Part shown: one piece after another, positions 1 to 64,000 of the stretch
How the letters are laid out: every line of letters starts with the position of its first letter
Numbering within the stretch: the stretch's first letter is position 1
NCBI GenBank assembly: GCA_963575745.1
Contig: CAUYUJ010000050.1
Coordinates: forward strand, 1 to 64,000
Length of the DNA: 64,000 bases
Origin: Prorocentrum cordatum
Lineage: Eukaryota
Direction of reading: 5' to 3'
Made by a program: the position numbers and the translations under genes
Notes under the pieces: generated by a model
Database searches by the model: none
What the model was told of the DNA's origin: nothing
The model's input: only the letters and a program-made list of their open reading frames with translations

Positions 1-17
1 GTTAATGACGACGAACG

Positions 18-59
<42 letters not shown>

Positions 60-160
60 ACCGACCGACCGACCGACCGACCGACCGACCGACCGACCGA
101 CCGACCGACGACTGACGGCGAACGGCTGCCGACGGCCGACGACCGACGACTGGTGACGGC
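1..160. repeat. (GAC)n / (CCGA)n microsatellite
   Basis: Visible tandem gacgac... then ccgaccga... runs. Confidence 0.9.
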
Positions 161-255
161 GACGGGTGGAAGGTTTTTCGATCATCGCTTTCGCTTCCGA
201 GCAATACCAAGTCAGGCCGTGCACCTCTGGCCTGTCAGCACGCGAGTGAGCGACT

Positions 256-600
256 TTTGGGGCCTCTTGGTTCTTGGGGCTTCTTGGGGGCCTTTGGGGC
301 CTCTTGGGGGCCTCCCGGGGTCCTCTTGGGGGCCTCTTGGGGACCTCTTGGGGGCCTCAGGGGGCCCCTTGGGGGCGCCTCGGGGGCATATTGGGGGCTC
401 TTGGGGTCATCTTGGGGTGGAGGACTAGAAGGGTCCGTTCGGATTCACCCTCTTGAGGCCATCTTGGGGGCCTCTCGGGGTCGTCTTGGGGGGCCTCCAG
501 GGCTATATTGGGGCCCTCTTGGACCGTCTTGGCTCCTCTTGGGGGCCTCTTGGGTTGTCTTGGGGCGATCTTGGGGGCCTCTATTGGACCGTCTTCGGCG
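256..600. repeat. ~11-bp GGGGCCTCTTG minisatellite-like dispersed repeat (other copies ~4625-4810 and ~38770-39100)
   Basis: Repeated ggggcctcttg variants at three loci. Confidence 0.8.
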
Positions 601-739
601 CTTCTAAGACGGAAAAGGCGATAATGTTAAAATGCTTCAAAACCTATTAGCAATCTTATTATTGTCAGAGTGGGGGCCGAACGGTCCATTCACTGTCCCG
701 GGTGCGTGGCTGAAGTGGAATTCCGCGGTGCGTATTCTC

Positions 740-740
740 G

Positions 741-794
<54 letters not shown>

Positions 795-905
795 GTTGTT
801 GTTTGTTGTTGTTTGTTGTTGTTTGTTGTTGTTGTTGTTGTTTGTTGTTGTTTGTTGTTGTTTGTTGTTGTTTGTGTGTTTGTTTGTTTGTTTGTTTGTT
901 TGTTG
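740..905. repeat. (GTT)n/(GTTT)n microsatellite
   Basis: Direct reading. Confidence 0.95.
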
Positions 906-1199
906 ATAACAAAGGCGGGGCAGCCCCCCCCGGGGGGGTGAGATGGAGGGGGGGGGCGAACAACACAACACAACACAACGCAACCCTATAGGGGTTTGCG
1001 TGTGTCCTCCTCCTTCCCCCCCTCTTCTTCCTCCCTCTCCTCCTCATCATCTTCGTCCCCCTCCTCCTCCCCGTCCTCCTCGTCCTCCTTCTCCTCCGTC
1101 CTCCTCTGCCCCCTCCCCCCCCCATCCTCCTCGCCCTCGTCATCATCCTCCTCCCCTTCCTCCTTGCCCTCTTCCTCCTCAGGAGGATTCCCGGAGGAC

Positions 1200-1520
1200 T
1201 TCGCATGGATTCTTAAGGATTCTTGATGGATGCCCAAGGGATGCTTAAGGATTCCCTAAGGAGCCCCTAGGGATTCTGAAGGATTCCCTCAGGAGTCCTT
1301 AGGGATTCTGAAGGATTCCCTAAGGATTCCTCCAGGAGTCCCTCGGGATTCTGAAGGATTCCCTCAGGACCCCCTACGGATTTTAAAGGATTTTTAAGGA
1401 TTCCCTAAGGATTCCCTAAGGATTCCCTAAGGATTCCCTAAGGATTCCCTAGGATTCCCTAAGGATTCCCTAGGATTCCCTAGGGATTCCCTAAGGATTC
1501 CCTAAGGATGCCCTAGGATG
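1200..1520. repeat. 11-12-bp AAGGATTCCCT minisatellite
   Basis: Tandem aaggattccct units. Confidence 0.9.
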
Positions 1521-2578
1521 TTGTGTTGTGTTGTTCGCCCCCCCCCCCCCTTCGGACTGACCGGGGGGGCAGTGCCGGCCTTCTCCACGGTGGTGGAACC
1601 GGCGGATCCGCTCCCGCACCCCGGGGGGGCCATGCCGGCCTTAACCTTGTTGTTGTTGTTGTTGTTGAACATTATTAATTCTAAAGAATAATTATTGTTG
1701 GGGCCCCTGGTGCGCGCCCCCCCCGCCGCGCCTAGGCCGCAGCCACATTTTCATCATTTTCGTGAGGAAGTCTCAGGCAAAACGGGGTATACCAGATCCG
1801 GTTGTGTTGTTACGATCGGTTTTCCCTTGCAAAAAAATAAGGCAAAGTTGACATTTCTTGTTCTAACATGACCAAACTTCAAGAATCCCTTGCAAAAAAA
1901 TGACACGAAGTGCACATTCGCGCGCGCAAGACGAAATCCTTCCAAAACCTTAGTCTTCGTAGCGATTTTCACATAAAAACATGAAAAAACCCAATGGTTT
2001 TTCAAAAAAAGGGTTTCAAAAATTCACCCCGCGCGCTCCTGCGGATTTTTCTTAGGAAACCCAATACTTTTTCAACATTTCTGTCAAACGGGCTCTTGCG
2101 AGCAACTTTTTCACGTGCTTCGAACTTCTGCAACAAAGGTTGCGCGCCTGCCAGGGCCATCATCCCTGTCAAATAATACCATATGGGACACATTCGTTTT
2201 TCTTCGCGCGCGCACGCCGAAATCTTCAAAAATCATTGGGTTTCTTAGGAATTTTAGCACCGCGCAACATACAATCATACGAATCGCACCGTAGGTTCTC
2301 GAAAAACATCTGTACGAATTTTCAAAATTTCTACCCGCGCGCGCTGTCCGAATCCTTAAAAACCAATGGTTTTTCAACATTTATGTTATAGAGCTCGCGC
2401 GAGCTGTTTTCGCAAGCTCTTTCAACGGCGTTCGCGCGCCTGCCAGGGGCCACAATCCCTTGCAAAAAATATCATGCGGGACACATGCGCGCGTCGTCGC
2501 GTCGTCGTTGTCGGCACGGTACCACAACAAGTCAGTGTGTCACCACGTCATCGAACAAAATCACTGATCACTGTCACA

Positions 2579-2600
2579 TCCGTAGCCATCTCGGATCAAG
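2579..2600 (+). other. Relic dinoflagellate spliced leader
   Basis: TCCGTAGCCATCTCGGATCAAG, 19/22 match to DinoSL; ATG follows at 2627. Confidence 0.8.
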
Positions 2601-2626
2601 GTATCGCCTGTGTTCTTGGATGGGTC

Positions 2627-2800
2627 ATGGCTTTGTCGGCGAAAGCCCTTGACGAGCAGTATGGCCCAGAGCTGTCGCGGCCTCCCTTGGCCGACTGCGG
2701 CAACCCGTTTTATTTGCATCAGGCGCTCGTTGCAAGTGTCTTCGCTTGTGTGGTACAGAAACGGAAAAACGTCGGAAAACGGTACAGGTGTCCAGTGTAG
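2627..2800 (+). pseudogene. 5' fragment of SL-headed retrocopy, unknown product (MALSAKALDEQYGPELSRPPLADCGNPFYLHQAL...)
   Basis: ATG 26 nt downstream of relic SL; non-low-complexity peptide; short ORF. Confidence 0.45.
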
Positions 2801-3077
2801 GAACAGGGGGAAAAGTCGTATACTAAGCTAGCTTCCACAAAATGTTACCACAACAAGTCACTGTACCCATGCGCCAGTGTAGTAGCCAAGGTCGTCCGCA
2901 GGCCACGAAGTGAAGTGTCCGAACGTCATAGGGCGGGAAGCTGGGTGTGGGTGGTGGCGAAGAGTCGTTTGGAAACTTGGTAGAGCTTGAACCGGCCCCC
3001 CCACAAAGTGGGGGTATTGTCCGCCTCCTATGAAAACCCTGGCACTGGTGAGAACGGAGTGTCCCCAGTCTTAAATG

Positions 3078-3174
<97 letters not shown>

Positions 3175-3900
3175 GTTGTCGTCGTCCCACCCGCAACCCG
3201 CCCCGCGACCCACTCGCGACCCGACCCGCGACCCCCCCCGCGACCCACCCGCGACCCACCCGCGACCCACCCGCGACCCACCCCGCGACCCACCCCGCGA
3301 CCCACCCCGCGACCCACCCCGCGACCCACCCCGCGACCCACCCCGCGACCCGCCCGCGGCCCACTCCCCGACCCACCCGCGACCCACCCGCGACCCACCC
3401 CGCGACCCACCCGCGACCCACCCGTGACCTACCCCGCGATCCACCCGCGACCCACCCGCGACCCAAACCACGTTCAAGGTACAAACCACCATTTTCGGCG
3501 CCGGCGGCGGGTTTTTTTGCATTCCTTCCAGGTGGAGAGCCCGCGACCCACCCCGTGACCAACTCGCGACCAACCCGCGACCCAAACCACGTTCAGGGTA
3601 CAAACCACATGTTTCGGCGCCTGCGGCGGGCATCTTCTGCATTCGTTTCAGGTGGAGAGCCCGCGGCCCACCCGCGACCCAAACCACGTTCAGGGTACAA
3701 ACCACATTTTTCGGCGCCTGCGGCGGGCATCTTCTGCATTCGTTCCCGGTGGAGAACCCGCGGCCCACCCGCGACCCAAACCACGTTCAGTGTACAAACC
3801 AATTTTTTTGGCGCCTGCGGCGGGCTGCTTTTGCATTCCTTCCAGGTGGAGGTGGAGAGCCCGCGACCCACCCGCGACCTAAACCACGTTCACTGAACAA
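3078..3900. repeat. (GTT)n tract followed by 12-bp CCGCGACCCACC minisatellite and longer (~100-120 bp) degenerate tandem units
   Basis: Direct reading; recurring cgacccaaaccacgttcagggtacaaacca. Confidence 0.85.
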
Positions 3901-5059
3901 ACCAATGCCGCACAAGCGCGGCGGCGGATTTTTGCATGCCGTCTGAGCCCGCAAGGACCTCTTCAAGCCCCGCGCATCCACACCAGCCCGTCCAGCAACT
4001 TTGCACTGGCGAGTTGCCTTGATCAGAGAAGGCGGGGAGCATAACGTGGAACAAAAGATTGCGTTGCAGTTCTCTTGGGAAAAGAGGGGGAGGCAGGAGG
4101 AGTAAACAGGGGACGAGGAGAACGCGGAAGAAGAGATGATGTAAGGATATTGTGGACAAAAAAAAAGAGGAGGAGCAGGAGGACGAGGAGGGGCAGGAGG
4201 GGGAGGGGGGGGAGGAGGAGGACGAGGAGGGGGAGGAGGGAGGATGATGATGATGGACGACAATGGGAGGACGATGATGAAGGACGATGATGGAGGCCGA
4301 TGAGGGGGAGGACGACAATGGGAGGACGATGATGAAAGGACGAGGGGTGGAGAGGGAGGACGAGGAAAACGAGGAGGAGGACGAGGTGGGGGAGGAGGAT
4401 GACTATGACGATGAGGACGAGGGCGAGGAAGAGGAGGAGGAGGAGGAAGAGGAGGAGGAGGAGGAGGAGGAGGAGGAGGAGGAGGAGGAGGAGGAGGAGG
4501 AGGAGGAGGAGGAGAGCGCCATCGACAAGGAAGGTGGGGGCCACGAGGTCCGCCGGCTCGACAACGCCCGCGTCGCCCGCGCCCGCCCCCTCACTCTTAT
4601 CCGCAATTGCGGGGTGCTACGAATACCCTCTTGGGGCCCTCTTGGGGGTCCTCTTGGGATCTCCTTGAGGCGTCTTGGAGGCCTCTTGGGCAGTCTTCAG
4701 GCCAACTTGGGCGTCCAGGAGCGCTCTTGGGCCTTTCGGGCGCCTCCTGGACCGTTTTGGTGGCCTCCTGGGCCCCTTTTGGCCCGTCTTGGGGCGGTTT
4801 GGGATTCCCGGGGGGGGGGCGGAAAGAAAGGGTGGACCCCATGAACCCCCCCCTCCCCCCCTACCCCGGCAGAGCCCACCCCCAGCCCACCCCCAGCAGA
4901 GCTGAAGCTCATGTTGTAGCTTTCTTAAACTCACACGCCGGATCGGCGGATTTTTCAATGTTTCGTCCCAAATCCCCTTGTAGGGGGACATGCCCGACCT
5001 AAACCTATCGAGCTGTGGCCCGTGGAGAGGCGCCGACGAGCAGCCCGCCCCCCCCCGCG

Positions 5060-5312
5060 GGAGCACCCCTGCACGAGGCCTCGAGGGCCCCCAGGGGCTC
5101 CAGGAATAGGGCAAAGAGCTGGGGGGGCACCTTTTCAGGAGATCGCAGCACATGGATCAAAGGGGGCGCGGAGAGCGACGGGTCCCGCTTCCCGGGGAAG
5201 TCGCGGATCCCCGCCGCCGAACGGGGCGGCGCTGGCCGCACTTGGGGGAGGTGCCGCGTGCCAAATCCATGGATCGCCAATTCATGTTTGCGCGCCCCCG
5301 AACCTTGGGCTG
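5060..5312. repeat. Dispersed repeat (second copy ~25545-25795)
   Basis: Shared gcgacgggtcccg...ccaaatccatggatcgc...gcgcgcccccga. Confidence 0.65.
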
Positions 5313-5457
5313 GGGACTATTTTTTGATCATGTGGGACTGTTTTTCCCCAGCTTCTTATTTTTCGTCCAAAGTCGGCCTGTAGAGCGACGTGCCCGACCT
5401 CAGGCCAGGGGCACCTCCAGCAACCCACAAGTGACACACGTCCTGGAGCCAGGGTCA

Positions 5458-5614
5458 AGTCGGGCGTGTCCCCCTGCAGGAGGACCATTCAAAAAGAGTT
5501 TAAACAAACAGCGCGGGGGCGATTTGTCGACTATTTGGGATAATTTGGAAGTCTGTGTTTAAATTCTGCTGTGTTGTTCGTCCAAAATCGGCCTGCAGGG
5601 GCCCATGCCCGACC
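5458..5614. mobile_element. MITE with TIR RGTCGGGCMTGTCCCCCTACAGG (copies 17429-17677, 58411-58567; solo ends ~4977, ~5376, ~20386, ~40842, ~43201)
   Basis: Inverted termini gtcgggcgtgtccccctgcagg / cctgcaggggcccatgcccgacc; TA/TAA flanks; AT-rich interior. Confidence 0.75.
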
Positions 5615-5711
5615 TAAGGCCAGGGGCACCTTCTGCAACCCACGAGTGACGACACACGTCCTGGAGCCAGGGGGCAAAAACTGTGCAGCCCCAGCTTGCG
5701 TTATGATGTCC

Positions 5712-5900
5712 AACCTACTTTAGCTGTGATCGCCAGAGAGAATTTCGAGCACCAAGAATGTACCGAAAATTGAGGGTTTTCAAGCGTCGGGCCCTGGGGG
5801 GCGACACTCGTTCGATACTGTTTCGAAGCTTTTCTGGGTGCTCGAGATTATTTCTGGGATGTGGTCCATAAGTACGATGGGAGCAAAATTAAGCTTGAGG
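5712..5900. repeat. Dispersed MITE-like repeat (second copy ~62893-63075)
   Basis: Inverted ccagagagaatttcgagcacc / ggtgctcgagattatttctgg; two similar copies 57 kb apart. Confidence 0.65.
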
Positions 5901-6257
5901 GCTCTTCGGTTCCATGGTGCCGCCCGCTCCCATCCTGGGCCAGCGGTTGGGGGCAATAGACAGCTGGCCGTTGCAGTGCCATGTTCGCGTCGGTGCCGGA
6001 CTCGAAGAGGAAGCTCTTGAGTTGTGGACGGTGGCAACAAACATTGAGCCCGCCCTTGGGGCCCCCCGACTCCCCGGCCGGCGGTCTTCTCGGCCTTCCT
6101 TGTGGTAACCAAACGGCACCGATACCGCTACTCCCCGGACCTCTCCCAGGTGTGATCGGACCAGAATTTCGAGGCGAATCCAGCCGTGGCGACGAGGGCA
6201 TTCCATGAGGTCCAGAAAGGCGAAAACGAGGCAAGGGCAGCGGTATCGGTACCTCTA

Positions 6258-6434
6258 CAGTGGAGACCCATGCCGAGAAACACCCTGCTCGCCTCCAGGG
6301 TGCCCTGGGCTTCTTGGGTTCCGATTCTTGTTGCCGCGGAAAGCGTGACGTTCCCACGCCGAAGATCAGAGGACGTCCTGGGGTTCCAGGGTCGGGTTTC
6401 TTGTGGAAGGTTTCTCGTGGTCGAGCTCCTGCTG
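6258..6434 (+). mobile_element. Tc1/mariner-type MITE, CAGTGGAG family (copies ~17033-17185, 18830-19013, 37932-38109, degenerate ~43669-43890)
   Basis: TA|CAGTGGAG...CTG|TA ends with TA duplication; shared interior in 4-5 copies. Confidence 0.85.
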
Positions 6435-7158
6435 TACCTCCCCCAGTGCACAGCCCCTGGCGGTCGGGGCGGGCTGTGGACGGCCGGCGCCGCGCCTCGG
6501 TGCCGCGAGCGCGCGCCCAGCTCGGCAGCACGAGCAGCCGCCGCCGCCGCCGCCGCCTGGGTGCCGCACGTTGCCTTGGGACACGCAGCGGAGCTTGCAT
6601 CTTCGACCTGTTTGTTTTCGTCGCCCTCGGTTTCCCTCGGAGGAGAGACGGCACAGCCATAAGCTGTTGGATCTCCGCGCCCGGCTTCTTGGCTCTGCGC
6701 TGGAGCCCCCTGGCGGCGCCTCCGGCGCCGCCCCCTGGCGCGCTCCGCGCGCCAGGGAGTGGGGTCCAGCGCGGATCCAAAAAGCCGCGCGGAGCTCCCA
6801 AAGTTGATGCCTTGGCCGCCAACAGCGCCCTCTTGCTGCCTCGCAGGCCTGTGCTCTGGCACTCGGGCGCAAGAGCTACGTGCTCTGAGCGTGCTCCGCA
6901 GCCCGCGGCTTCCTCGCCCCCTCCCGCGCTTTTCTCGCTCCTGTCAGTGCCCAAGCGGCCCCGCTGTTCCCCATTGGTTGCCTCGACCGCGGCTCGGTGC
7001 CAAGCTGCTGCGGCAAAAAATGGTCGTCGCCTTCGTTTTTTTTCACCCGCAGTTGATGCCTCCGGGGGCCGGCTCCCTGCCTGGGGCCGTCAGAAACGGA
7101 CCCAGGATGAAAAGCTACTCGGTTCCCCTGGACGACATTTCGACACCTGCAAAAGTCT

Positions 7159-7370
7159 AGGCCTCCGACATGGGGTCGGACTGAATGGGGTCGGAGGATC
7201 GCGCCGCATCGCCGATGCATCGACGATGCGGCTCGATGCGGAGCCCGAGTTTCTTCACGCCGACGTCGCCGATGCGTCGCCGACGTCGCCGATGCATCGC
7301 CGATGCAGGGGCGTGGCGGCGCGATCCCCCGACCCCATCGAATTATACTCGGACCCCATCCAGGAGGCCT
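7159..7370. mobile_element. Palindromic MITE-like element rich in GCATCGCCGATG (second copy 21255-21442)
   Basis: AGGCCTCC...GGAGGCCT termini, inverted ggggtcgga / cgacccc arms. Confidence 0.65.
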
Positions 7371-7433
7371 CTAGAAAGTTGCATGTCCAGGAGGCCTCTA
7401 GAAAGTTGCATCTCTTCTCCAGCGGGAGCGCAG

Positions 7434-7470
7434 GTACACACGGACGGAGTCCTCGCAGAAGGCTCTGTAT
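7434..7470 (+). CDS. PDE12-like exon (YTRTESSQKALY); 3' boundary uncertain (GC donor at 7462 possible)
   Basis: Acceptor cag|G at 7433/7434; peptide matches the YxxTExSxxxLY segment preceding PYC. Confidence 0.6.
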
Positions 7471-10400
7471 CGGGCAGGCCGGCGCCACGACTGGGTCCGT
7501 GGGGAGGAGGGCGTCCCTGGGTCGGCGGAGGCAGCGGCGGCACGGCTCGGGCACACGGTCAAGACGCGGAGGTAATGCAGGGTGACGATTCATAAAAAGA
7601 TTGGAGAGAACGATTAAACAAATATGTTTCTGCGAGTTCTGCGTATTTTTCTGACTGGAGGAGAACGATTAAAAACATAATTTTCCAGCCCGCGGCCGGT
7701 TTTTTCTAATCGTCATCCCGGGCGCCGCCGCGTGAACACGACCCCCGGTCACTTATCAACCGTCATCATCCGTTAAGGACACCTTCGGGCTCATGGCGGG
7801 AGCTCCGGTTTTACTTTTCAGGCCGTTCTTCGGGACCAGGTCGGGGAAGCTAGTCGAATCCGAGGCTCGCCGTGGCCAGAAAAAACAGTTCGTTCCTTAT
7901 TCATTTTTCTCGGTTCTTGATGGGAGCACGATGGTTGCAGGTGGTGGACGCTCTGAAGGTGTCTGGGGCCAGTGGAGCCGACACTGCGACCGCACCTGGG
8001 GGGCGACCTGAACTGGGTTGGGATGAAGTAGCGAATCGGATGGTGGCGAGCTTTTGTGGAGGGGTGGGGTGGGGTTCAAGAAGCCAGCAGTGAACAGTCC
8101 GAGAGCTCTCCGAGGCTATGGAAGAGCCCCTTCCCCAAGAAAACCTGAGAGCCCCCGATTCAGATATCTCCCTGACCCCTTCATTCGTGCCACCTTCGCC
8201 CCTCCACAAATTCTCATTTTGAATGCTACACCGACTTTCTCCCCCGAAGACGTCCAAAGGGCTTTACGCCCTCTCCGTACATTATTTCTTACACGCAGGA
8301 GCTTGGAGGTCCATGTGCTATGTTTCTGCCGCGCAGGGATGCTGTCGGTTTTTTAAGAATGGTGTTCTCGCTGCAGTGTGGGCCTCATTTTAGCACCGTC
8401 GCCCTGCTCCAGTCGTTCAGAATGGCACTCTCGCCCCAGCGCGGGCCACTTTCCTTCACCAGAGGAGGAGGAGGAGGAGGAGGAGGAGAAGGAGGAGGAG
8501 GAGGAGGAGGAGGAGGAGGAGGAGGAGGAAGCGGAGGAGCCAAGTTCAGAATGGCACTCTTGCCCCGGCGCGGGCCACTTTCCTTCACCCGAGCCCTCCC
8601 TCCTCGTTTGCCGCGCTCCTCTCCCCTCTTCCGCTTTCCCTTGCTTCTCGTGCTCGTCCGCTTCTCCCACTCCTGCTCTTGCTCCTTCTCCTCCTCCTCC
8701 TCCTCCTCCTCCTCCTCCTCCTCCTCCTCCCCTCCCCATTCTCCTCCTCCTCCTCCTCCTCCTCCTCCTTCTCCTCCTCCTCCTCCCTCCTCCTCCTCCC
8801 TCCTCCTCCCTCCTCCCTCCTCCTCCTCCGCCTCCTCCTCCCCTCCTCCTCCTCCCCCCCTCCTCCTCCTCCTCCTCCTACTCCTCCTCCTCCTCCCCCC
8901 TCCTCCCCCTCCTTCTTCGTCCTCCTCTTCCTCCTGCTCATCCGCAGCCTCGTCCTCCAATGTGCATGTGTCCTTTTCTCCGATTGCGCACATCACGATG
9001 GCGTCCTCTTTGAGGTTGCAGGCCCATTGTGGCACGCGTCGGTAGATTGAGGAACGCTCAGCGCAATTGGAAGGGGTAGGTGGGAGGGGTAGGATGTCAG
9101 ATCTAGCGCGAGCGCACCTAGCTTGTCCCTCCATCTCTCCCTTCTACATCTCCCTCCTCCCCCTCTCTTTCATCCCTCCCTCGACCTTGTCCTCCTCCAT
9201 CTTCCCTCCTCCCTCCTTCTCCATCCCTCCTTCCTCCATCCCTCCCTCCCTTTCCTCCTCACCCCCGCATGCTCCCTCCCCTCCTCCTCCTCCTCCTCCT
9301 CCTCCTCCTCCTCCTCCTCCTCCTCGACCTCCTCCTCTTCCTTCTCCTCCTCCTCCTCCTCCTTCTCCTCCTCCCCTCCTCCTCCTCCTCCTCCTCCTCC
9401 TCCTCCTCCTCCTCTCCTCCTCCTCCTTCTCCTCCTCCTCCTTCTCCTCCTCCACCTCCTCCTCGTTCTCCTCCCTCGTCCTCCTCCTCCTCCTCCTCCT
9501 CCTCCTCCTCCTTCTCCTCCTCCTCCTCCTCGCTGGAGCGACGGGGGCGACCTCGTTCCAGGTCGCGCTGCGACGTCGTGACGCCCTCGCAGCTCCCGCT
9601 TGCGGGGTGGCGGATCCGTACTGCGCGCCCGAGCACATGTGCTTCGAGTACCGCAGGTGCTGCTCCTTCCCTCCCTTCCCCTCCCTTCCCCTCCCCTCCC
9701 CACCCCTCCCTTCCCCCCGCCTCCCTGCCCTGCCCTGCCCTGCCCTCCCTCCCCCTCTTCCCCTTCTGTCCGTAGCCATCCTGGCTCAGGCCAGCTAGGT
9801 TCCAGCGCGCTTGGGCTGGAGTCGGGGAGCCGCCATTGCCGGCGGCCGGTGCTGCTCGCGTGCCGTGGAGGTCGTCCGCTTCTCGAGGGGAGGACGAGGA
9901 GGAGGAGGAGGAGGAGGAGGAGGAGGAGGAGGAGGAGGAGGAGGGTGAGAAGGAGGAGGAGGAGGAGGAGGAGGAGGAGGAGGAGGAGTATGTTCGTCGC
10001 CAAGATGAGTTCTGGAAGTCTCGCTGCGAGTCCATCGGCCAGATCTTCGGGTACCCCGAGCTTGTCGACAGGCTCCTGGCCGTGGCTCCCGTGCTGGCGC
10101 TCCAGCTTGGCAAGAGCCAGGAGCTGAAGCGGAATGTGGCGATTCATGCTGAGATGGTGCCGCATCCGCTCAGCGCGGCCGCTGCTGCTGACCTCCGCAG
10201 TGCCGCGCAAGGCCCCCGCCTGGGCCGCGCGGATGCTGCTGTGGGCGTGCCCCCCGCCCACGACCGCCGTTCAGACGGCGGCGCAGAGGGTGCGCAGGCA
10301 GAGGGGGGAGCGTGTGTGGTGGACCCGCGCGGACGGAGGGAGGAGGCGGACCTCGGCGCCGCCAGCCGCTCCGCGGAAACCGCGGTATTCGTGCCTCGCG

Positions 10401-13400
10401 TCGTCAGCGGCGGGGACGGCGACGACACGGAGCTCGTGCACCAGTTCGACGGTGGCTGGGTCACGGCGTCGGCGCGCTGGCCTGGGCTGTGGGAGGTCTG
10501 CGCCCTCCCCCCAGTGTTGCTGCCCGACGTCTCCTCCGACCTCGTGGTGCACGCGTCGCCCTCGATGCTGCAGGAGTTTGGTCGCGGGGGCTCCGCCTCC
10601 GCGTGCGAGTACGCCCTTGGTGCTTGGGATGGCTGCCCAGAGGAGGGGGACGATGCGGACTCTATCGTTCATGACCTCGTGAGCGAGGCGGCGCTTCTGG
10701 CCGGCGCGCTATTTTCCGTGCAGTCGCAGGGCTTCGTGCTCGCCGCCTCACCGTGCTTGGCCTCTGTTGGTCTGGACGAGTACGCTTCGGGCTCCTCGAA
10801 GCGGAAAGGGCTGCATCGTCCTCAGCAGCGTGCGCCTTTGCCTCCTCGTGGTGCGCTGGTTAGCTTCTCGCAGGAACAGCCGAGCTCCTCGTCGATCAAG
10901 CCGCCAGACCCACAGGCTGAGCGGCAGCAGCAGCAGTGTTGTCGCAAGCGACCCTGCTCGAGGTCTGCCCGTCGGAGTGTGGCTGCCGATAGGGAGTGCC
11001 CTTCGTGCTGCACGTGTCGTGCTGCTTCTTCCTCGCGGTCTTCATGGTGCTCAGAGGGCGTGCAGCACGGTGAACAGAAAGTTTGCGTAACGGTAGACAT
11101 CCCCCTCTCTCTTTCTTCCCTCCCTCCTTCTCACCTCTCCATCCGCTTCTCTTCTTCCTCCTCCTCCTCCTCCTCCTGCTCCTCCTCCTCCTCCTCCTCC
11201 TCCTCCTCCTCGTCCTCCTCCTCCTCCTCCTCCACCTCCTCCTCCTCCTCCTCCTCCTCCTCCTCCTCTTCATCCTCTCCTCCTTCTCCTCCTCTTCCTC
11301 CTTCTCCTCCTCCTCCTCCTCCTCCTCCTTCTCCTCCTCCTCTTCCTCCTCCTCCTCCTCCTCCTCCTCAGGCGGAGGGGGCAGGCGTGGGCGCGACTGC
11401 GGCCCTCCCTATGGGCCCAGGCTGTGGCTGCCTGACCACAGGCGCGCCACATTCGGGTGCCGTATCCTGCACTACGAGATGGCCAGCATCAGTATCGTTC
11501 AACCGACCCCCATCCCCATCCTCATCCCCTGCGAGACCCCCACCAAATTACCACCCCAGTTGGGGGATGCACCCCTCGAAACCCAGAGGGAACGGCCTAT
11601 GGCCCCATCTATGTGGGCAAATCGGCCAGTGGGGCCCAGGCCACGCCGCTGGGGATGGGGATCGGTTAAACGATACTCGCAGCACTGGCGTGCCTGCTCC
11701 CAGCAGCGCCTCACCGGCGCGAGTGGAGCGCACGAGGGACCCCAGCCCTGCCTGCCGCCCAGCTGGGCCCCCGTGCACAGCACTCAGCGCGCCCCCCCCC
11801 CCCCCCGAGCGCCTGCGGACCAGCGCGCGCCCGACCAGAGATCCAGCACCTCCTCGGCGCCACCCGCTGCAGTGGGACCCCGGGCCAGCAGCTCCACCAG
11901 CGGAGGCCGTCTCCAACAGCGGCGGGCCCCTCTCGGCGCAGCGCGGCGTCCCCGTCGAGACGGCGAGCTGCCCCGCCCGGGCCCCCCCCCCGCTGGCCCA
12001 CAAAGCCGCCGGGTCGGAGCCTCCCGGCGGCAGGCCTTCTGCGCAAGCCGATGGTCGCCCTGCTGGCGGGCCCTCGGTGGGGCCTGCGCCTCGGGCGGCC
12101 GCGGCCGCGGCTCGGGCAGGCAGGGGCGCGCCCCTCTCCCTCTGCGCGGTCGTCCGCGCGGCCACCGCGGCCCTCCCGGCCGAGCAGGACCACCACCGTG
12201 GCGATGGCCCAGTGCAGCGGGCGCCGCCACCACTGGCGTGGGCAGGCCGGGGCTCAGCAGGCCGAGGAGGCGCCGCCGGCGATGTCCAGCGCCCTATTCC
12301 GAGGTCGGCACGTCGGGCCAGCACGGTCCTCCTCCTCCTCCTCCTCCTCCTCCTCCTCCTCCTCCTCCTCCTCCCCCTCCTCCTCCTCCTCCTCCTCCTC
12401 CTCCTCCTCCTCCTCCTCCTCCTCCTCCTCCTCCTCCTCCTCCTCCTCCTCCTCCTCCTCCCCACAAGCCGTCGTAGGGGTGCCGCTTGGTGGTGGTCCT
12501 TCTGCGCAGGCGGACGGTTGCCCTGAGGTCGGGCCTCGGGACGGGGCCCGCGCCTCGAGGTGCTGCGGCTGCGACGACCGCCTGCGCGGCTCGGGCGGGG
12601 GGGGGCAGCCGCCCCCGCAGCGGCCGCGAGGTTGCGGTCGACTGGCTCCTGGAGTGCGCGGGGATGGCTCGGCCAGAGGAGGTAATGCTGGGGAAACAAC
12701 AAGTGGCATAAACATAAGAACTCGGAGGTCCGCGCGGATTTCTCGGATCGGCGCCGGGGCCCTCCGGCGGCGCCTCCGGCGCCGCCCCTGGCGCGCTCCG
12801 CGCGCGAGGGAGGGGGGTCCACCGCCGATCTGAGAAATCCGCGCGGACCTCCGAGTTTTTATGTTTATGCCACTTCTTGTTCTCCTAGTTAAATGCCCAC
12901 TGCGTGGTGGAGAGTCAGTGGGGACGACCATCACAGCGCGCGTGGGCTGCAGCCTAGTCTGGGTCGGGCCGGCTTCCGCAGCGTCGAGCGTGGCGTAGCG
13001 TAGCGGGCAGTCGCCAGGACTGCCGTCACAGCGCGCGTGTCTCGGAGCTGCGGCAGGACCACTTCGACGCCAAGACCGCGGACGACCTCGACGGGATCGC
13101 GGGGAGAAGTCCTGGGGGGGACCCCGTGGAGGGGAACGCCTCAGGCACGCAGTCGCCACGGCGAGCTGGGGGCGTTATGACGCGAAGTCTTGAGGAAGCC
13201 CCCAGCGCGGGGAACGTCTCAGGCTCGACGTCGCCACGTGGAGCTGGAGCCTCGAGAGCGGGCCGCATGGGCGCAGCACGTCAGCGGTATCATCAGCGAG
13301 GTCTACAACGAGTCCCTGGCCCTTGTCGGGGTCACAGACAACCTGATAGACAAGAACCACATCCTGCCCCGTGGCCCGCCTGCGCCCGAGCGGCCGCCGG

Positions 13401-16400
13401 CCGTCGCCGTGGGGGGCGGGGGGGGGGCCCTGGTAGTCGTGAAGCTGTGTCCCAGGGGCTCATCCCGCTCAGTCGGGCAGCAGCCCGCACGCCGCTGCCA
13501 CGGACCACCGCGCCCACCGAGCGGTGGGAGAGCGCGCCGCCGCTGGAGAGGCGGCGTGGGCGGGGCCTCGGCAGCCAGGAGGGGCGGCGCGTCGGTTAGG
13601 GCGGGGCGGAGAGCAGCTCGCTGAGCACCGAGAAGCCCTTCGCCAAGCCAGGGGCAGCCGCGCGACCGCCCCACGAGGGGGAGTGGCGCGCAGCAGGCGG
13701 GGGGCCCGTCGCCCAGAGGTCGGGGACGAGCCGCCGGCGCGGCGCCTTCGGGGGCCCCTGTCGCCACTGGAGGCCCCTGCAGCCCCCTGCAGTTGGCGCG
13801 CAGGGGCGAGGAGACGGGCGCCGAGGTCTCGGCGGCCAGAGGGCGGGGATGAGCCGCCAGCGCGGAGCCTCGCGGGGCCACCGCCGCGCTTGGGAGACCC
13901 TGCAGCCCCCCCCCCCAGGCCGCGTGCGGTGGCGAGGCGCGTGCCACCTCCTCCTGGTCCTCCTCCTCCTCCTCCTCTTCCTCCTCCTCCTCATCCTCCT
14001 CATCCTCCCTCCCTCCGTCCCTCCCTCCCTCCCTCCCTCCCTCCCTCCCTCCCGCCGCCACGGCCCCAGGGGCTCCCAGAAGGGACCGGCACCCGCGAAC
14101 GGGATCTCTGGGGCGGCCGGAATGGTCGATCCGATCGCTCCCTCGCGCCAGTGACATCGCCGCATTCGGCGAGGGGCCCCGCATGAATTATACATTAATT
14201 CTCTTGCACAGCTGTGCTCTAGAGCTCGGACATCTTTATTTTCGTGTCGTGTCGTGTCGTTCGTCCCCCTGCCCCCCCCCTGCCCTCCCCCGTCCAGGCC
14301 CCCCAGGGCAGCCCCCCTGGGCCTCCCGTCCAGGCTCCCCAGGGCAGCCCCCCTGGGCCTCGGACACCTTTATTTTCCTGTCGTGTCGTGTCGTTCGTCC
14401 CCCTGCCCCCCCCCCTGCCCCATCCCCGCCCAGGCTTCCCAGGCTCTTGGGGAGCCACTGGTCCTGGTCCTGACCTCCCTGGCCCCGCTGGCCCTGGTGT
14501 CCTGGACCCAGCCTCCCCCCCCCGGCCCTGGCCACAAAAAGTGAACTCCTGGAGGAAGGAGGCGAAAGCTTCCTGCCTCCAGCAGCTCCTTTGTGCAAGA
14601 GCCAGGGCACGCGTGCCACTTGTTATTACTGGGAGGCGAAGGAGGGGTAGGCGAAGGGGCGGGAGGCGATTGCTGCAGCAAGGGCGGCCCAGCAAGGGAG
14701 AGGGAAGAGAGCGGAAAGGGGCGGGGGGCAGGGGCGGTAGTGGTGGTCGTGCCGGTGGTCGTTGTGGTGGTCGGAGTGCTGGTGGTCGGTCCGTGCTGGT
14801 GGTCGGAAAGGCGGTCGTGGCGGCCCTGGCTATAGCCAGGCTGGTGGTAGTAGAGCTGGAGGCGGCCGGACTGCGGTGGTTGCGTTGTTGGCCGTGCTGG
14901 GGGCGGCCAAGGCGGTCGTGGCGGTGGCCGCAAAAACCGTGGTGGTTGTTACGGCAGTTGGTGGCGGTTGTCGTCGCCAAGGTTGCCGTGGTGGTCGGTG
15001 CGGCCGCTGGTGGTGGCCGCGGTAGCGGTGGTCATTGTCCTGGTGCCTGTCCGAACAGCACCGTGGGCAGCAGGGTTGGTGTCCAGGTAGCTGCCGGCCT
15101 AGCGTCCGAGCGCACTCACAGCATCTCGGCGTTGCCAGTCTGCAGGCGTCTGCTGATTTGCCTCCACAGCGTTCCGAGGACCACGGCCCGGTCAGCGTCG
15201 TCGAGCCCGTGGCCGTACGACTGGATGAACTCGGCGGCTGTGTCGGACGGGCGGCCGCCCGACTCGAACACTAAGGGCGCCAAGTTCCCGTGCTGCGGAG
15301 GGTAGCGCTCGCGCTTCTCGTGGACCGTCTGCGCCGCCGCGACCCCGTCTCTGTTGGATCGAGCGCGCCTGCGAGGGCCGTAGGTGCTGCATTCGCAGAT
15401 TACGCTCCAATCCACATACACAGGCTGACCTGTGCTGGGGTCTCGTGCACAAACGTCCAACTTCGCCTCCTCCATGACGCCCGTCTGCGGGTCAATCCTG
15501 TCCCAACCAGGAACTCGCTGCTCCTTGACCGCGTAGTAGCCCGTGAGGCGTGCGTGCGTGGGGGCGTGCCAGTCCCTCATGCTGTCGTGGCGGCCTGCGC
15601 GGGACCCCCCCACAGGGCAGCTGCAGGCATGCCACCCACGCGCGTCCAAGGGATCGTTGCACGGCAGCCCTGTGTCGGCGTATTTGTGCTGGCAGCGAGC
15701 TCCGGGCGGGCACACCGGCACCCGCAAGCGCTTCTTGCACGCCGCAAGGAAATGCTTATCCTGCATGGGCAGGTCACCCTCCTCACGGGGGAGCAGGAAT
15801 CCCCCGGCGCCTGGGCCTCCTGTTCCGCGGAAGTGGAGTCGGTCGTCCTCTCCCAACGTTCCCAGCAAGCGTTCCCTCTCCACGGCGAGGACCTCGCTCT
15901 GCCCCACTGCCCCTGCAGCTTCAGTTGCGGTTCCTGGAAACAGTCCAGCCACTCGAACGGGTCGTTCCCCATAGCTCCCTGCGTTCGCAGCGCCGCCTCC
16001 GCCTCCCGCATCGATTGGAACGTCAAGGGACAGCGGGCCCGAAAGTCCTCCCAAGTAGCGAACCCAGCGCCGAGGGCCACGTCCTGCATGACAAACGCCC
16101 AGCTCGCAGCGTACGCGGCCGGCGCTGTCTCCTTGGCTGAAGGGAGGGCACACCCCCGTCGACCAGCCGCAAGGTGGCCTGCAGTCTTTGCGTGTCGTCC
16201 AGAGGGGCCTGCAGGAGGTCTTCGAGGCATCCGAACACAGCGCCATCGAAAGTGTCAGTCCACGCTAAGTTGTAGTTGTACGCGGCGCGAAGGTGGTGCG
16301 TCACCGCGCCCTGGGCGAAGGTGCGGAGGAGGACCCAAGCTCCCTCTGCGGAAAGTCCAGCATTCCGAAGCTCTTGCGCCCCTTACTCCCTCCCTCCCTC

Positions 16401-19400
16401 CCCCTCCCCCTCCCCCCTCCCCCTCCCCCCTCCGCCTCCCCCCCTTCCTCCTCCTCCTCCTCCTCCTCCTCCTCCTCCTCCTCCTCCTCCTCCTCCTCCT
16501 CCTCCTCCTGCTCCTCCATTTCTCCTTCTTCTTCTCCTCCTCCTCCTCCTCCTCCTCCTCCTCCTCCTCCTCCTCCTCCTCCTCCTCTCCCCCTCCTCTT
16601 CCTCCTCCTCCTCCTCCTCCTTCTCTCCTCCTCTCCTCCTCCTCTTCCTCCTCCTCCTCCTCCCCCCCCCTCCTCCTCGTCCTCCTCTCCCGCCTCCTCC
16701 TCCTCCTCCTCCTCCTCCTCCTCCTCCTCCTCCTCCTCCTCCTCCTCCTCCTCCTCCTCCTCCTCATCCCCCCCTCCACCCCGCCCATTCCTCGTCTCCC
16801 CCCCTGACCTTCGCCCGCCCCTTTCGCTTCACTCTCCCCCGCCTCAGCCTCCGCTGCGCCCGCCCCCTCCCCCTCCTCTCCGCCCCCCCACCCCCCGCCC
16901 ACGCGGCCTGCGCTGCGCTCCGAGCCCGCATCCAGCGGGCGCTCCGAAGGCACCTGCTCATGAGGGAGATCTTGGAGGCTGGCCCGCCTCTCGTCGGTCG
17001 GCTCTCTCTCGGAGGAGGAAAAGGTGCCCACAAAGTGGAGGCCCTTGCTAAAAAGCACCCTGCTTGCCTCCAGGGTGCCGGGGTTTCTTGGGTTTTGATG
17101 GTTTTGCCGTGGAAATGGTGGCGCCCCCACGCCAAAAATCAAGTTTGGTTCCTTGTGGAAGGTTTTTGTGGTCGGGCCTCCACTGTACCGGTACCCTTCC
17201 ATCGTTTTTCCCTTTTCGGGCCTCCTGGGAGCCCCTCGTCGCCACCGCTGGATTCGCCTCGAAATCCTGGTCGGAACGCACCCCGGGAGAGGTCCGGGGA
17301 GTAGCTGTCTCGGTGCTTTTTAGTTTCCCCCCGTTCATCCCCCTGCTGCCTACCGGGACGTCGGATCCGCCGTGCAGGGATGAGGCTGAACCAAGGACCA
17401 CGTTGCTCACCGAATGGGGCTATGGTTAAGTCGGGCCTGTCCCTCTACAGGAGGAGTATTCCAACATAATCAAAAATAGTTGTGGGGACGATTGTTTGAG
17501 CATGGTTTGGCCATTCTTGGGCATTTTTGGGGGTATTTTTGGCGCATTTTGGAGTATTCCTAAAAAGTAGTCAAGCATAGTTTGGGGACGATTGCTTGAG
17601 CATGGTTTGGCCATTCTTCGGCATTTTTTTGTTTTTTCGTCCAACATGTGCCTGTAGGGGGACGTACTTACCCGACCTAAGGCTACACCTTAGGCGATGC
17701 TTAAGAAAACTTGAGTTTTCGGCCAGAGTCTCGATTATTCTTAACGTTTCAATGTAAATCTTAAGATTTTGATAGAAACGTTGGGTTTTTATTCCAGATC
17801 TGAGACGATGAATTTCTTAACCCATGATTTCTTAAGCATTTCGCAGGGTGTATGGTTTTTCGGGTCGCTCCTTCAGTCTGGCTCGGGGAGCCTGTTCGTG
17901 GCCCAAGGCCTGCCGTGGCCGGACACCCACCCCTTCGCTCCCCTGCTCGGTGCTCCTGCTGGCGGCACCGGCGTCTGCACCCTGGGCGGTTTCGCGAGGA
18001 GCGCGGGAATTCCCAGCCTTAGTCAGTATCGTTTAACCGATCCCCATCCCCATGCTCATCCCCTTCGAGACCCCCACCAAATTACACCCCCAGTTGGGGA
18101 TACACCCTTCGAAATCCGAAGTATACGGCTTATATCCCCATCTAAGGGTAAATCGGCCAGTGGGGCCCAGCCCACGCTGGTGGGGATGGGGATCGGTTAA
18201 ACGATACTCACTTAGGGGAACAAGAAGTGGCAGAAACATAAAAACTCGGAGCTCCGCGCGGATTCCTCGGATCGGCGGTGGACCCCCCTCCCTGGCGCGC
18301 GGAGCGCGCCAGGGACGGCGCCGGAGCGCCAGGGGGGTCCAGCGCCGATCCGAGAAATCCGCGGGGAGCTCCGAGTTTTTATTTTTCTGCCACTTCTTGT
18401 TCCCCTAACCCTGTTTTTCGAGCTCCTCTGATGCAGAATTTCGCCTTGTGGATTCCACCGACTCCGTTTCTGCTGCACGTTTGCGGACATATCCGCCCTG
18501 CGTTTTCGGAGGCAGAAATTGCCGCACTTTGTCGCATCGTGTAGGGTGCGTTTCCGACGCACATGTAAGTCGCACAATCAACCAGAGTATTGCGCATCTC
18601 TGTGTTTTGCTTGCTGTGGTGATTCGGCACAGCACGAGGATTCGGTATGTTGCGCTTCGTGGTTCCTTCGTGGTTACTTTCTGGTGGCATCGCGCCGTCA
18701 TCGTGCATTTCGCCGTCCATGCATCGTGCACCGAGAGAAAACGAAGCCTCACACCGTCGGGGTTCACTGCCTGGCCGCTGCCTTTTGTCCCAGTTCAGGG
18801 TTTCGGAGACTTGCAGGTGCACCCGCGTGCAGTGGAGACCCATGCCAAGAAACACCCTGCTTGCCTCCAGGTTTCCCTGGGCTTCTTGGGCTTCGATGGT
18901 TTTGCGATGGAAAGCGTGACGCTCCCGCACCAAAAATCCATGGACGTCCTGGGGTCCTGGGGTCTCAGGGTTGGGTTTCTCGTGGGAGGTTTCTTGTGGA
19001 CTGGCCTCCACTGCAGGCCAGCGATTGCCCCGACAGGCGGCCTGGCAGCCATGGCCTGGTCCCGCGAGCAGAACGCCAAGGGCGCCGAGCTCCTTGCGCG
19101 CGAGGGCCTCGAGAGCCGCGCGGCCTCCGCCGGCGCCTCGCTCGGGGCGGGTTGGAGCCGCGAGCTGAACGCCAAGGGCGCTGGGCTGGTCGAGCAGCCC
19201 GGGCCTCGCGCGGGGGCGGAGCACTCCACGTCCGCTGCCACCCGCTGGCTCTTCTCGTGGTGCCGCTCGCTGAACCCCAGCAGGAGTCCAGGATCACTGA
19301 AGCGGGTCCGGTCAGCGTTCCCAGATCTCCTCGCGCTGTGAAAAATCACGACGGGAGGTTTCTCGTCATTTTCGGCTTCCGAAGGGCCCTTACCGGGCCT

Positions 19401-22400
19401 CAGGACCGTCAACCCCGACTCCGGATCCGCCATACTCTCTGGCTTTTTTCCATCTTAAAATTGCGTCGGAAATCCACCGATGAGAGGCCGAAAAAGTAGG
19501 GCGGAAATTTCTGCACCCAACATACAGTAGGGCGGAAATCCACAGAAGTAGGGCGGAAACAGCAACAGAAAAGTAGGGCGGAAATTGGCATCAGCGGGGC
19601 TTGAAAAGTAAGGCGGAAATTCCAAACCCTACTTACGAATTTCCACAAAGTAGGGCGGATCCGGAGTCAGGGAAAGGCCGACTCGGGACGAGAAACCGGT
19701 CCCAGGGAAGGGGTCCAGATTTTCTGGGGGTCGACGTCGTGAGAAAGTCACGACGTCGGGGGTTTGGGCCCCTTCTGCGACACGTCGTAGGAGTGGCCCC
19801 TCACCGGAGTGGCCTTTGGTGCAGGCCCGCTGTGGCCCTCGGATCGCTGGGTGCGTTGCGATGGCAGTCGCCGGCGCGGCGGAGGCTGGCGGTCCGCGCC
19901 GCGCACCCCCGCGAGCCGCACACCGCACTCTTGCCTAATCTTATGTCGGGCGCGTCTCCCTACACAGCCGTGACAAAAGTTCCTTCAATTTGCTATGATG
20001 AAGATCTCTCCCATCCCTCTCAAGATTCCTAACATGACATGATGCTGGCTGGGATCATTCGGCGGAGTAGTTTCCGATCCCGGAGACGTTAGTAACTCTG
20101 TACCCCAAAGCGGGATCGGAAACTACTCCGCGCCAAACCATATAAATTATCGAGCGGGAAGCGATTGCGCGCACTATTCCGGACTGCTCCGCAGGAGCGC
20201 GTCATTTCAAAAGGCAGATTGAAAGAAACTTTCGTCACGGCGATGTACTGGGAGATTCTCGACGAAATAAAAAACCAGCAATACCCCAAAAAGATACAAC
20301 AATACTCAAACAAATAGTCCCCGGACTATTTTTGGATTATTGTTGGATTATTTTGGGGTATTTATTTATTTTTCGTCGAAAATCCCCCTGTAGGGGGACA
20401 GGCCCGACTTACGCCTAATCGGGTTGACCCAAAAGGGGGTCCAGCGACAGGGTGGTGGTGCAATAGACAAGGTGCCGTAGATGCTTTGGGTCGCAATACA
20501 CTTGGGGCGTGCCATACCTTAAGGGCGCAAGTGTGTATTGCTGGATGTTCGCGCGCAGCGCATCACCTGCAATACAGGGCAAGATCATTCTCCGGCGCAG
20601 CACCTTTGCAATACAGCTTCCCAGATAGATTCGGGTCGAGTGGCCGAGTTCGGGTCGGCCGAGTTCGGGTCGGGTCGGCCGAGTTCGGGTCGGCTGAGGC
20701 CGTTCTTTCGCGTGGCCGAGTCCGGGTCGGCCGAGCCCCGTCGGGAGACGCCCAGGAGGCCCGAGCGCTGCCCTGCCTCGTGGTGGCCCATGAGGCGGCA
20801 GCTCCACGGCTGCCTGGTCAGGTCAGTGCTCGGGCGGCTCCGACGGCGCCAACCACCCTCCTCCTCCTCCTGCTGCTCCTGCTGCTCCTCCTCCTCCTGC
20901 TCCTCCTCCTGCTCCTCCTCCTGCTCCTCCTCCTTCTCCTCCTGCTGCTCCTCCTCCTTCTCCTGCTCCTCCTCCTTCTGTTCCTGGCCCTCCTTCTCCT
21001 GCTCCTCCTCCTCCTCCTCCTCCTTCTGTTCCTGGTCCTCCTTCTCCTGCTCCTCCTCCTCCTCCTCCTCCTCCTCCTCCTCCTCCTCCTCCTCCTCCTC
21101 CTCCTCCCAGGTGGATGTCTCTCTGTGGATCGGCTACGCGTAAGAGCGACCCTTCGCCGGAGCGACCAGGGTCCCCTGGTCGTTGAATCCGAGGCGATAG
21201 CGTTGGCTTGCGTGCTTGGGTCTGACCCGTCCCGCCCCCCGCCTCCCTAAATCCAGGCCTCCCACATGGGTTCCGAGCTGATGGGGTCGCGGGACTGCGC
21301 CGCATCGCCGATGCGTCGCCGATGCGGAGCCTGATCTGCTCCGCTCTGGCATCGCCGATGCACCGCCAAAGCATCGGCGATGCATCGGCGATGCAGCGCG
21401 ATCCTCCGACCCCATCTGCTTCAACCCCCATCTGGAAGGCCTCCACCAGCGGCGGCCGGGCTGCTCCTCCGATCCCCGAGGACGGCCGCCGCGGGCGGGA
21501 GCACGGGAGCGCTCGCCGAGGAGCGCTGCGGCGCCGCGGCCGCGCGCGGGCGTGGTGCCGGCTGGTCCCGCGGGCTTAACGCGGAGGGCGTGGACGTGCT
21601 GGCCGAGGGCCGCCTCATGCAGCACTACGATGAGGCCACCGGTCGGTATCGTCGGGATCAGGGGAGGGCAAGGTACGCACCCACACTGCTGCCCTTCCCT
21701 CGCCTCCGCCTCGTTGGGCCTCCTGGGAGGCCCTCGTCGCCACCGCTCGGAGCACAACGGATATACACGAGTGCCTTTTCTGGCCGCCAGGGGCCCTGAA
21801 AGCTGGGTATCGCAGGATGGTGTTCGTGGCGATCTACTTGGCAGCCGCAGCGGCGTTGTCCCGATGACGGCGGCGGCGCGGGCCCTCTTCGGGGGATGGC
21901 CAGCCGATTCCGCGGGCCCCCACGCGGCCCGGACCCCGCCGACGATGCCAGGGCACTGGGGGCAGCGTCGGTGGATGCCCCAAAACCTGTCAGGACACGA
22001 CTCTGCGTTTACACCGAACCGTGTGTTCACCAATCGCGCCATGTTGGTAGACGTGCAGTCCACCCGGTAAACACACAGAGTGCTACACCGAGAGGGGTAT
22101 GCAGCAGTCACCTGGGCTGGGTTTCGCGACCGGGGGCGGGGGCGGGCCCCTTGGGATACTTTTCGGTCTCCCCTATGGGCCATCGGTCAGTATCGTGTAA
22201 CCGAGATCACTATGCCCACCCCAATCCCCATCCCGATCCCCAGCATCCCAATCACCCCAGTTGGGGATAGGCCCCTCGTAGCCCGAGGGGAGCAGCACAG
22301 ATCTCCACCCGTGGCGGTGCATCGGGCAGCGGGACCCAGGCCACGTCAGTGGGGACAGGGATCGGGCAAGCGATGCTCAAGCGGAGAAGAGTCGAAGAAG

Positions 22401-25400
22401 AAAGAATTTACAACTCGACGAAGAGTCGGGGAATAATAAGAATAATGATAATAATAATAATAGTAATAATAATAATAAAAATAAAAAGATGAAGAAGAAA
22501 GAAGGACACATCATAATAATAAGAAGAAGAAGAAGAAAAAGAAGAAGAAGAAAAAGAATAAGAAGAAGAAGAAGAAGAAGTCGAAATCGATACTCAATCA
22601 CGAACATCAGCTTCCGGAGGTCCGCGAGCAGCTCTTGGATCGGCGCTGGGCGCCGCTGGCGGCGCCTCCGGCGCCGATCCAGGAGAAACCCGCGCGGACC
22701 TCCGAAGCAGAGGCGCCGGCGGGAACGCACGGTCGGGAGCGCCTCCCTGGCTCCTGATCCGCCGTACTTTGGATGATTTTCCGACCTAAAATTGTATCGG
22801 AAATCGACGCCAAAGGAGCCTCAAGGGCGGAAATCGACGCTCAAAGGGGCCTCAAAAGTAGGGCGGAAATTTCCGCCCTACTTTCGAAATCGCCCAAAGT
22901 AGGGCGGATCAGGAGTCAGGGCTGCGCAGCGTGTGCCGCGCCGCCGGTGCTGGCCCACCACGCTGCGGCGCGGCGGGCTGACCACGCCCCCAGTCCCCAA
23001 GCGTGACCTTCCCGGGCCTTGTCCAGCCCTCAGCGGGCCCTGGAAATGACAGGGCCGTTTTTTTTTACCGGTTCCGTTTTGCCGTTTTTTTGCCGGTTCC
23101 GACGCCGTTCTTTTTCCGGTTCCGTCGCCGTTCTTTTACGGATTCCTGCTCCCCGGTTCCAATTTTGGAGCCGTTTCTGTTGCCGTTTCCGGTCGCCGTT
23201 TTTTTTGCCGTTTCCATTTTCAAGGGGCACTTTTTCAGAAACGGTGAAAAAACGGCCCTGCCGTTTCCCGGGCCTTGTCCAGCCCCCCCCCCCGCAGAGC
23301 GGAGCGGCACGCTATCCGCTCGCAAGGCATAGCGTGTCGCCCAGGGACGCCGCCGCGGGCTTCGACGCGCTGAACGAGAGCTCCTGACCGTTAAGTTTCC
23401 ACGGGTCCGCGCGGGCCTCCCAGAGGTTGCTTGTGTGCCGTCGTTTTTTTCTGTGCAGGCCACCATGGTCCCTCCGGGCGTTGCATGGTCGAGGGAGCTC
23501 AACGCAAGGGCAGCAGAGGTCGCCTCCCCCGTCATGCAGCACTACGACGCCATCACCCGTTCGCCACCGGGGGCCACTTGGTCAAGGGACCTCAACGCAA
23601 GGGCGGCAGAGGTCGCCTCCCCCGTCATGCAGCACTACGACGCCATCACCCGTTCGCCACCGGGGGCCACTTGGTCAAGGGACCTCAACGCAAGGGCGGC
23701 AGAGGTCGCCTCCCCCGTCATGCAGCACTACGACGCCATCACCCGTTCGCCACCGGGGGCCACTTGGTCAAGGGACCTCAACGCAAGGGCGGCAGAGGTC
23801 GCCTCCCCCGTCATGCAGCACTACGACGCCATCACCCGTTCGCCACCGGGGGCCACTTGGTCAAGGGACCTCAATGCTAGGGCGCTGGAGACGATGCTGG
23901 CAAAAACCATGCAGGGGCACTCGAACGAGGTCGCCACGCCACCTCCAGGGTCGGTGTGGTCGCGCGAGCTGAACGCCAAGGGAGCTGAGGCTAGGAGCAC
24001 CTCGAGCCGCGGCGGCTGGGACGGGGCGTGGTCTCGTGAACTGAACCGGAAGGGCATGGAGATGGAGAAGGACCAGGCTGGGAGCACCATCATGCGGAAA
24101 CATCATGACGCGATCACAGCAGTGCCTGCTGGAACTGCGTGGTCTCGGGAGCTGAACAGGAAGGCCATGAGCATCGAGGCCGCGAACTCCATGGATGCCA
24201 CCACCGCAGTCCCAGCTGGAAGCTGTTGGTCCAAGGACTTGGATTCGAGCGCGATGGAGGCACAGCTCGAGAAGCACTGCGACGCCATCACGGCAGCCCA
24301 GACTGTCACATGGTCGAAGGAGTTGAACCAGAAGGCCGCGGACAGTGAAGCGGCGTGGTCTATCCAGAAGCACTACGACGCTATCACCGAGGCTGCAGCC
24401 AGAGGTGCTTGGTCCAGGGAGCTGAACCTGCAGGCGGTGGAGGCCTGGGACAACCAGAAGCTGTGCGAAGCGAGGCCCATCCGCCCGCAGACGACCCCGG
24501 AGCTGAAGCCCCACGGGCGAGAGCGCCAGTTCAGCGACGCCAGCACCGCCGCCCCGATGTCCCGACAGGGCACCGAGCGGGCGCTGTCCTGGGCCGAGGA
24601 CGACCTCGACGACGACGACTGGTGCCACGAGGAGCCCCGCGCGCTCGAGCGGTGCGCGCGGATCCCCGAGTGAGCGCCCGAGCCTCGTGGGCGCAGCGGG
24701 GCCGGGCCCCCCCCCCGGGGGCGCCGGCGCGCGCGAGGCGATCGCGGCGCGCGTGGCGGGGGCCAGCGCCAACGGGGGCCAGTCAATCCCTCGAGCTCCT
24801 CTGGCCGACCCGAGGTTGGAAGGCTCCTCCTCCTCCTCCTCCTCGTCCTCCTCCTCCTCCTCCTCTTCCTCCTCCTCCTCCTCCTCCTCCTCTGGAGCCA
24901 GCCCCGCCCTTCCTTCCTCCCTCGGCCGGACCTGTGCGGTTGGCCGTGCAGGGTCCGCGACGTGGCCTCGGTGGACCCGCAGTGGCGTTGGCCCGCGCCG
25001 GTGCGCCCCCCTATGGTGAAGGGCCACACGCTCGGGGGCGGCCGTCGGCGGCCCGAAGATGGGGCCCTGGGGGATGGGGCCCTCTAAGGGCAGGAAGGGT
25101 CCCAGGCTGAATTCGCACCTCCTCCTCCTCCTCCTCCTCCTCCTCCTCCTCCTCCTCCTCCTCCTCTCCTCCACCCTCCCTCCTCCTCCTCCTCCTCCTC
25201 CTCCCTCCTCCTCCTCCTCCTCGTCCTCCTCCTCCTCCTCCTCGTCCTCCTCCTCCTCCTCCTCCTCCTCCTCCTCCTCCTCCTCCTCCTCTGGCCCCTC
25301 GCCCACAGGGCCCCATCCCGCGGGGCCTCATTTTTTGTTTGGAGCCGCCCAGGAAGGCAGGGGGGGGGGGGGGCCCAGGCGGCTCCGAGATGGGGACCTG

Positions 25401-28400
25401 GGGGGGGGATGCCGCCGTTCCCTGCTCAGCGCTCCCGTGGCCGCCCCGCTGTCCAGCCCCCCCCTCTCCTGCACGCCGGCCACTTCGCACTTCGGTCGCC
25501 CCCGTGGCTCATCGCTGGTGCAGCTCGCCCGTCTCTCGGGGGGTCCCATGTCTGAACCGCCGAGGGGGGCAGCGGGAGCGGGGGGGCGTTTTCAGGCGAT
25601 CGCAAACGTGGATCGAGGGGGCGCGGATTAGCGACGGGTCCCGTTTCCATGGGACATCGCGGACTTCCGCCGCCGAGCGAGGCGGCACCGGCCGCATTTC
25701 GGGGAGGGCGCCTCCCCCGATCCATGGATTTGGCGACCGCGCGCCAAATCCATGGATCGCTGAGCCATGTCTGCGCGCCCCCGATGTTTGGGGTGGCAGG
25801 AGGCGAGGGGGGCACTGGGGGGGGGGGGGCAGGTGCGCTCAGACGAGCAGCGGCGGCGGGCCGGGGAGCGCCTAGTGTCAGGCGACCTCGCGTCCGCGTT
25901 TTGCGTCGTCCGGGCTCCGTTTGAAGGGAGCTGCTTTTCCTGCCCCCTGTCGGGGAAACGCAAGTCTCGAGTGAGCCGGAGCTCGGGCTCGCCGCAGTCT
26001 TCTGACGGGCGCGTCCCGGATTTTGGCGGTCCGATTCTCGGGGGATGTCCGCAGCGGGAGCTCGCGCCACATTTCGGAGCGGGTCTCGCCATTTGCACGA
26101 TGGGGCCCCGCCGGGCCGACCCGAGTCCCCCGCACCCGAGTCTTGCGTCTCCCCGACTCTGGGTGCGGAGACAGTGATCGGCGGCGGGCCAAGGGGGGGG
26201 GGGAAGCGAGGCGGGGCGAGCTTGTTCCCAGAGGGCTCGGCAAGCCTCGGGCCTTCCCGAGAGGCTTCCCGGGTCTTCCTCGGAGCCGCGGGCAGCTCCT
26301 CGGGCGGCGCGAGGGCGTCCGAGAGGCCCCGCCGCCTCCCGAGGAGGCCTGCTCCGTCCCACTTCGCACCCCCCCCCCGCGGCGCGTCTCGCCGACGTGG
26401 GGGCGACGACCGGCAGCAGTGCCCCCGTCCGTCTCGGAACGGGGCTCGCGCCGTCGGTGTGGCCGCGGGCGGAGGTCCACCTCCGCGGGAGCGTCGCCTG
26501 CCCCCGGGGCGGCCGCAGAGGGTGCTGGGCAGCACCTGCTGCTCGGCGTCGTGTCCGCATTTGCTGTACCGTCGGGGCCCTGAAGAAGGAACCCTTTTGG
26601 TTGGGGAGGGGCTCCGCGTTCCTTAAGTGTTTCGCAGCTTTTGCCTCAGGTGTTCCTTATGTCTTCGATCGGAGATCGAAGTTTAACTTATGGAAAAAAG
26701 GGGCCTCGGTCCTTCTTTAGGGTCCCTGAGGTCAACGCCCCGACTGTATTCTCTGTGCCCATGTCTCCGGGCACGCCAAGTCAGTTTCTGTGGCTCAGGA
26801 TTTCTGGCCGGGCGTGGTCTCGAGGATCGATCGGGTCCGAAGCCTTTTTTTCCTCCTGGGGCGGTGCGACCCCTCCCGCGTCGTTCTGAAGGGGGTCGGG
26901 GTCGGGGCATTTCAGAGGCTGCGCGTGTCCTGGTTCGATTCAGAAGCGGCCCATGGATCAGTCATCGAGCCCTCGTCGGGCGATCCATAACTCCGTTTGA
27001 ATAAGTTTGCACGACAATTGTCTGAGGAGGACTACCTGCCTCATAGGAGAAAAGCAGCATCTGCATACACTTTCGGAGGTCCGCGCTGTTTTTTCCGATC
27101 GGCGTTGGACCCCCCACTCTGGCGCGCGTGGGGCGACGCCGGAGGCGCCGCCAGGGGGGTCATTCCAGCGCTGATACAACGAGATCCGCGCGGATCTCAG
27201 ACAGTTTGTGGTTATTGCTTTTCTTTTTCTTCTAATGCCATAATTCGGCTGTACATATTCGAGCAGCCTTCGTGGCCCACGTCGGGCTGTGTGCTGTGCC
27301 TGTTTGAAGTCGACGAAATCGGCGCCGACGCCCCCGCAGCTCCCTGCGCCCCGCTCGGGGAGCTGCCTGCGGGCGAGGGCTCGGCTAATACACCATATCC
27401 CGCGCCCTGGCTGATTGGCTGGGGCGATGGCCATTGGCCGATTAGATCTCCCGCCGTGTCCGATTGGTCACAGCACACGTCGATGCGGCCTGCCCGATGG
27501 GCCGATGGGGTCTCCCGCCGTGGCCGATCGGCCAGATCTCAGGGGCGCCCTGGAGTTTCTGCGCTCACATCCGTCGTGGATGGCACCATCAAGCGTTCTT
27601 GATCTCGCAGCCTTGCGTCACCCCTGCGCGTGGCAACGGCCACTGCAGTCGAACGCAGCTGGCCGTTGAGGGTGAAAGAGAGGAATGATGATTGCGAGGC
27701 GAAGCAGAATGGCGAGGATAACAGGGTCTGGCTTGCACTGGGCGGCGAGTACGAGCCCTTGGCCGGTGCCTTCACGAGCACGGCAGGCTTGTGGTCGTGT
27801 CGACGTTTCTGCGGCCCCACCGCTGGCGTTCACGGGTGAACGCCGCCGGTGACTTGAGGTCGGCCGACATCGAACAATTTCTGCAATGTTGGAAGATCGC
27901 GACCTTGCAGTGGTGATCAGTCCACGCGATGTCAGAGCGCGTCATCGCGACGTGAACCCTATAGGAGGAAAAGGTACCCATACCGCTACCCTTCGGCCGT
28001 TTTCCCTTTTTTCGGCTTCCTGGGAGAAACTCGTCGCCTCCGCTGGATTCGCCTCGAAATCCTGGTTAGAACGCACCCTAGGGGGGGGCCCAGGGAGTAG
28101 CAATATCGGTACCTTTTGGTTTCCCCAAACCCGCCGTAAACATGGTGAAACCTGCAAGTACCCTCTCTCCCATGGTTCTAGTCGTAACACCTTTTGACCA
28201 GCCGCCCCACGTTATTACTCTCCCGCGCAGTATTCCGTGGGTGGTCGGTATCACGTGTGTTCCAGTCGATTCCTCGTCGTGATGGGGCTTTCCCGACCCG
28301 AGCGTTCTCACATCATGGCGGTGATGACGTGATGACTGCTGTTCTGCTGCAAGAAGCAGCTCGCAACGTTCAAGGCGACACTCGGCATGGCGGGGGTGAC

Positions 28401-31400
28401 TGGTGTGCTCTTGCAAAAGTCAGCTGACCGCTTTCAAAGCAATTCTCAGCATCCCTGTACATGGGTGCATCGCCTATCGAGACTTACACCTCGAATCAAG
28501 CCCGAATTCACATTCACACCCAGACTCAGACTCATTCACATCTTCAGGCCTTGACGCGCAGTCAGATCCAGATCCACGAATTCGGACCCAGGCTCAGTCA
28601 CAGATCCAGTCGTTGACCTGTATCAGAGAAAGCAGACCCAGATTCAGGTTCAGATTGAGACCAACACTCAGTCAGACCTTGATTCAGATCGAGATTCAGA
28701 CACAGCCTTGGACTCGGACCAGACTCCGGCCCAGACTCAGAGCCAAAGGCAAACTAGTTGCCCAGAGTACGTAGTCCAGCGCGCAGTGCTCGACACATTG
28801 AGCCTGAGTCCTCTATGCTGCATCGTATCTTTATAAACTATAAACAGAGAGAGAGAGAGAGAGAGAGAAATAACAATATGAGAAAGAGACAGAGAGCGAG
28901 GCAGCAGCTTCTGGCACGCGACCTGTGCTACAGGGGCGCTTGTCACCGCACTGCGCTCGAAGCCACTCATCGACCTCGTCCCTATTCTTGAGCAACATCC
29001 GCTTTGAACACATTTCTCTTCGTTTTTCTCCTCTGTTGCTACCCCCATCAACAGCTCATAACTTCTCCTCCAACGGAAGCGCCTGCGATGCCACTTTGAC
29101 TGCGGGCGTGGCGTGCGAGTGAACCTGGAGCCTAAAGGGAAGATCTCGGGGCCCGACCCCCCTGGTTCCATAGGACGTTCGCGCCGCAGCCTCTCACATC
29201 AGCAGCCTCTGCCACTTTTGACCTGCAGCGCTGGTTAAAAAAGGGCATCCGTCATCATCATGGCCTCTGCAGCCAGCGCCACTGCAATTTTGTCTGGCAC
29301 GGTGCTGCTCGCTCTCGTCACCGTCGTTGTTTGGATCAGCAGCTCCCTTCGCCAACGCTCACGGGCCCAGCGCCGCGGCGAGGCAGGTGAGCCTCGAGAA
29401 AGACCCCGCCCCTCTTCGCGATCGGAAGTGTCCTGGTTCTGAAGCCTCCGCTGGCCTCGGCCTGCCTCGAGGATGCACGGGGCCCTGTCCCATCCTTCTG
29501 TCTCGCGTGGGTGCCGCCGTGGAGGCCAGCAGCCGGTGGAGAGGCCACGGTGCCCGCGAGACGGGGCCAGCCGTGCCTTCGGTCTTGGTGCATGCACGTG
29601 CAGACTGGTGCTGCCTGTGCCCCCCTGACGTTGCCACTCGGGATGGAGGGGGAGCAGGAGACAGAGGAGGAGTGGAAACAGGAGGGGAGAAGCATCGAGG
29701 AGCATCGAGGATCGAGGAGGAGGAGGATCGAGGCTCGAGGAGAAGGATGAGGATCGAGCCGCGCCCCTGGAGCGGACGTATATCCGGCCTCGGGGGACCC
29801 CGCCCCGGCCCGGCCTCGTGCTCGGGCCCGCTCTCCGCCCCTGGGCCCCTGGGGCCCGGCCGCGCCCAAGAGCCCAGGCCCGACGAGTCGAGCCCGGCCG
29901 AGTGCACCACGTGGCTTGCGCAGCATAGCTTGCACCACGTATCACCACCCACCAAACCACCCCAACCCAACCCGAAGGCTCAGATTTACCCTCGATTTCC
30001 AGTGGGGGGGGGGTCGGGAAACATCGAAAAAACACGTGTGGAACCCTTCCCCCCCAACCCGAAATTCGGGTCTTCGGGTTGGGTTGGGGTGGTCTGGTAG
30101 GTAGTCAACGTAGCCTGCACCACTGAAGTTGCACCACGTCTTATGAAGCAAGCCAGCTTCCACCACGTGGACTGCATCGCATGCGTGGCACCACGTCGAG
30201 TGCACACCGAGGTTTGGGCGCAGCCTGTCATCACGATGTGCTTGAAGCACGGGACGTCTTGTAGCACTTCGAGTAGGCGAGGCGTCTGCAGTTGAATGTT
30301 GATACTTTTGTCGTTGAAATAGTAGTCTCTTTCCCCGTCGCTGGCGTAGCTGATCGTTGTGATCCCTCCGTCGTGTTCGCGTTCAGAGTTTTCCTGGACC
30401 AGCTGGCAGTGGCTCCTCCACGTCACGGCCGAAGGCAGGCCTATCCGGAGAACGACACCACCAGTTCCTCCTCCTCCAAGACCCTAAGATGTGCCGAAGA
30501 CCGACACCTGCCCAAACCTGCCGAGCAGCGCAAAGACCAGGCTGGCGTCGAGTTCGGGGCCATCGTAGGGCGGGCCCACGACCTCGAACGAGAGTGCCCC
30601 AGAATCCTTTGTGTGCCCCGGCACCCCTCTCGCCACGACGTCCACCGAGAGTGCGCGCAAAGAGAGACTGCCCGGCGCGTGCGACGCGCGCCCTCGTGCT
30701 TCAGACACCACGCGCAGCTCTGACACCGGAGACCAGGAGAGCTGTAGACTGCCTCGGTGCCTCCAGGGCCTTCGCCGCGACCCGGGGGACCCACGATGCT
30801 GTTGCCGAGGGCCCGTGTCGCTGGCCTGAGTGGGCTCGAGGGTTCTCGTTGTTGGGCTCGGGGCCCTGCGCCCTTTGCCCGATCGAGCTCACGGGCGCCC
30901 TTCCCGACGCGGCCGCCTCCGGTCCAGCTCCGGAGGTCCTGTGCCCAGAGAAGCGGGTCAACGGTTCACCACCCACCAAACCACCCCAACCCAACCCGAA
31001 GGCCTCAATTTGCCCTCCATTTCCAGTGGGGAGGGGGTCCGGGAACATCGAAAAAACACGCATGGAGCCCATACCCCCCCCAACCCGAAATTCGGGTCTT
31101 CGGGTTGGGTTGTGGTGGTCTGGTAGGTAGTCAACGGTGCCCAGACACTTGGGCGCACTAGCAGGCTGCGGAATACTTGCACGGTTGGCTTCCAGGCGGT
31201 GCAGAACCACGCGATCAAGTGTGCCCGGGAGCGGACGTGTTGGATTTGCTGGATCCTTTGGTGACGAGACTATTCCCGCAGACACCGCCGCTTCTACCAG
31301 CCCCTCTCCATCAGAGTGCCCTCTGAATTCTCTAGGTGCGCGGTCGCCGAGCAGGCAAAGCAACGGGGCACCCGCGGCTTTAGGCGGAGGTGGAGTCGGG

Positions 31401-34400
31401 TGTTGCTGTAAGGGGTCCCGCCATGCCCAGCATGGTGCCCAAAGTGGTGCCCAAAGCGCTTTTTGGAGTTGCGTTGTGCCCAAAGTTGGCCCGGATGCGA
31501 GGATGTTCCGCGCCGTTTGCCCGTTCTCACGTGGGTCGCATTTATGGGCACCGAGCTTTTTTGGGCGGTCCAACGTGGTTTTTTTGGGGTACATTTTTGG
31601 ACACGCGGCCGGCCAATTTCAGGCATCCATTCTGGGCACCGTACGGGCTCTGTTTTGAGCACACAGGGTCCATTCCGGGCACGTGTCCAGGTATCCGAAC
31701 GTTGCATTGCAAGATTCTTGTGTCGGTGCAGCGCTGTGGCGCGTCGTGCTGGCGCCGTGTCGCAACGGCTTCGCGTCGCAAGGACGGATCCCGAGGGGCC
31801 TTGAGAGAGTGCCTTGAAGGTATTGGGCGAACGAGAATAGAAAACCAGAAATAGATCGGGCAAACAAGGGAAGGGGCCACGAGGGTATCGGGCAAACAAG
31901 GAAGGCTATCGCGAAACACACCGCATGTGAACTGAATAACAGACGTGCGTTGTTGGGCACAGTTTGGGGCACAATTTGGGCAACGTGCAAGTCACCGTAA
32001 TGTCTTGGACCAGCCCTGCGGTGAGTCATGTCTTACAAATTTCTCACCGTCAATGACAAGGGCGACAGAGGCGAAGTGGGACACCTACAGCCACGGAGAC
32101 GCATGGACGTCGGTAAAATCCCACTGCTTTGTGCGCAGCTACAAAACATACCGTGTCCTTCTCGCAGGCATACAAGAATCCAGGCGCAAACAGGTACAGC
32201 AAAACGTAAAAGGCTTCATCACGTCACAATCAGCACATTAAAGTTCGTTCCTTCGTTTTCTCCTCCTCCTCCTCCTGGTTCTCCTCCTCCTTCTCCTCCT
32301 CCCTCCTCCCGCCCTCCTCCTCCTCCTCCTACTACTCCCTCGTTTCCTCCTCTCCTCCTCCTCCTCCTCCTCCTCCTCCTCCTCCTCCTCCTCCTCCTCC
32401 TCCTCCAGACTCCTCCTAACACACGCGCCCCAGGGCCCGCACCAGTCCGACATGCACGAGACACGAGAGCAGCTGCCCGGCGGCTGGTGGCTCTCGGCTG
32501 CACGTTCGAGCACGCACAGTCGCTGTACGCAGATATCCACAAGTGCTCGCAGACCATCCGCCGGCATCGGCGCAGTGAGTACAGGAGAAAGAGGGCCGCG
32601 TGGAGGGAGGATTTAAAAGACGCGCTGGATCGTCATGATTTCTCTCTCGCCTACCGACTGACCCGTCTCCTCTCGGGCAAGGGCCTCGGGGCCAAGAGGC
32701 GCAGGCTTTGGGCTCCCGGCCCCTCCGCGCTCGACCCGGGCGAATGGGCTGCGAAACTTTCCAAACCTGGCGCTGAAGGAGGGCATTCTGCTGTTCATAT
32801 TGATTTGCACGCTGTAGCTGGGCGCCGTCGGGTGTCTGAACCTCCGCCTTCCGAGCTGGAGGTCCAGGAGCTGACCGAGGCGCAGTTCAAAGGTACCCGC
32901 AGGGAGCTGTGGAAGAGCCCGCTGCGCAAGACCTGCCCCTGGTGGTCGGCTCCAGTGGCCTTGTGGCGCATGGCCACCGTGCCAGGTCGCTTTGAGCCTC
33001 TACGGCGCGCTGGTCTCGGAGCTGCCCCGCAAGAGCTACGAGCTGCTAAGTTCAACAGCTTGCGCTACCTTCTGCACAAGATCATGGTACGCACCAGGCT
33101 AGCACCGGCCTGCTGGCATGTGACGTCTGCGTTCACCGTTGCGAAGCCCAGTGGTGAGCCTCGCCTGCTCCACAATCTTGATGTTTACGGTGGCCGCTTC
33201 TACCGCTGGCTCTGGCAGGAGATCGGACATACCTTTGATCGCCGTTACGCGCACGGCTATTCGAAGGGGAAACGCCGAGAGGCAGCCATCATGACCGTGG
33301 AGCTTCTGAGGCACCGTATGGCGACAGCGGGCATTTCCTGCAATACCGACTTCTATGATCTCACGAACGCTTTCGCATGTTGCGAACACCGCGATCTTCA
33401 GCACTATCTTTGGGAGGACTGCCAAACACCGCAGCTTGCACGGGACTATCTGCAGCAACGTCTCGAATGCGCCACCATGTTTTTCGAGTTTCCCAACAGA
33501 CAGCTTCTATGCATGAGCCTGCGGCAAGGGGCGCTGCCAGGATGCACGATTTCATCGCAATGGTTTCTCGCGCCGTTCCACACTGTCTTGGACCTCGCGC
33601 TTGCTGGCACGCGGTCAACCGCAGTCACGGCCACGTGCCCCTGGCTTCACACTGCCATCGGTGACCATGCCCAAGGTTGCGAAGTGTCTTTGGCTAGCTA
33701 CGCAGACGATTCGCAGCGCACCTACCCCGTAACGAACCCTGTAGACGCCAACCGGAAAAAAGCCACGGCACGTACACCATCTACAAGCGGCATGCCGCAG
33801 CACGCAGCTACGCAGCCAACGATGGCAAGCTCGTGTCGCTGCCGCATTTCGTCGGGAAGAGGGCGGACGCGTACCAGCGGATCGTCCACCGCGTGCCTGG
33901 AATCTTGGCTGGTGCAGTTTCTGGCGCCGCACGTTATCTCGGCCCCCACTTGGCGTTTGACGGTTCTCTTGGAGTTGAAAGGGTTCGCAGGGTTGCTGCG
34001 GCTCGCGCTGCGTACGCCGCTTATGGCAAGTTTTGGCACGACAATGGCCCTCGCAGGTGGGCCCGCATATTGTTCCAGGGCTCCGTTACCAGCATGCTGA
34101 CCACGGGCCTCGCGGCTTTCGTGCCCTCGCAGGCGGATCTGAAAGTTCTTGATAGATGTAAAGAACAGCTCTTGCGGAAGGCTCTGCAGGGCCGCGCCCA
34201 TCAGGAGGCCGCGCTCACCGACGGTACTACAAAGCACACGTCGTGGTCCAACGAACGCGTCCGGCAGGGTATGCAATCTGCCAACATGGGCACACTGTTG
34301 CGAGTCTCCCGGTTGAGATGGTGGCAAGACATTGTATCGTCGCCCCGGCGTTACGCTCAATTTCTAATTTCCTTTTTTGGTCACTTGCCCTGGGGCGCGC

Positions 34401-37400
34401 CTTCCAATGCCCCCTGGCTTCCCGATGGGCGGCCTAGCACTCGGCCCCACAAGTGGTGGAGTCAGCTTCGCGCCGACCTGCTGGAGGCCGCCACCGTGGC
34501 GGACAGCGCCGGCCTCGAGCATGCTGCCGACGATCCGCGTCTGCTCTTCCTGGACGAGTACGTGAAGGATGCGTTCTGCAGGCTGGACATGGCCATCTTG
34601 ACAGCGCGGGAGTTGCACCATCGTGAGATTCCGCCCCCGCACGCCGCGGCGCCTCCGCTCGCCGAGGCTGCTGCGCCGGTTGCCCCAGGAGGCTGGCGCA
34701 CAGTGTACACCTGCACGATCGCCACGGACACCGGCGAGGAGTGCGGCCGCAGCTTCGAGACGGACCGGCAGTTGCGCGCCCACCAGACGGCTGCCAGAGG
34801 CGGTGGCCATGGGCGCACGCAGCTGGCGACAACGCTTGCCGTGGCCAATCGGTGTCCCCTATGCCTTGCGGTGCACAAGAGCCGGCATGTGACTCGTGCC
34901 CACGTGACGAAGAGTTTGCAAAGAGGTCGTTGTCTGAAGGAATGGGAAAAAGGCAGCCGCACCGAGACCGACACCACAACAAGTCCTCCGTACACGTGTG
35001 ATTTATGCGATGTCAGCTTCGACACGTGGCTCGCCTTTCACCATCACGCCTGGATGGCCCATTTGGGCGGCCTGGGTGATTTCTTGACCGATATGTGAAG
35101 GCGTCCTGGAGCGCGACGCGTCATTGGCCCGTTCATCTTTATATATATATATGGCTTAGGGCGGACATTGCAGCAGAGGTCAGAACAGGAGGGTTGCGAT
35201 AGTCGTCTTGACCCCTACGTGAATTACGACAGCATCCACATGATACGCTTCATGGCGCATTCGTATCTTCCACCTGCCTGGATTTGTTTTCTTCCAGCGC
35301 AGCCGTCTGGCCCGGCAGGTTGCCCTGGCACCTCGCACTGCTCCTCGGCGTTTCTGTCTGCCTGCCGCGCCGCCTTCCGAGCCATGGAGCAGTGGCGGCA
35401 GGCCCTTGGCGCAGCCGCTACCCCCGCCATCGAGCCCCCGGCCGGCAAGAAGGGGCGCCGCGGCCAGGAACGCTTGTATTGCGAGTTGATGAAGACAGCC
35501 GCCAAACTGAGCTTAAATAATGCCCAGGATGTGGCGCGCATCGCTGCCCTCGCGTACTTCTCCTACGACGTGCCCGAAGATGGAGAGATTGACAAGGCAG
35601 TCACCGGCGCAGCCCGCGCCCACAATGACAAGTACAAGGGGCAGTCCGGCCATCATGGCGGGTCGCCGGACGTCCACAGTTTCATTGCAATTTTGCTGGC
35701 GCTGCACGGCCACGGCGGCCCCGAGCACAAGGAAGAACATCGAGACCTTCATGGGGGGCTTCTCGCCGGAGAACCCCCACATTCAGCAAGTGGTCGGGCG
35801 TTGCGTGTGCCAGCAGGCCTTCAAGTCGGACCGCCGGAAGCTCTTCTTCAAGCTTCTCCGGGCCCCGGGGCTCACAGAAGCTGACAAGAACGTGCCCGAG
35901 GATACTGTCGACAAACTCTTGACCACGAATGGCGCTGTCCGCAAGCTCGGGCGCGCCCCCCGGGGCTCACTCGAGCGTCGGGCCCAGCAGCTGCTCGACC
36001 TGATCTCCCAGGGCAAGAGCGACGCCGACCTCGCCACCGTCGACGCCGGCAAGGGGGCCTTGACCGAGGAGTCGTGGTCATGTTGCTGCTCTCGTCGTCC
36101 TCCCCCTCCTCCTCCTCCTCCTCCTCCTCCTCCTCCTCCTCCTCCTCCTCCTCCTTTTTCCTCCTCCTCGGCCTCCGCGCGCCGTTGCGACAGGCCGCCG
36201 GGCGCCGTTGCGACAGAATTGCTGCAATTCCTGTCGCCGGGCGCCGTTCCATTTATTTTCCGTCGCAAGCTTCTGAGAGGGTGCAGCAGCTGCACCAGCA
36301 ACCTCCGGCAGGCAACGCCGAAATACACACGGAATGCGTATTCCGGGCATGGGCGCCGTCCGCGAGGGCTCGGCAGCCAGGGCCATCCAGTGTTGTTTTG
36401 TTCACGTGTATGTGGGGGCCCGCTTGGCTGTCTCGAGCCGCTCTCGTGGCTTCCGCTCTTGCCCCCCCCCCCCTCTTTGCCTCTCCTCTTCGCCTCCTCT
36501 CGTCGCCCCCTCTCTCTGGCAGGGGAAGAGGGTTAGCACTCGCGCTACGTGTCTCCTGAAGCGGAGACCTTTTCCGCCTGAGGTCCACTCCTTTTTCTGA
36601 GTCGTGCAGCAGTCGATGGATCTCGCCGAGCGGTTGCTGTCCTGTCCTGTGTCCTCCTCCTCCTCCTCCTCCTCCTCCTCCTCCTCCTCCCCCCTCCCTC
36701 CTCCTCCTCCTCCTCCTCCTCCTCCTCCCTCCTCTCTCCTCCTCCTCCCTCCTCCTCCCCCTCCTCCTCCCCCTCCTCCTCCCCCTCCTCCCCCTCCTCC
36801 CTCCCCCTCCTCCCCCCGCCCGCCGCAGGTGGACGCGGACCTGCTGTGCCTGCAGGCCGGGCCGACGGGACCTGCGCGCACACGCCGCCCCTGGCCGGGC
36901 CCACCCTTAGGGTCCGGGATCGGTGCGTACAGTCGGGGCGCTGAAGAAGGAATCCTTTTCGCTGGGGAGGGGCTCGGTGTTCCTTGATTGTTTCAAAGTT
37001 TGCCTCGGGTTTTCTTGGGGGGGTTCCGTAGGAGATCGCGGTTGAACTTATGGGAAAAGGGGCCTCGTTCCTTATTTAGGGTTCCTTAGGTCAACGCCTC
37101 GACTGTATGTATAGGGGGCCAGATGCGAACCCTACCCCTACCCTTTGTGGGCCCCGGAAACGGCAGGGCCGTTTTTTCACCGTTTCCCAAAAACTGCCCC
37201 TTGGAAATGGAAACGGCAAAAAAACGGCGACCGGAAACGGCAAAAAAACGGCTCCAGGTTTGGAACCGGAGCCGGGACCGGTCAAAAAACGGCGACGGAG
37301 CCGGTAAACAAACGGCGTCGGAATCGGCAACAAAAACGGCAAAACGGAAGCGGTAAAAAAACGGCCCTGTCGTTTCCAGGGCCCACTAAGCCCCTACCCC

Positions 37401-40400
37401 CCAAACGATTTCTGAGGGGGAGGGTGGGGTAGGGTTCGCATCTGGCTCCCTCAATGTACCCTGCAAGATCAGGGCTCGCTTCGATGCCTCCGATTCGATT
37501 CGATTCGGTGTCGACGGCCTCGATCCCGATCCGAGTCGATCTCGGGTTCCGATCCGGGCTCCGATGTCTCACCGGAGGCCTGCTGGCCTGCCGATTTCCG
37601 CCGATTCGACTGCTCCCGACTCGGCTGCCGATTTCCGCCGATCCGATTCATTTCGATCGCCGATCCGCCTTGTCGATTCGGTTCTGGGCTCTCCTGACAA
37701 GATCTGGGCGCAGCATGTTTTTGCACACCGGGCATTGTCGCCCGTGTCCGGAGCCCAGCAACTTCGCAGAGCGATCTAGCTCGAGAAACGCGATGCAGAG
37801 AGATTCGGTCCAGGGCATTTGTTTTTTATATAACAAACATATTTGAAAATTTCGTTGTCGAAGGATGTGGCATCTTTTTTTGCAACGCCAGATCTTAGGG
37901 TGCGCCGTCCTGGCTTGTCCAGGGAGGCATACAGTGGAGACCCATGCCAAGAAGTTTCCTGCTTGCCTCCAGGGTGCCCTGGGTTTCTTGGGTCTCGATG
38001 GTTTTGCGCTGGAAAGCGCGACGCTCCCACACCAGAAACCAATGGACGTCCTGGGGTCTCAGGGCCGGGTTTCTTGTGGAAGGTTTCTTGTGGATCTTGG
38101 CCTCCACTGTACACACCGATGCCGGGCCCGGGAGGGGCTGGCCAGGGCGGCGTATGCGTGTGTAGGTCGCGCCGCCCCGTGCAGGAGTGCCCGGTGCACT
38201 TCTTCCGGCACGGGCTCTCCCCGCTGCTGGAGGCGGGCTATCGGGGGCGGGTCGCTCCCGGCCAGGCTCGGGCATCGCAGGCGATGTTGCTATCCCAGCC
38301 CCCAATTTTGCGACGAAAAATGGGGCAGCCAAGGACGCGAGGGCAACCCTGGGATACACCCCCAGGAGGCTATGCGGACGCATCCCTATCGAGGATGGAC
38401 GCCCCCCCTCGTATATCCCAAGGTTGGGCTCCAGATTTCAGGTCCCTTCGAAAACCCCACGGGGCCTGGGATCCGGGTAGACCTACTTCCTGTTGGTACA
38501 TGCCAGTGCCAAGTGCGCGTCGCTTCCGCAGGGGCGACGCGCGCTCTGAAGCATCTTGCGGTAGAAGCGCCGTGGCGGGCACGGGGCAGTCAGCGGCAGG
38601 CCGCACTTCGGGCACTTCCCGGCCCAACTGGGCAGACAGCGATGTGGCGCAAATTCCCCCAAACGGTGCTTGCACTTATGGGGGTTCGTACTGGGCTTTC
38701 CTCAGGAGCTGGACGAGCACGTTGGGTTCTCGCCAACTTGCTGGCATGTGCCGCGACGTGGGCGTCTTTGGGAGCCCTCCGGGGCCGTCTTGAGAGCCTC
38801 CTGGGCCCTCTTGGGCCGTCTTGGGGGCGATCTTGGGGGCCTCTCGGGTCGTTCTGGAGCGTCGGAAGCCCGAAGAGGCGAGATCGGTAATATCATTCAA
38901 GCACCCATGGGAACTCAATGGTTTGGATCTCTTGGGGCCCTCTTGGGGGTCATCTTCGAGCCCTCTCGATGCGTCTTGGGGGGATACTTGGCAGTCTTGA
39001 TGCCATCTTGGGCCGTCTCGGGGCGCTCTTGGGCCGTCTCGAAGCCTCTAGGACCTTCCTGGGGCCATCTTAGGACCCTCTTGGCCCGTCTGGGGGCCCT
39101 CTAGCTTCAGGAAAAGTCATGTGACAAGCCCGGGTAATCACGCTCGATGCCTCGTGAGGTGGGGTCGAGGCCCTTTTCAAGAGTACAAGCGCATGACAAT
39201 ACGATTCAGGGAGCTCCAAGCGACCTGAGGACACTCCAACTGCTGCCTCGGAACACCATGGCGGATATCAACATCTAAATCAACATTTAAATACATGGGC
39301 GCGCGCGGACGAATGGTCGAGCAGGCAGTCCGCAGAGATCGGCGATGTGGCAATCGCGTGCGAGGAGGAGAAGGAGGAGGAGGAGGAGGAGGAGGAGGAG
39401 GAGGAGGGAGAGGGGGAGGAGGAGGAGGAGAGGAGGAGGAGGAGGCGGAGGAGGAGGGAGGAGGAGGAGGGAGGAGGAGGAGGAGGAGGAGGAGGAGGAG
39501 GAGGAGGAGGAGGAGGCAGGAGGAGGAGGATGGAGGGGAGGAGGAGGAGGAGGAGAGAGGAGGAGGAGGAGGGGAGGAGGAGGAGGAGGAGGAGGAGGAG
39601 AGGAGTAGAGGAGGAGGAGAGAGGAGGAGGAGGAGGAGGAGGAGGAAGGAGGAGGAGGAGAGGAGGAGGAGGAGGAGGAGGAGGAGGAGGAGGAGGAGGA
39701 GGAGGAGGAGGAGGAGGAGGAGGAGGAGGAGGAGGAGGAGGAGGAGGAGGAGGAGGAGGAGGAGGAGAGAGGATGGAGGAGGAGGAGGAGGCGGAGGATG
39801 AGGAGGAGGAGGAGGAGGAGGAGGAGGAGGAGGAGGAGGAGGAGGAGGAGGAGGAGGAGGAGGAGGAGGGGGAGGAGGAGGAGGAGGAGGAGGAGGAGGA
39901 GGAGGAGGAGGAGGAGGAGGAAGGGGGAACAGGAGACGGCCGGCAGCCAATCGGTTGCACACGCGCTTGCTCTCCTCGGTCGCGCCCGTGGCCCCGTCGG
40001 CATGCCGCCCGGGCCAGTGGCACGCCGAGGGGCGGGGGCGGGGCGCGCGGCGTGTGATCTGCGCGCCACGCCGGCTCCCCGCGGAGACCGTGGCGCTCAC
40101 CGTTCTGCGCGAACGGGATTGGCACGGAAAGAAGGGGTACTCCTCCTCCGCCTCCTCCTCCTCCTCCGCCTCCTCCTCCTCCTCTTCCCCATCCTCCTCC
40201 TCCACGGCATCGTCGCACGGAACGAATGGGCATGGAAACAATGGGTACAATGCCCAACAGCAGTTCCTGTTCATCTTGAACAGGACTCGCTGTCCACGCC
40301 GCCGCGGCCTGTGTCCACTCGAGACAGGAGGCCGCCTGCCAAACAGCGGCCGCTGCTGGTTTGAGACAACATTTGCTGTTGGGCATTGTGCCCATTTTTT

Positions 40401-43400
40401 CCGTACCCGTTTCGGGCGTCCAAAACCGTGGCACGTCAGAGGCGACGATGGGGGCGAATAGCCCAGGGGGAAGCGATACCTGCATCCAGGGGCACCGATG
40501 ATCTATGTCTTTGGCGAGGCTCCCCGGCGAATACGTGTAATCGGAAGCTGGAACATATACATTACCAGTGGCGGGCTCTCTTTCAAGCCCAGGGCTTTTT
40601 GAGGGTCGGGGACAACGTCGGGGTGGTGTGGTGTATCCTTTTCCTTTATTTTCTTCGGGAAACAACGAACAATGTATACACCAGGACCCCGTATACACCA
40701 AGATCCGCGTCCTGTGCGAATTTCAGTGCAGGGCCGGAAAAAGCGTCGGTGTAGAGAGTTCGGTTCCCTATGTAATGCCCGCCCCTGGGCGATTCGCTCT
40801 TATCGTCGCCCCCGAGCACGGGAGCTCACCGCCAGGCTTGCGTCGGGCGTGTCCCTCTACAGGAGGAGTATTCAAAAATAGCAGAAAAAATAGTCTGGGC
40901 ACGATTTTTTGATTATTTCTGATTATTTTGGAATCTGTTTTTACCTAACAGCGAATACTGATAGGTTTCTAATAGGGTCAAAGAGCATCATGACTCCCCA
41001 GGGGGGTCTGGGCGGCATCCGGACAGGGATCCGCGGAAGTCGTTTCAAGCAAACGGTTACACACTTCGTGGTCTTCGAGGTCCCAGAACTCCATTCCCGG
41101 GACACATTTCTCAATGCCCGGAGCCAACTGTAGGCCACTTCGTGGTCTTCGAGTTCCCAGAACTCCATTCCTGGGCATGATTTGAATGCCCGGAGCCAAC
41201 TGTAGGCCACTTCGTGTTCTTCGAGTTTCCCAGAACTCCATTCCTGGGCATGATTTTGATGCCCGGAGCCAACTGTAGGCCACTTCGTGCTCTTCAAGTT
41301 CCCAGAACTCCATTCCTGGCATGATTTTGAATGCCCGGAGCCAACTGTAGGCCACTTCGTGTTCTTCTAGTTCCCAGAACTCCACTCCTGGGCCACATTT
41401 TGAATGCTGAGGCAGGCTGATGCTGCGGCCGAGGCAGGCTGAGGCTGAGGCAGGCTGAGGCTGAGGCCGAGGCTGAAGGCAGACTGAGGCTGAGGCTGAA
41501 GCAGGCTGAGGCTGAGGCTGAGGCTGAGGGAGGCTGAGGCTGAGGCAGGCTGAGGCTGAGGCTGAGGCAGGCTGAGGCTGAGGCTTCTGAGGACAGGCTG
41601 AGGCTAGAGGCAGGCTGAGGCTGAGGCCGGAGGCGGAGGCGGAATGCAGACTGCTGGCCGAGGCTGAAGCAGGCGAGGCTTTTTGAGGCTGAGCAGAGGC
41701 AGCTTGAGGCTGAGGCTGAGGCAGTGATGCTCAGGCAGGTGAGGCTGAGGCTGGGCTGATGCAGGGAGGCTGAGGCAGGCTGAGGGAGGCCGAGGTCTGA
41801 ATGCAGATGAGGCTGAAGCAGGCTGAGCTGAGGCTAGGCAGCTGAGGTGAGGCTGAGGGAGGCTGTATGCTGAGGCAGGCTGAGCTGAGGCTGAGGCTGA
41901 ATGCAGGCTGAGGCCTGAAGGCAGACTGAGCGCTGAGCTAGGCTGAAGGCAGACTGAGGCTGAGGCGAAGCAGGCTGAGGCGAGCAGAGGACAGGCTGAG
42001 GCTGAGGCCGTGGCAGGCTGATGCTGAGGCAAGCTGAGGCGGAGGCTGAGGCTGATGCAGGCTGAGGCTAAGGCTCATGCAGGCTGAGGCTGCGGCAGGC
42101 TGAGGCTGAGGCTGAGGCTGAAGGCAGACTGGGGCTGAGGCTGAAGCAGGCTGAGGCTGAGGCTGAGGCAGGCTGAGGCTGAGGCTGAGGCAGGCTGATG
42201 CTGAGGCAGGCTGAGGCTGAGGCTGAGGCTCATGCAGGCTGAGGCTGAGGCAGGCGGAGGCTGAGTCCGAGGCTGAAGGCAAACTGATGCTGAGGCTGAA
42301 GCAGCTGAGGCTGAGGCTGAGGCAGGCTGAGGCTGAGGCTGAAGCAGGCTGATGCTGAGGCAGGCTGAGGCTGGGGCTGAGGCTGATGCAGGCTGAGGCT
42401 GAGGCAGGCTGAGGCTGAGGCCGAGGCTGAAGGCAGACTGAGGCTGAGGCTGAAGCAGGCTGAGGCTGAGGCTGAGGCAGGCAGAGGCTGAGGCTGAGGC
42501 AGGCTGATGCTGAGGCAGGCTGAGGCTGAGGCTGAGGCTGATGCAGGCTGAGGCTGAGGCAGGCTGAGGCTGAGGCCGAGGCTGAAGGCAGACTGAGGCT
42601 GAGGCTGAAGCAGGCTGAGGCTGAGGCTGAGGCAGGCTGAGGCTGAGGCTGAGGCAGGCTGATGCTGATGGCAGGCTGAGGCTGAGGCTGAGGCTGATGC
42701 AGGCTGAGGCTGAGGCAGCAGGCTGAGGCTGAGGCCGAGGCTGAAGGCAGACTGAGGCTGAGGCAGGCTGAGGCTGAGGCTGAGGCAGGCTGAGGCTGAG
42801 GCAGGCTGAGGCTGAGGCTGAGGCAGGCTGAGGCTGAGGCAGGCTGAGGCTGAGGCTGAGGCTGAGGCAGGGTGAGGCTGAGGCAGGCTGAGGCTGAGGC
42901 CGAGGCTGAAGGCAGACTGAGGCTGAGGCTGAAGCAGGCTGAGGCTGAGGCTGAGGCAGGCTGAGGCTGAGGCTGAGGCAGGCTGAGGCTGAGGCAGGCT
43001 GAGGCTGAGGCTGTGACTGCGACTGCCGTTGCCACTGCGACTGTCATCGCGAATGCGACTACGACTGCGAGAACAGCAGAATTCTACAACTGGATTCTCA
43101 TCTGAATCTGAAGGGGAATGCTTCCAGATATGCTCCTACACATCGCTGTTAGGTTGCTTTGTCGGGATAATGCCTTTTTATTACGTTTCGTCCAAAATCG
43201 GCCTGTAGGGGGACATGCCCGACCTAAGGCCAAGGCCAGGCGGCGCGGGCATCTCTTTGGCTCCTCCGAGGCCGTCTTGAAGACGCCTTGTGCAGCTCGA
43301 AGAAGCAAAAGCGGCATGCGCAGAGTGCATCGGAGGTCCACGCGGATTTCCTGGATCGGCGTTCGACCCCCCTCCCGGCGGCGCCTCCGGCGCCGCCCCT

Positions 43401-46400
43401 GGAGCGCTCCGCGCGCCAGGGAGGGGTGTCCAGCGCCGATCCAGGAAATCCGCGAGGAATCAGAGAAACCATGCTTACAGAAGGTTCGCGCCGTGTCGAC
43501 CAGCGGCGACCCCGCCATCGACGTGCAACGTCGAACGCCGCCGGCGACCCAGAATCGGCCCATCGTTGAAAAACCCGCCGTTTCTGAGAAGGCCGATCGT
43601 CCAAGCTTGAACGATCCCCGCGGTGTCAGGAACCAGCGCCGGGGTCGACACGGCGCGAACCTGCTGTGCAGCGGGGGGCCATGGCGAGAAACACCCTGCG
43701 CCTCGTCAGGGTTCCCTGGGTCTCTTTGGCTGGCGCTCGGCGCGAAAGAAGCCGCTCGGGCCAGCGGGCCCGAGCGGCTTCTGCGTTGGCCGCCGGAGTG
43801 CGAGAAGCCCAAGCCCGGAGCAAGAAGCCTCGGCGGCTTTCAGGGTTGGTTCTCTTGCGGGGGGGTTCTGGTGCATCGGCTCCCCCCTGTGCGCCCGTTC
43901 GGCTCCTCTGGCAGAGGGGGCCTCCTGGAGTCGAGCAGTGGCGGGGCGCCCCGGCTCGCCTGTAGCCCCACCAAACAATGTGTTCTAAGAGCCTTTGGTG
44001 GTCTGCACGGAAGGTTCTTAGAACATTGCTGGTTGAGACTGTCTTTGTTTGACACATCGGGCTCATGTTCTAAGCACATTCTTTTGTTCTTAGAAGATTC
44101 GTTGATTCTAAGAACATCTCGTGCTAGGACTATAGGAATGCCGGGACGGTCGGTCCTTGCTCAATGGAGGGGAGTCCTTCCGCGAGGGGGCGCGGGCAGC
44201 GGAGAGCAGCGCCGCGAGGCGGGGCGAGGCGGAGGGAAGGCGGGCGGGAGGGGCGGGGGCGGCCGAGGTGTGGGGCGCCGGCGCGGCGAGCCAGGGCGGA
44301 GTGCGGGAGAGGGCCGGGGGGGTTCAGTTAGGCGGGGGGGGGAGGAGGAGAGGAGAGGAGGAGGGAGGAGGAGGAGGAGGAGGAGGAGGAGGAGGACGAC
44401 GAGAGAGGAGGAGGAGGAGGAGGAGGAGGAGGAGGAGGAGGAGGAGGGGAGGAGGGAGGAGGAGGAGGAGGAGGACGAGGAGGAGGGAGGAGGAGGGGAG
44501 GAGGGGAGGAGGGAGGGGAGGAGGAGGAGGAGGAGGAGGAGGGGAAGGGAGGAGGAGGGAGGGAGGAGGAGGAGAGGAGGAGGAGGAGGAGGAGGAGGAG
44601 GAGGAGCGGGATCAGGGGCAACGTTGCCCTAACTACAGATCCGCCGCGTTTGGGCCGATTTTGCAAGGAGGGCGGGAATGTCCGCCCCACTGTTGCAAGC
44701 TCCGTTGAGGCCGATGTCCGCTCTACTTGCCGTCGCGCTGTTTCCGCCGAATTTCTAGAGGAAGTATCCGCCCCACCTTGTCTGAGGCGGAAATTTCCGC
44801 CTTACTTTCTTGCATCGTTTGGGGCGCATTTCCGTCACAGTTGAAGGAGGGAGGCTCAGCCAATGTACGGCGGATGCGAAGTCAGGGGAGGAACATGAGG
44901 AGGACCAGGGGCACCCGCTAGGGTCGGATCTGCTGCTCCAGGGGGAGAGTGCATCGACCGCCGGTCGCCCATTCATCGCCGACAGGGGCCCAGTAGCCCA
45001 TCCCGCCCAGGACCGTGGTGGTGCGCCATCGAGAGCCTGTCGGCGATTTATCGCCGATCCCTAGTCGATGCTTCCCTCCTGAGCAATGTTCCCCGCCAGA
45101 GGCGGGGGAAGATAAGGAGGAAGTCGAAACACAATAATCACTAGAAACGTACTCTTTCGGAGCTCCTCGCGGAAGTTTTGGATCGGCGCTGGGCTCCAAC
45201 TGGCAGCGCCTCTGGCGCCGCCCCTGGCGCTCTTCGCGCGCCAGGGAGGGGGCTCCAGCGCCGATCCAGGAAATCCGCGCGGAGCTCTGAAAGTTTAGGT
45301 TTGTGTTGCTTTTTGTTGCTCTAGGAAGTGGATGGGAAGGGGGGCCGACGAGCTTGACGATCCCAGGAGGACTTCCTCCTAGCGTACAGGCAGAAGGTCG
45401 CCAACGCCTGCCAGGCGCACCGCAGCCTACCTGCCTCCCATAAGAACGACGAGGAGAAGTAGGAGAGGGAGGAGTGGGAGGAGGGGATGAGGGGGAGAAA
45501 GACGAAGACGAGGAGGAGGAGGAGGACCAGCGGCAACCCAAGGAAACAACCCTCCCGCCAAGCTCCCTCTTCATAGGCCCCATACAGCGGTTTATTTCCA
45601 TTGAAGGAACTGCCTCGTTGGAAGGTAACCGTTTGAAGAATCTGAAGCATGCCAAAACATTGTTCTCGGGATTTCAACGCCACGGATCAACCTGACCGCT
45701 GCGCCTTGACGATCCGGAATCGTGCCAGACCGCCGTCGTTAGGACTCCAACACCGCGAATCAACATAATTGTCACACCCGCATAATCCTGAATCCTTCCA
45801 AGACCATTTCTGGTACGTTGACCATGGGAATCCGTGAAACTCCTCAATTTGTTTGAACGAATGTACGCGGCGCTAAGGCGAGAGCCACATTTTGAAAAGA
45901 AACCGCCCTCAATCCGTGAAGCTCTTGCAACTTTGTACAACGAATGTACGCGGTGCAAAGGCGAGAGCCACATTTTCTAAACCACCCGCCCTCATTCCGT
46001 GAAGCTCTTGCACATGTTAAAAACGAATGTGCGCGGCGCTATGGCGAGAGCCACATTTTGAAAAGGAGCCGCCCTCAATCCGTGAAGCTCTTGCACATGT
46101 TAAAAACGAAATGGCGCGGCGCTATGGCGAGAGCCACATTTTGAAAAGGAACCGCTCTCAATCCGTGAAGCTCTTGCAAATTTGTAAACCGAATGTGCGC
46201 GGCGCTATGGCGAGAGCCACATTTTTTAAGCCACCCGCCCTCCATTCGTGAAGCTCTTGTATTAAAACGAATGTGCGCGGCGCTGAGACGAGAGCCACAT
46301 TTTGAAAGCGGCCCGCCCTCCATCTGCGAATCTGTTGCCATTTTTTAAGCTTCAGAAACATAAATGGTGAGGAAGTCTCTGGCGCGACAGGAAGAATTTT

Positions 46401-47005
46401 TTTATCACCCTGCGGGTGATAAGGAGGTTGTGGGAGGGTGGGGGGAGGGGGGCGGCTCATGACGACAACTGTGTTGAACGTGGTGATGATGGGCGATGAT
46501 GGTGCGGATGACGTGGCGGATTTTTTTTGTTCCTTCGCCTGGGTGATCGTATAGGTATCTCACTATCGATCTCACTATCGATCTCACTATCGATCTCACA
46601 TTCGGTCTCACTATCGATCTCAATCGATATCACAATCGATCTCACAATCGATCTCACATTCGGTCTCACTATCGATCTCACTATCGATCTCACTATCGTT
46701 CTCACTATCGATCTCACGATCGGTCTCACAGTCGATCTCACGACAGGACACCGACGGGACACCGACGGGACACCGACGGGACAACGGCGAGCCACCGACG
46801 GGACAATGCGGGCCCCCGCTTGACAACACAAGGGTGGGGGGGGGGGAAACATTTGTGTTGGCGGACCCCTAGCGACAGCATAATGAATTCCTCTCGCCCG
46901 CCCACGCAGCTTCGCCTCGCCCGCACGCACGGCACGAGCACGAACTCGAAACTCGATTTCCCGGTGGGGGGACTCCGTTACACTGCGATCTCACCCCCCA
47001 ACCTC

Positions 47006-47045
<40 letters not shown>

Positions 47046-50000
47046 ATATATATACATGTATATATTACACACGGAAACGAACAATGGAGGAGGGAGCAGG
47101 AGGAGGAGGAGGAGGAGGAGGAGAAAGGAGGAGGAGGAGGAGCAGGAGGAGGAAGAGGAGGAGGAGGAGGAGGAGGAGGAGGAGCAGGAGAGAGAACGCC
47201 ACATGCTATTGCATTAGGTCTGGGCAACGGAAAAAGGAGGAGGACGAGGAGGAGAAGGAGGAAGACGAGGAGGAGGAGCAGGAAGAGGAGGAGGAGGAGG
47301 AGGAGGAGGAGGAGGAGGAGGAGGAGGAGGAGGAGGAGGGAGAGGAGAGGAGGAGGCGGAGGAGGAGGAGGACGAGGAGGAGCCTGCCTCCCTCCCTGGA
47401 GGACGAGGAGGAGGAGGAGGAGGGCGGATAAGGCAGGAGAAAGGGGAAAGAGGAGGAGGGTGGGTATTCGTTTCTCCCCTCCCCTCCTCCTGCACCCCTC
47501 CCTCTCCTCAGCTCCCCATCCCTCCCTATCCTCATCCCTCCCCTCCCCTCAGCTCGCCCTGCACCAGATTTAGCATGCTGCCTCATCAGACAATTCCATT
47601 ACAACGAACATTTCAGCCAGTTCTCGCATTCACGCGATCATTAGGAGCCGGTCGGATCGAAAGATGTCGACTCGTAGAGCGAAGGGGAGGTCATCTGGAT
47701 CATGCAGGGGCTGAGACGTTGGTGACGCCAGCAACTGTTGGCGATGAGGGCCCACACGACGTCAACCACCAAACGGCTCGCTCGTTGGAGGGTCGTCGGC
47801 GCGCCGAATGGGGAAGTGAGAGGGGGCAGGCCGTTCCCAGCAGGCGGGCGGGGCTTCCCGAAGCACTTCGGCCTTCCGAGGAAGGCCGAGGAAGGACGAG
47901 GAAGCTTCCGGAGTTGGGGAGGAGTTGGGAATTGGGGAGGTTCCCACAAAGGAAAAAGGAGGAGCTGGTTTGGAGCTGGACTTGGGGAGATCCTACAACA
48001 GAAAAAGGAGGAGCTGGGGAGGATTTGGAACCCCGGGGGATTCTACAAAGGAGCAGGGCGGAGCTGGGGAGGATTTTTGGGGAGTTCTTAGACAGGATTC
48101 CCAAAACGGAGCCAGGGAGAGTTCTGCAACGGAAGGAGAAGCCGAGGACGCTTCCGAGCGGCGCTCCGCGGCCCCGCGCGCCGGCCGAGGAGGCTCCTCC
48201 GAGGGCCGGCGGCCTCGGAGCCTCCCGGGGCCGCCCGCCACCCGTCGCCCGCCCTCGCCCCCGGGGCGCGCCCGCCGCCTGGAGAGGCGGCGGCCAGGGG
48301 CTCTGTTCGGGGAAGCGCAGGGCTCGAGTTCGCTGGGGGGAGGAGGAGTGAGGAGGAGGAGTGTGGAGGAGGAGGAGGAGGAGGAGGAGGAGGAGGAGGA
48401 GGAGGAGGAGGAGGAGGAGGAGAGGAGAGGAGGAGGAGGAGAGGAGGAGGAGGAGGAGGAGGAGGAGGAGGAGGAGGAGGAGGAGGAGGAGGAGTGAGGA
48501 GGAGGAGTGTGGAGGAGGAGGAGGAGGAGGGAGGAGGAGGAGGAGGAGGAGGGGGAGGAGGAGAGCTTGGGCTGACCGCTGTCGCGTTACGGGCCCGTTG
48601 GGAAGCTCGACGGCCCACGTCTCGTGGAGTCTGTGCAGCGGGGGCTCGCGCCCCATGGCAGACCATGCCTCGTCGTTTGCCGGACGGCCCCGTGAGGCCA
48701 GCCGGAGTCTCCCGAACCCGGATCGCACGCCTCCCCGACTCGTCCGGGTCACGCCTGGCGCCCTCCACGCGGCTGCAGACGTGCCCGCCAGCGGCGGTGC
48801 CTCGCGAGCCAGGGCGCGTCACCCGCGGCTCGCCCACGGTGCCGCAGGGCCCCCGCCCTGCCTGCCTCGCTCGTGCTGCCGTCGCGAAGCGCTCTGGCAG
48901 GCAGTCGAGGGCCCTCCAGGTGCGCTCAGGCAGAGGAACGGTTCGAGTGGTCTCCAGGCCCGTTCACGATTCCCGTCCCCCATCCGCGTCCCCCCCCCTC
49001 CCCCCCTTTTCTCGCCACAGCGCCTCTCCACGCTCATGTCCACATCCCCCCCCCCCCCCGCGCACCTACGACCCTCCCCCAGACACACGCACTCTTCTCG
49101 CTTACACCCTCTCCATTCCCTCTCTTTCCCTTCTCCTCCCCGCCTGCCCTCCTCTTGCTGCCCAGCCTCCTTGCATGAATGTCCATTCTCCTTCGGAGGA
49201 GGCCGCAGGAGGAGGAGGAGGAGGAGGAGACCACATGAAGAGAAGGAGGCGACAGAGACCAGATGAGGCGGACATCGCAGGAACAGGAGGAGGATGCGAC
49301 TACATAATGATGATGACGATGATGAACTGTGATCGATCAGATCTATGTTATATGACGGATGCTAGATATTATGTGGTATACGATCAGCCATGATGACGAT
49401 GAAGATGGTGATAATGGTGATACTGATGCTGATATTTGGAAGAGCGTGTTCTACCGCTGCTGGCGGAAAACCACCCAGGGGGGGTCACTGGGGGTTCCCA
49501 ACCCGTCCCCCCCCCTCCAAAACCGGGGGGGGGTCACTACCGGTTCGAACCCAACCCCCCCTCGCCGCCGGCAAACGATTTTCGCTCCTTGGGACCGTTG
49601 GACAGTGATGGGGATACTGGGACAGTGGTGGGAATGGTGGTGGTGGGGACAATGGTGGGGGAACAGTGGGACAGTGGTGCGGACAGTGATGGGGACGGTG
49701 GTGGTGGGAACAGTGGTGAGGGGACAGCGGGACAGTGGTGGGGACAGTGGGACAGTGGTGGGGACTGTAGTGGTGGGGACAGTGGTGAAGGCAGTGGTGA
49801 GGACGGTGGTGGGACAGTAGTACAGTGGGGAGAGTGGTGGGGACAGTGGGACAGTGGAGGGGACAGTGGGGACAGTAGGACAGCACAGTGGGACAGCGGC
49901 GGGGACAGTGGGGACAGTGGGACAGTGATGGGAACAGTGGGGACAGTGGGGCAGTGTTGGGGACCGCGGGGACAGTGGGGAGAGTGGGACCGTGGTGTGA

Positions 50001-50927
50001 CAATAGTGGGGAGAGTGGGGACAGTGAGACACTGGGGACAGCGGGGACAAGGGTGGGAACAGCGGGGACAGTGGGACAGTGGGACAGTGGTGGGGACTGG
50101 GACAGTGGTGGGGACGGTGGTGGTGGGGGCCTTGGTGTGGGGACAGTGGGATTGTGGTGGGGACAGTGGGACAGTGTTGGGGACAGTGGTGGTGGGGAAA
50201 GTGGTGAGGGCGGTGGCGAGGACGGTGGTGGGACAATGGGACAGGTACAGTGGGGACAGTGGTGGGGACAGTGGTGGGAACAGTGGGACAGCTCAGTGGG
50301 ACAGCGGCGGGCGTGCTGGGAACAGTGGTGGGGACAGTGGTTGGGGCAGTGGTGGGGACAGTGGGGACGATGGTGGGAACAGTGGGGACAGTGGTGGTGA
50401 GGACAGTGGTGCTGGGGACAGCCGTGGGGGATGTGGTGCGCACTGTGATGGGGACCCGGGAGTCGTTTGCCGGCGGTGAATGGGGGGAGGGGGGGGGTTC
50501 GAACCGGTAGTGACCCTCCCCGGTTTTCTGGAGGGGTTGTGGGGGGGTTCGAATCGGTAGTGACCCCCCTCGGTTTTCCGGAGGGGGGGGGGAGGGGTTC
50601 GAACCAGTATAGTGACACCCCTTGGGTTTTGTGGAGGGGGTGGGGGGGGAGGGATTCGAACCGGTAGTGACCCCCCTCGGTTTTCCGGAGGGGGGGGGAG
50701 GGGTTCGAACCGGTAGTGACACCCTTTCGGTTTTCCGGAAAGGGGGGGGGGGAGGTTGGGGGGGAGGGGGATTTTCGGAGGGGGGGGGGAACCCCGGGTT
50801 CCAGAGGAACAGGGGGAATTTTCCACAGTAAAGCGGCTGTGGATCACGTTCTCTCTGATATTTCTGTTCATGCTGCTGCTGATGATATTGATGATGTTGC
50901 TGTTGCTGCTGCTGCTGCTGCTGCTGT

Positions 50928-50980
<53 letters not shown>

Positions 50981-51030
50981 CGAACGGTGACTAATCATTA
51001 TGATGATGATGCTGACGATGATGTTGATGT

Positions 51031-51073
<43 letters not shown>

Positions 51074-51497
51074 GATGGTTCTGATGCTGATGACGATGAT
51101 GATGGTGATGATGCTGATGATGATGCTGATACGGATGACATGACCTTGCGGATGATGATGTTGATGTTGATGATGATTATGATCATGTTCTGATGGTTAT
51201 GATTATGATGCTCAAGATGATACTGATCATGGTGATGGTGATGAAACTGTTGATGATGATGAGGGTGACGATGCTGAGTATGATGCTGTTGATGGTGATG
51301 GCTAGATGGTGGCGACGATGACGACGACTAAGATGATGAGGATGATGATGATGAGGAGGAGGAGGAGGAGGTTGATGATGATGAATATGATGATGATGGC
51401 GATGATGCTGTTGCTGGTGCTGATGCTGATCTTGTCGATGCTGGTGCTAATGCTGATGCTGATCATGATGATGAGGATGAGAAGAAGGAGCGGATGC

Positions 51498-51530
<33 letters not shown>

Positions 51531-51761
51531 CGATGATGATGCTGATGATGGTGATGATGATGAGGAGCAGGGCGACGACGACGACGATGCCGTTGATAAT
51601 GATGATGATGGTGGGGGCGACAATGATGATGCTGATGACGATGATGACAATGATTATGCTGCTGATGATGCTGATGCGAATGATGATGGAAACGACGATG
51701 ACGATCCTGATGTTGATAATGATGATGTTGATGATGGCGATGACGGTACTGTTGGTGATTC

Positions 51762-51801
<40 letters not shown>

Positions 51802-51839
51802 ACTGGTGATGGTAAGATTGATGATGATGATGATGTTGC

Positions 51840-51884
<45 letters not shown>

Positions 51885-51936
51885 CGTTGATGATGGTGAT
51901 GTTGCGGTTGTTGATGCTGATGTTGATGCTGCTGTT

Positions 51937-51967
<31 letters not shown>

Positions 51968-52151
51968 AGTGTGGTGCTGATGCTGCTGACGACGATGCTG
52001 ATGATGATGCTAATGGTGATGGTCATCGCGATACTGGTGTTGTCGATGATGCTGATGATGCTGCTGATCATGATGATGCAAATGATGATGCTGTGAGGGT
52101 GATCATGATGACAACGACGACAATGATGATGATGATGATGATGATGATGAC

Positions 52152-52206
<55 letters not shown>

Positions 52207-55200
52207 ATGATGACGAGGATGAGGATAAGGATGAGGATGAGGATGAGAGTGATGATGATTATGATGATGCTGATGATGTTGATGAAAAGCTGCTGCCGAT
52301 GACGATCGCCCATTGCGCTTCTGCTGCGCCCAGGGCCCCTGGGGATGTGCTCTCCTGGGGGAGGTCCCCGCGAGTCTTGGTGTCCTGGGCTGCAATTCGT
52401 CGGGGTGCTGGCCATCTACCTGGCGTCTGTCGAGGCCTGAAGCGGGCCCGCCGACCGCCCCCGCCGCCCGCTGTCCGACTCGGACGGCGGCGCCAAGCCT
52501 CGTGCGTCGTGCCTCCTCCTCTTCCTCCTCCTCATCCTCCTCCTCTCCTCGTCGTCGTCCTCCTCCTCCTCCTCCTCCTCTTCCGCCTGCTCATCCTCCT
52601 CCGCCTCCTTTTCCTCTCCTCGTCCTCCTCCTCCTCCTCTTCTTCCCCCTCCTCTTCCTCCTCCCTCCTCCTCCTCCTCCTCCTCCTCTCCTCCTCCTCC
52701 TCCTCCTCCTCCTCCTCCTCCTCTCCTCTCCTCTCCCCACTCCCCTCCTTCTCCTCCTCTTCCTCCCTCCTCCTCCCTCCTCCTCCTCCTCCTCCTCCTC
52801 CTCCTCCTCCTCCTCTCCTCCCTCCTCCTCCTCCTCCTCCTCCTCCTCATCATCATCATCATCATCATCATCCATCCCTTCTCCTTATAGATATCTCCTC
52901 CCTGTCACACCCTGAGGCCAGTTTTCAGGGTGGGCCGGGCGTTTCGCCTGAGATTTCCTCACCATTTTGACTCTGAAGCTTACAAAATGACAACAGCTTC
53001 ATAGACGGAGGGCGGGTCGTTTTCAACATGTGGTTTTCGCCTTAGCGCCGCGCGCATTCGCTTTAATCAAATTGCAAGAGTTTTCAATGTGGGTTTCGCC
53101 ATAGCGCCGCGCACAACATTCGGTTTTTCAAACTGAAGAGTTTCGCGAATTGAGGGCGGGCCGTTTTCAAAATGTGGTTCTCGCCTTAGCGCCGCGCCCA
53201 TTCGTTTTTGAATAATTTGCAAGAGCTTTATGGTTTGAGGGCGGGTGGTTATCAACATGTAGCTCTCGCCTTAGCGCCGCGCACATTCGTTTGGACTAAT
53301 TGCAAGAGTTTCACGGATTGAAGGGTGGTTCCTTTTCAACATGTGGCTCTCGCTTTAGCGCCCCGCACATACTTCTAAAACATTTGCAATAATTTCACGG
53401 ATTGATGGTGTTTCCTTTCCAAATTAGGCTCTCGCCTTCGCGCCGCGCACATTCGTTTACAACATTTGCAAGAGTTTCACAGATTCCCGTGATCAGCGTA
53501 CTAGAAATGGTGTTTTGGAAGGGTTCAGGATTGTGCGGGTGCAACAGTTATGTTGATTCGCAGTGTTGAAGTCCCACACATGGCGCTCTGGTAAGATTCC
53601 GGATCGTCAAGGCGCAGCAGTCAGGTTGATACGTGGCGTTGAAATCCCGAGCACGATGTTTTGGCATGTTTCAGGATCTTCAAACGGTTTTCTTCCAACG
53701 AGGCAGTTCCCACAATGGAACTGAACCGTTCTAGGGGGCCCATGAACAGGGAGGTTGGAGGGAGGGTTAATTCCAACATCGTTGATGACTCTTGGTTTTA
53801 CATGGTCTTCCTTTCCCTCCTCCTCCTTCTCCTCTCCTCCTCTTCCCCCTCCTCCTCCTCTTCTCTCTCCTTCTCCTCTCTCCGCCTCCTTTACCTCTCC
53901 TCTTCGTCGGTCGTCGTCGTCCTCCTCTCCTCCTCCTCCTCCTCCTCCTCCTCCTCCTCCTCCTCCTCCTCCTCCTCCTCCTCGTCGCCCTCTTCGTCCT
54001 CCTTCTGCTCCTGCTCCTTCTCCTTTCCCTCCCCCAGGCCCCAGGCCAGCCGCCTGCGCTCCGGTGTGCGCAGCCTCGGGGCCTTCTTCATCGGGTCGGT
54101 TCCGGGCCACGCGCTCGGCAGAGCCGCACAACCACCAGTCGGGATGGTGATTCGCAGCGAGTACCTGGCGCCCTGAGCCGCCTAGGCCAATGCTGTGTCA
54201 CGTTGTGGGCTTCGGCTCCAGCGTCGGGTGGCGGCGGTCTGGGTGGGGCTGCGCGGAGCCGCCGCAGTCCAGCCCAGCCCAGCCCAGCCCAGCCCAGCCC
54301 AGCCCAACCCTCCTCCTCTGGATCATGATGATGATGATGATCATGATGATGATGATGATGATGATGATGCTGGTGGTGTTGTTGATGATGATGGTGATTA
54401 TGATGACGATGATGATGATGATGATGATGATCATGATGATGATGATGATGATGATGTTGATGATGATAATGGTGATGATGGTGGTGGTGATGGTGATGAT
54501 GTTGTTGATGATGATGTTGATAATGATGATGGTGGTGGTGATGTTGTCATTGGTGATGATGATCGTGCTGCTTCTGCTGCTTCTGCTGCTTATGATGATG
54601 ATGATGGCGATGCTGATGTTGGTGCTGCTGGTGCTGACGAGTATGATGATGATGGCGATGTTGCTGACGATGGTGACGCTAGTGATGATACTGATGATGA
54701 TGATGTTGATGGTGATGATGTTGATATTTCTGGTGATGGTGATGATGACGGCGAAGCTGATGGTGATGATGCTGGTGGCGATGCTGCTGCTGATGGGGAC
54801 GTGGAAGGTATTGATGATGATGTACTGATGATGATGTTGTTGATGTTGATGTTGATGTTGATGATGTTGCTGCGTCTGGTGACGACGATGAGGATGGCGA
54901 TGGTACTGGTCATGCTTATGATGCCGATATGGTGGTGATGGTGGTGTTGATGGTGATAATGAGGATGATGATAAGGATGACGATGATGCTGGCGATGACG
55001 ATGATGGTGTTTATGATGTTGTTGATGGTAATACTGATGATGATTGCGGTGACGATGACAGTGATACTGATGATGACGACGACGAGTACGACGACGATGC
55101 TGATGCTGCCGATGATGCTGATCAGGATGCTGATGATGCTGATGATGGTGATACTGATTGTGATCATGATGAAGGTGATGCTGACGATGATTCTGATGAC

Positions 55201-55821
55201 GGTGATGCTGACGATGCTGACGATGACCATGACGATGGCGATGCTGACGATGATGCTGACCATGGTGGTGTTTATGATGATGTTGACCAGGATGCGGATG
55301 ACGATGATGAAGATAATGATGAGGCAGCGGATGCGGGTGATGATGAAGATGAGGGTACGGATGATGCTGAGGATGGTGATGTTGTTGGTGATGGTGATGA
55401 TGATGATGGCACTGCAAAGTATGATGATGATCCTGATGATGACATTGTTGATGATGTGGATTGGTGATGACGGTGATTTTGATTATGCTGCTGATGATGG
55501 TGGTGATAGTGGTGGTGATGATGATGCTGTTGATGATGATTCTGATGGTAGTGATCATGATGATGATGTTGATGATGCTGCTGATGCTGCTGCTGATGTT
55601 GATGATGATTATGATGCTGCTGCTGATGATGATGATTATGCTGATACCGATGATGATGGTTATGATGATGACGATGATGATGATGATGCTGATGCTGCTG
55701 ATGATGCTGCTGCTGATGATGACGATTATGCTGCTGCTGATGATGACGATGATGATGCTGATGCCGATGATGATGGTTATGATGATGGTTATGATGATGA
55801 TGATGCTGCTGATGATGATGC

Positions 55822-55866
<45 letters not shown>

Positions 55867-57906
55867 CGATGATGGTGATGGTGGTGCTGCTGCTGAAGAT
55901 GATGACGGGGAGGAGGATGACGACGACGAGGAGGAGAAGGAGGAGGAGGAGGAGAAGGAGGACGAGGATAGTGCTGGACAGGGAGGGGATGAGGAGGAGG
56001 AGGAGGAGGAGGAGGAGGAGGAGGAGGAGAAGGAGGAGGAGGAGGAGGAGGAGAAGAAGGAGGAGGAGGAGGAGGAGGGGGAGGGGGAAGATAACTGGCT
56101 GGGCGAAGGAGAAGCAGGAGGAGGCGAGGGAGGGGGACGGACGAAGCAAGGAAGGCAGGAAGAGAGAGGGAGCAGGACCGGGAGGATAGCCCTTCTTCTC
56201 TTGCCTGTCCGATTCTGTAATGTCCGCCATTCCGTTGACACAGTCCTTCCCCTCCTTCTGGCGGCCCAGAGCGACGGCTGCGCGCTGCTCGTGCGCAAGT
56301 CGAAGTTTGAGCTGGTGTCGCGCGAGGACATCGAGTCCTACTCCGAAGCAGGCGAGAGGGGAGGATCGGCATGACAGACTGCGGTTGGCTGAGATCGAGG
56401 AGGCGCAAGCATGGACTACGGCGCGTGCATCCAGCGGCGGCCACGAGACAAACGGGTAGAACGCGAACGGGTCTTCAGAGGTTCTTCGGCCGCGCTGGGG
56501 CTCTCGGTGGGGCCCCGCCCTGGGCCCCCCCATGGGACCGCCAGGCAGCGACTCGGGATGAAGAGCTGGTCCCGTGGAAGGCCCCCCAGGGGTCCAGGCC
56601 CCATGGGACCGTCAGGCAGCGAGTCGGGATGAGGATCGGGGGCGGCAAAGAGGGGTGTGATGACGAGGTGGGGGGGACATCATGGCAGGGGCCACGATAT
56701 CTCCCCAGATGTTTCGTGGCGCCTCTGCTCATGCCATGACGTCCCCGCCCCACCCCTGGGCCGCGCACGTGCCGCTGGCCATGATTTGCGCCCCCCCCTC
56801 CTGGACGCCCCCGCTCTTGGCCGCCCCCGAGAGGAGCTGGTCCCGGGGAAGGCCCCTCGGGGGTCCGGGACCCGTTTCTCTCGGGACCCATTCCATCTCT
56901 TTTATATGGAAAGTCGGGGAGGTTGGGCCGACCGAGTGCCAGCAGGATCCCAGAGGGCCACGGCCACGGGCGGGAGGAGCATGAAACGGATGATGAGGAG
57001 GGGAGAAGCAGGGGGAGGAGGAGGAGGAGGAGGAGGAGGAGGAGGAGGAGGAGGAGGAGGAGGAGGAGGAGGAGCAGGAGGAGGAGGAGGAGGAGGAGGA
57101 GGAGGAAGGCGGGATCAAAAAGGCGGATGCGGGTAGGGAGGGATGGGGTATGGGAGAGTAGTGGAGAGGAGGGGAGGCGAGGAGAGAGGAGCGGAGAAGA
57201 GAGGAGGGGAGAGCGGATCTGGAATGAGGGACGGAAGGGGAATGAAGGGAGGGAGCTAGGGGAATGTAGGTAGTGATGGAGATAGGGATGAAGGAATCAG
57301 GGATGGAAAGAAAATGAGAGTAAGGGAGAAGGAGAGAGACGGAGTGGCATGGACATGTGTATCTGTATACATATACATACATACATCGCGGGCAGATGGA
57401 GAGAGGAAAATACGGACAGGAAGAGTCGCAGGGAGCCTGATCATCAGGGAAAAGGAAAGGGAGAAGACATAGCGAATCTATGCTTGTATGGTTATATAGA
57501 TGACTTGCTGCATGCACGTGATAAGAGGTAATGTGTACAAGTGGGAATGGACGATATTATAGGCTACGAGGAGGGACGATGATATTACACATAAATGTAG
57601 GGAGATAGTGTTACCGTGAGAGAGGGGGGGAGGGAGGGGGAGATGGATAAGAGACAGAGAGAGGGAGAGAGAAAGAGCGAGAGAGAGAGAGAGCGAGAGA
57701 CAAACATATGAGAGGGAGGGCGAGGGAGGGGAGATAATTATGAGGAGACTGATAGCACGATGAGGATAACGCGGGAGGAGAAGGAGGCGCGCGCAATGCT
57801 CTCGGCCGCGGCAGTCGCCACCAACCCGCGCACCAAGCCCGTCCTGGAGCAGCTGCGGAAGGCGATGCCGCAGCTGGAGGAGGAAGTGCTGCCGCACCTG
57901 AAGACG
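7434..57906 (+). CDS. PDE12: PDE12/CCR4/nocturnin-family EEP nuclease (deadenylase/2',5'-phosphodiesterase-like), partial multi-exon gene; exons ~7434-7470, ~9613-9656, 16950-16977, 36829-36855, 38185-38232 (or -38265), 56270-~56326, ~57787-57906
   Basis: Exons in order read YTRTESSQKALY / PYCAPEHMCFEYR / R-HLLMREILE / VDADLLCLQ / ECPVHFFRHGLSPLLE(AGYRGRVAPGQ) / SDGCALLVRKSKFELVSRE / ARAMLSAAAVATNPRTKPVLEQLRKAMPQLEEEVLPHLK. This is collinear with the PDE12 segment as recalled from memory (YAQTEFSRTVLYPYCAPYALELDYRQNLIQKELTGYNADVICLQE...EGLATFYRKSKF). Three junctions are phase-compatible with AG|G acceptors and GT/GC donors. Confidence 0.8.
9613..9656 (+). CDS. PDE12-like exon (PYCAPEHMCFEYR); 5' boundary uncertain (in-frame AG|G at 9561/9562)
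   Basis: PYCAP...xYR motif; phase-2 GT donor at 9657. Confidence 0.75.
9769..9790 (+). other. Relic dinoflagellate spliced leader
   Basis: TCCGTAGCCATCCTGGCTCAGG, 19/22 match to DinoSL. Confidence 0.8.
9836..11100 (+). pseudogene. SL-headed retrocopy/retroelement 5' ORF, unknown protein (EYVRRQDEFWKSRCESIGQIFGYPELVDRLLAVAPVLALQLGKSQELKRNVAIHA...)
   Basis: Follows relic SL; long open complex frame interrupted by a GGA tract; ends in a CCT tract. Confidence 0.5.
11490..11678. mobile_element. MITE with TIR SAGTATCGTTTAACCGATCCCCATCCCC (copies 18024-18209, 22188-22378)
   Basis: ~28-bp inverted termini; three similar copies. Confidence 0.85.
12690..12885. mobile_element. Foldback MITE with ~60-bp TIR GGGGAACAAGAAGTGGC... 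(copy 18215-18405 flanked by TTA/TAA; PIF/Harbinger-like)
   Basis: Long inverted arms; GGG termini and TWA flanks at 18212-18214/18406-18408. Confidence 0.8.
15116..16385 (-). mobile_element. 5'-truncated CRE-like (R2-group) non-LTR retrotransposon: post-RT region, CCHC knuckle and restriction-like endonuclease; two frameshifts (~16155, ~15903)
   Basis: Joined frames give VLLRTFAQGAVTHHLRA, ATLRLVDGGCAL..APAAYAASW, CNDPLDARGWHACSCPVGG..RHD, KLDV..VYVDWSV, EKRERY, PLVFESGG, LQTGNAEML-stop: motifs typical of RLE-bearing CRE elements; ACC-rich 3' tail to ~14735. Confidence 0.85.
16950..16977 (+). CDS. PDE12-like 28-nt micro-exon (R/HLLMREILE)
   Basis: aag|G acceptor, GAG|gc donor; phase 2 in and phase 0 out, exactly bridging the neighbouring exons. 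Confidence 0.8.
19051..19200 (+). CDS. Probable first coding exon of WSRELN-repeat protein gene (MAWSREQNAKGAELL...GAGWSRELNAKG); 3' boundary uncertain
   Basis: GCAGCCATGG start context, upstream cag|g at 19036; two WSRE(Q/L)N repeats. Confidence 0.55.
19413..19672. mobile_element. MITE with TIR CCCTGACTCCGGATCCGCCCTACTTTG and internal AGTAGGGCGGAAAT repeats (copies 22745-22921, ~44625-44886)
   Basis: Inverted termini and shared internal motif. Confidence 0.75.
19963..20245. mobile_element. MITE with TA flanks, TIR CACAGCCGTGAC..., internal 19-bp perfect inverted repeat
   Basis: TA|CACAGCCGTGACAAAAGTT ... AACTTTCGTCACGGCGATG|TA; cggagtagtttccgatccc / gggatcggaaactactccg. Confidence 0.7.
21500..21634 (+). 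CDS. Internal exon of WSRELN-repeat gene (…GAGWSRGLNAEGVDVLAEGRLMQHYDE); 5' boundary uncertain
   Basis: Repeat motif; ends GAG|gc and splices in frame to 23459, rebuilding one repeat unit. Confidence 0.65.
23035..23274. mobile_element. MITE with ~29-bp TIR GGGCCCTGGAAAYGRCAGGGCCGTTTTTT (opposite-strand copy 37149-37384)
   Basis: Inverted termini; ccgtttt-rich interior. Confidence 0.8.
23459..24673 (+). CDS. Terminal exon of tandem-repeat protein (31-aa WSRELNARAAEVASPVMQHYDAITRSPPGAT units); function unknown
   Basis: Polypyrimidine tttttttctgtgcag|G acceptor; 404-codon open frame; four near-identical 93-bp units (23486-23857) plus ~7 protein-level diverged units; TGA stop. Confidence 0.85.
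   Translation, partial: ATMVPPGVAWSRELNARAAEVASPVMQHYDAITRSPPGATWSRDLNARAAEVASPVMQHYDAITRSPPGATWSRDLNARAAEVASPVMQHYDAITRSPPGATWSRDLNARAAEVASPVMQHYDAITRSPPGATWSRDLNARALETMLAKTMQGHSNEVATPPPGSVWSRELNAKGAEARSTSSRGGWDGAWSRELNRKGMEMEKDQAGSTIMRKHHDAITAVPAGTAWSRELNRKAMSIEAANSMDATTAVPAGSCWSKDLDSSAMEAQLEKHCDAITAAQTVTWSKELNQKAADSEAAWSIQKHYDAITEAAARGAWSRELNLQAVEAWDNQKLCEARPIRPQTTPELKPHGRERQFSDASTAAPMSRQGTERALSWAEDDLDDDDWCHEEPRALERCARIPE
26569..26746 (+). mobile_element. Tc1/mariner-type MITE, CAGTCGGGGCG family (copy 36930-37105)
   Basis: TA|C(A/C)GTCGGGGC ... GCCCCGACTG|TA, TA duplication in both copies. Confidence 0.8.
27963..28127 (+). mobile_element. MITE-like repeat with imperfect AAAAGGTACC arms (copies ~6104-6255 reverse, ~17011-17332, partial ~21660-21750)
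   Basis: Shared core gctggattcgcctcgaaatcctgg. Confidence 0.7.
29938..30110. mobile_element. MITE with ~38-bp TIR ACCACCCACCAAACCACCCCAACCCAACCCGAAG (copy 30962-31136)
   Basis: Inverted arms; two highly similar copies 1 kb apart. Confidence 0.85.
32410..35098 (+). mobile_element. 5'-truncated non-LTR retrotransposon ORF: reverse transcriptase plus C-terminal C2H2 zinc fingers; one frameshift at ~33756-33761
   Basis: RT motifs KPSGEPRLL, AHGYSKGKRRE, FYDLTNAF (33351), QGALPGCTISS, YADD (33699-33710), then in -1 frame ANDGK, RYLGPHL, CTI..CGRSF..LRAH, CPLC..H, CDLC..HAWMAH; no endonuclease domain visible. Confidence 0.9.
35384..36075 (+). CDS. Unknown ~230-aa protein downstream of the RT ORF (frameshift ~35731; no stop seen before the CCT tract)
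   Basis: GCCATGG start; MEQWRQ..AKLSLNNAQDVARI..GSPDVHSF.. joined to KNIETFM..GRCVCQQAF..GAVRKLGRAPRGSLERRAQQLL; strong GC3 codon bias. Confidence 0.7.
36829..36855 (+). CDS. PDE12-like 27-nt micro-exon (VDADLLCLQ)
   Basis: cag|G acceptor, CAG|gc donor; EEP DxxCLQ(E) motif. Confidence 0.85.
37113..37451. mobile_element. MITE with TIR AGGGRGCCAGATGCGAACCCTACCCC, containing nested MITE 37149-37384
   Basis: ~30-bp inverted termini at 37113 and 37451. Confidence 0.75.
38185..38265 (+). CDS. PDE12-like exon (ECPVHFFRHGLSPLLE[AGYRGRVAPGQ]); donor at 38233 or 38266
   Basis: tgcag|G acceptor supplies the metal-binding E of the LQE motif; GYxG motif. Confidence 0.75.
41060..41405. repeat. ~72-bp tandem repeat (~4.5 copies)
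   Basis: gagccaactgtaggccacttcgtg at 41121, 41193, 41266, 41338. Confidence 0.9.
41407..43012. repeat. 1.6-kb GCTGAG/GCAG minisatellite
   Basis: Direct reading. Confidence 0.95.
45550..46438 (+). mobile_element. Non-autonomous piggyBac-like element with ~77-bp internal tandem repeats (inverted copy ~52872-53766)
   Basis: CCCTCCC..CTCC / GGAGG..GGGAGGG ends; second copy ends AGGG|TTAA at 53766; repeats cgaatgtgcgcggcgctawggcgagagccacatttt. Confidence 0.6.
46555..46805. repeat. 12-bp CTCACTATCGAT and 11-bp GGGACACCGAC minisatellites
   Basis: Direct reading. Confidence 0.9.
49445..50841. mobile_element. Non-autonomous TIR element with inverted subterminal repeats and central GGGACAGT minisatellite
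   Basis: gtcactaccggttcgaaccc (left) versus several ggttcgaaccggtagtgac (right); cgccggcaaacga / tcgtttgccggcg. Confidence 0.7.
50865..52300. repeat. Degenerate (GAT)n tract
   Basis: Direct reading. Confidence 0.95.
52872..53766 (-). mobile_element. Second copy of piggyBac-like non-autonomous element
   Basis: Reverse-complement similarity to 45550-46438; TTAA at 53767-53770. Confidence 0.6.
54320..55910. repeat. Degenerate (GAT)n tract
   Basis: Direct reading. Confidence 0.95.
56270..56326 (+). CDS. PDE12-like exon (SDGCALLVRKSKFELVSRE); 3' boundary uncertain
   Basis: CCR4-family DGCAxxxRxxxF motif; pyrimidine tract and AG at 56268-56269. Confidence 0.8.
57787..57906 (+). CDS. Probable PDE12-like exon (ARAMLSAAAVATNPRTKPVLEQLRKAMPQLEEEVLPHLK); boundaries uncertain
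   Basis: Coding-like GC3-rich island after a purine tract; resembles the helical segment after RKSKF in PDE12. Confidence 0.55.
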
Positions 57907-59589
57907 TGCCCTGGGGCATTGGAAGTTACCACCTCTCCATCCTCCAGCTAGCAGGGCGATTTCTATCCACTGGCGACGGCGGGCGCGACCAGAGGGGGGG
58001 GAGAAGGGGGAGGGGGCCGGCCACGTCGCGATCCGCGCCGGCGCCGCCTGGGGATGCTGAGACGTGGCGCATTCTCAGACAGCGCCGTCGCGAATCATGG
58101 CGTGGCCGGGGGGCGGGGCCGGTCGCGTGCGTTATCAGGGGGCGGGAGCGGCCCCGAAGCTGTGGTGCCTGGCCAGTGAAGAAGAGGAGGGGAGGGAGCG
58201 GGAGCTAACTGTGTCTCAGTCCACGGTAGGGCCCGAGGTTGCGCGCAGGCAGCTCCGCGAGGTAGGCCTGGCTGGCCTCGGCAGGCTCCGCCGAGCAGTG
58301 CGGGGCGGTCCTCTCAGCTTCCCGGTGCCGCCCCTGGCGGCGCCCCAGGGGGCGCTCCGCGCCCCGGGGTTGGGATGTGGAGACCGCCCCGCTCGGGGGA
58401 CCTAATCGTAAGTCGGGCCTTTCCCCCGACAGGAGGAATATCCAACAATAGTTTCGAAAATCGTATTGGGACGATGTCGTTGTATAAAGAGATTGTGATA
58501 CTGTGAGCATTTTGAGCATTTCCTAGCTTTCGCCCAAAATCCGCCTGTAGGGGGACATGGCCTAAACTTATTGAGGCCAGTTGGGATTACGTACCCGGGG
58601 GGCTGTCTGTGGGCAGCCCGGGGCTTTACCTCAGTCCACACGCGCATTCGCACAAGTAGAGCTATGGTCCAGCTGTGGTTGCAGTTGCACGGTTCGTTAC
58701 TTGCGCGTTCAGGTTGCCGCGAAGCTGGGACGGCAAAGCGCAGCGGTTGTTGCTTTTTCGGTTTCCTTTGTTGCGACAGTTGCCATTGCTAGTGTATGCC
58801 TTTTGCTACTGGCCACTGACGTGCAAGATGGGAAGCGCAACGGCAGTGTCGGCGGTGTGGCAGTTTCTTTCGACACGTACTTGGAGAAAGGAGCTACTGA
58901 GAAACCCTCGCAACACGGGTTTCCCGCAGATGTAGATGGCGCGTGCCATGTTCTAGTTGTTGGCCGATGATGAATCTGGAAGCTCCGTCTGCATTTTCGC
59001 CTGACGTGCCTTGGCAAGTCGCAGTGGAGCTGGCTCAGCGTCTGCACTCTTGCCAATTACAGCGCGGTGCTCCTTCATTGGCCGTGCGCAGGCACCTCGA
59101 CTGCCGGCTCGCGGGCTGGTCTAGGAGCGCTGGGCCAAATTATCCAGACACGTCTGCAGAGAACCTTGCCGATTGTCGAGGCTGATTGGCAGGTCGACCC
59201 TGCCAGATCAATGGTGCCCTTGTGTCGTGTGCTTCGCGCCCCATGCTGCCACTTTTGCTGATGATGGGCAGTGGCAGGCTCTCCTGCCTCTCCCCCGCCG
59301 CCGCTCTGGCTCCTGCAGGGGCCTCTGACCGCGTCGGGAGGGGGCCCCTGTGGCCTTGCGCGCGCTTGCGAGGGAAAAGGACCTCGACTCCAACAACAGT
59401 CGGAGGGCAAGGCGGCCCTCGGAAGAGTCTTGTGTCCCCTCGCGTGTCGTCTCCAATCCACCCCAGCTGTGCCCCCCTGGCCCGCGCCCGGCGGCGTGCG
59501 GGGCAGCGCGGACGCCGCCTGCAAAACGCCGCGCCGCTCGTCCAGGGACGGCCTCCAGGGTGATCGTGTTTTGTTCTCCATTGTCTTGC

Positions 59590-59890
59590 CAATCGGCGCG
59601 GGCCCCCTTCCCCCTCCCCCCCCCCTGGAGTAGATCTTGGCCGCTTTTTGGGAGCCTAGTTCGAGCGGGTGGAGTCTCCCCCACGATGGACGCCCTGTTC
59701 CAAGCAGCCGCACGAAGCAGAGGTCCAGAGCCAGACCCCCCCCCTTGCCCCCCCTTCCGCCCAATGTCGACGCGCCGAATAAGCAAGCGCTCACCAGGCC
59801 GACGACGGGCGGGCCCAGGCTGAGGATACGTTCCTCCAGAGCTTCCGGAACGCTCTCGAGGCGCTCCGCGGGATTCTGTCGCGGCTGCGG
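59590..59890 (+). repeat. Dispersed repeat (second copy ~63300-63620)
   Basis: Shared ggagtagatcttgg...gatggacgc...gcagaggtcc.gagccaga. Confidence 0.7.
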
Positions 59891-60464
59891 CACCCGACAC
59901 CTCCTTCAGAGCCGGCGGCTCTCGGCTATCCTCGCGCCATCTCAGCCCGGTTTGGGCCCGGCCCTGGCCTCGTCTGGGCCGCGCCACCCGCCCTGGGACG
60001 GCCTCCTGGCCGACGGAGCGTTTCTTGCGCTCGTGCGCTCGTGGCTACTCTATAGCTCAGCCCACTTTGAGCCCCAAGCGGCCTCAGAGGCTCCGACTGC
60101 TTCCCCAGGGGCAGTTTCTCGTCCCGGATCCGTGTGTTCATGGCCGTGGGTACCGGAAGCGGACCCTGGGGGCCGAGGTCGAGGACACACCTACGGCCGA
60201 AAGCAGAACATCGTCGGAGGTCCGGCCTGCTTTCGCTCGCTCGTTCGCGCGCAGCCGCCTTCTGGCTCAGCGCACTCTGATCTGCACCGCCCAAGCATAC
60301 CATTGCCGTGCATCCTGCACGCCAGGGCCGACCGCCGGGGCAGAGAGCACACCGGAAGACGCGCAGCCAAGACCACTCTTCAGCACCCTCCACAGAAGAG
60401 GAGTGAGCTGCCCACGTCCTCGTCCGTCTCCTCCTCCTCCTCCTCCTCCTCCTCCTCCTTCTCC

Positions 60465-60530
60465 TCCGTAACCATTTGGCTCAAGCCATTCTGGCTCAAA
60501 CCATTGTGGCTCAAGCCATTTTGGCTCAAG
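60465..60530 (+). other. Tandem of four relic spliced leaders
   Basis: TCCGTAACCATTTGGCTCAAG + CCATTCTGGCTCAAA + CCATTGTGGCTCAAG + CCATTTTGGCTCAAG. Confidence 0.95.
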
Positions 60531-60633
60531 CCGTGAGGCCAGGCTCGAGGGCCTTTTCCGGTACACTCACCCTTCTTGGCGGGAGCTTCATGACCCCGTC
60601 GAGTTTTGGCACTCGCCAAGCGTTCACTTCCTC

Positions 60634-62000
60634 GTGGCACGGACACGCTATCTCGCTTGCTGTGCTTGTGGCGTGGACAGTTGGACTTATACAACTAATA
60701 AAGCACAGTTTTGTAGCCTCTGTGGACTCGCATTCCCCGGCCGTGGGAAAGCCCCCCTCGCAGAGGTGGGAAGCAAGGAGGATGGAAGCAGGGAGGAGGA
60801 CGACAGCAGGATAATCAGTAGCAGCATCAGGGCGGACATCAAAATGGACATTGGAATGCCCATCGTCGTCAGCCTCCTGCCCCACGCGAGTATCCTGAGG
60901 AATGGCAGGGTCCCTAGTATGACAGGGAGAACGCGCATCACGAGGAGGAGGAGGAAGATGAAGGAGACGACGATCCTGCAGCAGGGGCCCCTGACGCAGA
61001 CGATCTACATCATTTGGAAACCCTTTTTCTGTACACTCGTTACGCCCAGACCCTCCACAACCTCTCTAATAAGGTCCCCGTAGCTAAGGAACTCCAGCAA
61101 GTTCGGCGTGGTATTGAAATTGCCAAGGCCCAGAGGGATAAAATTGTTATCTCCAGCCCCCTGTCAAAGTCAGATCGACGGTCACATCAGGTGGACGTCG
61201 ACAGAAGTTGAGCGCACTGGCGCAACGATCGACTCGATTTTACACGCAGGTCGAGGGGTTGTTGGTTCGACAAGATAAGCTGGCTGCTCGGAAGAATACC
61301 AAGCATTTTTTTTGGGTGGACGGCAAAGGGTGGAATCTGAAATGCAGTTTCGATTGATTTTCGAGGCTTGAATCTGCAAAAGGTGAATCACAAGACGGAT
61401 TGGTTTTCGAGGTGCAAGAGCCCATATGGATTTCACCTTGAGCCCTCCACCCCCAAGAAAATGCTCAGGAACGAGCTCCTCGACGCCCTGGACACTTGGC
61501 ACGCCAAGCGAGACGCCCTGGAGGCGTCCGGCCCAGGATGTGCAGGTGCTGACGACCCCATTTGCTGATGCTGTATCGGCTCTGGCAGCGGCCATTCCTC
61601 AGGATTTGCTTCGCATGCCCCATATCGGAGGTTGAAAGACCTCCTACCCTGACACGTCGATTGGCGAATTGGCCGTTTTCGGTTCGCGAGAGGCCGTCGC
61701 GGCCGTCATTCTTGCGGGTCCAGGTCCGTCGGTTTCGGTCCTAGGCCGTTTTCACTAAAGGGTTTTTTACTGAAGGGAGGTTTGTCCACCGCCGACCACG
61801 TCGTTGATGCAGTGGCAACTCTTCAGGGCACCACTTCGGTATCGGCGGCTACGGATGAGGATAAGACAGGATGGGCAGGAGTCGAGAGGAGGGACGGAGG
61901 ACTGGCACGACCAACGTGACGATGATGACATGGGCGACGGTTCGGAGGTGGACGACGACGACGACGACGACGACGACGGCCATGCCAGAGATTGGGATCG
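60634..62000 (+). pseudogene. Degenerate SL-headed retrocopy with N-terminal C4 zinc-finger-like motif, acidic and coiled-coil segments
   Basis: CCACGVDSWTYTTNKAQFCSLCG; EEEEEDEGDDD; KELQQVRRGIEIAKAQRDK; several frameshifts and stops. Confidence 0.5.
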
Positions 62001-62505
62001 GTGCCTCCTCCTAGTCCTCTTTGTCCTCCTCCTCCTCCTCCTCCTCCTCCTCCTCCTCCTCCCCCTTCTCTTCCTCCTCCTACTCCTCCTCCTCCTCCTC
62101 CTCCTCCTCCTTCTCCTCCTCCGCCTCCCCCTCCTTGCCTCCTCCTCCTCCAGCTCGTCCTCCTTGCCCCCACCCCCCCCTCTCCTCACATGAGTTTGCC
62201 TTCTCCTTCTATCCCCCCGTCTCCGTTTCCCCCGTTTGGTGATCCTCCCTTCCCTCCCTCCACGGAGAACGGCCCACATCTCCTGGGTTCCACTGCGTGG
62301 CCCCCCACCTCCCTGGTCAGGGGGACTCCTGGGCATCGCTGCTGGGTGGGCCCGGTGGGGCTGCGCGGGGCCCGATGGATCCGCCGGAGGCCGATGCCGC
62401 ACTCCCCGTGGAGGCAGAGCCCGGGGGGCCGCGAGCGTGCACACGCGGCCACTGCCCCGTGTGCAGGACCCGCCGCCGTGCCTGTACCCGTCGGTCGTTG
62501 AAATC

Positions 62506-62675
62506 GGGCGACGAAATCTATACATATCCACTGCTCCCTGGCCAGGCTTATCCTGAACCCAGGAGATGTGTATACGCCCTCCTGGCCAAGCCAGGAGGGT
62601 GTGGCGTATACACCGTTGCTGGGTCCAGGATGGGCCTGGCCAGGGAGCACTGGATATGTATAGACTTCGTCGCCC
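62506..62675. mobile_element. MITE with ~42-bp TIR
   Basis: gggcgacgaaatctatacatatccactgctccctggccaggc / gcctggccagggagcactggatatgtatagacttcgtcgccc. Confidence 0.8.
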
Positions 62676-64000
62676 CATGAAAGTAGGCATTTCTGGATTC
62701 CCAGATTCCAATCTGCTTTTGGCGCCTTCCTACTTCAAGGATCGACTGGCTTCGTGCTTCCCTCCTCCTCGGGGAGCGGGCGGAGGCCCGATCTGCCTCG
62801 AGTGCCTTCCTGCTTCACATGGTTCTGCCTGCTTCGTCCGACCGATGGGTACAGCAGTGGGATGCAATGGGGCGTTAGAATCATGATGCTCCAGCTTACT
62901 TTAGCCTAAGCCGCCAGAAAGAATCTCGAGCACCAAGAAGATGCCGTATCCGGAGGGTTTTCACGTGTGGGGCTCTGGGAGGCGAGACTCGCTCGACGCT
63001 GTTTCGATACGTCTCTAGGTGCTCGAAATTATTTCTGGGATTTGGTCCTTAAGTACGACGGGCGCAACATCATGTTCGAATGCCTGTGGAGTTTCCGATG
63101 GCGTTCTCGGGCGCCCCCCCCACGATGGTCCCTGAGCGCCCCGAAGCGCCCTGCCCGTGGGCGCCTCGAGGCACGCTCCCCCTGAGCCCCCAGGCCTGAG
63201 CGCGGCGGCGGACGTGTCAGAGGCAGACGCAAACGAAAACGGTGTAGTGATTGCCTTTGAGGGCCCCGCTGCACGTGGTCGTTCTTTATTCGTTGTTTTG
63301 CCGGTCGGCGCGGGCCCTCGCACCCCCCTTTCCTCCCCCCTCCCCATGGAGTAGATCTTGGCTGTCTTTTGGCGACCGTCTCGAGCAGGTGGAGCCTCCC
63401 CCATGATGGACGCAAAGTTGCAGACAGTCGCACTGAGCAGAGGTCCGGAGCCAGAACCCCCCCCCTGCCCCCCCCCCCTTCGCCAAATGTCCCAACGCCG
63501 TATGAGAAGGCGCTCACGTTGCCTCCGAGGGCCCAGCCGCGGAGGGTGGTCGCGGGACCTCTCGAAGAGGTCCCGCGACCACCCTCCGCAGCGATTTTGG
63601 CTCCAGGGCTCCGCAGCAATTCGGCTCAATGCCGATGGGCTTTGTAACCCACATGCTTCTACCATGTAGGATACCGCTTTGTGCTGGAGCTGTCGTGGCA
63701 CTTGCAAGCGGCACCGTTCTGTGCAGCACTCCTGGCGACACAACAAGTTATGCGTCATGGCTCCTGTGGGTCACAGCTAGTCTTCTGTCCTATTTCCTTG
63801 GTCGCTACGCTTCAATGATCACGGGCTTCAACGCCAGAGTGGTGCAGTTGTTCACCACAAGTTCGGTGACAGACAGCAGTGCTTGCGATGGTGGGCAGCA
63901 GTCCAACCCTGCAGCTACCACTCAGGACGGTTGTCGCCCGAGGAAGAAGGATCATGCCGTATCCGAGTATCCCATGGGACAGGAGCAACATCGAATTGCA

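What the first reader, a model, noticed from the sequence alone, without database searches (positions are those of the whole stretch)
7434..57906. Hidden PDE12/CCR4-like nuclease gene in micro-exons spread over 50 kb
Seen: seven short coding islands occur in the correct order and strand, none recognisable as a gene in the ORF track. Junctions 9656/16950 (GT-AG, phase 2), 16977/36829 (GC-AG) and 36855/38185 (GC-AG) splice in frame to PYCAPEHMCFEYRRHLLMREILEVDADLLCLQECPVHFFRHGLSPLLE. Joining 38265/56270 would add AGYRGRVAPGQSDGCALLVRKSKF. Known: these are EEP-superfamily CCR4/PDE12 motifs. Inference: about 370 coding nt, introns up to about 20 kb, and almost everything else in the window lies inside its introns. 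The YNIL and NTHL exons were not found and may lie outside the window.
Basis: partly seen in the sequence, partly recalled or inferred. Interest (0 to 1): 0.8.

Follow-up and report, generated by a model that had tools for sequence, protein, structure and literature searches.

The report
Split EEP nuclease gene, dinoflagellate-style introns
Five short coding pieces scattered over about 47 kb of GC-rich, repeat-filled DNA join in frame into the front part of a PDE12/CCR4-type nuclease, which looks like an ordinary gene for a large dinoflagellate-type genome and not a new kind of system.

Summary
The core observation holds. Five + strand pieces (9562-9656, 16950-16977, 36829-36855, 38185-38265, 56270-56351) join in frame without stops. 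Each is preceded by AG, ends in AG and is followed by GT or GC.

The joined peptide matches an EEP (Exo_endo_phos) profile. I built that profile from 28 bacterial domains chosen only by Pfam membership. The peptide scores 12.2 bits, and 0 of 5000 shuffles and 0 of 5000 random open composites of the window reach that. Third-position GC is 0.88 against a null of 0.64; 4 of 5000 reach it.

Assignment to the PDE12 subfamily is only suggestive. One exon finds only human PDE12 in the PDB, at E about 0.9.

I obtained no RNA evidence. The runs I found held only simple repeats.

Islands 1 and 7 could not be joined in frame to the core. The first-strand Asn exon and the whole C-terminal catalytic half are not in the window.

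GC content, GC-AG donors, AGG acceptors and long introns match published dinoflagellate gene statistics (PMC10666404, passages). The introns are not empty: one holds a conserved antisense ORF family.

Verdict: a real but ordinary partial gene model of low interest.

The parts
7434..7571 (+). Island 1: open stretch with splice-like edges. Membership in the gene is not shown.
   Evidence: AG|G before and AG|GT after. No Pfam hit. GC3 is 0.63, 0.82 and 0.73 in the three frames. No frame gives a first-strand Asn motif. The frame with the highest GC3 cannot join any acceptor of exon 2.
9562..9656 (+). Exon 2 (95 nt if the AG|G acceptor at 9560 is used; alternative starts at 9593 or 9539). It ends in phase 2 before a GT donor.
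   Evidence: In-frame join to exon 3. GC3 0.77. It adds nothing to the EEP profile score (drop 0.1 bit). Alone it hits hevein in the PDB. The link to PDE12 rests on a motif I recall, not on a tool result.
9657..16949 (+). Intron, 7293 nt, GT-AG, GC 0.70
   Evidence: 18% tandem repeats. Holds conserved ORFs on both strands.
16950..16977 (+). Exon 3, a 28-nt micro-exon (helix before the LQE motif)
   Evidence: AAG|G acceptor, GAG|GC donor. GC3 1.0 over 9 codons. Aligned without gaps to EEP profiles; contributes 1.6 bits.
16978..36828 (+). Intron, 19851 nt, GC-AG
   Evidence: 10% tandem repeats. A long CT-rich tract lies directly before the acceptor.
36829..36855 (+). Exon 4, a 27-nt micro-exon that encodes the DADLLCLQ part of the EEP 'LQE' motif
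   Evidence: CAG|G acceptor, CAG|GC donor. This 8-residue peptide occurs in frame in 97 bacterial loci. I scanned 95 of the ORFs, and 38 carry PF03372 against 3 with any other family. It contributes 13.2 bits in the unbiased profile test.
36856..38184 (+). Intron, 1329 nt, GC-AG
   Evidence: A 9-nt inverted match lies near both ends; 7 of 500 random pairs reach 9 nt.
38185..38265 (+). Exon 5, 81 nt. Its first codon is the catalytic Glu of LQE.
   Evidence: CAG|G acceptor, CAG|GC donor. GC3 0.93. Contributes 7.2 bits. Alone it has no PDB, Pfam or Atlas hit.
38266..56269 (+). Intron, 18004 nt, GC-AG, 55% tandem repeats
   Evidence: Contains inverted arms at 45451-45832 and 53482-53882, 86% identical.
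56270..56351 (+). Exon 6, about 82 nt (DGCA strand and the following strand). The 3' end is uncertain.
   Evidence: CAG|A acceptor. CAG|GC at 56351/56352 is the only AG|GY donor, and it is in phase 1. GC3 0.89. Its only PDB hits are three human PDE12 chains, E 0.88-0.94. The first named Atlas cluster is Nocturnin/PF03372 at 0.80. Contributes 2.3 bits.
57778..57905 (+). Island 7: coding-like open stretch. The junction to exon 6 is unresolved.
Evidence: All nearby AG acceptors are phase 0, while the best exon 6 donor is phase 1 (my reading). PDB hits are repeat-protein noise. No Pfam hit.
15119..16382 (-). Conserved ORF family nested antisense in intron 2. Here it is broken over two frames.
   Evidence: 12 database proteins at E 1e-122 to 1e-34, with 51-82% identity, aligned. 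One relative also matches the neighbouring frame at 16266-16340. No Pfam, PHROG or PDB family.

Best explanation
The window carries the 5' part of a nuclear, spliceosomal gene for an endonuclease/exonuclease/phosphatase (EEP) fold enzyme. The gene belongs to an organism with dinoflagellate-type gene architecture. The enzyme is most likely of the CCR4 / nocturnin / PDE12 branch, that is, a Mg2+-dependent 3' RNA exonuclease or phosphodiesterase.

Five exons of 95, 28, 27, 81 and about 82 nt are separated by introns of 7.3, 19.9, 1.3 and 18.0 kb. The introns are largely simple repeats and mobile-element debris. The primary transcript would be spliced at AG|GT or AG|GC donors and AG acceptors. The product runs from just after the first strand, through the helix and the LQE Mg2+-binding Glu, to the DGCA strand.

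Shown here: the in-frame joins, the splice dinucleotides, the codon-position bias and the EEP profile match.

Inferred: that it is transcribed and spliced this way, that the missing first-strand exon and the C-terminal catalytic half lie outside the window, and the subfamily and substrate.
For: - In-frame, stop-free join of the five pieces.
- 5 of 5 exons end in AG followed by GT or GC. 5 of 5 are preceded by AG, and 4 of those 5 have AG|G. AGGY occurs at only 0.010 per nt in the window.
- Unbiased EEP profile. It was built from 28 domains in 5 bacterial genomes picked by PF03372 only, none with the exon 4 motif. The peptide scores 12.2 bits, HMMER E 1e-5 for one sequence. The alignment covers profile positions 12-77 across exons 3-6. 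0 of 5000 shuffles (max 7.9) and 0 of 5000 random open window composites (max 5.4) reach it. The genomic order ranks 1 of 120 permutations.
- Motif-selected profile of 26 domains: 31.9 bits. Decoys that keep the motif score 15.0 +/- 2.8 (shuffled flanks) and 15.1 +/- 3.1 (random window flanks); 0 of 2000 reach the true score in each set.
- GC3 is 0.883 against a null of 0.639 +/- 0.091; 4 of 5000 reach it.
- The exon 4 peptide is EEP-specific in bacteria: 38 of the 41 Pfam-assignable ORFs, out of 95 scanned.
- Exon 6 finds only PDE12 in the PDB, and its Atlas first named cluster is Nocturnin/PF03372.
- Window GC is about 0.6. Donor and acceptor types and intron sizes fit Table 2 of PMC10666404 (passages read). 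For one large GC-rich dinoflagellate that table gives genome GC 59.7%, CDS GC 65.9%, GC donors 51.4%, AGG acceptors 79.7%, mean intron 4709 bp and mean gene 24.5 kb.
Against: - No transcript or junction evidence. The one run search used a 10-kb stretch, and its holders had shares of 0.06-0.10. When 4 of those runs were laid on 56100-64000 they covered only simple repeats and gave no joints.
- No relative of the exon 6 peptide turned up in the 5.8-billion-protein word search. The 1.84-billion representative search gave one hit, a HEAT-repeat artefact. JGI metagenome contigs gave none.
- Single exons give no Pfam hit.
- With the exon 4 motif masked, the motif-selected profile score is -0.6; 29 of 2000 and 57 of 2000 decoys reach it.
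- Exon 2 adds nothing to the profile score.
- The permutation test discriminates only weakly: the runners-up score 11.9 and 11.1 bits.
- The first-strand Asn exon and every C-terminal catalytic motif are absent from the window. A complete enzyme is therefore not demonstrated.
- Pfam's own model could not be run on the joined peptide, because joined sequence may not be submitted to the tools.
Confidence: 0.7

Rival explanations
1. The exons are genuine in origin, but the locus is a decaying or truncated gene copy (pseudogene or partial duplicate). It has been stretched by repeat and mobile-element insertions and no longer makes a complete enzyme.
For: - Only about a third of an EEP domain is present. 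The first-strand exon and the C-terminal half were not found in 64 kb.
- Exon 6 to island 7 has no clean in-phase junction (my reading).
- No product-like protein or transcript was found in any database searched.
- PMC10666404 (passages) reports extensive gene duplication in one such genome.
Against: - All 10 splice dinucleotides of the five exons are intact.
- There are no stops or frameshifts.
- The catalytic Glu is kept.
- GC3 is 0.88, as in live coding sequence.
- With introns of up to 20 kb, missing exons 6-10 kb from the window ends are expected, so their absence is not telling.
Confidence: 0.2
2. The pieces come from different loci or a misassembled scaffold, so the 50-kb 'gene' is an assembly artefact.
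For: The window is 27% tandem repeat. Long arrays lie inside two introns, and such arrays are hard to assemble.
Against: - Order, strand and phase are all collinear with the protein.
- The window has no N.
- No second copy of any exon motif exists in the window.
- Chance juxtaposition of five collinear pieces of one domain is very unlikely.
Confidence: 0.05
3. Chance: open frames are common in 60% GC DNA, and the reader picked pieces that happen to resemble EEP motifs.
For: - There are 215 stop-free frames of at least 150 aa in the window.
- Single exons have no significant hit.
- The PDE12 hit has E about 0.9.
Against: - 0 of 5000 and 0 of 5000 decoys reach the true score, and 0 of 2000 in each of two further sets.
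- GC3 is reached by 4 of 5000.
- All five exons are flanked by AG ... AG|GY.
Confidence: 0.02

Closest known systems
Human PDE12 (2',5'-phosphodiesterase 12; PDB 4Z0V, 4Z2B, 4ZKF), a mitochondrial EEP-family deadenylase
   Same: It is the only PDB protein matched by exon 6. The match covers query residues 2-25 against chain residues 211-234 of 4z0v_A, the strand after the LQE helix. It has the same fold family (PF03372), as described in PMC9181182 (passages). From my recall of the human sequence, not from a tool, the spacing between the Tyr-Arg before the helix and the LQE Glu is identical, and the Pro-Tyr-Cys-Ala-Pro motif is shared.
   Different: The match is E 0.88-0.94 over 24 residues. 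Exon 2 alone does not retrieve PDE12. PDE12's N-terminal Ig-like domain (PMC9181182) and the C-terminal catalytic half are not seen in the window. The review table lists PDE12 for animals only, and it says this is a literature survey and not a phylogeny.
CCR4 / nocturnin / angel deadenylase-type EEP proteins
   Same: The ESM Atlas first named cluster for exon 6 is 'putative Nocturnin (Fragment)', with PF03372 on 94% of members. All ten best family-bearing hits share that family or clan.
   Different: The score of 0.80 is below the tool's 0.9 lead threshold, and a third of shuffled proteins also get ten of ten. No alignment to these proteins could be made, because I could not fetch their sequences.
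Bacterial Exo_endo_phos (PF03372) domains
   Same: The joined peptide aligns to profile positions 12-77, including the D-x-[LIV]-x-LQE motif and the G-x-A-[IL]-L-x-R strand. The exon 4 peptide is found verbatim in 38 bacterial EEP ORFs.
   Different: These are contiguous, intron-less genes. The segment before the helix (exon 2) has no counterpart in them.
Published gene architecture of large GC-rich dinoflagellate genomes (Prorocentrum cordatum, PMC10666404)
   Same: GC about 0.6. GC donors are the majority class. AGG acceptors. Multi-kb introns rich in repeats and introner-like inverted ends. Genes of tens of kb (compared).
   Different: The source organism of the window is not known to me, so the match is by statistics only. 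The introns of 18-20 kb are about four times that paper's mean, and the 27-28 nt exons are far below its mean exon length of 240 nt.

Membership tests
EEP superfamily (Pfam PF03372 Exo_endo_phos) | Significant match of the protein to a family profile | tested here: met
   Tested with local profiles, not Pfam's own. The unbiased 28-sequence profile gives 12.2 bits, reached by 0 of 5000 shuffles and 0 of 5000 window composites. The motif-selected profile gives 31.9 bits against a decoy mean of 15.0. Only profile positions 12-77 of 226 are covered. Pfam on single exons gave no hit.
EEP superfamily (Pfam PF03372 Exo_endo_phos) | Mg2+-binding Glu in the LQE motif after helix 1 | tested here: met
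   The Glu is the first codon of exon 5, directly after the exon 4 motif. It aligns to the profile's conserved E.
EEP superfamily (Pfam PF03372 Exo_endo_phos) | First-strand Asn motif (hydrophobic-x-[ST]-[YWF]-N) | tested here: not met
   Not found upstream of exon 2. A regex plus donor scan of 1-9561 gave one AT-rich, unconvincing candidate ending at 4959. Profile scans of all six frames found nothing. The exon may lie outside the window.
EEP superfamily (Pfam PF03372 Exo_endo_phos) | C-terminal catalytic motifs (Asn-x-His strand, Gly-Asp-x-Asn, Ser-Asp-His) | tested here: not met
   None on the + strand downstream of 56351. I read the three-frame translation of 56200-64000. Six-frame profile scans found no collinear hit. 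The window ends 6 kb after island 7, which is shorter than three of the four introns.
CCR4 / nocturnin / PDE12 branch of EEP | Closer to this branch than to other EEP branches (ExoIII/APE1, DNase I, sphingomyelinase, inositol phosphatases) | tested here: inconclusive
   Exon 6 has PDE12 as its only PDB hits, but at E 0.88-0.94. The Atlas first named cluster is nocturnin at 0.80. Exon 5 gave nothing. Exon 2 hit hevein. No phylogeny was possible.
CCR4 / nocturnin / PDE12 branch of EEP | Extended segment between strand 1 and helix 1 with the Y-C-P/A motif and a conserved Y-R | not testable with these tools
   Exon 2 encodes such a segment by eye, but the comparison rests on my recall of PDE12/CCR4 sequences. 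No tool returned those sequences, and exon 2 does not score against bacterial profiles.
Dinoflagellate-type spliceosomal gene | GT/GC/GA donors with GC the commonest, and an AG acceptor followed by G | tested here: met
   Donors are GT, GC, GC, GC, GC. Acceptors are AG|G in 4 cases and AG|A in 1. Published frequencies: GC 51.4%, AGG 79.7% (PMC10666404 Table 2).
Dinoflagellate-type spliceosomal gene | Spliced, trans-spliced-leader-capped transcript from the locus | not testable with these tools
   No run of the source organism was served. The runs found covered only simple repeats.

The most novel reading that the evidence does not exclude
The locus is a live, so far unannotated PDE12-type (mitochondrial-style) deadenylase gene of a dinoflagellate. 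Its 27-28 nt micro-exons are recognised and spliced across 18-20 kb repeat-filled introns through GC donors. This would extend PDE12-like RNA 3'-end quality control to alveolates, whose mitochondrial transcripts are oligoadenylated. It would also give a concrete test case for how micro-exons are defined in genomes with non-canonical donors.
Probability: 0.3. Interest if true: 0.35.

Novelty: new member of a known kind. Interest (0 to 1): 0.2.

Why it matters
The main value is practical. The locus shows that in GC-rich, repeat-rich protist genomes a conserved enzyme gene can be invisible to ORF-based and single-segment profile scans. It can be recovered only by spliced alignment that allows GC donors and micro-exons. 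If the PDE12 assignment holds, it adds an alveolate member to a family that the review I read lists for animals only. It is not a new mechanism or architecture. Gene length, intron length, donor types and repeat content all fit what is published for large dinoflagellate genomes.

Tried and rejected
- Whole-genome search: no genome is held for this window.
- RNA evidence: the single run search used a 10-kb stretch (48500-58499), which is too long to reveal a small RNA. All 24 listed runs held only 0.06-0.10 of the words. I laid 4 of the 24 runs (X1, X13, X17, X18) on 56100-64000, chosen to avoid the long tandem arrays. They gave cover only at simple repeats (57306-57401, 60475-60532 and a few 31-mers), no joints and no cover of exon 6 or island 7. 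This says nothing either way about expression.
- Relatives of exon 6: the word-indexed search of longer proteins found none among 20 candidates. The full HMMER search of 1.84 billion representatives gave one hit, a 940-aa HEAT-repeat protein matched by four summed repeats, which I rejected. An exact 30-nt scan and a peptide-pattern scan of JGI metagenome contigs found none; 596 pattern matches had no tblastn confirmation.
- Single-exon Pfam scans: 0 families for 5 pieces at E up to 10.
- PDB searches: exon 5 gave none. Exon 2 gave hevein through its Cys pattern, rejected. Island 7 gave a TALE repeat protein by summed repeats, rejected.
- Atlas with exon 5: no usable hit.
- Pfam on 174 stop-free frames of at least 170 aa from both strands gave only low-complexity noise. 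Nothing was credible above cut-off, and there was no transposase or RT domain.
- Rfam: 0 families.
- Fetching PDB chains as sequences is not possible.
- A first-strand exon candidate ending at 4959 was rejected as AT-rich and isolated.
- 'DFNAT' at 45670 scores 0.6 bit, lies inside intron 5 and is not collinear, so I rejected it.
- Earlier-findings look-ups returned nothing.

Full report
**What is in the sequence.** The window is 64 kb without N, with GC about 0.5-0.73 per 2 kb and about 0.6 overall. Tandem repeats cover 27% of it. They are mostly AGG/CCT-type trinucleotide arrays, plus 1.4-1.6 kb TGA, GAT and GCTGAG arrays. Stop-free frames are everywhere: 215 of at least 150 aa. An ORF list therefore says nothing about genes here.

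A script joined 9600-9656, 16950-16977, 36829-36855, 38185-38265 and 56270-56350. I refined the borders as follows:

| Exon | Coordinates | Length | Before the exon | After the exon |
|---|---|---|---|---|
| 2 | 9562-9656 | 95 nt | CAG\|G | CAG\|GT |
| 3 | 16950-16977 | 28 nt | AAG\|G | GAG\|GC |
| 4 | 36829-36855 | 27 nt | CAG\|G | CAG\|GC |
| 5 | 38185-38265 | 81 nt | CAG\|G | CAG\|GC |
| 6 | 56270-56351 | 82 nt | CAG\|A | CAG\|GC |

For exon 2 the alternative acceptors give starts at 9593 or 9539. The word AGG[CT] occurs at 0.010 per nt in the window. Finding it at all five 3' borders, in phase, is therefore very unlikely by chance. The introns are 7293, 19851, 1329 and 18004 nt long.

**Is it coding, and is it EEP?** I could not submit the joined peptide to Pfam, the PDB search or the folding tools, because joined sequence may not be typed. 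Single exons are too short: Pfam returned nothing for five pieces at E up to 10. I therefore brought comparison sequences into the script box by two routes.

*Route 1.* I scanned the 185,579-species genome collection for the 8-residue peptide of micro-exon 4, back-translated with CTN Leu codons. This gave 97 loci. I dropped 2 in-frame ORFs of under 20 aa and scanned the other 95. Of these, 38 carry PF03372 (37 above Pfam's cut-off), 3 carry another family and 54 carry none. The micro-exon therefore encodes a motif that is almost diagnostic of EEP domains. A profile built from the 26 hits whose Pfam match covered all or nearly all of the 225-position model scores the joined peptide at 31.9 bits. 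Decoys that keep the motif but have shuffled flanks, or flanks taken at random from the window, score 15.0 +/- 2.8 (max 28.0) and 15.1 +/- 3.1 (max 29.7). None of 2000 reaches the true score in either set. That profile is biased toward exon 4. With exon 4 masked the score is -0.6, and 29 of 2000 and 57 of 2000 decoys reach it.

*Route 2 (unbiased).* I searched five of the bacterial genomes for PF03372 and took all 28 matches. None contains the exon 4 peptide. Against this profile the results were:
- The joined peptide scores 12.2 bits (HMMER E 1e-5 for one sequence). The alignment covers profile positions 12-77 and runs without break through the exon 3/4, 4/5 and 5/6 junctions, including the catalytic Glu of LQE.
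- 0 of 5000 whole-peptide shuffles (max 7.9) and 0 of 5000 random open composites of the window (max 5.4) reach that score.
- The genomic exon order ranks first of 120 permutations. The margin is small (11.9 and 11.1 for the next two), because exon 2 lies outside the alignment and exon 3 adds little.
- Shuffling one exon at a time costs 0.1 bits (exon 2), 1.6 (exon 3), 13.2 (exon 4), 7.2 (exon 5) and 2.3 (exon 6).

Independently of homology, third-position GC in the reading frame is 0.883. Random open composites give 0.639 +/- 0.091, and 4 of 5000 reach the true value. Per exon, GC3 is 0.77, 1.0, 1.0, 0.93 and 0.89.

Chance is therefore excluded for exons 3-6. Exon 2 rests on its phase-correct GT junction, a GC3 of 0.77 and a motif I only recall.

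**Subfamily.**
- Exon 6 alone, searched against 177,635 distinct PDB sequences at E up to 10, returns only three human PDE12 chains (E 0.88-0.94). The match falls at the expected place in the fold.
- The ESM Atlas puts 'putative Nocturnin (Fragment)', a PF03372 cluster, first among named clusters at 0.80. All ten family-bearing hits are in that family or clan. The tool warns that scores under 0.9 are only leads.
- Exon 5 gives nothing. Exon 2 hits hevein through its cysteines.
- From my memory of human PDE12, the spacing from the Tyr-Arg to the LQE Glu is identical and the Pro-Tyr-Cys-Ala-Pro motif is shared. That is a lead, not a test.

I therefore file the gene under EEP with good support, and under the CCR4/nocturnin/PDE12 branch as likely. 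PDE12 orthology remains open.

- Island 1 (7434-7571) has AG|G and AG|GT edges. No frame shows a first-strand Asn motif. The frame that joins exon 2 has the lowest GC3 (0.63), and the most coding-like frame cannot join any exon 2 acceptor.
- Island 7 is clearly coding-like (GC3 0.93, GC2 0.42). However, all AG acceptors just before it are phase 0, while the only AG|GY donor of exon 6 is phase 1. Either a further small exon lies between them or a weaker phase-0 GC or GA donor is used (my reading).
- No exon for the first strand or for any C-terminal catalytic motif is in the window. With introns of up to 20 kb, and only 9.5 kb and 6 kb of flank, that is not surprising. It does mean that a complete enzyme is not shown.

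**Transcription.** I could not test it. I laid four of them on 56100-64000. They covered only simple repeats and gave no joints. Protein and contig databases hold no product of this gene.

**What the introns hold.**
- Pfam finds no credible domain in 174 long frames, and Rfam finds nothing.
- A GC3 scan picked up other coding-like islands. Two of them have real relatives.
- The first is a - strand ORF at 15119-16264. It has 12 database relatives (E 1e-122 to 1e-34, 51-82% identity, no Pfam). One relative also matches the adjacent frame at 16266-16340, so the copy here is broken.
- The second is a + strand stretch at about 10193-10612, 56% identical to one JGI protein.
- Both lie in intron 2 and look like dispersed-repeat or mobile-element remnants. 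That function is my inference.
- Intron 5 is 55% tandem repeat and contains inverted arms about 0.4 kb long with inverted 83-85-nt arrays.

**Context.** I read passages of PMC10666404. For one large dinoflagellate genome it reports:
- GC 59.7%, and 65.9% in CDS;
- mean gene length 24.5 kb and mean intron length 4.7 kb;
- donors GT 24.7%, GC 51.4% and GA 23.8%;
- AGG acceptors 79.7%;
- repeat-rich introns with inverted-repeat 'introner' ends.

The window matches these figures. I do not know the source organism; the match is statistical. A review (PMC9181182, passages) lists PDE12 for animals only, as a literature survey. A full-text search for PDE12 together with dinoflagellate found 3 papers, none about such a gene.

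**Verdict.** This is a real, partial, multi-exon EEP nuclease gene model with two micro-exons and long repeat-filled introns. That is ordinary for this kind of genome, and expression, completeness and subfamily remain unproven. I rate it a new member of a known kind, with low interest.

Noticed in passing
window 15119-16382, - strand (inside intron 2): A conserved Cys/His-rich ORF family with no Pfam, PHROG or PDB match. It has 12 database relatives at up to 82% identity, all on short contigs. The copy here is split over two frames, so it is probably a decayed dispersed or mobile element.
   Followed up: partly
window about 10193-10612, + strand (inside intron 2, within a 916-aa stop-free frame 9776-12523): A coding-like stretch (GC3 at least 0.9) that is 56% identical over 145 aligned positions to one 352-aa JGI protein without any Pfam family. 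It may be another dispersed repeat or a nested gene fragment.
   Followed up: partly
window 45451-46307 and 53086-53882 (inside intron 5): Large inverted repeat. The arms are about 0.4 kb at 86% identity. Each is followed (left arm) or preceded (right arm) by a tandem array of an 83-85-nt unit in opposite orientation. Together they enclose about 7 kb of mostly tandem repeats. The outer ends fade into GAG/CTC repeats, so no target-site duplication could be read. It is foldback-like.
   Followed up: partly
window 33698-35095, + strand: A 466-aa stop-free frame with three sub-threshold C2H2 zinc-finger hits (17-22 bits, below cut-off) and three coding-like GC3 islands (33815-33898, 34445-34519, 34541-34618).
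   Followed up: no
window 23063-23146 and 37273-37365: A 23-nt tandem unit occurs in opposite orientations at two places 14 kb apart, on either side of exon 4's upstream intron.
   Followed up: no
window 36856-38184 (intron 4): A 9-nt inverted match lies about 26-39 nt from each intron end (7 of 500 random pairs reach 9 nt). It resembles the published 'introner element' definition but is partly outside its 30-nt limit.
   Followed up: partly
window 8-38 kb versus 38-58 kb: GC and AT skew flip sign near 38 kb. The + strand is C/T-rich before that point and G/A-rich after it. This reflects the orientation of the CCT versus GGA/GAG arrays. Long CT-rich tracts sit just upstream of the acceptors of exons 2, 3 and 4.
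   Followed up: no
window 23486-23884: A 93-nt unit repeated 4.3 times at 98% identity, which suggests a young tandem duplication inside intron 3.
   Followed up: no

What the first reader, a model, noticed from the sequence alone, without database searches (positions are those of the whole stretch)
19051..24673. Same-strand nested gene encoding an unrecognised WSRELN/HYDA repeat protein
Seen: the W-S-R-E-L-N motif recurs at about 19057-19175, about 21563 and about 11 times in 23459-24673, with a HYDA(I)T submotif. The gene has its own intron(s) yet sits within the 16978-36828 intron of the PDE12-like gene on the same strand. I do not recognise the repeat family. Its ~31-aa period with an invariant Trp suggests a structural or filament-binding repeat (inference). 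Same-strand nesting of a spliced gene poses a splice-site choice problem.
Basis: partly seen in the sequence, partly recalled or inferred. Interest (0 to 1): 0.7.

Follow-up and report, generated by a model that had tools for sequence, protein, structure and literature searches.

The report
Expressed orphan Trp-repeat gene, nesting unproven
This is a real, spliced and expressed gene of the bloom-forming dinoflagellate Prorocentrum that encodes a repeat protein known only from that genus, but nothing I could test shows that it lies inside another gene's intron.

Summary
The repeat is real. The strict motif W[ST][RK][ED]L[ND] occurs 12 times, all on the + strand, against a mean of 0.02 in shuffles. 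Two degenerate copies bring the total to 14 units.

The gene has three exons: 19051-19283, 21481-21634 and 23459-24673. They encode 533 aa. Both introns (GA..AG and GC..AG) are skipped in assembled contigs of public runs. A 440-aa database protein matches the three exons letter for letter. PolyA RNA libraries hold exon 3.

The nearest proteins are Prorocentrum cordatum "unnamed/uncharacterized" models. A profile search of 1.84 billion representatives found only this family. Pfam, PDB sequences and the ESM Atlas give nothing. AlphaFold2 (mean pLDDT 36) and the Atlas model of a paralogue (0.33) give no confident fold.

The nested-gene reading is not supported:
- no 16978->36828 joint in 4 runs;
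- no Exo_endo_phos hit in 324 + strand ORFs;
- the upstream "exon" looks faintly like an IQ motif;
- a second spliced unit lies in the same interval.

Nested genes are in any case common in dinoflagellates (PMC12584245). Contigs also start upstream of the proposed 19037 spliced-leader site.

Verdict: an ordinary lineage-specific repeat gene of unknown function.

The parts
18820..19018 (+). Copy of a dispersed ~190-200-bp element with 10-nt terminal inverted repeats, directly upstream of the mRNA body. One spliced contig (run X5) skips it exactly.
   Evidence: Other copies at 6258-6420, 17034-17185, 37932-38109 and 43659-43731, at 79-84% identity. Joint 18819->19019 in 1 of 4 runs.
19017..19050 (+). 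5' UTR. It follows an AG at 19015-19016, which I infer to be the spliced-leader or cis acceptor; this is not shown.
   Evidence: Contigs begin at 19019 (X5, X15), 19023 (X1) and 19031 (X12). Sequence read.
19051..19283 (+). Exon 1 coding part. ATG at 19051; holds units 1 (WSREQN) and 2 (WSRELN).
   Evidence: P0002 residues 1-78 map to 19051-19284. Paralogues start M-x-W-S-R.
19284..21480 (+). Intron 1, 2197 nt, GA..AG followed by G. Contains a (CCT)n run at 20857-21107.
   Evidence: Joint 19281->21479 (4 letters fit either side) in X1, X5 and X15, 3 of 4 runs. Sequence. TRF.
21481..21634 (+). Exon 2. Holds unit 3 (WSRGLN ... HYDEAT).
   Evidence: P0002 residues 79-131 map here. Contig pieces 21479-21632.
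21635..23458 (+). Intron 2, 1824 nt, GC..AG followed by G.
   Evidence: Joint 21632->23457 (8 letters fit either side) in X1 and X15, 2 of 4 runs. Sequence.
23459..24673 (+). Exon 3 coding part. Holds units 4-14, a conserved Ser/Thr-rich and acidic C-terminal tail, and the TGA stop at 24671-24673.
23486..23884 (+). Recent tandem amplification of the 93-bp (31-aa) unit, 4.3 copies. Units at 23579, 23672 and 23765 are identical.
   Evidence: TRF. 93/93 identity. The repeat unitig 23566-23688 has about 3x the depth of the unique exon-3 contig: 96 vs 32.3 in X5 and 28 vs 11.4 in X12.
24674..24816 (+). 3' UTR, as far as contigs reach. A (CTC)n run starts at 24824.
   Evidence: Contigs end at 24693 (X12), 24742 (X1, X5) and 24816 (X15). 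TRF.
16900..16977 (+). Alleged last host exon before the 'host intron'. Not supported as part of a PDE12-like gene.
   Evidence: No Pfam hit. No database protein holds it. Best PDB match is an IQ motif, E 0.045.
36829..36855 (+). Alleged 27-nt host micro-exon (VDADLLCLQ) between an AG and a GC. It is the only motif in the window reminiscent of the endonuclease/exonuclease/phosphatase fold.
   Evidence: Sequence. Regex scan. No contig reached 36247-36903 in any of the 4 runs, which shows nothing either way.

Best explanation
The segment is an independent, expressed three-exon gene of a Prorocentrum (best match P. cordatum).

Shown:
- The pre-mRNA loses a GA..AG and a GC..AG intron, both followed by G, as is usual in this genome.
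- The mRNA encodes a 533-aa protein made of 14 units of about 31 aa. Each unit opens with P-G-x-x-W-S-R-E/D-L-N-A-K-A-A-E. About half of the units close with H-Y/C-D-A-I-T before a Pro/Gly linker. A conserved Ser/Thr-rich, acidic tail follows the repeats.
- The family is detectable only in Prorocentrum.
- The array grows and shrinks in 93-bp steps.

Inferred:
- Two structure predictors give one helix per unit at best and no confident fold. The composition is Ala/Ser/Arg/Glu-rich and poor in bulky hydrophobic residues.
- The protein is therefore most likely a cytosolic protein that folds only on binding, and that presents many copies of one short Trp-anchored docking helix to a repetitive or oligomeric partner.
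- The partner is unknown.

The gene is best read as one unit in a same-strand array of transcription units, not as a gene shown to be nested in a host intron.
For: Gene model:
- P0002 (440 aa) maps letter for letter onto three + strand blocks.
- The joints 19281->21479 and 21632->23457 appear in 3 of 4 and 2 of 4 laid runs.
- GA and GC donors make up 23.8% and 51.4% of P. cordatum donors, and AGG acceptors 79.7% (PMC10666404, Table 2 passage).

Expression: 19 of 24 listed runs, from 7 studies, hold at least half of the exon-3 words. Three of them are on record as polyA RNA.

Coding constraint:
- dN/dS is 0.46 over 368 codons against the homologue L001.
- The order of unit spacings is kept in a paralogue of 44% identity.

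Restricted family:
- 7 hits among 5.8 billion clusters, the named ones all P. cordatum.
- 7 hits at E<=1e-3 among 1.84 billion representatives. Five are family members and two are unrelated repeat proteins.

No described family.

No confident fold:
- AlphaFold2 mean pLDDT 36.2, pTM 0.16, helices coinciding with units.
- The Atlas model of paralogue P0007 has pLDDT 0.33 and pTM 0.14.

Composition: pI 6.0, GRAVY -0.63.

Array dynamics:
- Three identical 93-bp units.
- Deposited isoforms of 523/492/461 aa and 340/309 aa differ by exactly 31 aa.

Other units in the interval: a second spliced unit at 25835-27678 appears in 4 of 4 runs.
Against: - The kind of runs X1, X5 and X15, which carry the joints, is only guessed. 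The one laid run on record as RNA (X12) covers exons 1 and 3 but has no joint-bearing contig. A processed DNA copy elsewhere in the genome could in principle give the joined contigs.
- Contigs show neither strand nor true ends, and no spliced leader was seen.
- The binding function is pure inference. No partner, localisation or proteomic evidence was examined.
- Strongly conserved polar residues could equally be helix caps of a fold that the predictors miss because the alignment has only 5 rows.
- Nesting is unsupported, not refuted.
Confidence: 0.6

Rival explanations
1. One reading: the gene is nested, on the same strand, in a 19.85-kb intron (16978-36828) of a PDE12-like (endonuclease/exonuclease/phosphatase fold) host gene.
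For: - The peptide ending ...REILE before a GC at 16978, and the 27-nt block VDADLLCLQ between an AG and a GC at 36829-36855, would together resemble the start of that fold. The resemblance is recalled and the sequences were read.
- P. cordatum introns are long, 4709 bp on average (PMC10666404).
- 25.2% of Amphidinium carterae genes are reported as nested (PMC12584245).
Against: - No joint 16978->36828 in 4 of 4 runs (no proof of absence).
- 0 Exo_endo_phos hits in 126 + 95 + 103 + strand ORFs.
- No further recalled hallmark motifs of the fold downstream on the + strand.
- No database protein of 82-2000 aa holds the upstream peptide (weak evidence).
- The upstream peptide's best PDB match is an IQ motif, and no nuclease appears up to E 10.
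Confidence: 0.12
2. The repeats are a cytoskeletal-filament-binding module (microtubule or actin), working like tau/MAP or nebulin repeats: each unit folds onto one subunit of the polymer.
For: - A period of about 31 aa, Pro/Gly linkers, many tandem units, no autonomous fold.
- Strictly conserved polar and aromatic residues in each unit.
- The likeness to tau and nebulin periods is recalled, not tested.
Against: - No Pfam match to the tubulin-binding, nebulin or STOP/MAP6 families, or to any other family, at E<=5.
- No localisation or binding data.
- The period varies from 23 to 37 aa, which fits a fixed polymer lattice poorly.
Confidence: 0.2
3. The ORF is a transcribed but functionless, fast-evolving repeat, for example a young lineage-specific gene kept by chance.
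For: - Genus-restricted.
- No predicted fold.
- Unstable array.
- dN/dS of 0.46 is only moderately low.
Against: - A paralogue of 44% identity keeps the start, the unit order, the invariant W/S/L/N and H/D/T positions and the C-terminal tail.
- The frame stays open through 533 codons.
- The sequence is found in runs of 7 studies.
Confidence: 0.08

Closest known systems
Lineage-specific ('dark') genes of dinoflagellates, here the deposited P. cordatum models CAK0788418/420/422/423 ('unnamed protein product' / 'Uncharacterized protein')
   Same: It is the same locus product. P0001 is 95% identical over 90% of exon 3. The models have no annotation and no Pfam domain.
   Different: The deposited long models read exon 1 in another frame, so they lack units 1-2. 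They hold 1-3 of the near-identical units, where the window DNA has 4.
Tau/MAP2/MAP4 tubulin-binding repeats (Pfam PF00418; features recalled)
   Same: A period of about 31 aa, Pro/Gly-containing unit ends, tandem arrangement, no autonomous fold.
   Different: No sequence or profile match. The units are anchored on W-S-R-E-L-N and H-Y-D-A-I-T, unit length is variable, and binding is untested.
Nested genes in long dinoflagellate introns (Amphidinium carterae, PMC12584245)
   Same: A short, better-expressed gene lying among long, repeat-rich non-coding DNA on the same strand as its neighbours.
   Different: No host transcript joins across it here, and the host's identity is unsupported.
GW/WG 'Ago-hook' Trp-repeat platforms (recalled)
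   Same: A disordered protein with many Trp residues flanked by small residues, and a fast-changing repeat number.
   Different: Only 3 of 21 Trp are preceded by Gly and none is followed by Gly. The strongly conserved non-Trp motif residues are not typical of such platforms.

Membership tests
Any described protein repeat or domain family (Pfam-A) | A profile match at or near the gathering score | tested here: not met
   0 families at E<=1 for the exon-3 ORF. 0 for P0002. Only two single-member chance hits among 5 family members at E<=5.
Tau/MAP tubulin-binding repeat | 31-32-aa units matching PF00418 (the PGGG-type unit end is recalled) | tested here: not met
   The period fits, but there is no PF00418 hit.
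Nebulin / MAP6-SAXO type filament-binding repeats | A profile match to the respective Pfam families | tested here: not met
   No hit.
Apolipoprotein/perilipin-like amphipathic helix repeats | A high helical hydrophobic moment in each unit | tested here: not met
   The moment at 100 degrees has z = -1.6 to +1.2 against shuffles of each of the 14 units.
GW/WG Argonaute-hook platform | Most Trp residues adjacent to Gly | tested here: not met
   GW 3 and WG 0 of 21 Trp.
Nested gene in a host intron | Host exons on both sides joined in one transcript | tested here: inconclusive
   No such joint in 4 runs. The stretch laid left only 74-75 nt beyond each boundary, and the second block is a 27-nt exon.
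Nested gene in a host intron | Flanking exons belong to one recognisable host protein (PDE12-like, Exo_endo_phos) | tested here: not met
   0 hits in 324 + strand ORFs. Motif scan. IQ-like best match for the upstream block.
Dinoflagellate spliceosomal introns | G[T/C/A] donor and AG acceptor followed by G | tested here: met
   GA..AG|G and GC..AG|G. Frequencies are in PMC10666404 Table 2.
Introner elements (as defined in PMC10666404 methods) | An inverted repeat of 8-20 nt near both intron ends | tested here: not met
   No exact inverted match of 7 nt or more within 60 nt of the ends of intron 1 or intron 2.
Spliced-leader trans-spliced mRNA | Spliced-leader sequence at the 5' end of the transcript | not testable with these tools
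   The contig ends shown carry no readable leader. The homologue contig L001 has none either. No leader-like sequence lies at this gene in the window.

The most novel reading that the evidence does not exclude
The W-S-R-E-L-N / H-Y-D-A-I-T unit defines a new, Prorocentrum-specific class of repeat that folds only on binding. Its 9-14 copies dock side by side on a periodic cellular structure, such as the cortical cytoskeleton or another polymer. Copy number is tuned by unequal exchange of the 93-bp unit. The gene may in addition truly sit in a ~20-kb intron of a same-strand host.
Probability: 0.15. Interest if true: 0.5.

Novelty: new member of a known kind. Interest (0 to 1): 0.3.

Why it matters
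- It gives a corrected gene model for an unannotated P. cordatum protein: the true start, two non-canonical introns and the full repeat number.
- It defines a compact consensus for a genus-restricted repeat that could be used to find the protein in proteomes and to test binding.
- It shows that a plausible-looking nested-gene call, built on two short peptide resemblances, does not hold up against domain searches and transcript contigs.
- Beyond that, it is one of very many uncharacterised lineage-specific genes in a 4-Gb dinoflagellate genome.

Tried and rejected
- Whole-frame translation for a Pfam scan was not accepted because of stop codons. I scanned stop-to-stop ORFs instead.
- No whole genome is held for this window.
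- The amphipathic-helix (lipid-binding) idea was rejected by hydrophobic moments.
- Introner-type terminal inverted repeats were not found in introns 1 and 2.
- The Atlas feature search gave no usable hit for P0002 or P0007. The Atlas structure rows for P0007 all have TM by query <=0.41 on a model of pLDDT 0.33, so they mean nothing.
- I did not send my AlphaFold2 model to the fold search, because at pLDDT 36 the matches would be meaningless.
- The PDB profile search gave 0 hits.
- Rfam (gathering threshold) and tRNA scans of the window gave 0 hits.
- Minus-strand ORFs across 18.2-26.6 kb gave no real Pfam hit in 19 ORFs, only one low-complexity CDC45 match.
- The metagenome scan returned a single homologue contig, L001, with no spliced leader at its end.
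- Earlier notes of this scan held nothing relevant.
- A literature search for the motif strings found no relevant paper. The 4 hits were misspellings of an unrelated medical word.
- No contig covered 36247-36903 in any of the 4 laid runs, and the 16978->36828 joint was not seen. This is not evidence of absence.
- The joints 24742->25682 (12 foreign letters between; X1 only) and several other single-run joints with 21-28-nt sides were treated as assembly chimeras or repeats.
Full report
**What the window is.** The 64-kb window has 50-74% G+C in 2-kb steps and holds no N. The best protein matches of the repeat ORF are 'unnamed protein product [Prorocentrum cordatum]' at 95% identity. P. cordatum is a dinoflagellate. 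Its published genome has 59.7% G+C and introns averaging 4709 bp. Its donor sites are GT 24.7%, GC 51.4% and GA 23.8%, and 79.7% of acceptors are AGG (PMC10666404, passages with Table 2). No whole genome is held for the window.

**The observation.**
- A six-frame scan for W[ST][RK][ED]L[ND] finds 12 hits, all on the + strand. One is at 19153. Eleven are in a single frame between 23486 and 24410.
- Fifty shuffles gave a mean of 0.02 hits and at most 1.
- With the degenerate WSREQN (19057) and WSRGLN (21563), the spliced protein has 14 units. Spacings are 32, 71, 33, 31, 31, 31, 31, 33, 24, 37, 29, 28 and 33 aa.
- Eight of the 14 units carry H[YHC]D[AE][IA]T.
- Tandem Repeats Finder reports a 93-bp period, 4.3 copies, 98% matches, at 23486-23884. 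Three of these units are identical at 93 of 93 bases. The first differs from them at 3 bases.

**Gene model.**
- The database protein P0002 (440 aa, from 1.5-kb contigs) maps without a mismatch to 19051-19284, 21482-21640, 23465-23605 and 23885-24670.
- Read against the sequence, this gives exons 19051-19283, 21481-21634 and 23459-24673, with a TGA stop.
- Intron 1 is 19284-21480 (GA..AG, then G). Intron 2 is 21635-23458 (GC..AG, then G). Both donor types are normal for this genome.
- Laying contigs of four public runs on 16904-36903 showed the joint 19281->21479 in X1, X5 and X15, with 4 letters fitting either side. It showed 21632->23457 in X1 and X15, with 8 letters fitting either side. Single contigs run exon 1 - exon 2 - exon 3.
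- Caveat: the kind of X1, X5 and X15 is only guessed. X12, the one laid run on record as polyA RNA, covers exon 1 (19031-19279) and exon 3 (23566-23688, 23845-24693) but has no joint-bearing contig.
- Expression rests also. Nineteen of 24 listed runs, from 7 studies, hold at least half of the sampled words of 23885-24900. Three of them are on record as polyA RNA-Seq.
- The intron-less homologue contig L001 (61% identity) has the same start context and open frame.

**The 5' end.**
- Contigs begin at 19019 (X5, X15), 19023 (X1) and 19031 (X12). The 5' end is therefore not at 19037.
- The nearest upstream AG is at 19015-16. A spliced-leader acceptor there is my inference.
- No leader sequence was visible. 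A leader-like pattern (typed from recall) matches only at 2580, 9770, 60510 and 63586.
- In X5, one spliced contig carries 28 further letters that lie at 18792-18819 and skips 18820-19018.
- The skipped piece is a copy of a dispersed element with 10-nt terminal inverted repeats. Other copies lie at 6258, 17034, 37932 and 43659.
- Whether the element is spliced out of a longer 5' UTR or is absent in that strain is open.

**The deposited models.**
- NCBI holds several isoforms of this locus on one 119-kb contig: 523, 492 and 461 aa, and 340 and 309 aa.
- The long ones read exon 1 in a different frame. They begin SSGFRR... instead of MAWSREQN..., so they lose units 1 and 2. The transcript-like P0002 and all paralogues start M-x-W-S-R.
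- The isoforms differ by exactly 31 aa and hold 1, 2 or 3 of the near-identical units. The window DNA holds 4.
- The collapsed repeat unitig 23566-23688 has about three times the word depth of the adjacent unique contig: 96 vs 32.3 in X5 and 28 vs 11.4 in X12. This fits the full genomic array being transcribed and the shorter forms being assembly collapses. It is only a hint.

**How far the family reaches.**
- The word-indexed search of 5.8 billion clusters returned 7 proteins. The named ones are all P. cordatum. The others come from short JGI contigs.
- A profile of five members, run against 1.84 billion representatives with no length limit, returned 7 proteins at E<=1e-3. Five are family members. 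Two, at E about 2e-5, are unrelated repeat proteins.
- One paralogue (P0007, 44% identity, on another 320-kb contig, also in MMETSP) carries the UniRef name 'Phospholipase B-like' without any such domain.
- The family is thus detectable only in Prorocentrum.

**Is it a described repeat?** No.
- Pfam gives 0 families for the window ORF at E<=1.
- Across five members at E<=5 it gives nothing recurrent.
- A profile search of all PDB sequences gives 0 hits at E<=1.
- The ESM Atlas gives no usable feature hit.
- The motif strings are in no relevant paper of the searched library.

**Shape and constraint.**
- AlphaFold2 on the 5-row alignment gives mean pLDDT 36.2 and pTM 0.16. No residue reaches 70. 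It draws one helix per unit, broken at the Pro/Gly linkers.
- The Atlas's own model of paralogue P0007 has pLDDT 0.33 and pTM 0.14.
- The protein has pI 6.0 and GRAVY -0.63. It is rich in Ala, Ser, Arg, Glu and Gly, has 21 Trp and is poor in Phe, Tyr and Ile.
- The units are not amphipathic helices. The hydrophobic-moment z-score runs from -1.6 to +1.2.
- Across 45 distinct units from four members, W is 100%, S +1 89%, R/K +2 94%, E/D +3 76%, L +4 84%, N +5 89% and G -3 68%. Twenty-two units have the second anchor, 15-27 residues after the Trp and most often 17-19.
- The order of unit lengths is kept between paralogues. The C-terminal tail (K-P-H-G-R-E-R-Q-x-S-D-x-S-T-A-A-P ... acidic run) is conserved.
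- dN/dS against L001 is 0.46 over 368 codons.
- Together this is a constrained protein without a predicted fold. My best reading is a multivalent binder that folds only on its partner. The partner is unknown, and this step is inference.

**The nesting claim.**
The pair recalls the start of the endonuclease/exonuclease/phosphatase fold. That resemblance is recalled, not tested.
- There is no Exo_endo_phos hit in 126 ORFs of 80 aa or more (5.5-47.5 kb). There is none in 95 ORFs of 25 aa or more next to the alleged exons, and none in 103 ORFs of 70 aa or more in the rest of the + strand.
- A scan for other recalled hallmark motifs of the fold finds none downstream on the + strand. The only other + strand hits are a GDLN at 8002, upstream, and a loose S/T-D-H/Y pattern at 40918.
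- A search for longer proteins holding the upstream peptide finds none (weak evidence).
- The upstream peptide's best PDB match is a sodium-channel IQ motif (E 0.045). No nuclease appears up to E 10.
- No contig joins 16978 to 36828 in 4 runs.
- The same interval holds at least one more spliced unit (25835-27678), with joints 26570->26731 GT..AG, 26802->26988 and 27043->27231 in 2 to 4 of the runs each.
- Nested genes are in any case reported as 25.2% of genes in Amphidinium carterae (PMC12584245, passages). Nesting would therefore not be unusual even if true.

**Verdict.** The repeat family is undescribed and genus-restricted. The nesting and the proposed spliced-leader site are unsupported. 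Function is unknown beyond the inference above. This is a sound but ordinary lineage-specific gene, already present in public annotation under uninformative names and with a faulty N-terminus.

Noticed in passing
window 25835-27678: A second spliced transcription unit inside the alleged host intron. The joints are 26570->26731 (GT..AG, in 2 of 4 runs), 26802->26988 (TC..CA, in 4 of 4) and 27043->27231 (TA..CT, in 4 of 4). It has no convincing ORF and no Pfam hit. Two of the skipped pieces (185 and 187 nt) have non-canonical ends, and one has a 9-nt inverted repeat near its ends.
   Followed up: partly
window 6258-6420, 17034-17185, 18820-19018, 37932-38109, 43659-43731: A dispersed ~190-200-bp element with terminal inverted repeats. 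Only the copy at 18820-19018 ends in ...CTGCAG, which creates the AG just before the WSRELN mRNA body. The copies at 17 kb and 38 kb read ...CTGTAC there.
   Followed up: partly
window 2580-2600, 9770-9790, 60510-60530, 63586-63606 (+): Four matches, each with 3 mismatches, to the recalled dinoflagellate spliced-leader core, all on the + strand, against 0 expected. The one at 9770 sits at the start of a 916-codon open frame (9776-12523). This looks like the relict leaders of retroposed genes.
   Followed up: no
window 16900-16977 (+): The peptide ARIQRALRRHLLMREI resembles the calmodulin-binding IQ motif of sodium channels (PDB 6mue_B, E 0.045). It may belong to an upstream gene.
   Followed up: no
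window 18238-18904; similar translated stretches at about 12.7 kb, 43.3 kb and 45.2 kb: Another dispersed repeat. Its translated frame recurs (...GAAPGALRAPGRG.HRRS.KSAR...). This bin has the highest contig depth on the laid stretch (457 in X1), with many loose ends at 18333 and 18363.
   Followed up: no
window 26571-26730 and 36932-37086: Two 80%-identical copies of a ~160-bp element. One is removed as a GT..AG intron of the downstream unit. The other lies right after the alleged host micro-exon.
   Followed up: no
window 41350-43100: A long array of 22-bp units, in both orientations of translation (AEAEAE / RLRLRL frames). The window also holds very long (GGA)n and (CCT)n runs at 4.2-4.5 kb, 8.4-9.5 kb, 16.4-16.8 kb, 20.86-21.11 kb, 25.1-25.3 kb, 39.3-39.9 kb and 50.8-52.3 kb.
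   Followed up: no
protein P0007 (paralogue, other contig): UniRef names this 496-aa WSRELN-repeat paralogue 'Phospholipase B-like'. It has no Pfam domain on record and consists of the repeat. This is probably a misnomer.
   Followed up: partly

What the first reader, a model, noticed from the sequence alone, without database searches (positions are those of the whole stretch)
32410..36100. Non-LTR element with a second ORF downstream of RT and its own acceptor-like site
Seen: the RT plus C2H2 ORF stops at 35098. It is followed by a (TA)n run (~35140-35152), a pyrimidine tract ending in AG (tttgttttcttccag, AG at 35296-35297), a GCCATGG start at 35384 and a ~230-aa same-strand ORF ending ...RKLGRAPRGSLERRAQQLL. 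The RT and ORF together are bounded by CCT tracts. Known: canonical LINEs put the accessory ORF1 upstream of RT, and dinoflagellate mRNAs are matured by SL trans-splicing. Inference: the element may carry a 3' accessory gene released as its own mRNA by trans-splicing at 35297, an inverted LINE architecture with an uncharacterised protein. This is the best candidate for an undescribed system here.
Basis: partly seen in the sequence, partly recalled or inferred. Interest (0 to 1): 0.85.

Follow-up and report, generated by a model that had tools for sequence, protein, structure and literature searches.

The report
Retroelement with a gene behind its RT
A dead copy of a dinoflagellate LINE-like jumping gene carries, behind its reverse transcriptase, a second gene for a conserved protein of unknown kind, an order of genes that recurs in a distant relative and is unusual for this class of element.

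Summary
However, neither reading frame is intact. The RT is split at an A-run (33756-33761). The "230-aa ORF" is two frames joined at an extra G near 35731, with no family-typical stop. CCT tracts occur about 27 times in the window, so "bounded by CCT" says little.

The main idea holds. A second copy from Prorocentrum cordatum (P0001) has RT and small ORF in the same order. A metagenome contig (L001) is only 31-36% identical in both parts. It still has an intact RT-3xC2H2 ORF, a stop, a 130-nt spacer and an intact small ORF.

The small ORF belongs to a family of about 210-250-aa proteins (26 further clusters). Its start Met is conserved. It has no Pfam match. The fold model is confident (pLDDT 89) and has no structural match.

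The RT is LINE-like by motifs only. No search confirms this statistically.

Trans-splicing at 35297 is untested. One contig of a run guessed to be RNA starts at 35302. No spliced leader was seen.

A head-to-tail arrangement, with the ORF being the ORF1 of a next copy, is not excluded.

Verdict: a new variant of a known kind, of moderate to high interest. This window's copy is non-functional.

The parts
32260..32406 (+). CCT-type microsatellite abutting the 5' end of the recognisable element. It is one of about 27 such arrays in the window.
32421..33757 (+). RT, N-terminal part (frame 0). It holds the linker before the RT and the RT motifs, including YADD at 33699-33710. There is no start codon and no endonuclease domain, so the copy is 5'-truncated.
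   Evidence: It is 33% identical to the L001 RT over 353 aa, E 2e-54, and 97% identical to P0001. Pfam finds nothing at E<=1.
33756..33761 (+). A6 run where the RT reading frame switches from frame 0 to frame 2. The paralogue P0001 reads through without a shift.
   Evidence: No run covers this place, so an assembly error is not excluded.
33758..35098 (+). RT, C-terminal part (frame 2). It holds a thumb-like region and three C2H2-like fingers (about 34706-34786, 34853-34903 and 34991-35062). The TGA stop is at 35096-35098.
   Evidence: zf-C2H2 families, all below Pfam's cut-offs. It is 36% identical to L001 over 410 aa including the fingers, E 3e-67.
35099..35383 (+). Spacer of 285 nt. It is open in the frame of both neighbours. 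It holds (TA)6.5 at 35140-35152, a pyrimidine tract plus AG at 35283-35297, and a second AG at 35301-35302.
   Evidence: No unusual RNA fold (z 0.17). No Rfam family. An X1 contig spans 35168-35359.
35384..35731 (+). Downstream ORF, N-terminal half (frame 2). It holds the conserved start Met, a basic patch and the SGHxxGxPD motif.
   Evidence: 27 proteins at E<=0.001; alignment; 31% identical to L001, E 1e-13.
35731..35732 (+). Extra G in a GG pair that breaks the downstream ORF. It is absent from P0001 and from the X2 and X4 contigs, and present in an X1 contig.
35733..36062 (+). Downstream ORF, C-terminal half (frame 0), holding the APRGSLERRAQ motif. Homology to the family ends near 36030. 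There is no in-frame stop before 36536.
   Evidence: 31% identical to L001, E 6e-13.
36098..36169 (+). TCC/CCT microsatellite directly behind the downstream ORF. It may be a 3' tail or simply one of the window's many arrays.

Best explanation
Window 32421-36062 is a dead copy of a LINE-like (non-LTR-type) retroelement of a dinoflagellate, Prorocentrum cordatum or a close relative. The copy is 5'-truncated and frameshifted once in each gene.

The family's conserved build is:
- one long ORF with the RT followed by three C2H2-like zinc fingers;
- a stop;
- a short non-coding spacer (130-285 nt);
- a separate ORF of about 205-230 codons with its own conserved start Met.

The small ORF is an integral part of the element that is inherited with the RT (shown). 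It encodes a compact alpha/beta protein with a short basic N-terminal patch and two conserved loops (SGHxxGxPD and APRGSLER). It belongs to no described family (shown).

Inferred, not shown: the protein serves the element's own RNP, by RNA binding or chaperoning or by nuclear import. That would take the place ORF1 proteins hold in canonical LINEs.

Also inferred: it is translated from its own AUG, either on a processed (possibly SL-trans-spliced) mRNA or by re-initiation on the two-gene RNA.
For: 1. Linkage. The RT-fingers ORF and the small ORF are adjacent, on the same strand and in the same order in 3 of 3 loci with readable flanks: the window, P0001 and L001.
2. Co-divergence. L001 compared with the window is 33% and 36% identical in the RT (E 2e-54, 3e-67). 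It is 31% and 31% identical in the small ORF (E 1e-13, 6e-13).
3. Intact genes. In L001 both genes are intact: 789 codons open to the contig's start, and 205 codons from ATG to stop.
4. The stop after finger 3 falls at the equivalent place in the window and in L001.
5. A real protein family. There are 26 further clusters at E<=0.001, 110-320 aa long. Both window halves align collinearly with them. The start Met sits at the same column in 16 of 26 representatives, in the window and in L001.
6. AlphaFold2 gives a confident model: pLDDT 89.4, pTM 0.77.
7. RT-like motifs are present, including YADD in the window and FADD in L001. Pfam RVT_1 gives a weak hit at the right place in L001 (E 0.042).
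8. There are no LTRs or other flanking repeats except the microsatellites.
Against: - There are effectively only two independent observations. The window and P0001 are close copies and may stem from one duplication.
- No copy shows the element's 5' part, its 3' terminus, a tail or target-site duplications. The gene order of a full-length element is therefore not known.
- A head-to-tail pair (RT of one copy, ORF1 of the next) would look the same.
- The RT call rests on motifs read by eye. Pfam RVT_1 is below its cut-off (14 bits against 29.6) and is absent for the window. Sequence and profile searches of the PDB found no RT. The RT fold prediction failed at pLDDT 33.
- No endonuclease was seen.
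- Between close copies the small ORF shows no purifying selection. Of 24 visible single-base differences to the X4 contig, 2 are synonymous against 5.3 expected, P 0.06. It is also less conserved than the RT between the window and P0001: 88-91% against 96-97% aa identity.
- The function of the protein is pure inference.
Confidence: 0.62

Rival explanations
1. Canonical gene order in head-to-tail arrays. The small ORF is the ORF1 of a next copy that lies directly behind the 3' end of the previous copy. The (TA) run at 35140-35152 would be the first copy's tail.
For: - LINE accessory genes normally lie upstream of the RT. For dinoflagellates see SymbioLINE in PMC5890265 (passages read).
- A simple (TA)6.5 run sits 42 nt behind the RT stop.
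- All copies at hand lack their 5' part, so the canonical order cannot be excluded.
Against: - Target-primed insertion truncates 5' ends, not 3' ends. Yet in the window the supposed next copy would stop right after its ORF1. No RT follows (only self-hits) and no Pfam domain lies in the flanking ORFs.
- In L001 the 310 nt behind the small ORF show no clear start of a long ORF.
- The L001 spacer is only 130 nt and has no simple-repeat tail.
- An X1 contig runs on from 35168 to 35359, past the (TA) run.
Confidence: 0.15
2. One polyprotein. The small ORF is a C-terminal domain of the RT protein, reached by stop-codon readthrough or frameshifting, and is not a separate gene.
For: - In the window the RT C part and the small ORF's first half share a frame. 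They are separated by a single TGA and 95 open codons.
- In L001 the small ORF's frame (+1 relative to the RT) has no stop anywhere upstream: 0 stops against 28.8 expected.
Against: - The two lineages would need different recoding events: same frame in the window, +1 in L001.
- The start Met is conserved in 16 of 26 representatives plus the window and L001.
- An open 95-codon spacer is expected by chance in roughly 5% of cases at this base composition (my estimate from the composition).
- The window's RT shows no lack of +1 stops: 11 and 10 against 10.4 and 11.3 expected.
Confidence: 0.1
3. The 3' gene is cut out of the element's transcript as its own mRNA by spliced-leader trans-splicing at the AG of 35296-35297, or at the AG of 35301-35302. 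This concerns expression only and is compatible with the best explanation.
For: - The genome uses spliced leaders. Four tandem relict leader copies lie at 60471-60530.
- A site with at least 12 of 13 pyrimidines followed by AG is uncommon, at 0.28 per kb. This is the only one inside the element.
- An 828-nt contig (depth 16.5) of run X4 starts at 35302 and covers the whole small ORF. That run gave only 18-36-nt scraps on the RT.
Against: - X4's RNA label is a guess, and a contig cannot show an RNA's 5' end.
- The contig carries no leader sequence. It has GTG in place of the ATG and a further 1-nt gap at 36011.
- The L001 spacer has no comparable pyrimidine tract.
- No leader relic lies near 35298.
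- There are 15 AGs in the spacer.
Confidence: 0.25
4. The small ORF is a host gene, or an independent mobile unit, that merely lies next to this RT copy, for example picked up once by 3' transduction.
For: - Most family members in the protein library are stand-alone gene calls of 110-320 aa whose surroundings cannot be seen.
- Two divergent members (P0019, P0027) have long lysine-rich N-terminal extensions, as a cellular gene might.
Against: - The same adjacency with equal divergence of both parts is seen in L001.
- Stand-alone gene calls are what a gene caller would give for a two-ORF element anyway.
Confidence: 0.06

Closest known systems
Canonical two-ORF LINEs (ORF1 then ORF2 with endonuclease and RT)
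   Same: RT motifs of the non-LTR type read by eye (YADD/FADD box and following motifs). No LTRs. A 5'-truncated copy. Two ORFs on one strand with a short spacer.
   Different: The accessory ORF lies behind the RT, not in front. Its protein matches no Pfam family, so none of the known ORF1 domains was detected. No endonuclease is seen in the parts at hand. The RT is too divergent for Pfam or PDB sequence searches.
L1Tc/ingi elements of trypanosomes
   Same: C2H2-type cysteine motifs at the 3' end of the element behind the RT. In L1Tc they have nucleic-acid chaperone activity (PMC2805920, abstract read). The host also uses spliced leaders (my knowledge).
   Different: L1Tc has no further ORF behind the fingers. 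An RNase H domain was not detected here by Pfam. Relatedness was not tested because no phylogeny was possible.
SymbioLINE-Dnmt elements of Symbiodinium
   Same: Dinoflagellate LINE-type elements that carry an unusual accessory gene (PMC5890265, passages read).
   Different: There the extra gene is a DNA methyltransferase and lies in ORF1, upstream of the RT. Here the gene lies downstream and is of unknown kind.
ORF3-bearing LTR retrotransposons and Athena/Terminon Penelope-like elements of bdelloid rotifers
   Same: Extra ORFs behind the polymerase gene. These are family-specific and are expressed from separate spliced messages (PMC5408684, abstract and passages read).
   Different: A different class of retroelement. 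The ORF3 types there (env-like, GDSL esterase, DEDDy exonuclease) are unrelated to this protein, which has no Pfam match.

Membership tests
Non-LTR (LINE) retrotransposon | Reverse transcriptase of the non-LTR type | tested here: inconclusive
   Motifs read by eye are present (YADD 33699-33710; FADD in L001). Pfam RVT_1 gives only E 0.042 at 14 bits against a cut-off of 29.6 for L001, and nothing for the window. The PDB searches gave no RT. The fold prediction failed. No phylogeny was possible.
Non-LTR (LINE) retrotransposon | Endonuclease (APE-type at the N-terminus or restriction-like behind the RT) | tested here: inconclusive
   Pfam detects none in the window's or L001's RT ORFs or in the ORFs upstream. 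Both copies lack their 5' part, where an APE domain would lie.
Non-LTR (LINE) retrotransposon | No long terminal repeats | tested here: met
   There are no direct repeats around 31500-37000 other than CCT-type microsatellites and short chance pairs. Self-comparison gives only the self-hit.
Non-LTR (LINE) retrotransposon | Defined 3' end with a tail (poly-A or simple repeat) and target-site duplication | tested here: inconclusive
   A CCT-type array follows the small ORF at 36098 and another precedes the element. Such arrays are everywhere in the window, at about 27. No target duplication was found. L001 ends 310 nt behind the ORF without a tail.
Canonical LINE gene order (ORF1 upstream of RT) | Accessory ORF in front of the RT ORF | not testable with these tools
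   All three loci lack the 5' part. No genome is held for the window. The look-up of encoding contigs is closed.
SL-trans-spliced dinoflagellate mRNA | Spliced leader joined to the first base behind an AG acceptor in RNA reads | not testable with these tools
   Only contigs were on hand, and none carries a leader. The X4 contig starts at 35302. No RNA holder is on record.
Retroposed gene with relict spliced leader | Leader relic in the DNA directly upstream of the ORF | tested here: not met
   Of the 9 matches to the leader motif with up to 3 mismatches, none lies in 31-37 kb. The four tandem ones are at 60471-60530.
L1Tc/ingi clade | RT phylogeny within the clade; RNase H domain; C-terminal C2H2 motifs | tested here: inconclusive
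   C2H2-like fingers are present, below Pfam's cut-offs in the window and at E 3.9e-5 in L001. Pfam detects no RNase H. Phylogeny was not done.

The most novel reading that the evidence does not exclude
This is an undescribed clade of dinoflagellate non-LTR retroelements with truly inverted gene order. Its 3' gene, for a protein with a new fold, is matured as its own spliced-leader mRNA at the acceptor near 35297-35302. In a sister lineage (L001) the 3' gene's reading frame is kept free of stops through the whole overlapping RT gene. That would imply dual coding or a frame-switching way of translating the second gene.
Probability: 0.2. Interest if true: 0.85.

Novelty: new variant of a known kind. 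Interest (0 to 1): 0.62.

Why it matters
- LINE-type elements are defined by a very stable build, with the accessory protein in front of the RT. A family that keeps its accessory gene behind the RT across deep divergence raises two questions. How is a second cistron translated, and how is the RNA's 3' end recognised when a gene sits there?
- In dinoflagellates, spliced-leader trans-splicing offers an obvious but untested way out. Such an element would be a compact natural test case for processing of multi-gene transcripts in these organisms.
- The 3' gene defines a protein family that is invisible to Pfam. It has at least 27 clusters at 50% identity, and its confidently predicted fold has no match among solved structures.
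- The RT also escapes standard profile searches. Elements of this kind are therefore probably under-annotated in the huge, repeat-rich dinoflagellate genomes and end up as 'unnamed protein' gene models such as P0001.

Tried and rejected
- **Word-indexed protein searches.** Searches with both halves of the small ORF gave no hit. The full HMMER search later found the family.
- **Genome and cluster look-ups.** No genome is held for the window.
- **Sequencing runs.** No RNA holder is listed. All 7 rows hold only small shares, 0.06-0.10. Depth across contigs was not used to rank RT against ORF, as the tool forbids it.
- **Fold of the small protein.** Foldseek against the PDB gave a best E of 0.026, on about 80 residues against a ferredoxin-like S6 permutant. 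VIA-align wide gave a best Z of 7.2 on helix pairs, which is within noise. BFVD gave a best E of 0.027. No match was accepted.
- **ESM Atlas.** It does not hold P0002 or P0021, and it was busy once.
- **RT fold.** pLDDT was 33, so the model is unusable and was not searched.
- **Self-association of the small protein.** No verdict was returned (score 0.00).
- **N-terminal extensions.** The N-terminal extensions of P0007 and P0023 looked to me like remnants of finger 3 fused to the ORF. BLASTP gives nothing significant, with best E values above 0.09, so I dropped this.
- **Further loci.**
  - The viral contigs gave no locus.
  - A degenerate DNA pattern gave one contig (L002). It is a GC-rich phage-like contig where the motif falls in a wrong frame of a large gene, so it is a chance hit.
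  - The prokaryote genome contigs gave none.
- **Spacer and RNA families.** The spacer RNA fold is not unusual (z 0.17). Rfam finds no family in the window.
- **Flanking ORFs.** There are no Pfam domains in the flanking or other long ORFs of the window apart from two low-complexity hits below the cut-off.
- **Earlier findings of the scan.** Nothing was returned.
- **Literature.** Four full-text searches turned up no paper describing a dinoflagellate LINE with a gene behind the RT. This holds for that library and those terms only.

Full report
**What is in the sequence**

- the TGA stop at 35096-35098 that closes the RT/zinc-finger frame;
- the (TA)6.5 run at 35140-35152;
- a pyrimidine tract ending in AG at 35296-35297, with a second AG at 35301-35302;
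- an ATG at 35384 in a GCCATGG context;
- CCT-type arrays on both sides, at 32260-32406 and 36098-36169.

Two things differ from the description.

First, the RT is in two frames. The N part (32421-33757, with YADD at 33699-33710) and the C part with the fingers (33758-35098) switch at the A6 run 33756-33761.

Second, the "~230-aa ORF" is not one ORF. The frame opened by the ATG stops at 35884 after 166 codons. The quoted C-terminal peptide lies in another frame (35517-36536).

The CCT boundary is weak evidence. By my count the window holds 27 CCT/GGA-type arrays, about one per 2.4 kb. No other copy of the element lies in the window.

**Organism and neighbourhood**

The window is 61% G+C. It holds four tandem relict spliced-leader copies at 60471-60530, the mark of a dinoflagellate retrogene.

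The only close protein relative of the RT carries the source name "unnamed protein product, partial [Prorocentrum cordatum]" (P0001).

Long ORFs elsewhere in the window have no Pfam domains. No Rfam family is present.

**A second close copy**

P0001 is a 693-aa gene model that strings together pieces of the same kind of locus in the same order. Its identity to the window is:

| Window segment | Part | aa identity |
|---|---|---|
| 32868-33416 | RT | 97% |
| 33758-34180 | RT | 96% |
| 34490-34801 | before and including finger 1 | about 94% (my count on the alignment) |
| 35384-35731 | small ORF, first half | 88% |
| 35721-36074 | small ORF, second half | 91% |

P0001 reads straight through both places where the window is frameshifted.

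Contigs of public runs say the same for the small ORF. One base at 35731 is missing in an X2 contig and in an 828-nt X4 contig. An X1 contig (35708-35929, no differences) keeps it. So the extra base belongs to this copy and is not an assembler's slip. X1 may, however, be the sample the window came from.

The RT frameshift is covered by no run.

Contigs about 85% alike to the window also exist in X1 and X2. The ORF is therefore multi-copy.

**The small ORF is a real protein family**

Word-indexed searches found nothing. The exhaustive HMMER search with the first half (35384-35731) found 27 proteins at E<=0.001. These are P0001 and 26 cluster representatives, 29-43% identical and 110-320 aa long.

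Both halves of the window's ORF align collinearly with them. The shared features are:
- an N-terminal M-x-x-W;
- a short basic patch;
- KLSLKNAQ;
- a loop SGHxEGxPD, in which H, G and P are nearly invariant;
- hPPK;
- KKLFFKL;
- a loop G-x-APRGSLERRAQ close to the C-terminus.

The start Met sits in the same column in 16 of the 26 representatives. In 12 it is the first residue. In 4 it is an internal Met behind an extension. It is also in that column in the window and in L001. This argues for a separate translation start.

None of the 28 aligned sequences has a credible Pfam match (best E 0.012).

AlphaFold2 on P0002 with this alignment gives a confident model (pLDDT 89.4, pTM 0.77). It is a four-stranded sheet with helices, clasped by a long N-terminal and a long C-terminal helix.

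Foldseek against the PDB and BFVD and an exhaustive VIA-align search gave nothing above noise.

**The decisive locus**

A scan of metagenome contigs with the family alignment returned one contig, L001 (3430 nt). Its layout:

| L001 coordinates | Feature |
|---|---|
| 2-2371 | ORF open to the contig's start; intact RT plus three C2H2-like fingers |
| 2369-2371 | stop |
| 130 nt | spacer |
| 2502-3119 | intact small ORF starting MEAW...; the representative P0025 matches it closely apart from a later start and one residue |
| 310 nt | further sequence with no clear coding |

Against the window:

| Part | Identity | E-value |
|---|---|---|
| RT, N part | 33% | 2e-54 |
| RT, C part, collinear through all three fingers | 36% | 3e-67 |
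| Small ORF, first half | 31% | 1e-13 |
| Small ORF, second half | 31% | 6e-13 |

The order, the strand and the position of the stop after finger 3 are the same. Both genes have diverged equally and both are intact. This is what is expected if the two genes have travelled together as one element for a long time. It is hard to square with a chance neighbour.

All 3 of 3 loci whose flanks I could read show the linkage. The window and P0001 may be one duplication, so the independent count is two.

**What kind of element**

The RT shows the boxes of non-LTR elements when read by eye. My naming of these boxes is recalled and comes from no tool. The window has:
- a motif with D-F-Y-D-L-T-N-A-F;
- R-Q-G;
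- Y-A-D-D;
- R-Y-L-G;
- further on, R-L-R-W-W and G-R-P...W.

L001 has the matching residues.

Statistical support is thin:
- Pfam RVT_1 gives E 0.042, below its cut-off, and only for L001.
- Pfam gives nothing for the window.
- No RT appears among PDB sequences, with the single sequence or with a profile.
- The fold prediction failed at pLDDT 33.

There are no LTRs and no endonuclease in the parts at hand. The window's copy starts in the linker that precedes the RT, so it is 5'-truncated.

I therefore call it LINE-like and leave the clade open.

**How the second gene might be expressed**

Nothing here shows it.
- The genome uses spliced leaders.
- A site with at least 12 of 13 pyrimidines before AG is uncommon, at 18 on the + strand of 64 kb. 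It is the only one inside the element.
- The X4 contig that covers the whole small ORF begins at 35302, just behind the two AGs. That run gave only 18-36-nt scraps on the RT.

Points against:
- X4's RNA label is a guess, and contigs cannot show RNA ends.
- No leader is on the contig.
- That copy has GTG for the ATG and another 1-nt gap at 36011.
- L001 has no comparable tract.
- The spacer has 15 AGs.

Recoding is a rival:
- In the window the RT C part and the small ORF share a frame across a single TGA and 95 open codons.
- In L001 the small ORF is in the +1 frame.
- The conserved Met speaks for a separate start.

**Selection**

Between the window and the X4 contig, 24 of that contig's 30 differences are visible within the ORF. 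Of these, 2 are synonymous taken singly, against 5.3 expected for the same mutation spectrum (P 0.06).

The small ORF is also less conserved than the RT between the window and P0001.

So close copies decay without constraint, as dead copies of a mobile element do. Constraint shows only at the level of the family: intact members, conserved motifs and a shared fold.

**The main rival**

A head-to-tail pair of canonical elements, with the RT end of one and the ORF1 of the next, would give the same picture. All copies lack their 5' parts, so this cannot be excluded.

Points against it:
- In the window nothing RT-like follows the small ORF, and target-primed insertion does not truncate 3' ends.
- In L001 the spacer is 130 nt without a tail, and the 310 nt behind the ORF open no clear long ORF.

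I put this rival at 0.15.

**Comparison with what is known**

- Canonical LINEs and the dinoflagellate SymbioLINE-Dnmt elements carry the accessory gene upstream (PMC5890265, passages read).
- L1Tc of Trypanosoma cruzi has C2H2 motifs with chaperone activity at its 3' end, but no further ORF (PMC2805920, abstract read).
- Extra ORFs behind the polymerase, expressed from separate spliced messages, are known in LTR retrotransposons and in Athena/Terminon elements of rotifers (PMC5408684, abstract and passages read).
- Four full-text searches found no description of a dinoflagellate LINE with a gene behind the RT.

**Verdict**

The finding is a new variant of a known kind with an undescribed protein family. 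Interest 0.62.

Noticed in passing
L001:2-3119 (+): In the distant relative, the reading frame of the small ORF (+1 relative to the RT) has no stop codon across the whole 789-codon RT gene. Shuffling codon order gives 28.8 stops expected, with a minimum of 16 in 2000 shuffles. None of the 83 codons ending in TG is followed by a codon starting with A. None of the 12 codons ending in TA is followed by A or G. The +2 frame has 26 stops. The window's RT shows no such effect. The +1 translation has no Pfam match. This suggests dual coding or a frame-switching way of reaching the second gene. It remains unexplained.
   Followed up: partly
window 60417-60530 (+): Four tandem relict spliced-leader copies lie directly behind a CCT array. 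This is the signature of a repeatedly retroposed dinoflagellate gene. No clear ORF or Pfam domain was found behind them.
   Followed up: partly
whole window: By my count there are about 27 CCT/GGA-type microsatellite arrays, together about 5.5 kb or 8.5% of the window. They lie with CCT on the + strand in 1-37 kb and 52-62 kb, and mostly with GGA in 39-57 kb. The strand blocks may follow gene or repeat orientation.
   Followed up: no
P0010 (C-terminal 60 residues) and window 36098-36169: A family member only about 31% identical to the window's ORF also runs into serine/leucine/proline-rich low-complexity sequence shortly after its normal end. The window's ORF runs into (TCC)n in the same way. 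The family's 3' tail might be a CCT-type repeat. This is a lead only.
   Followed up: no
window 35384-36074 compared with 32868-34801: Between the window and the paralogue P0001, amino-acid divergence rises along the element: 2.7% and 4.3% in the RT, about 6% around finger 1, and 9-12% in the small ORF. Gene conversion of the 5' part, or faster change of the small ORF, could explain it.
   Followed up: no
window 41406-43013, 50928-52285, 54321-55905: Long degenerate tandem arrays are present: a GCTGAG-type hexamer array of 1.6 kb, and TGA- and GAT-type triplet arrays of 1.4-1.6 kb.
   Followed up: no
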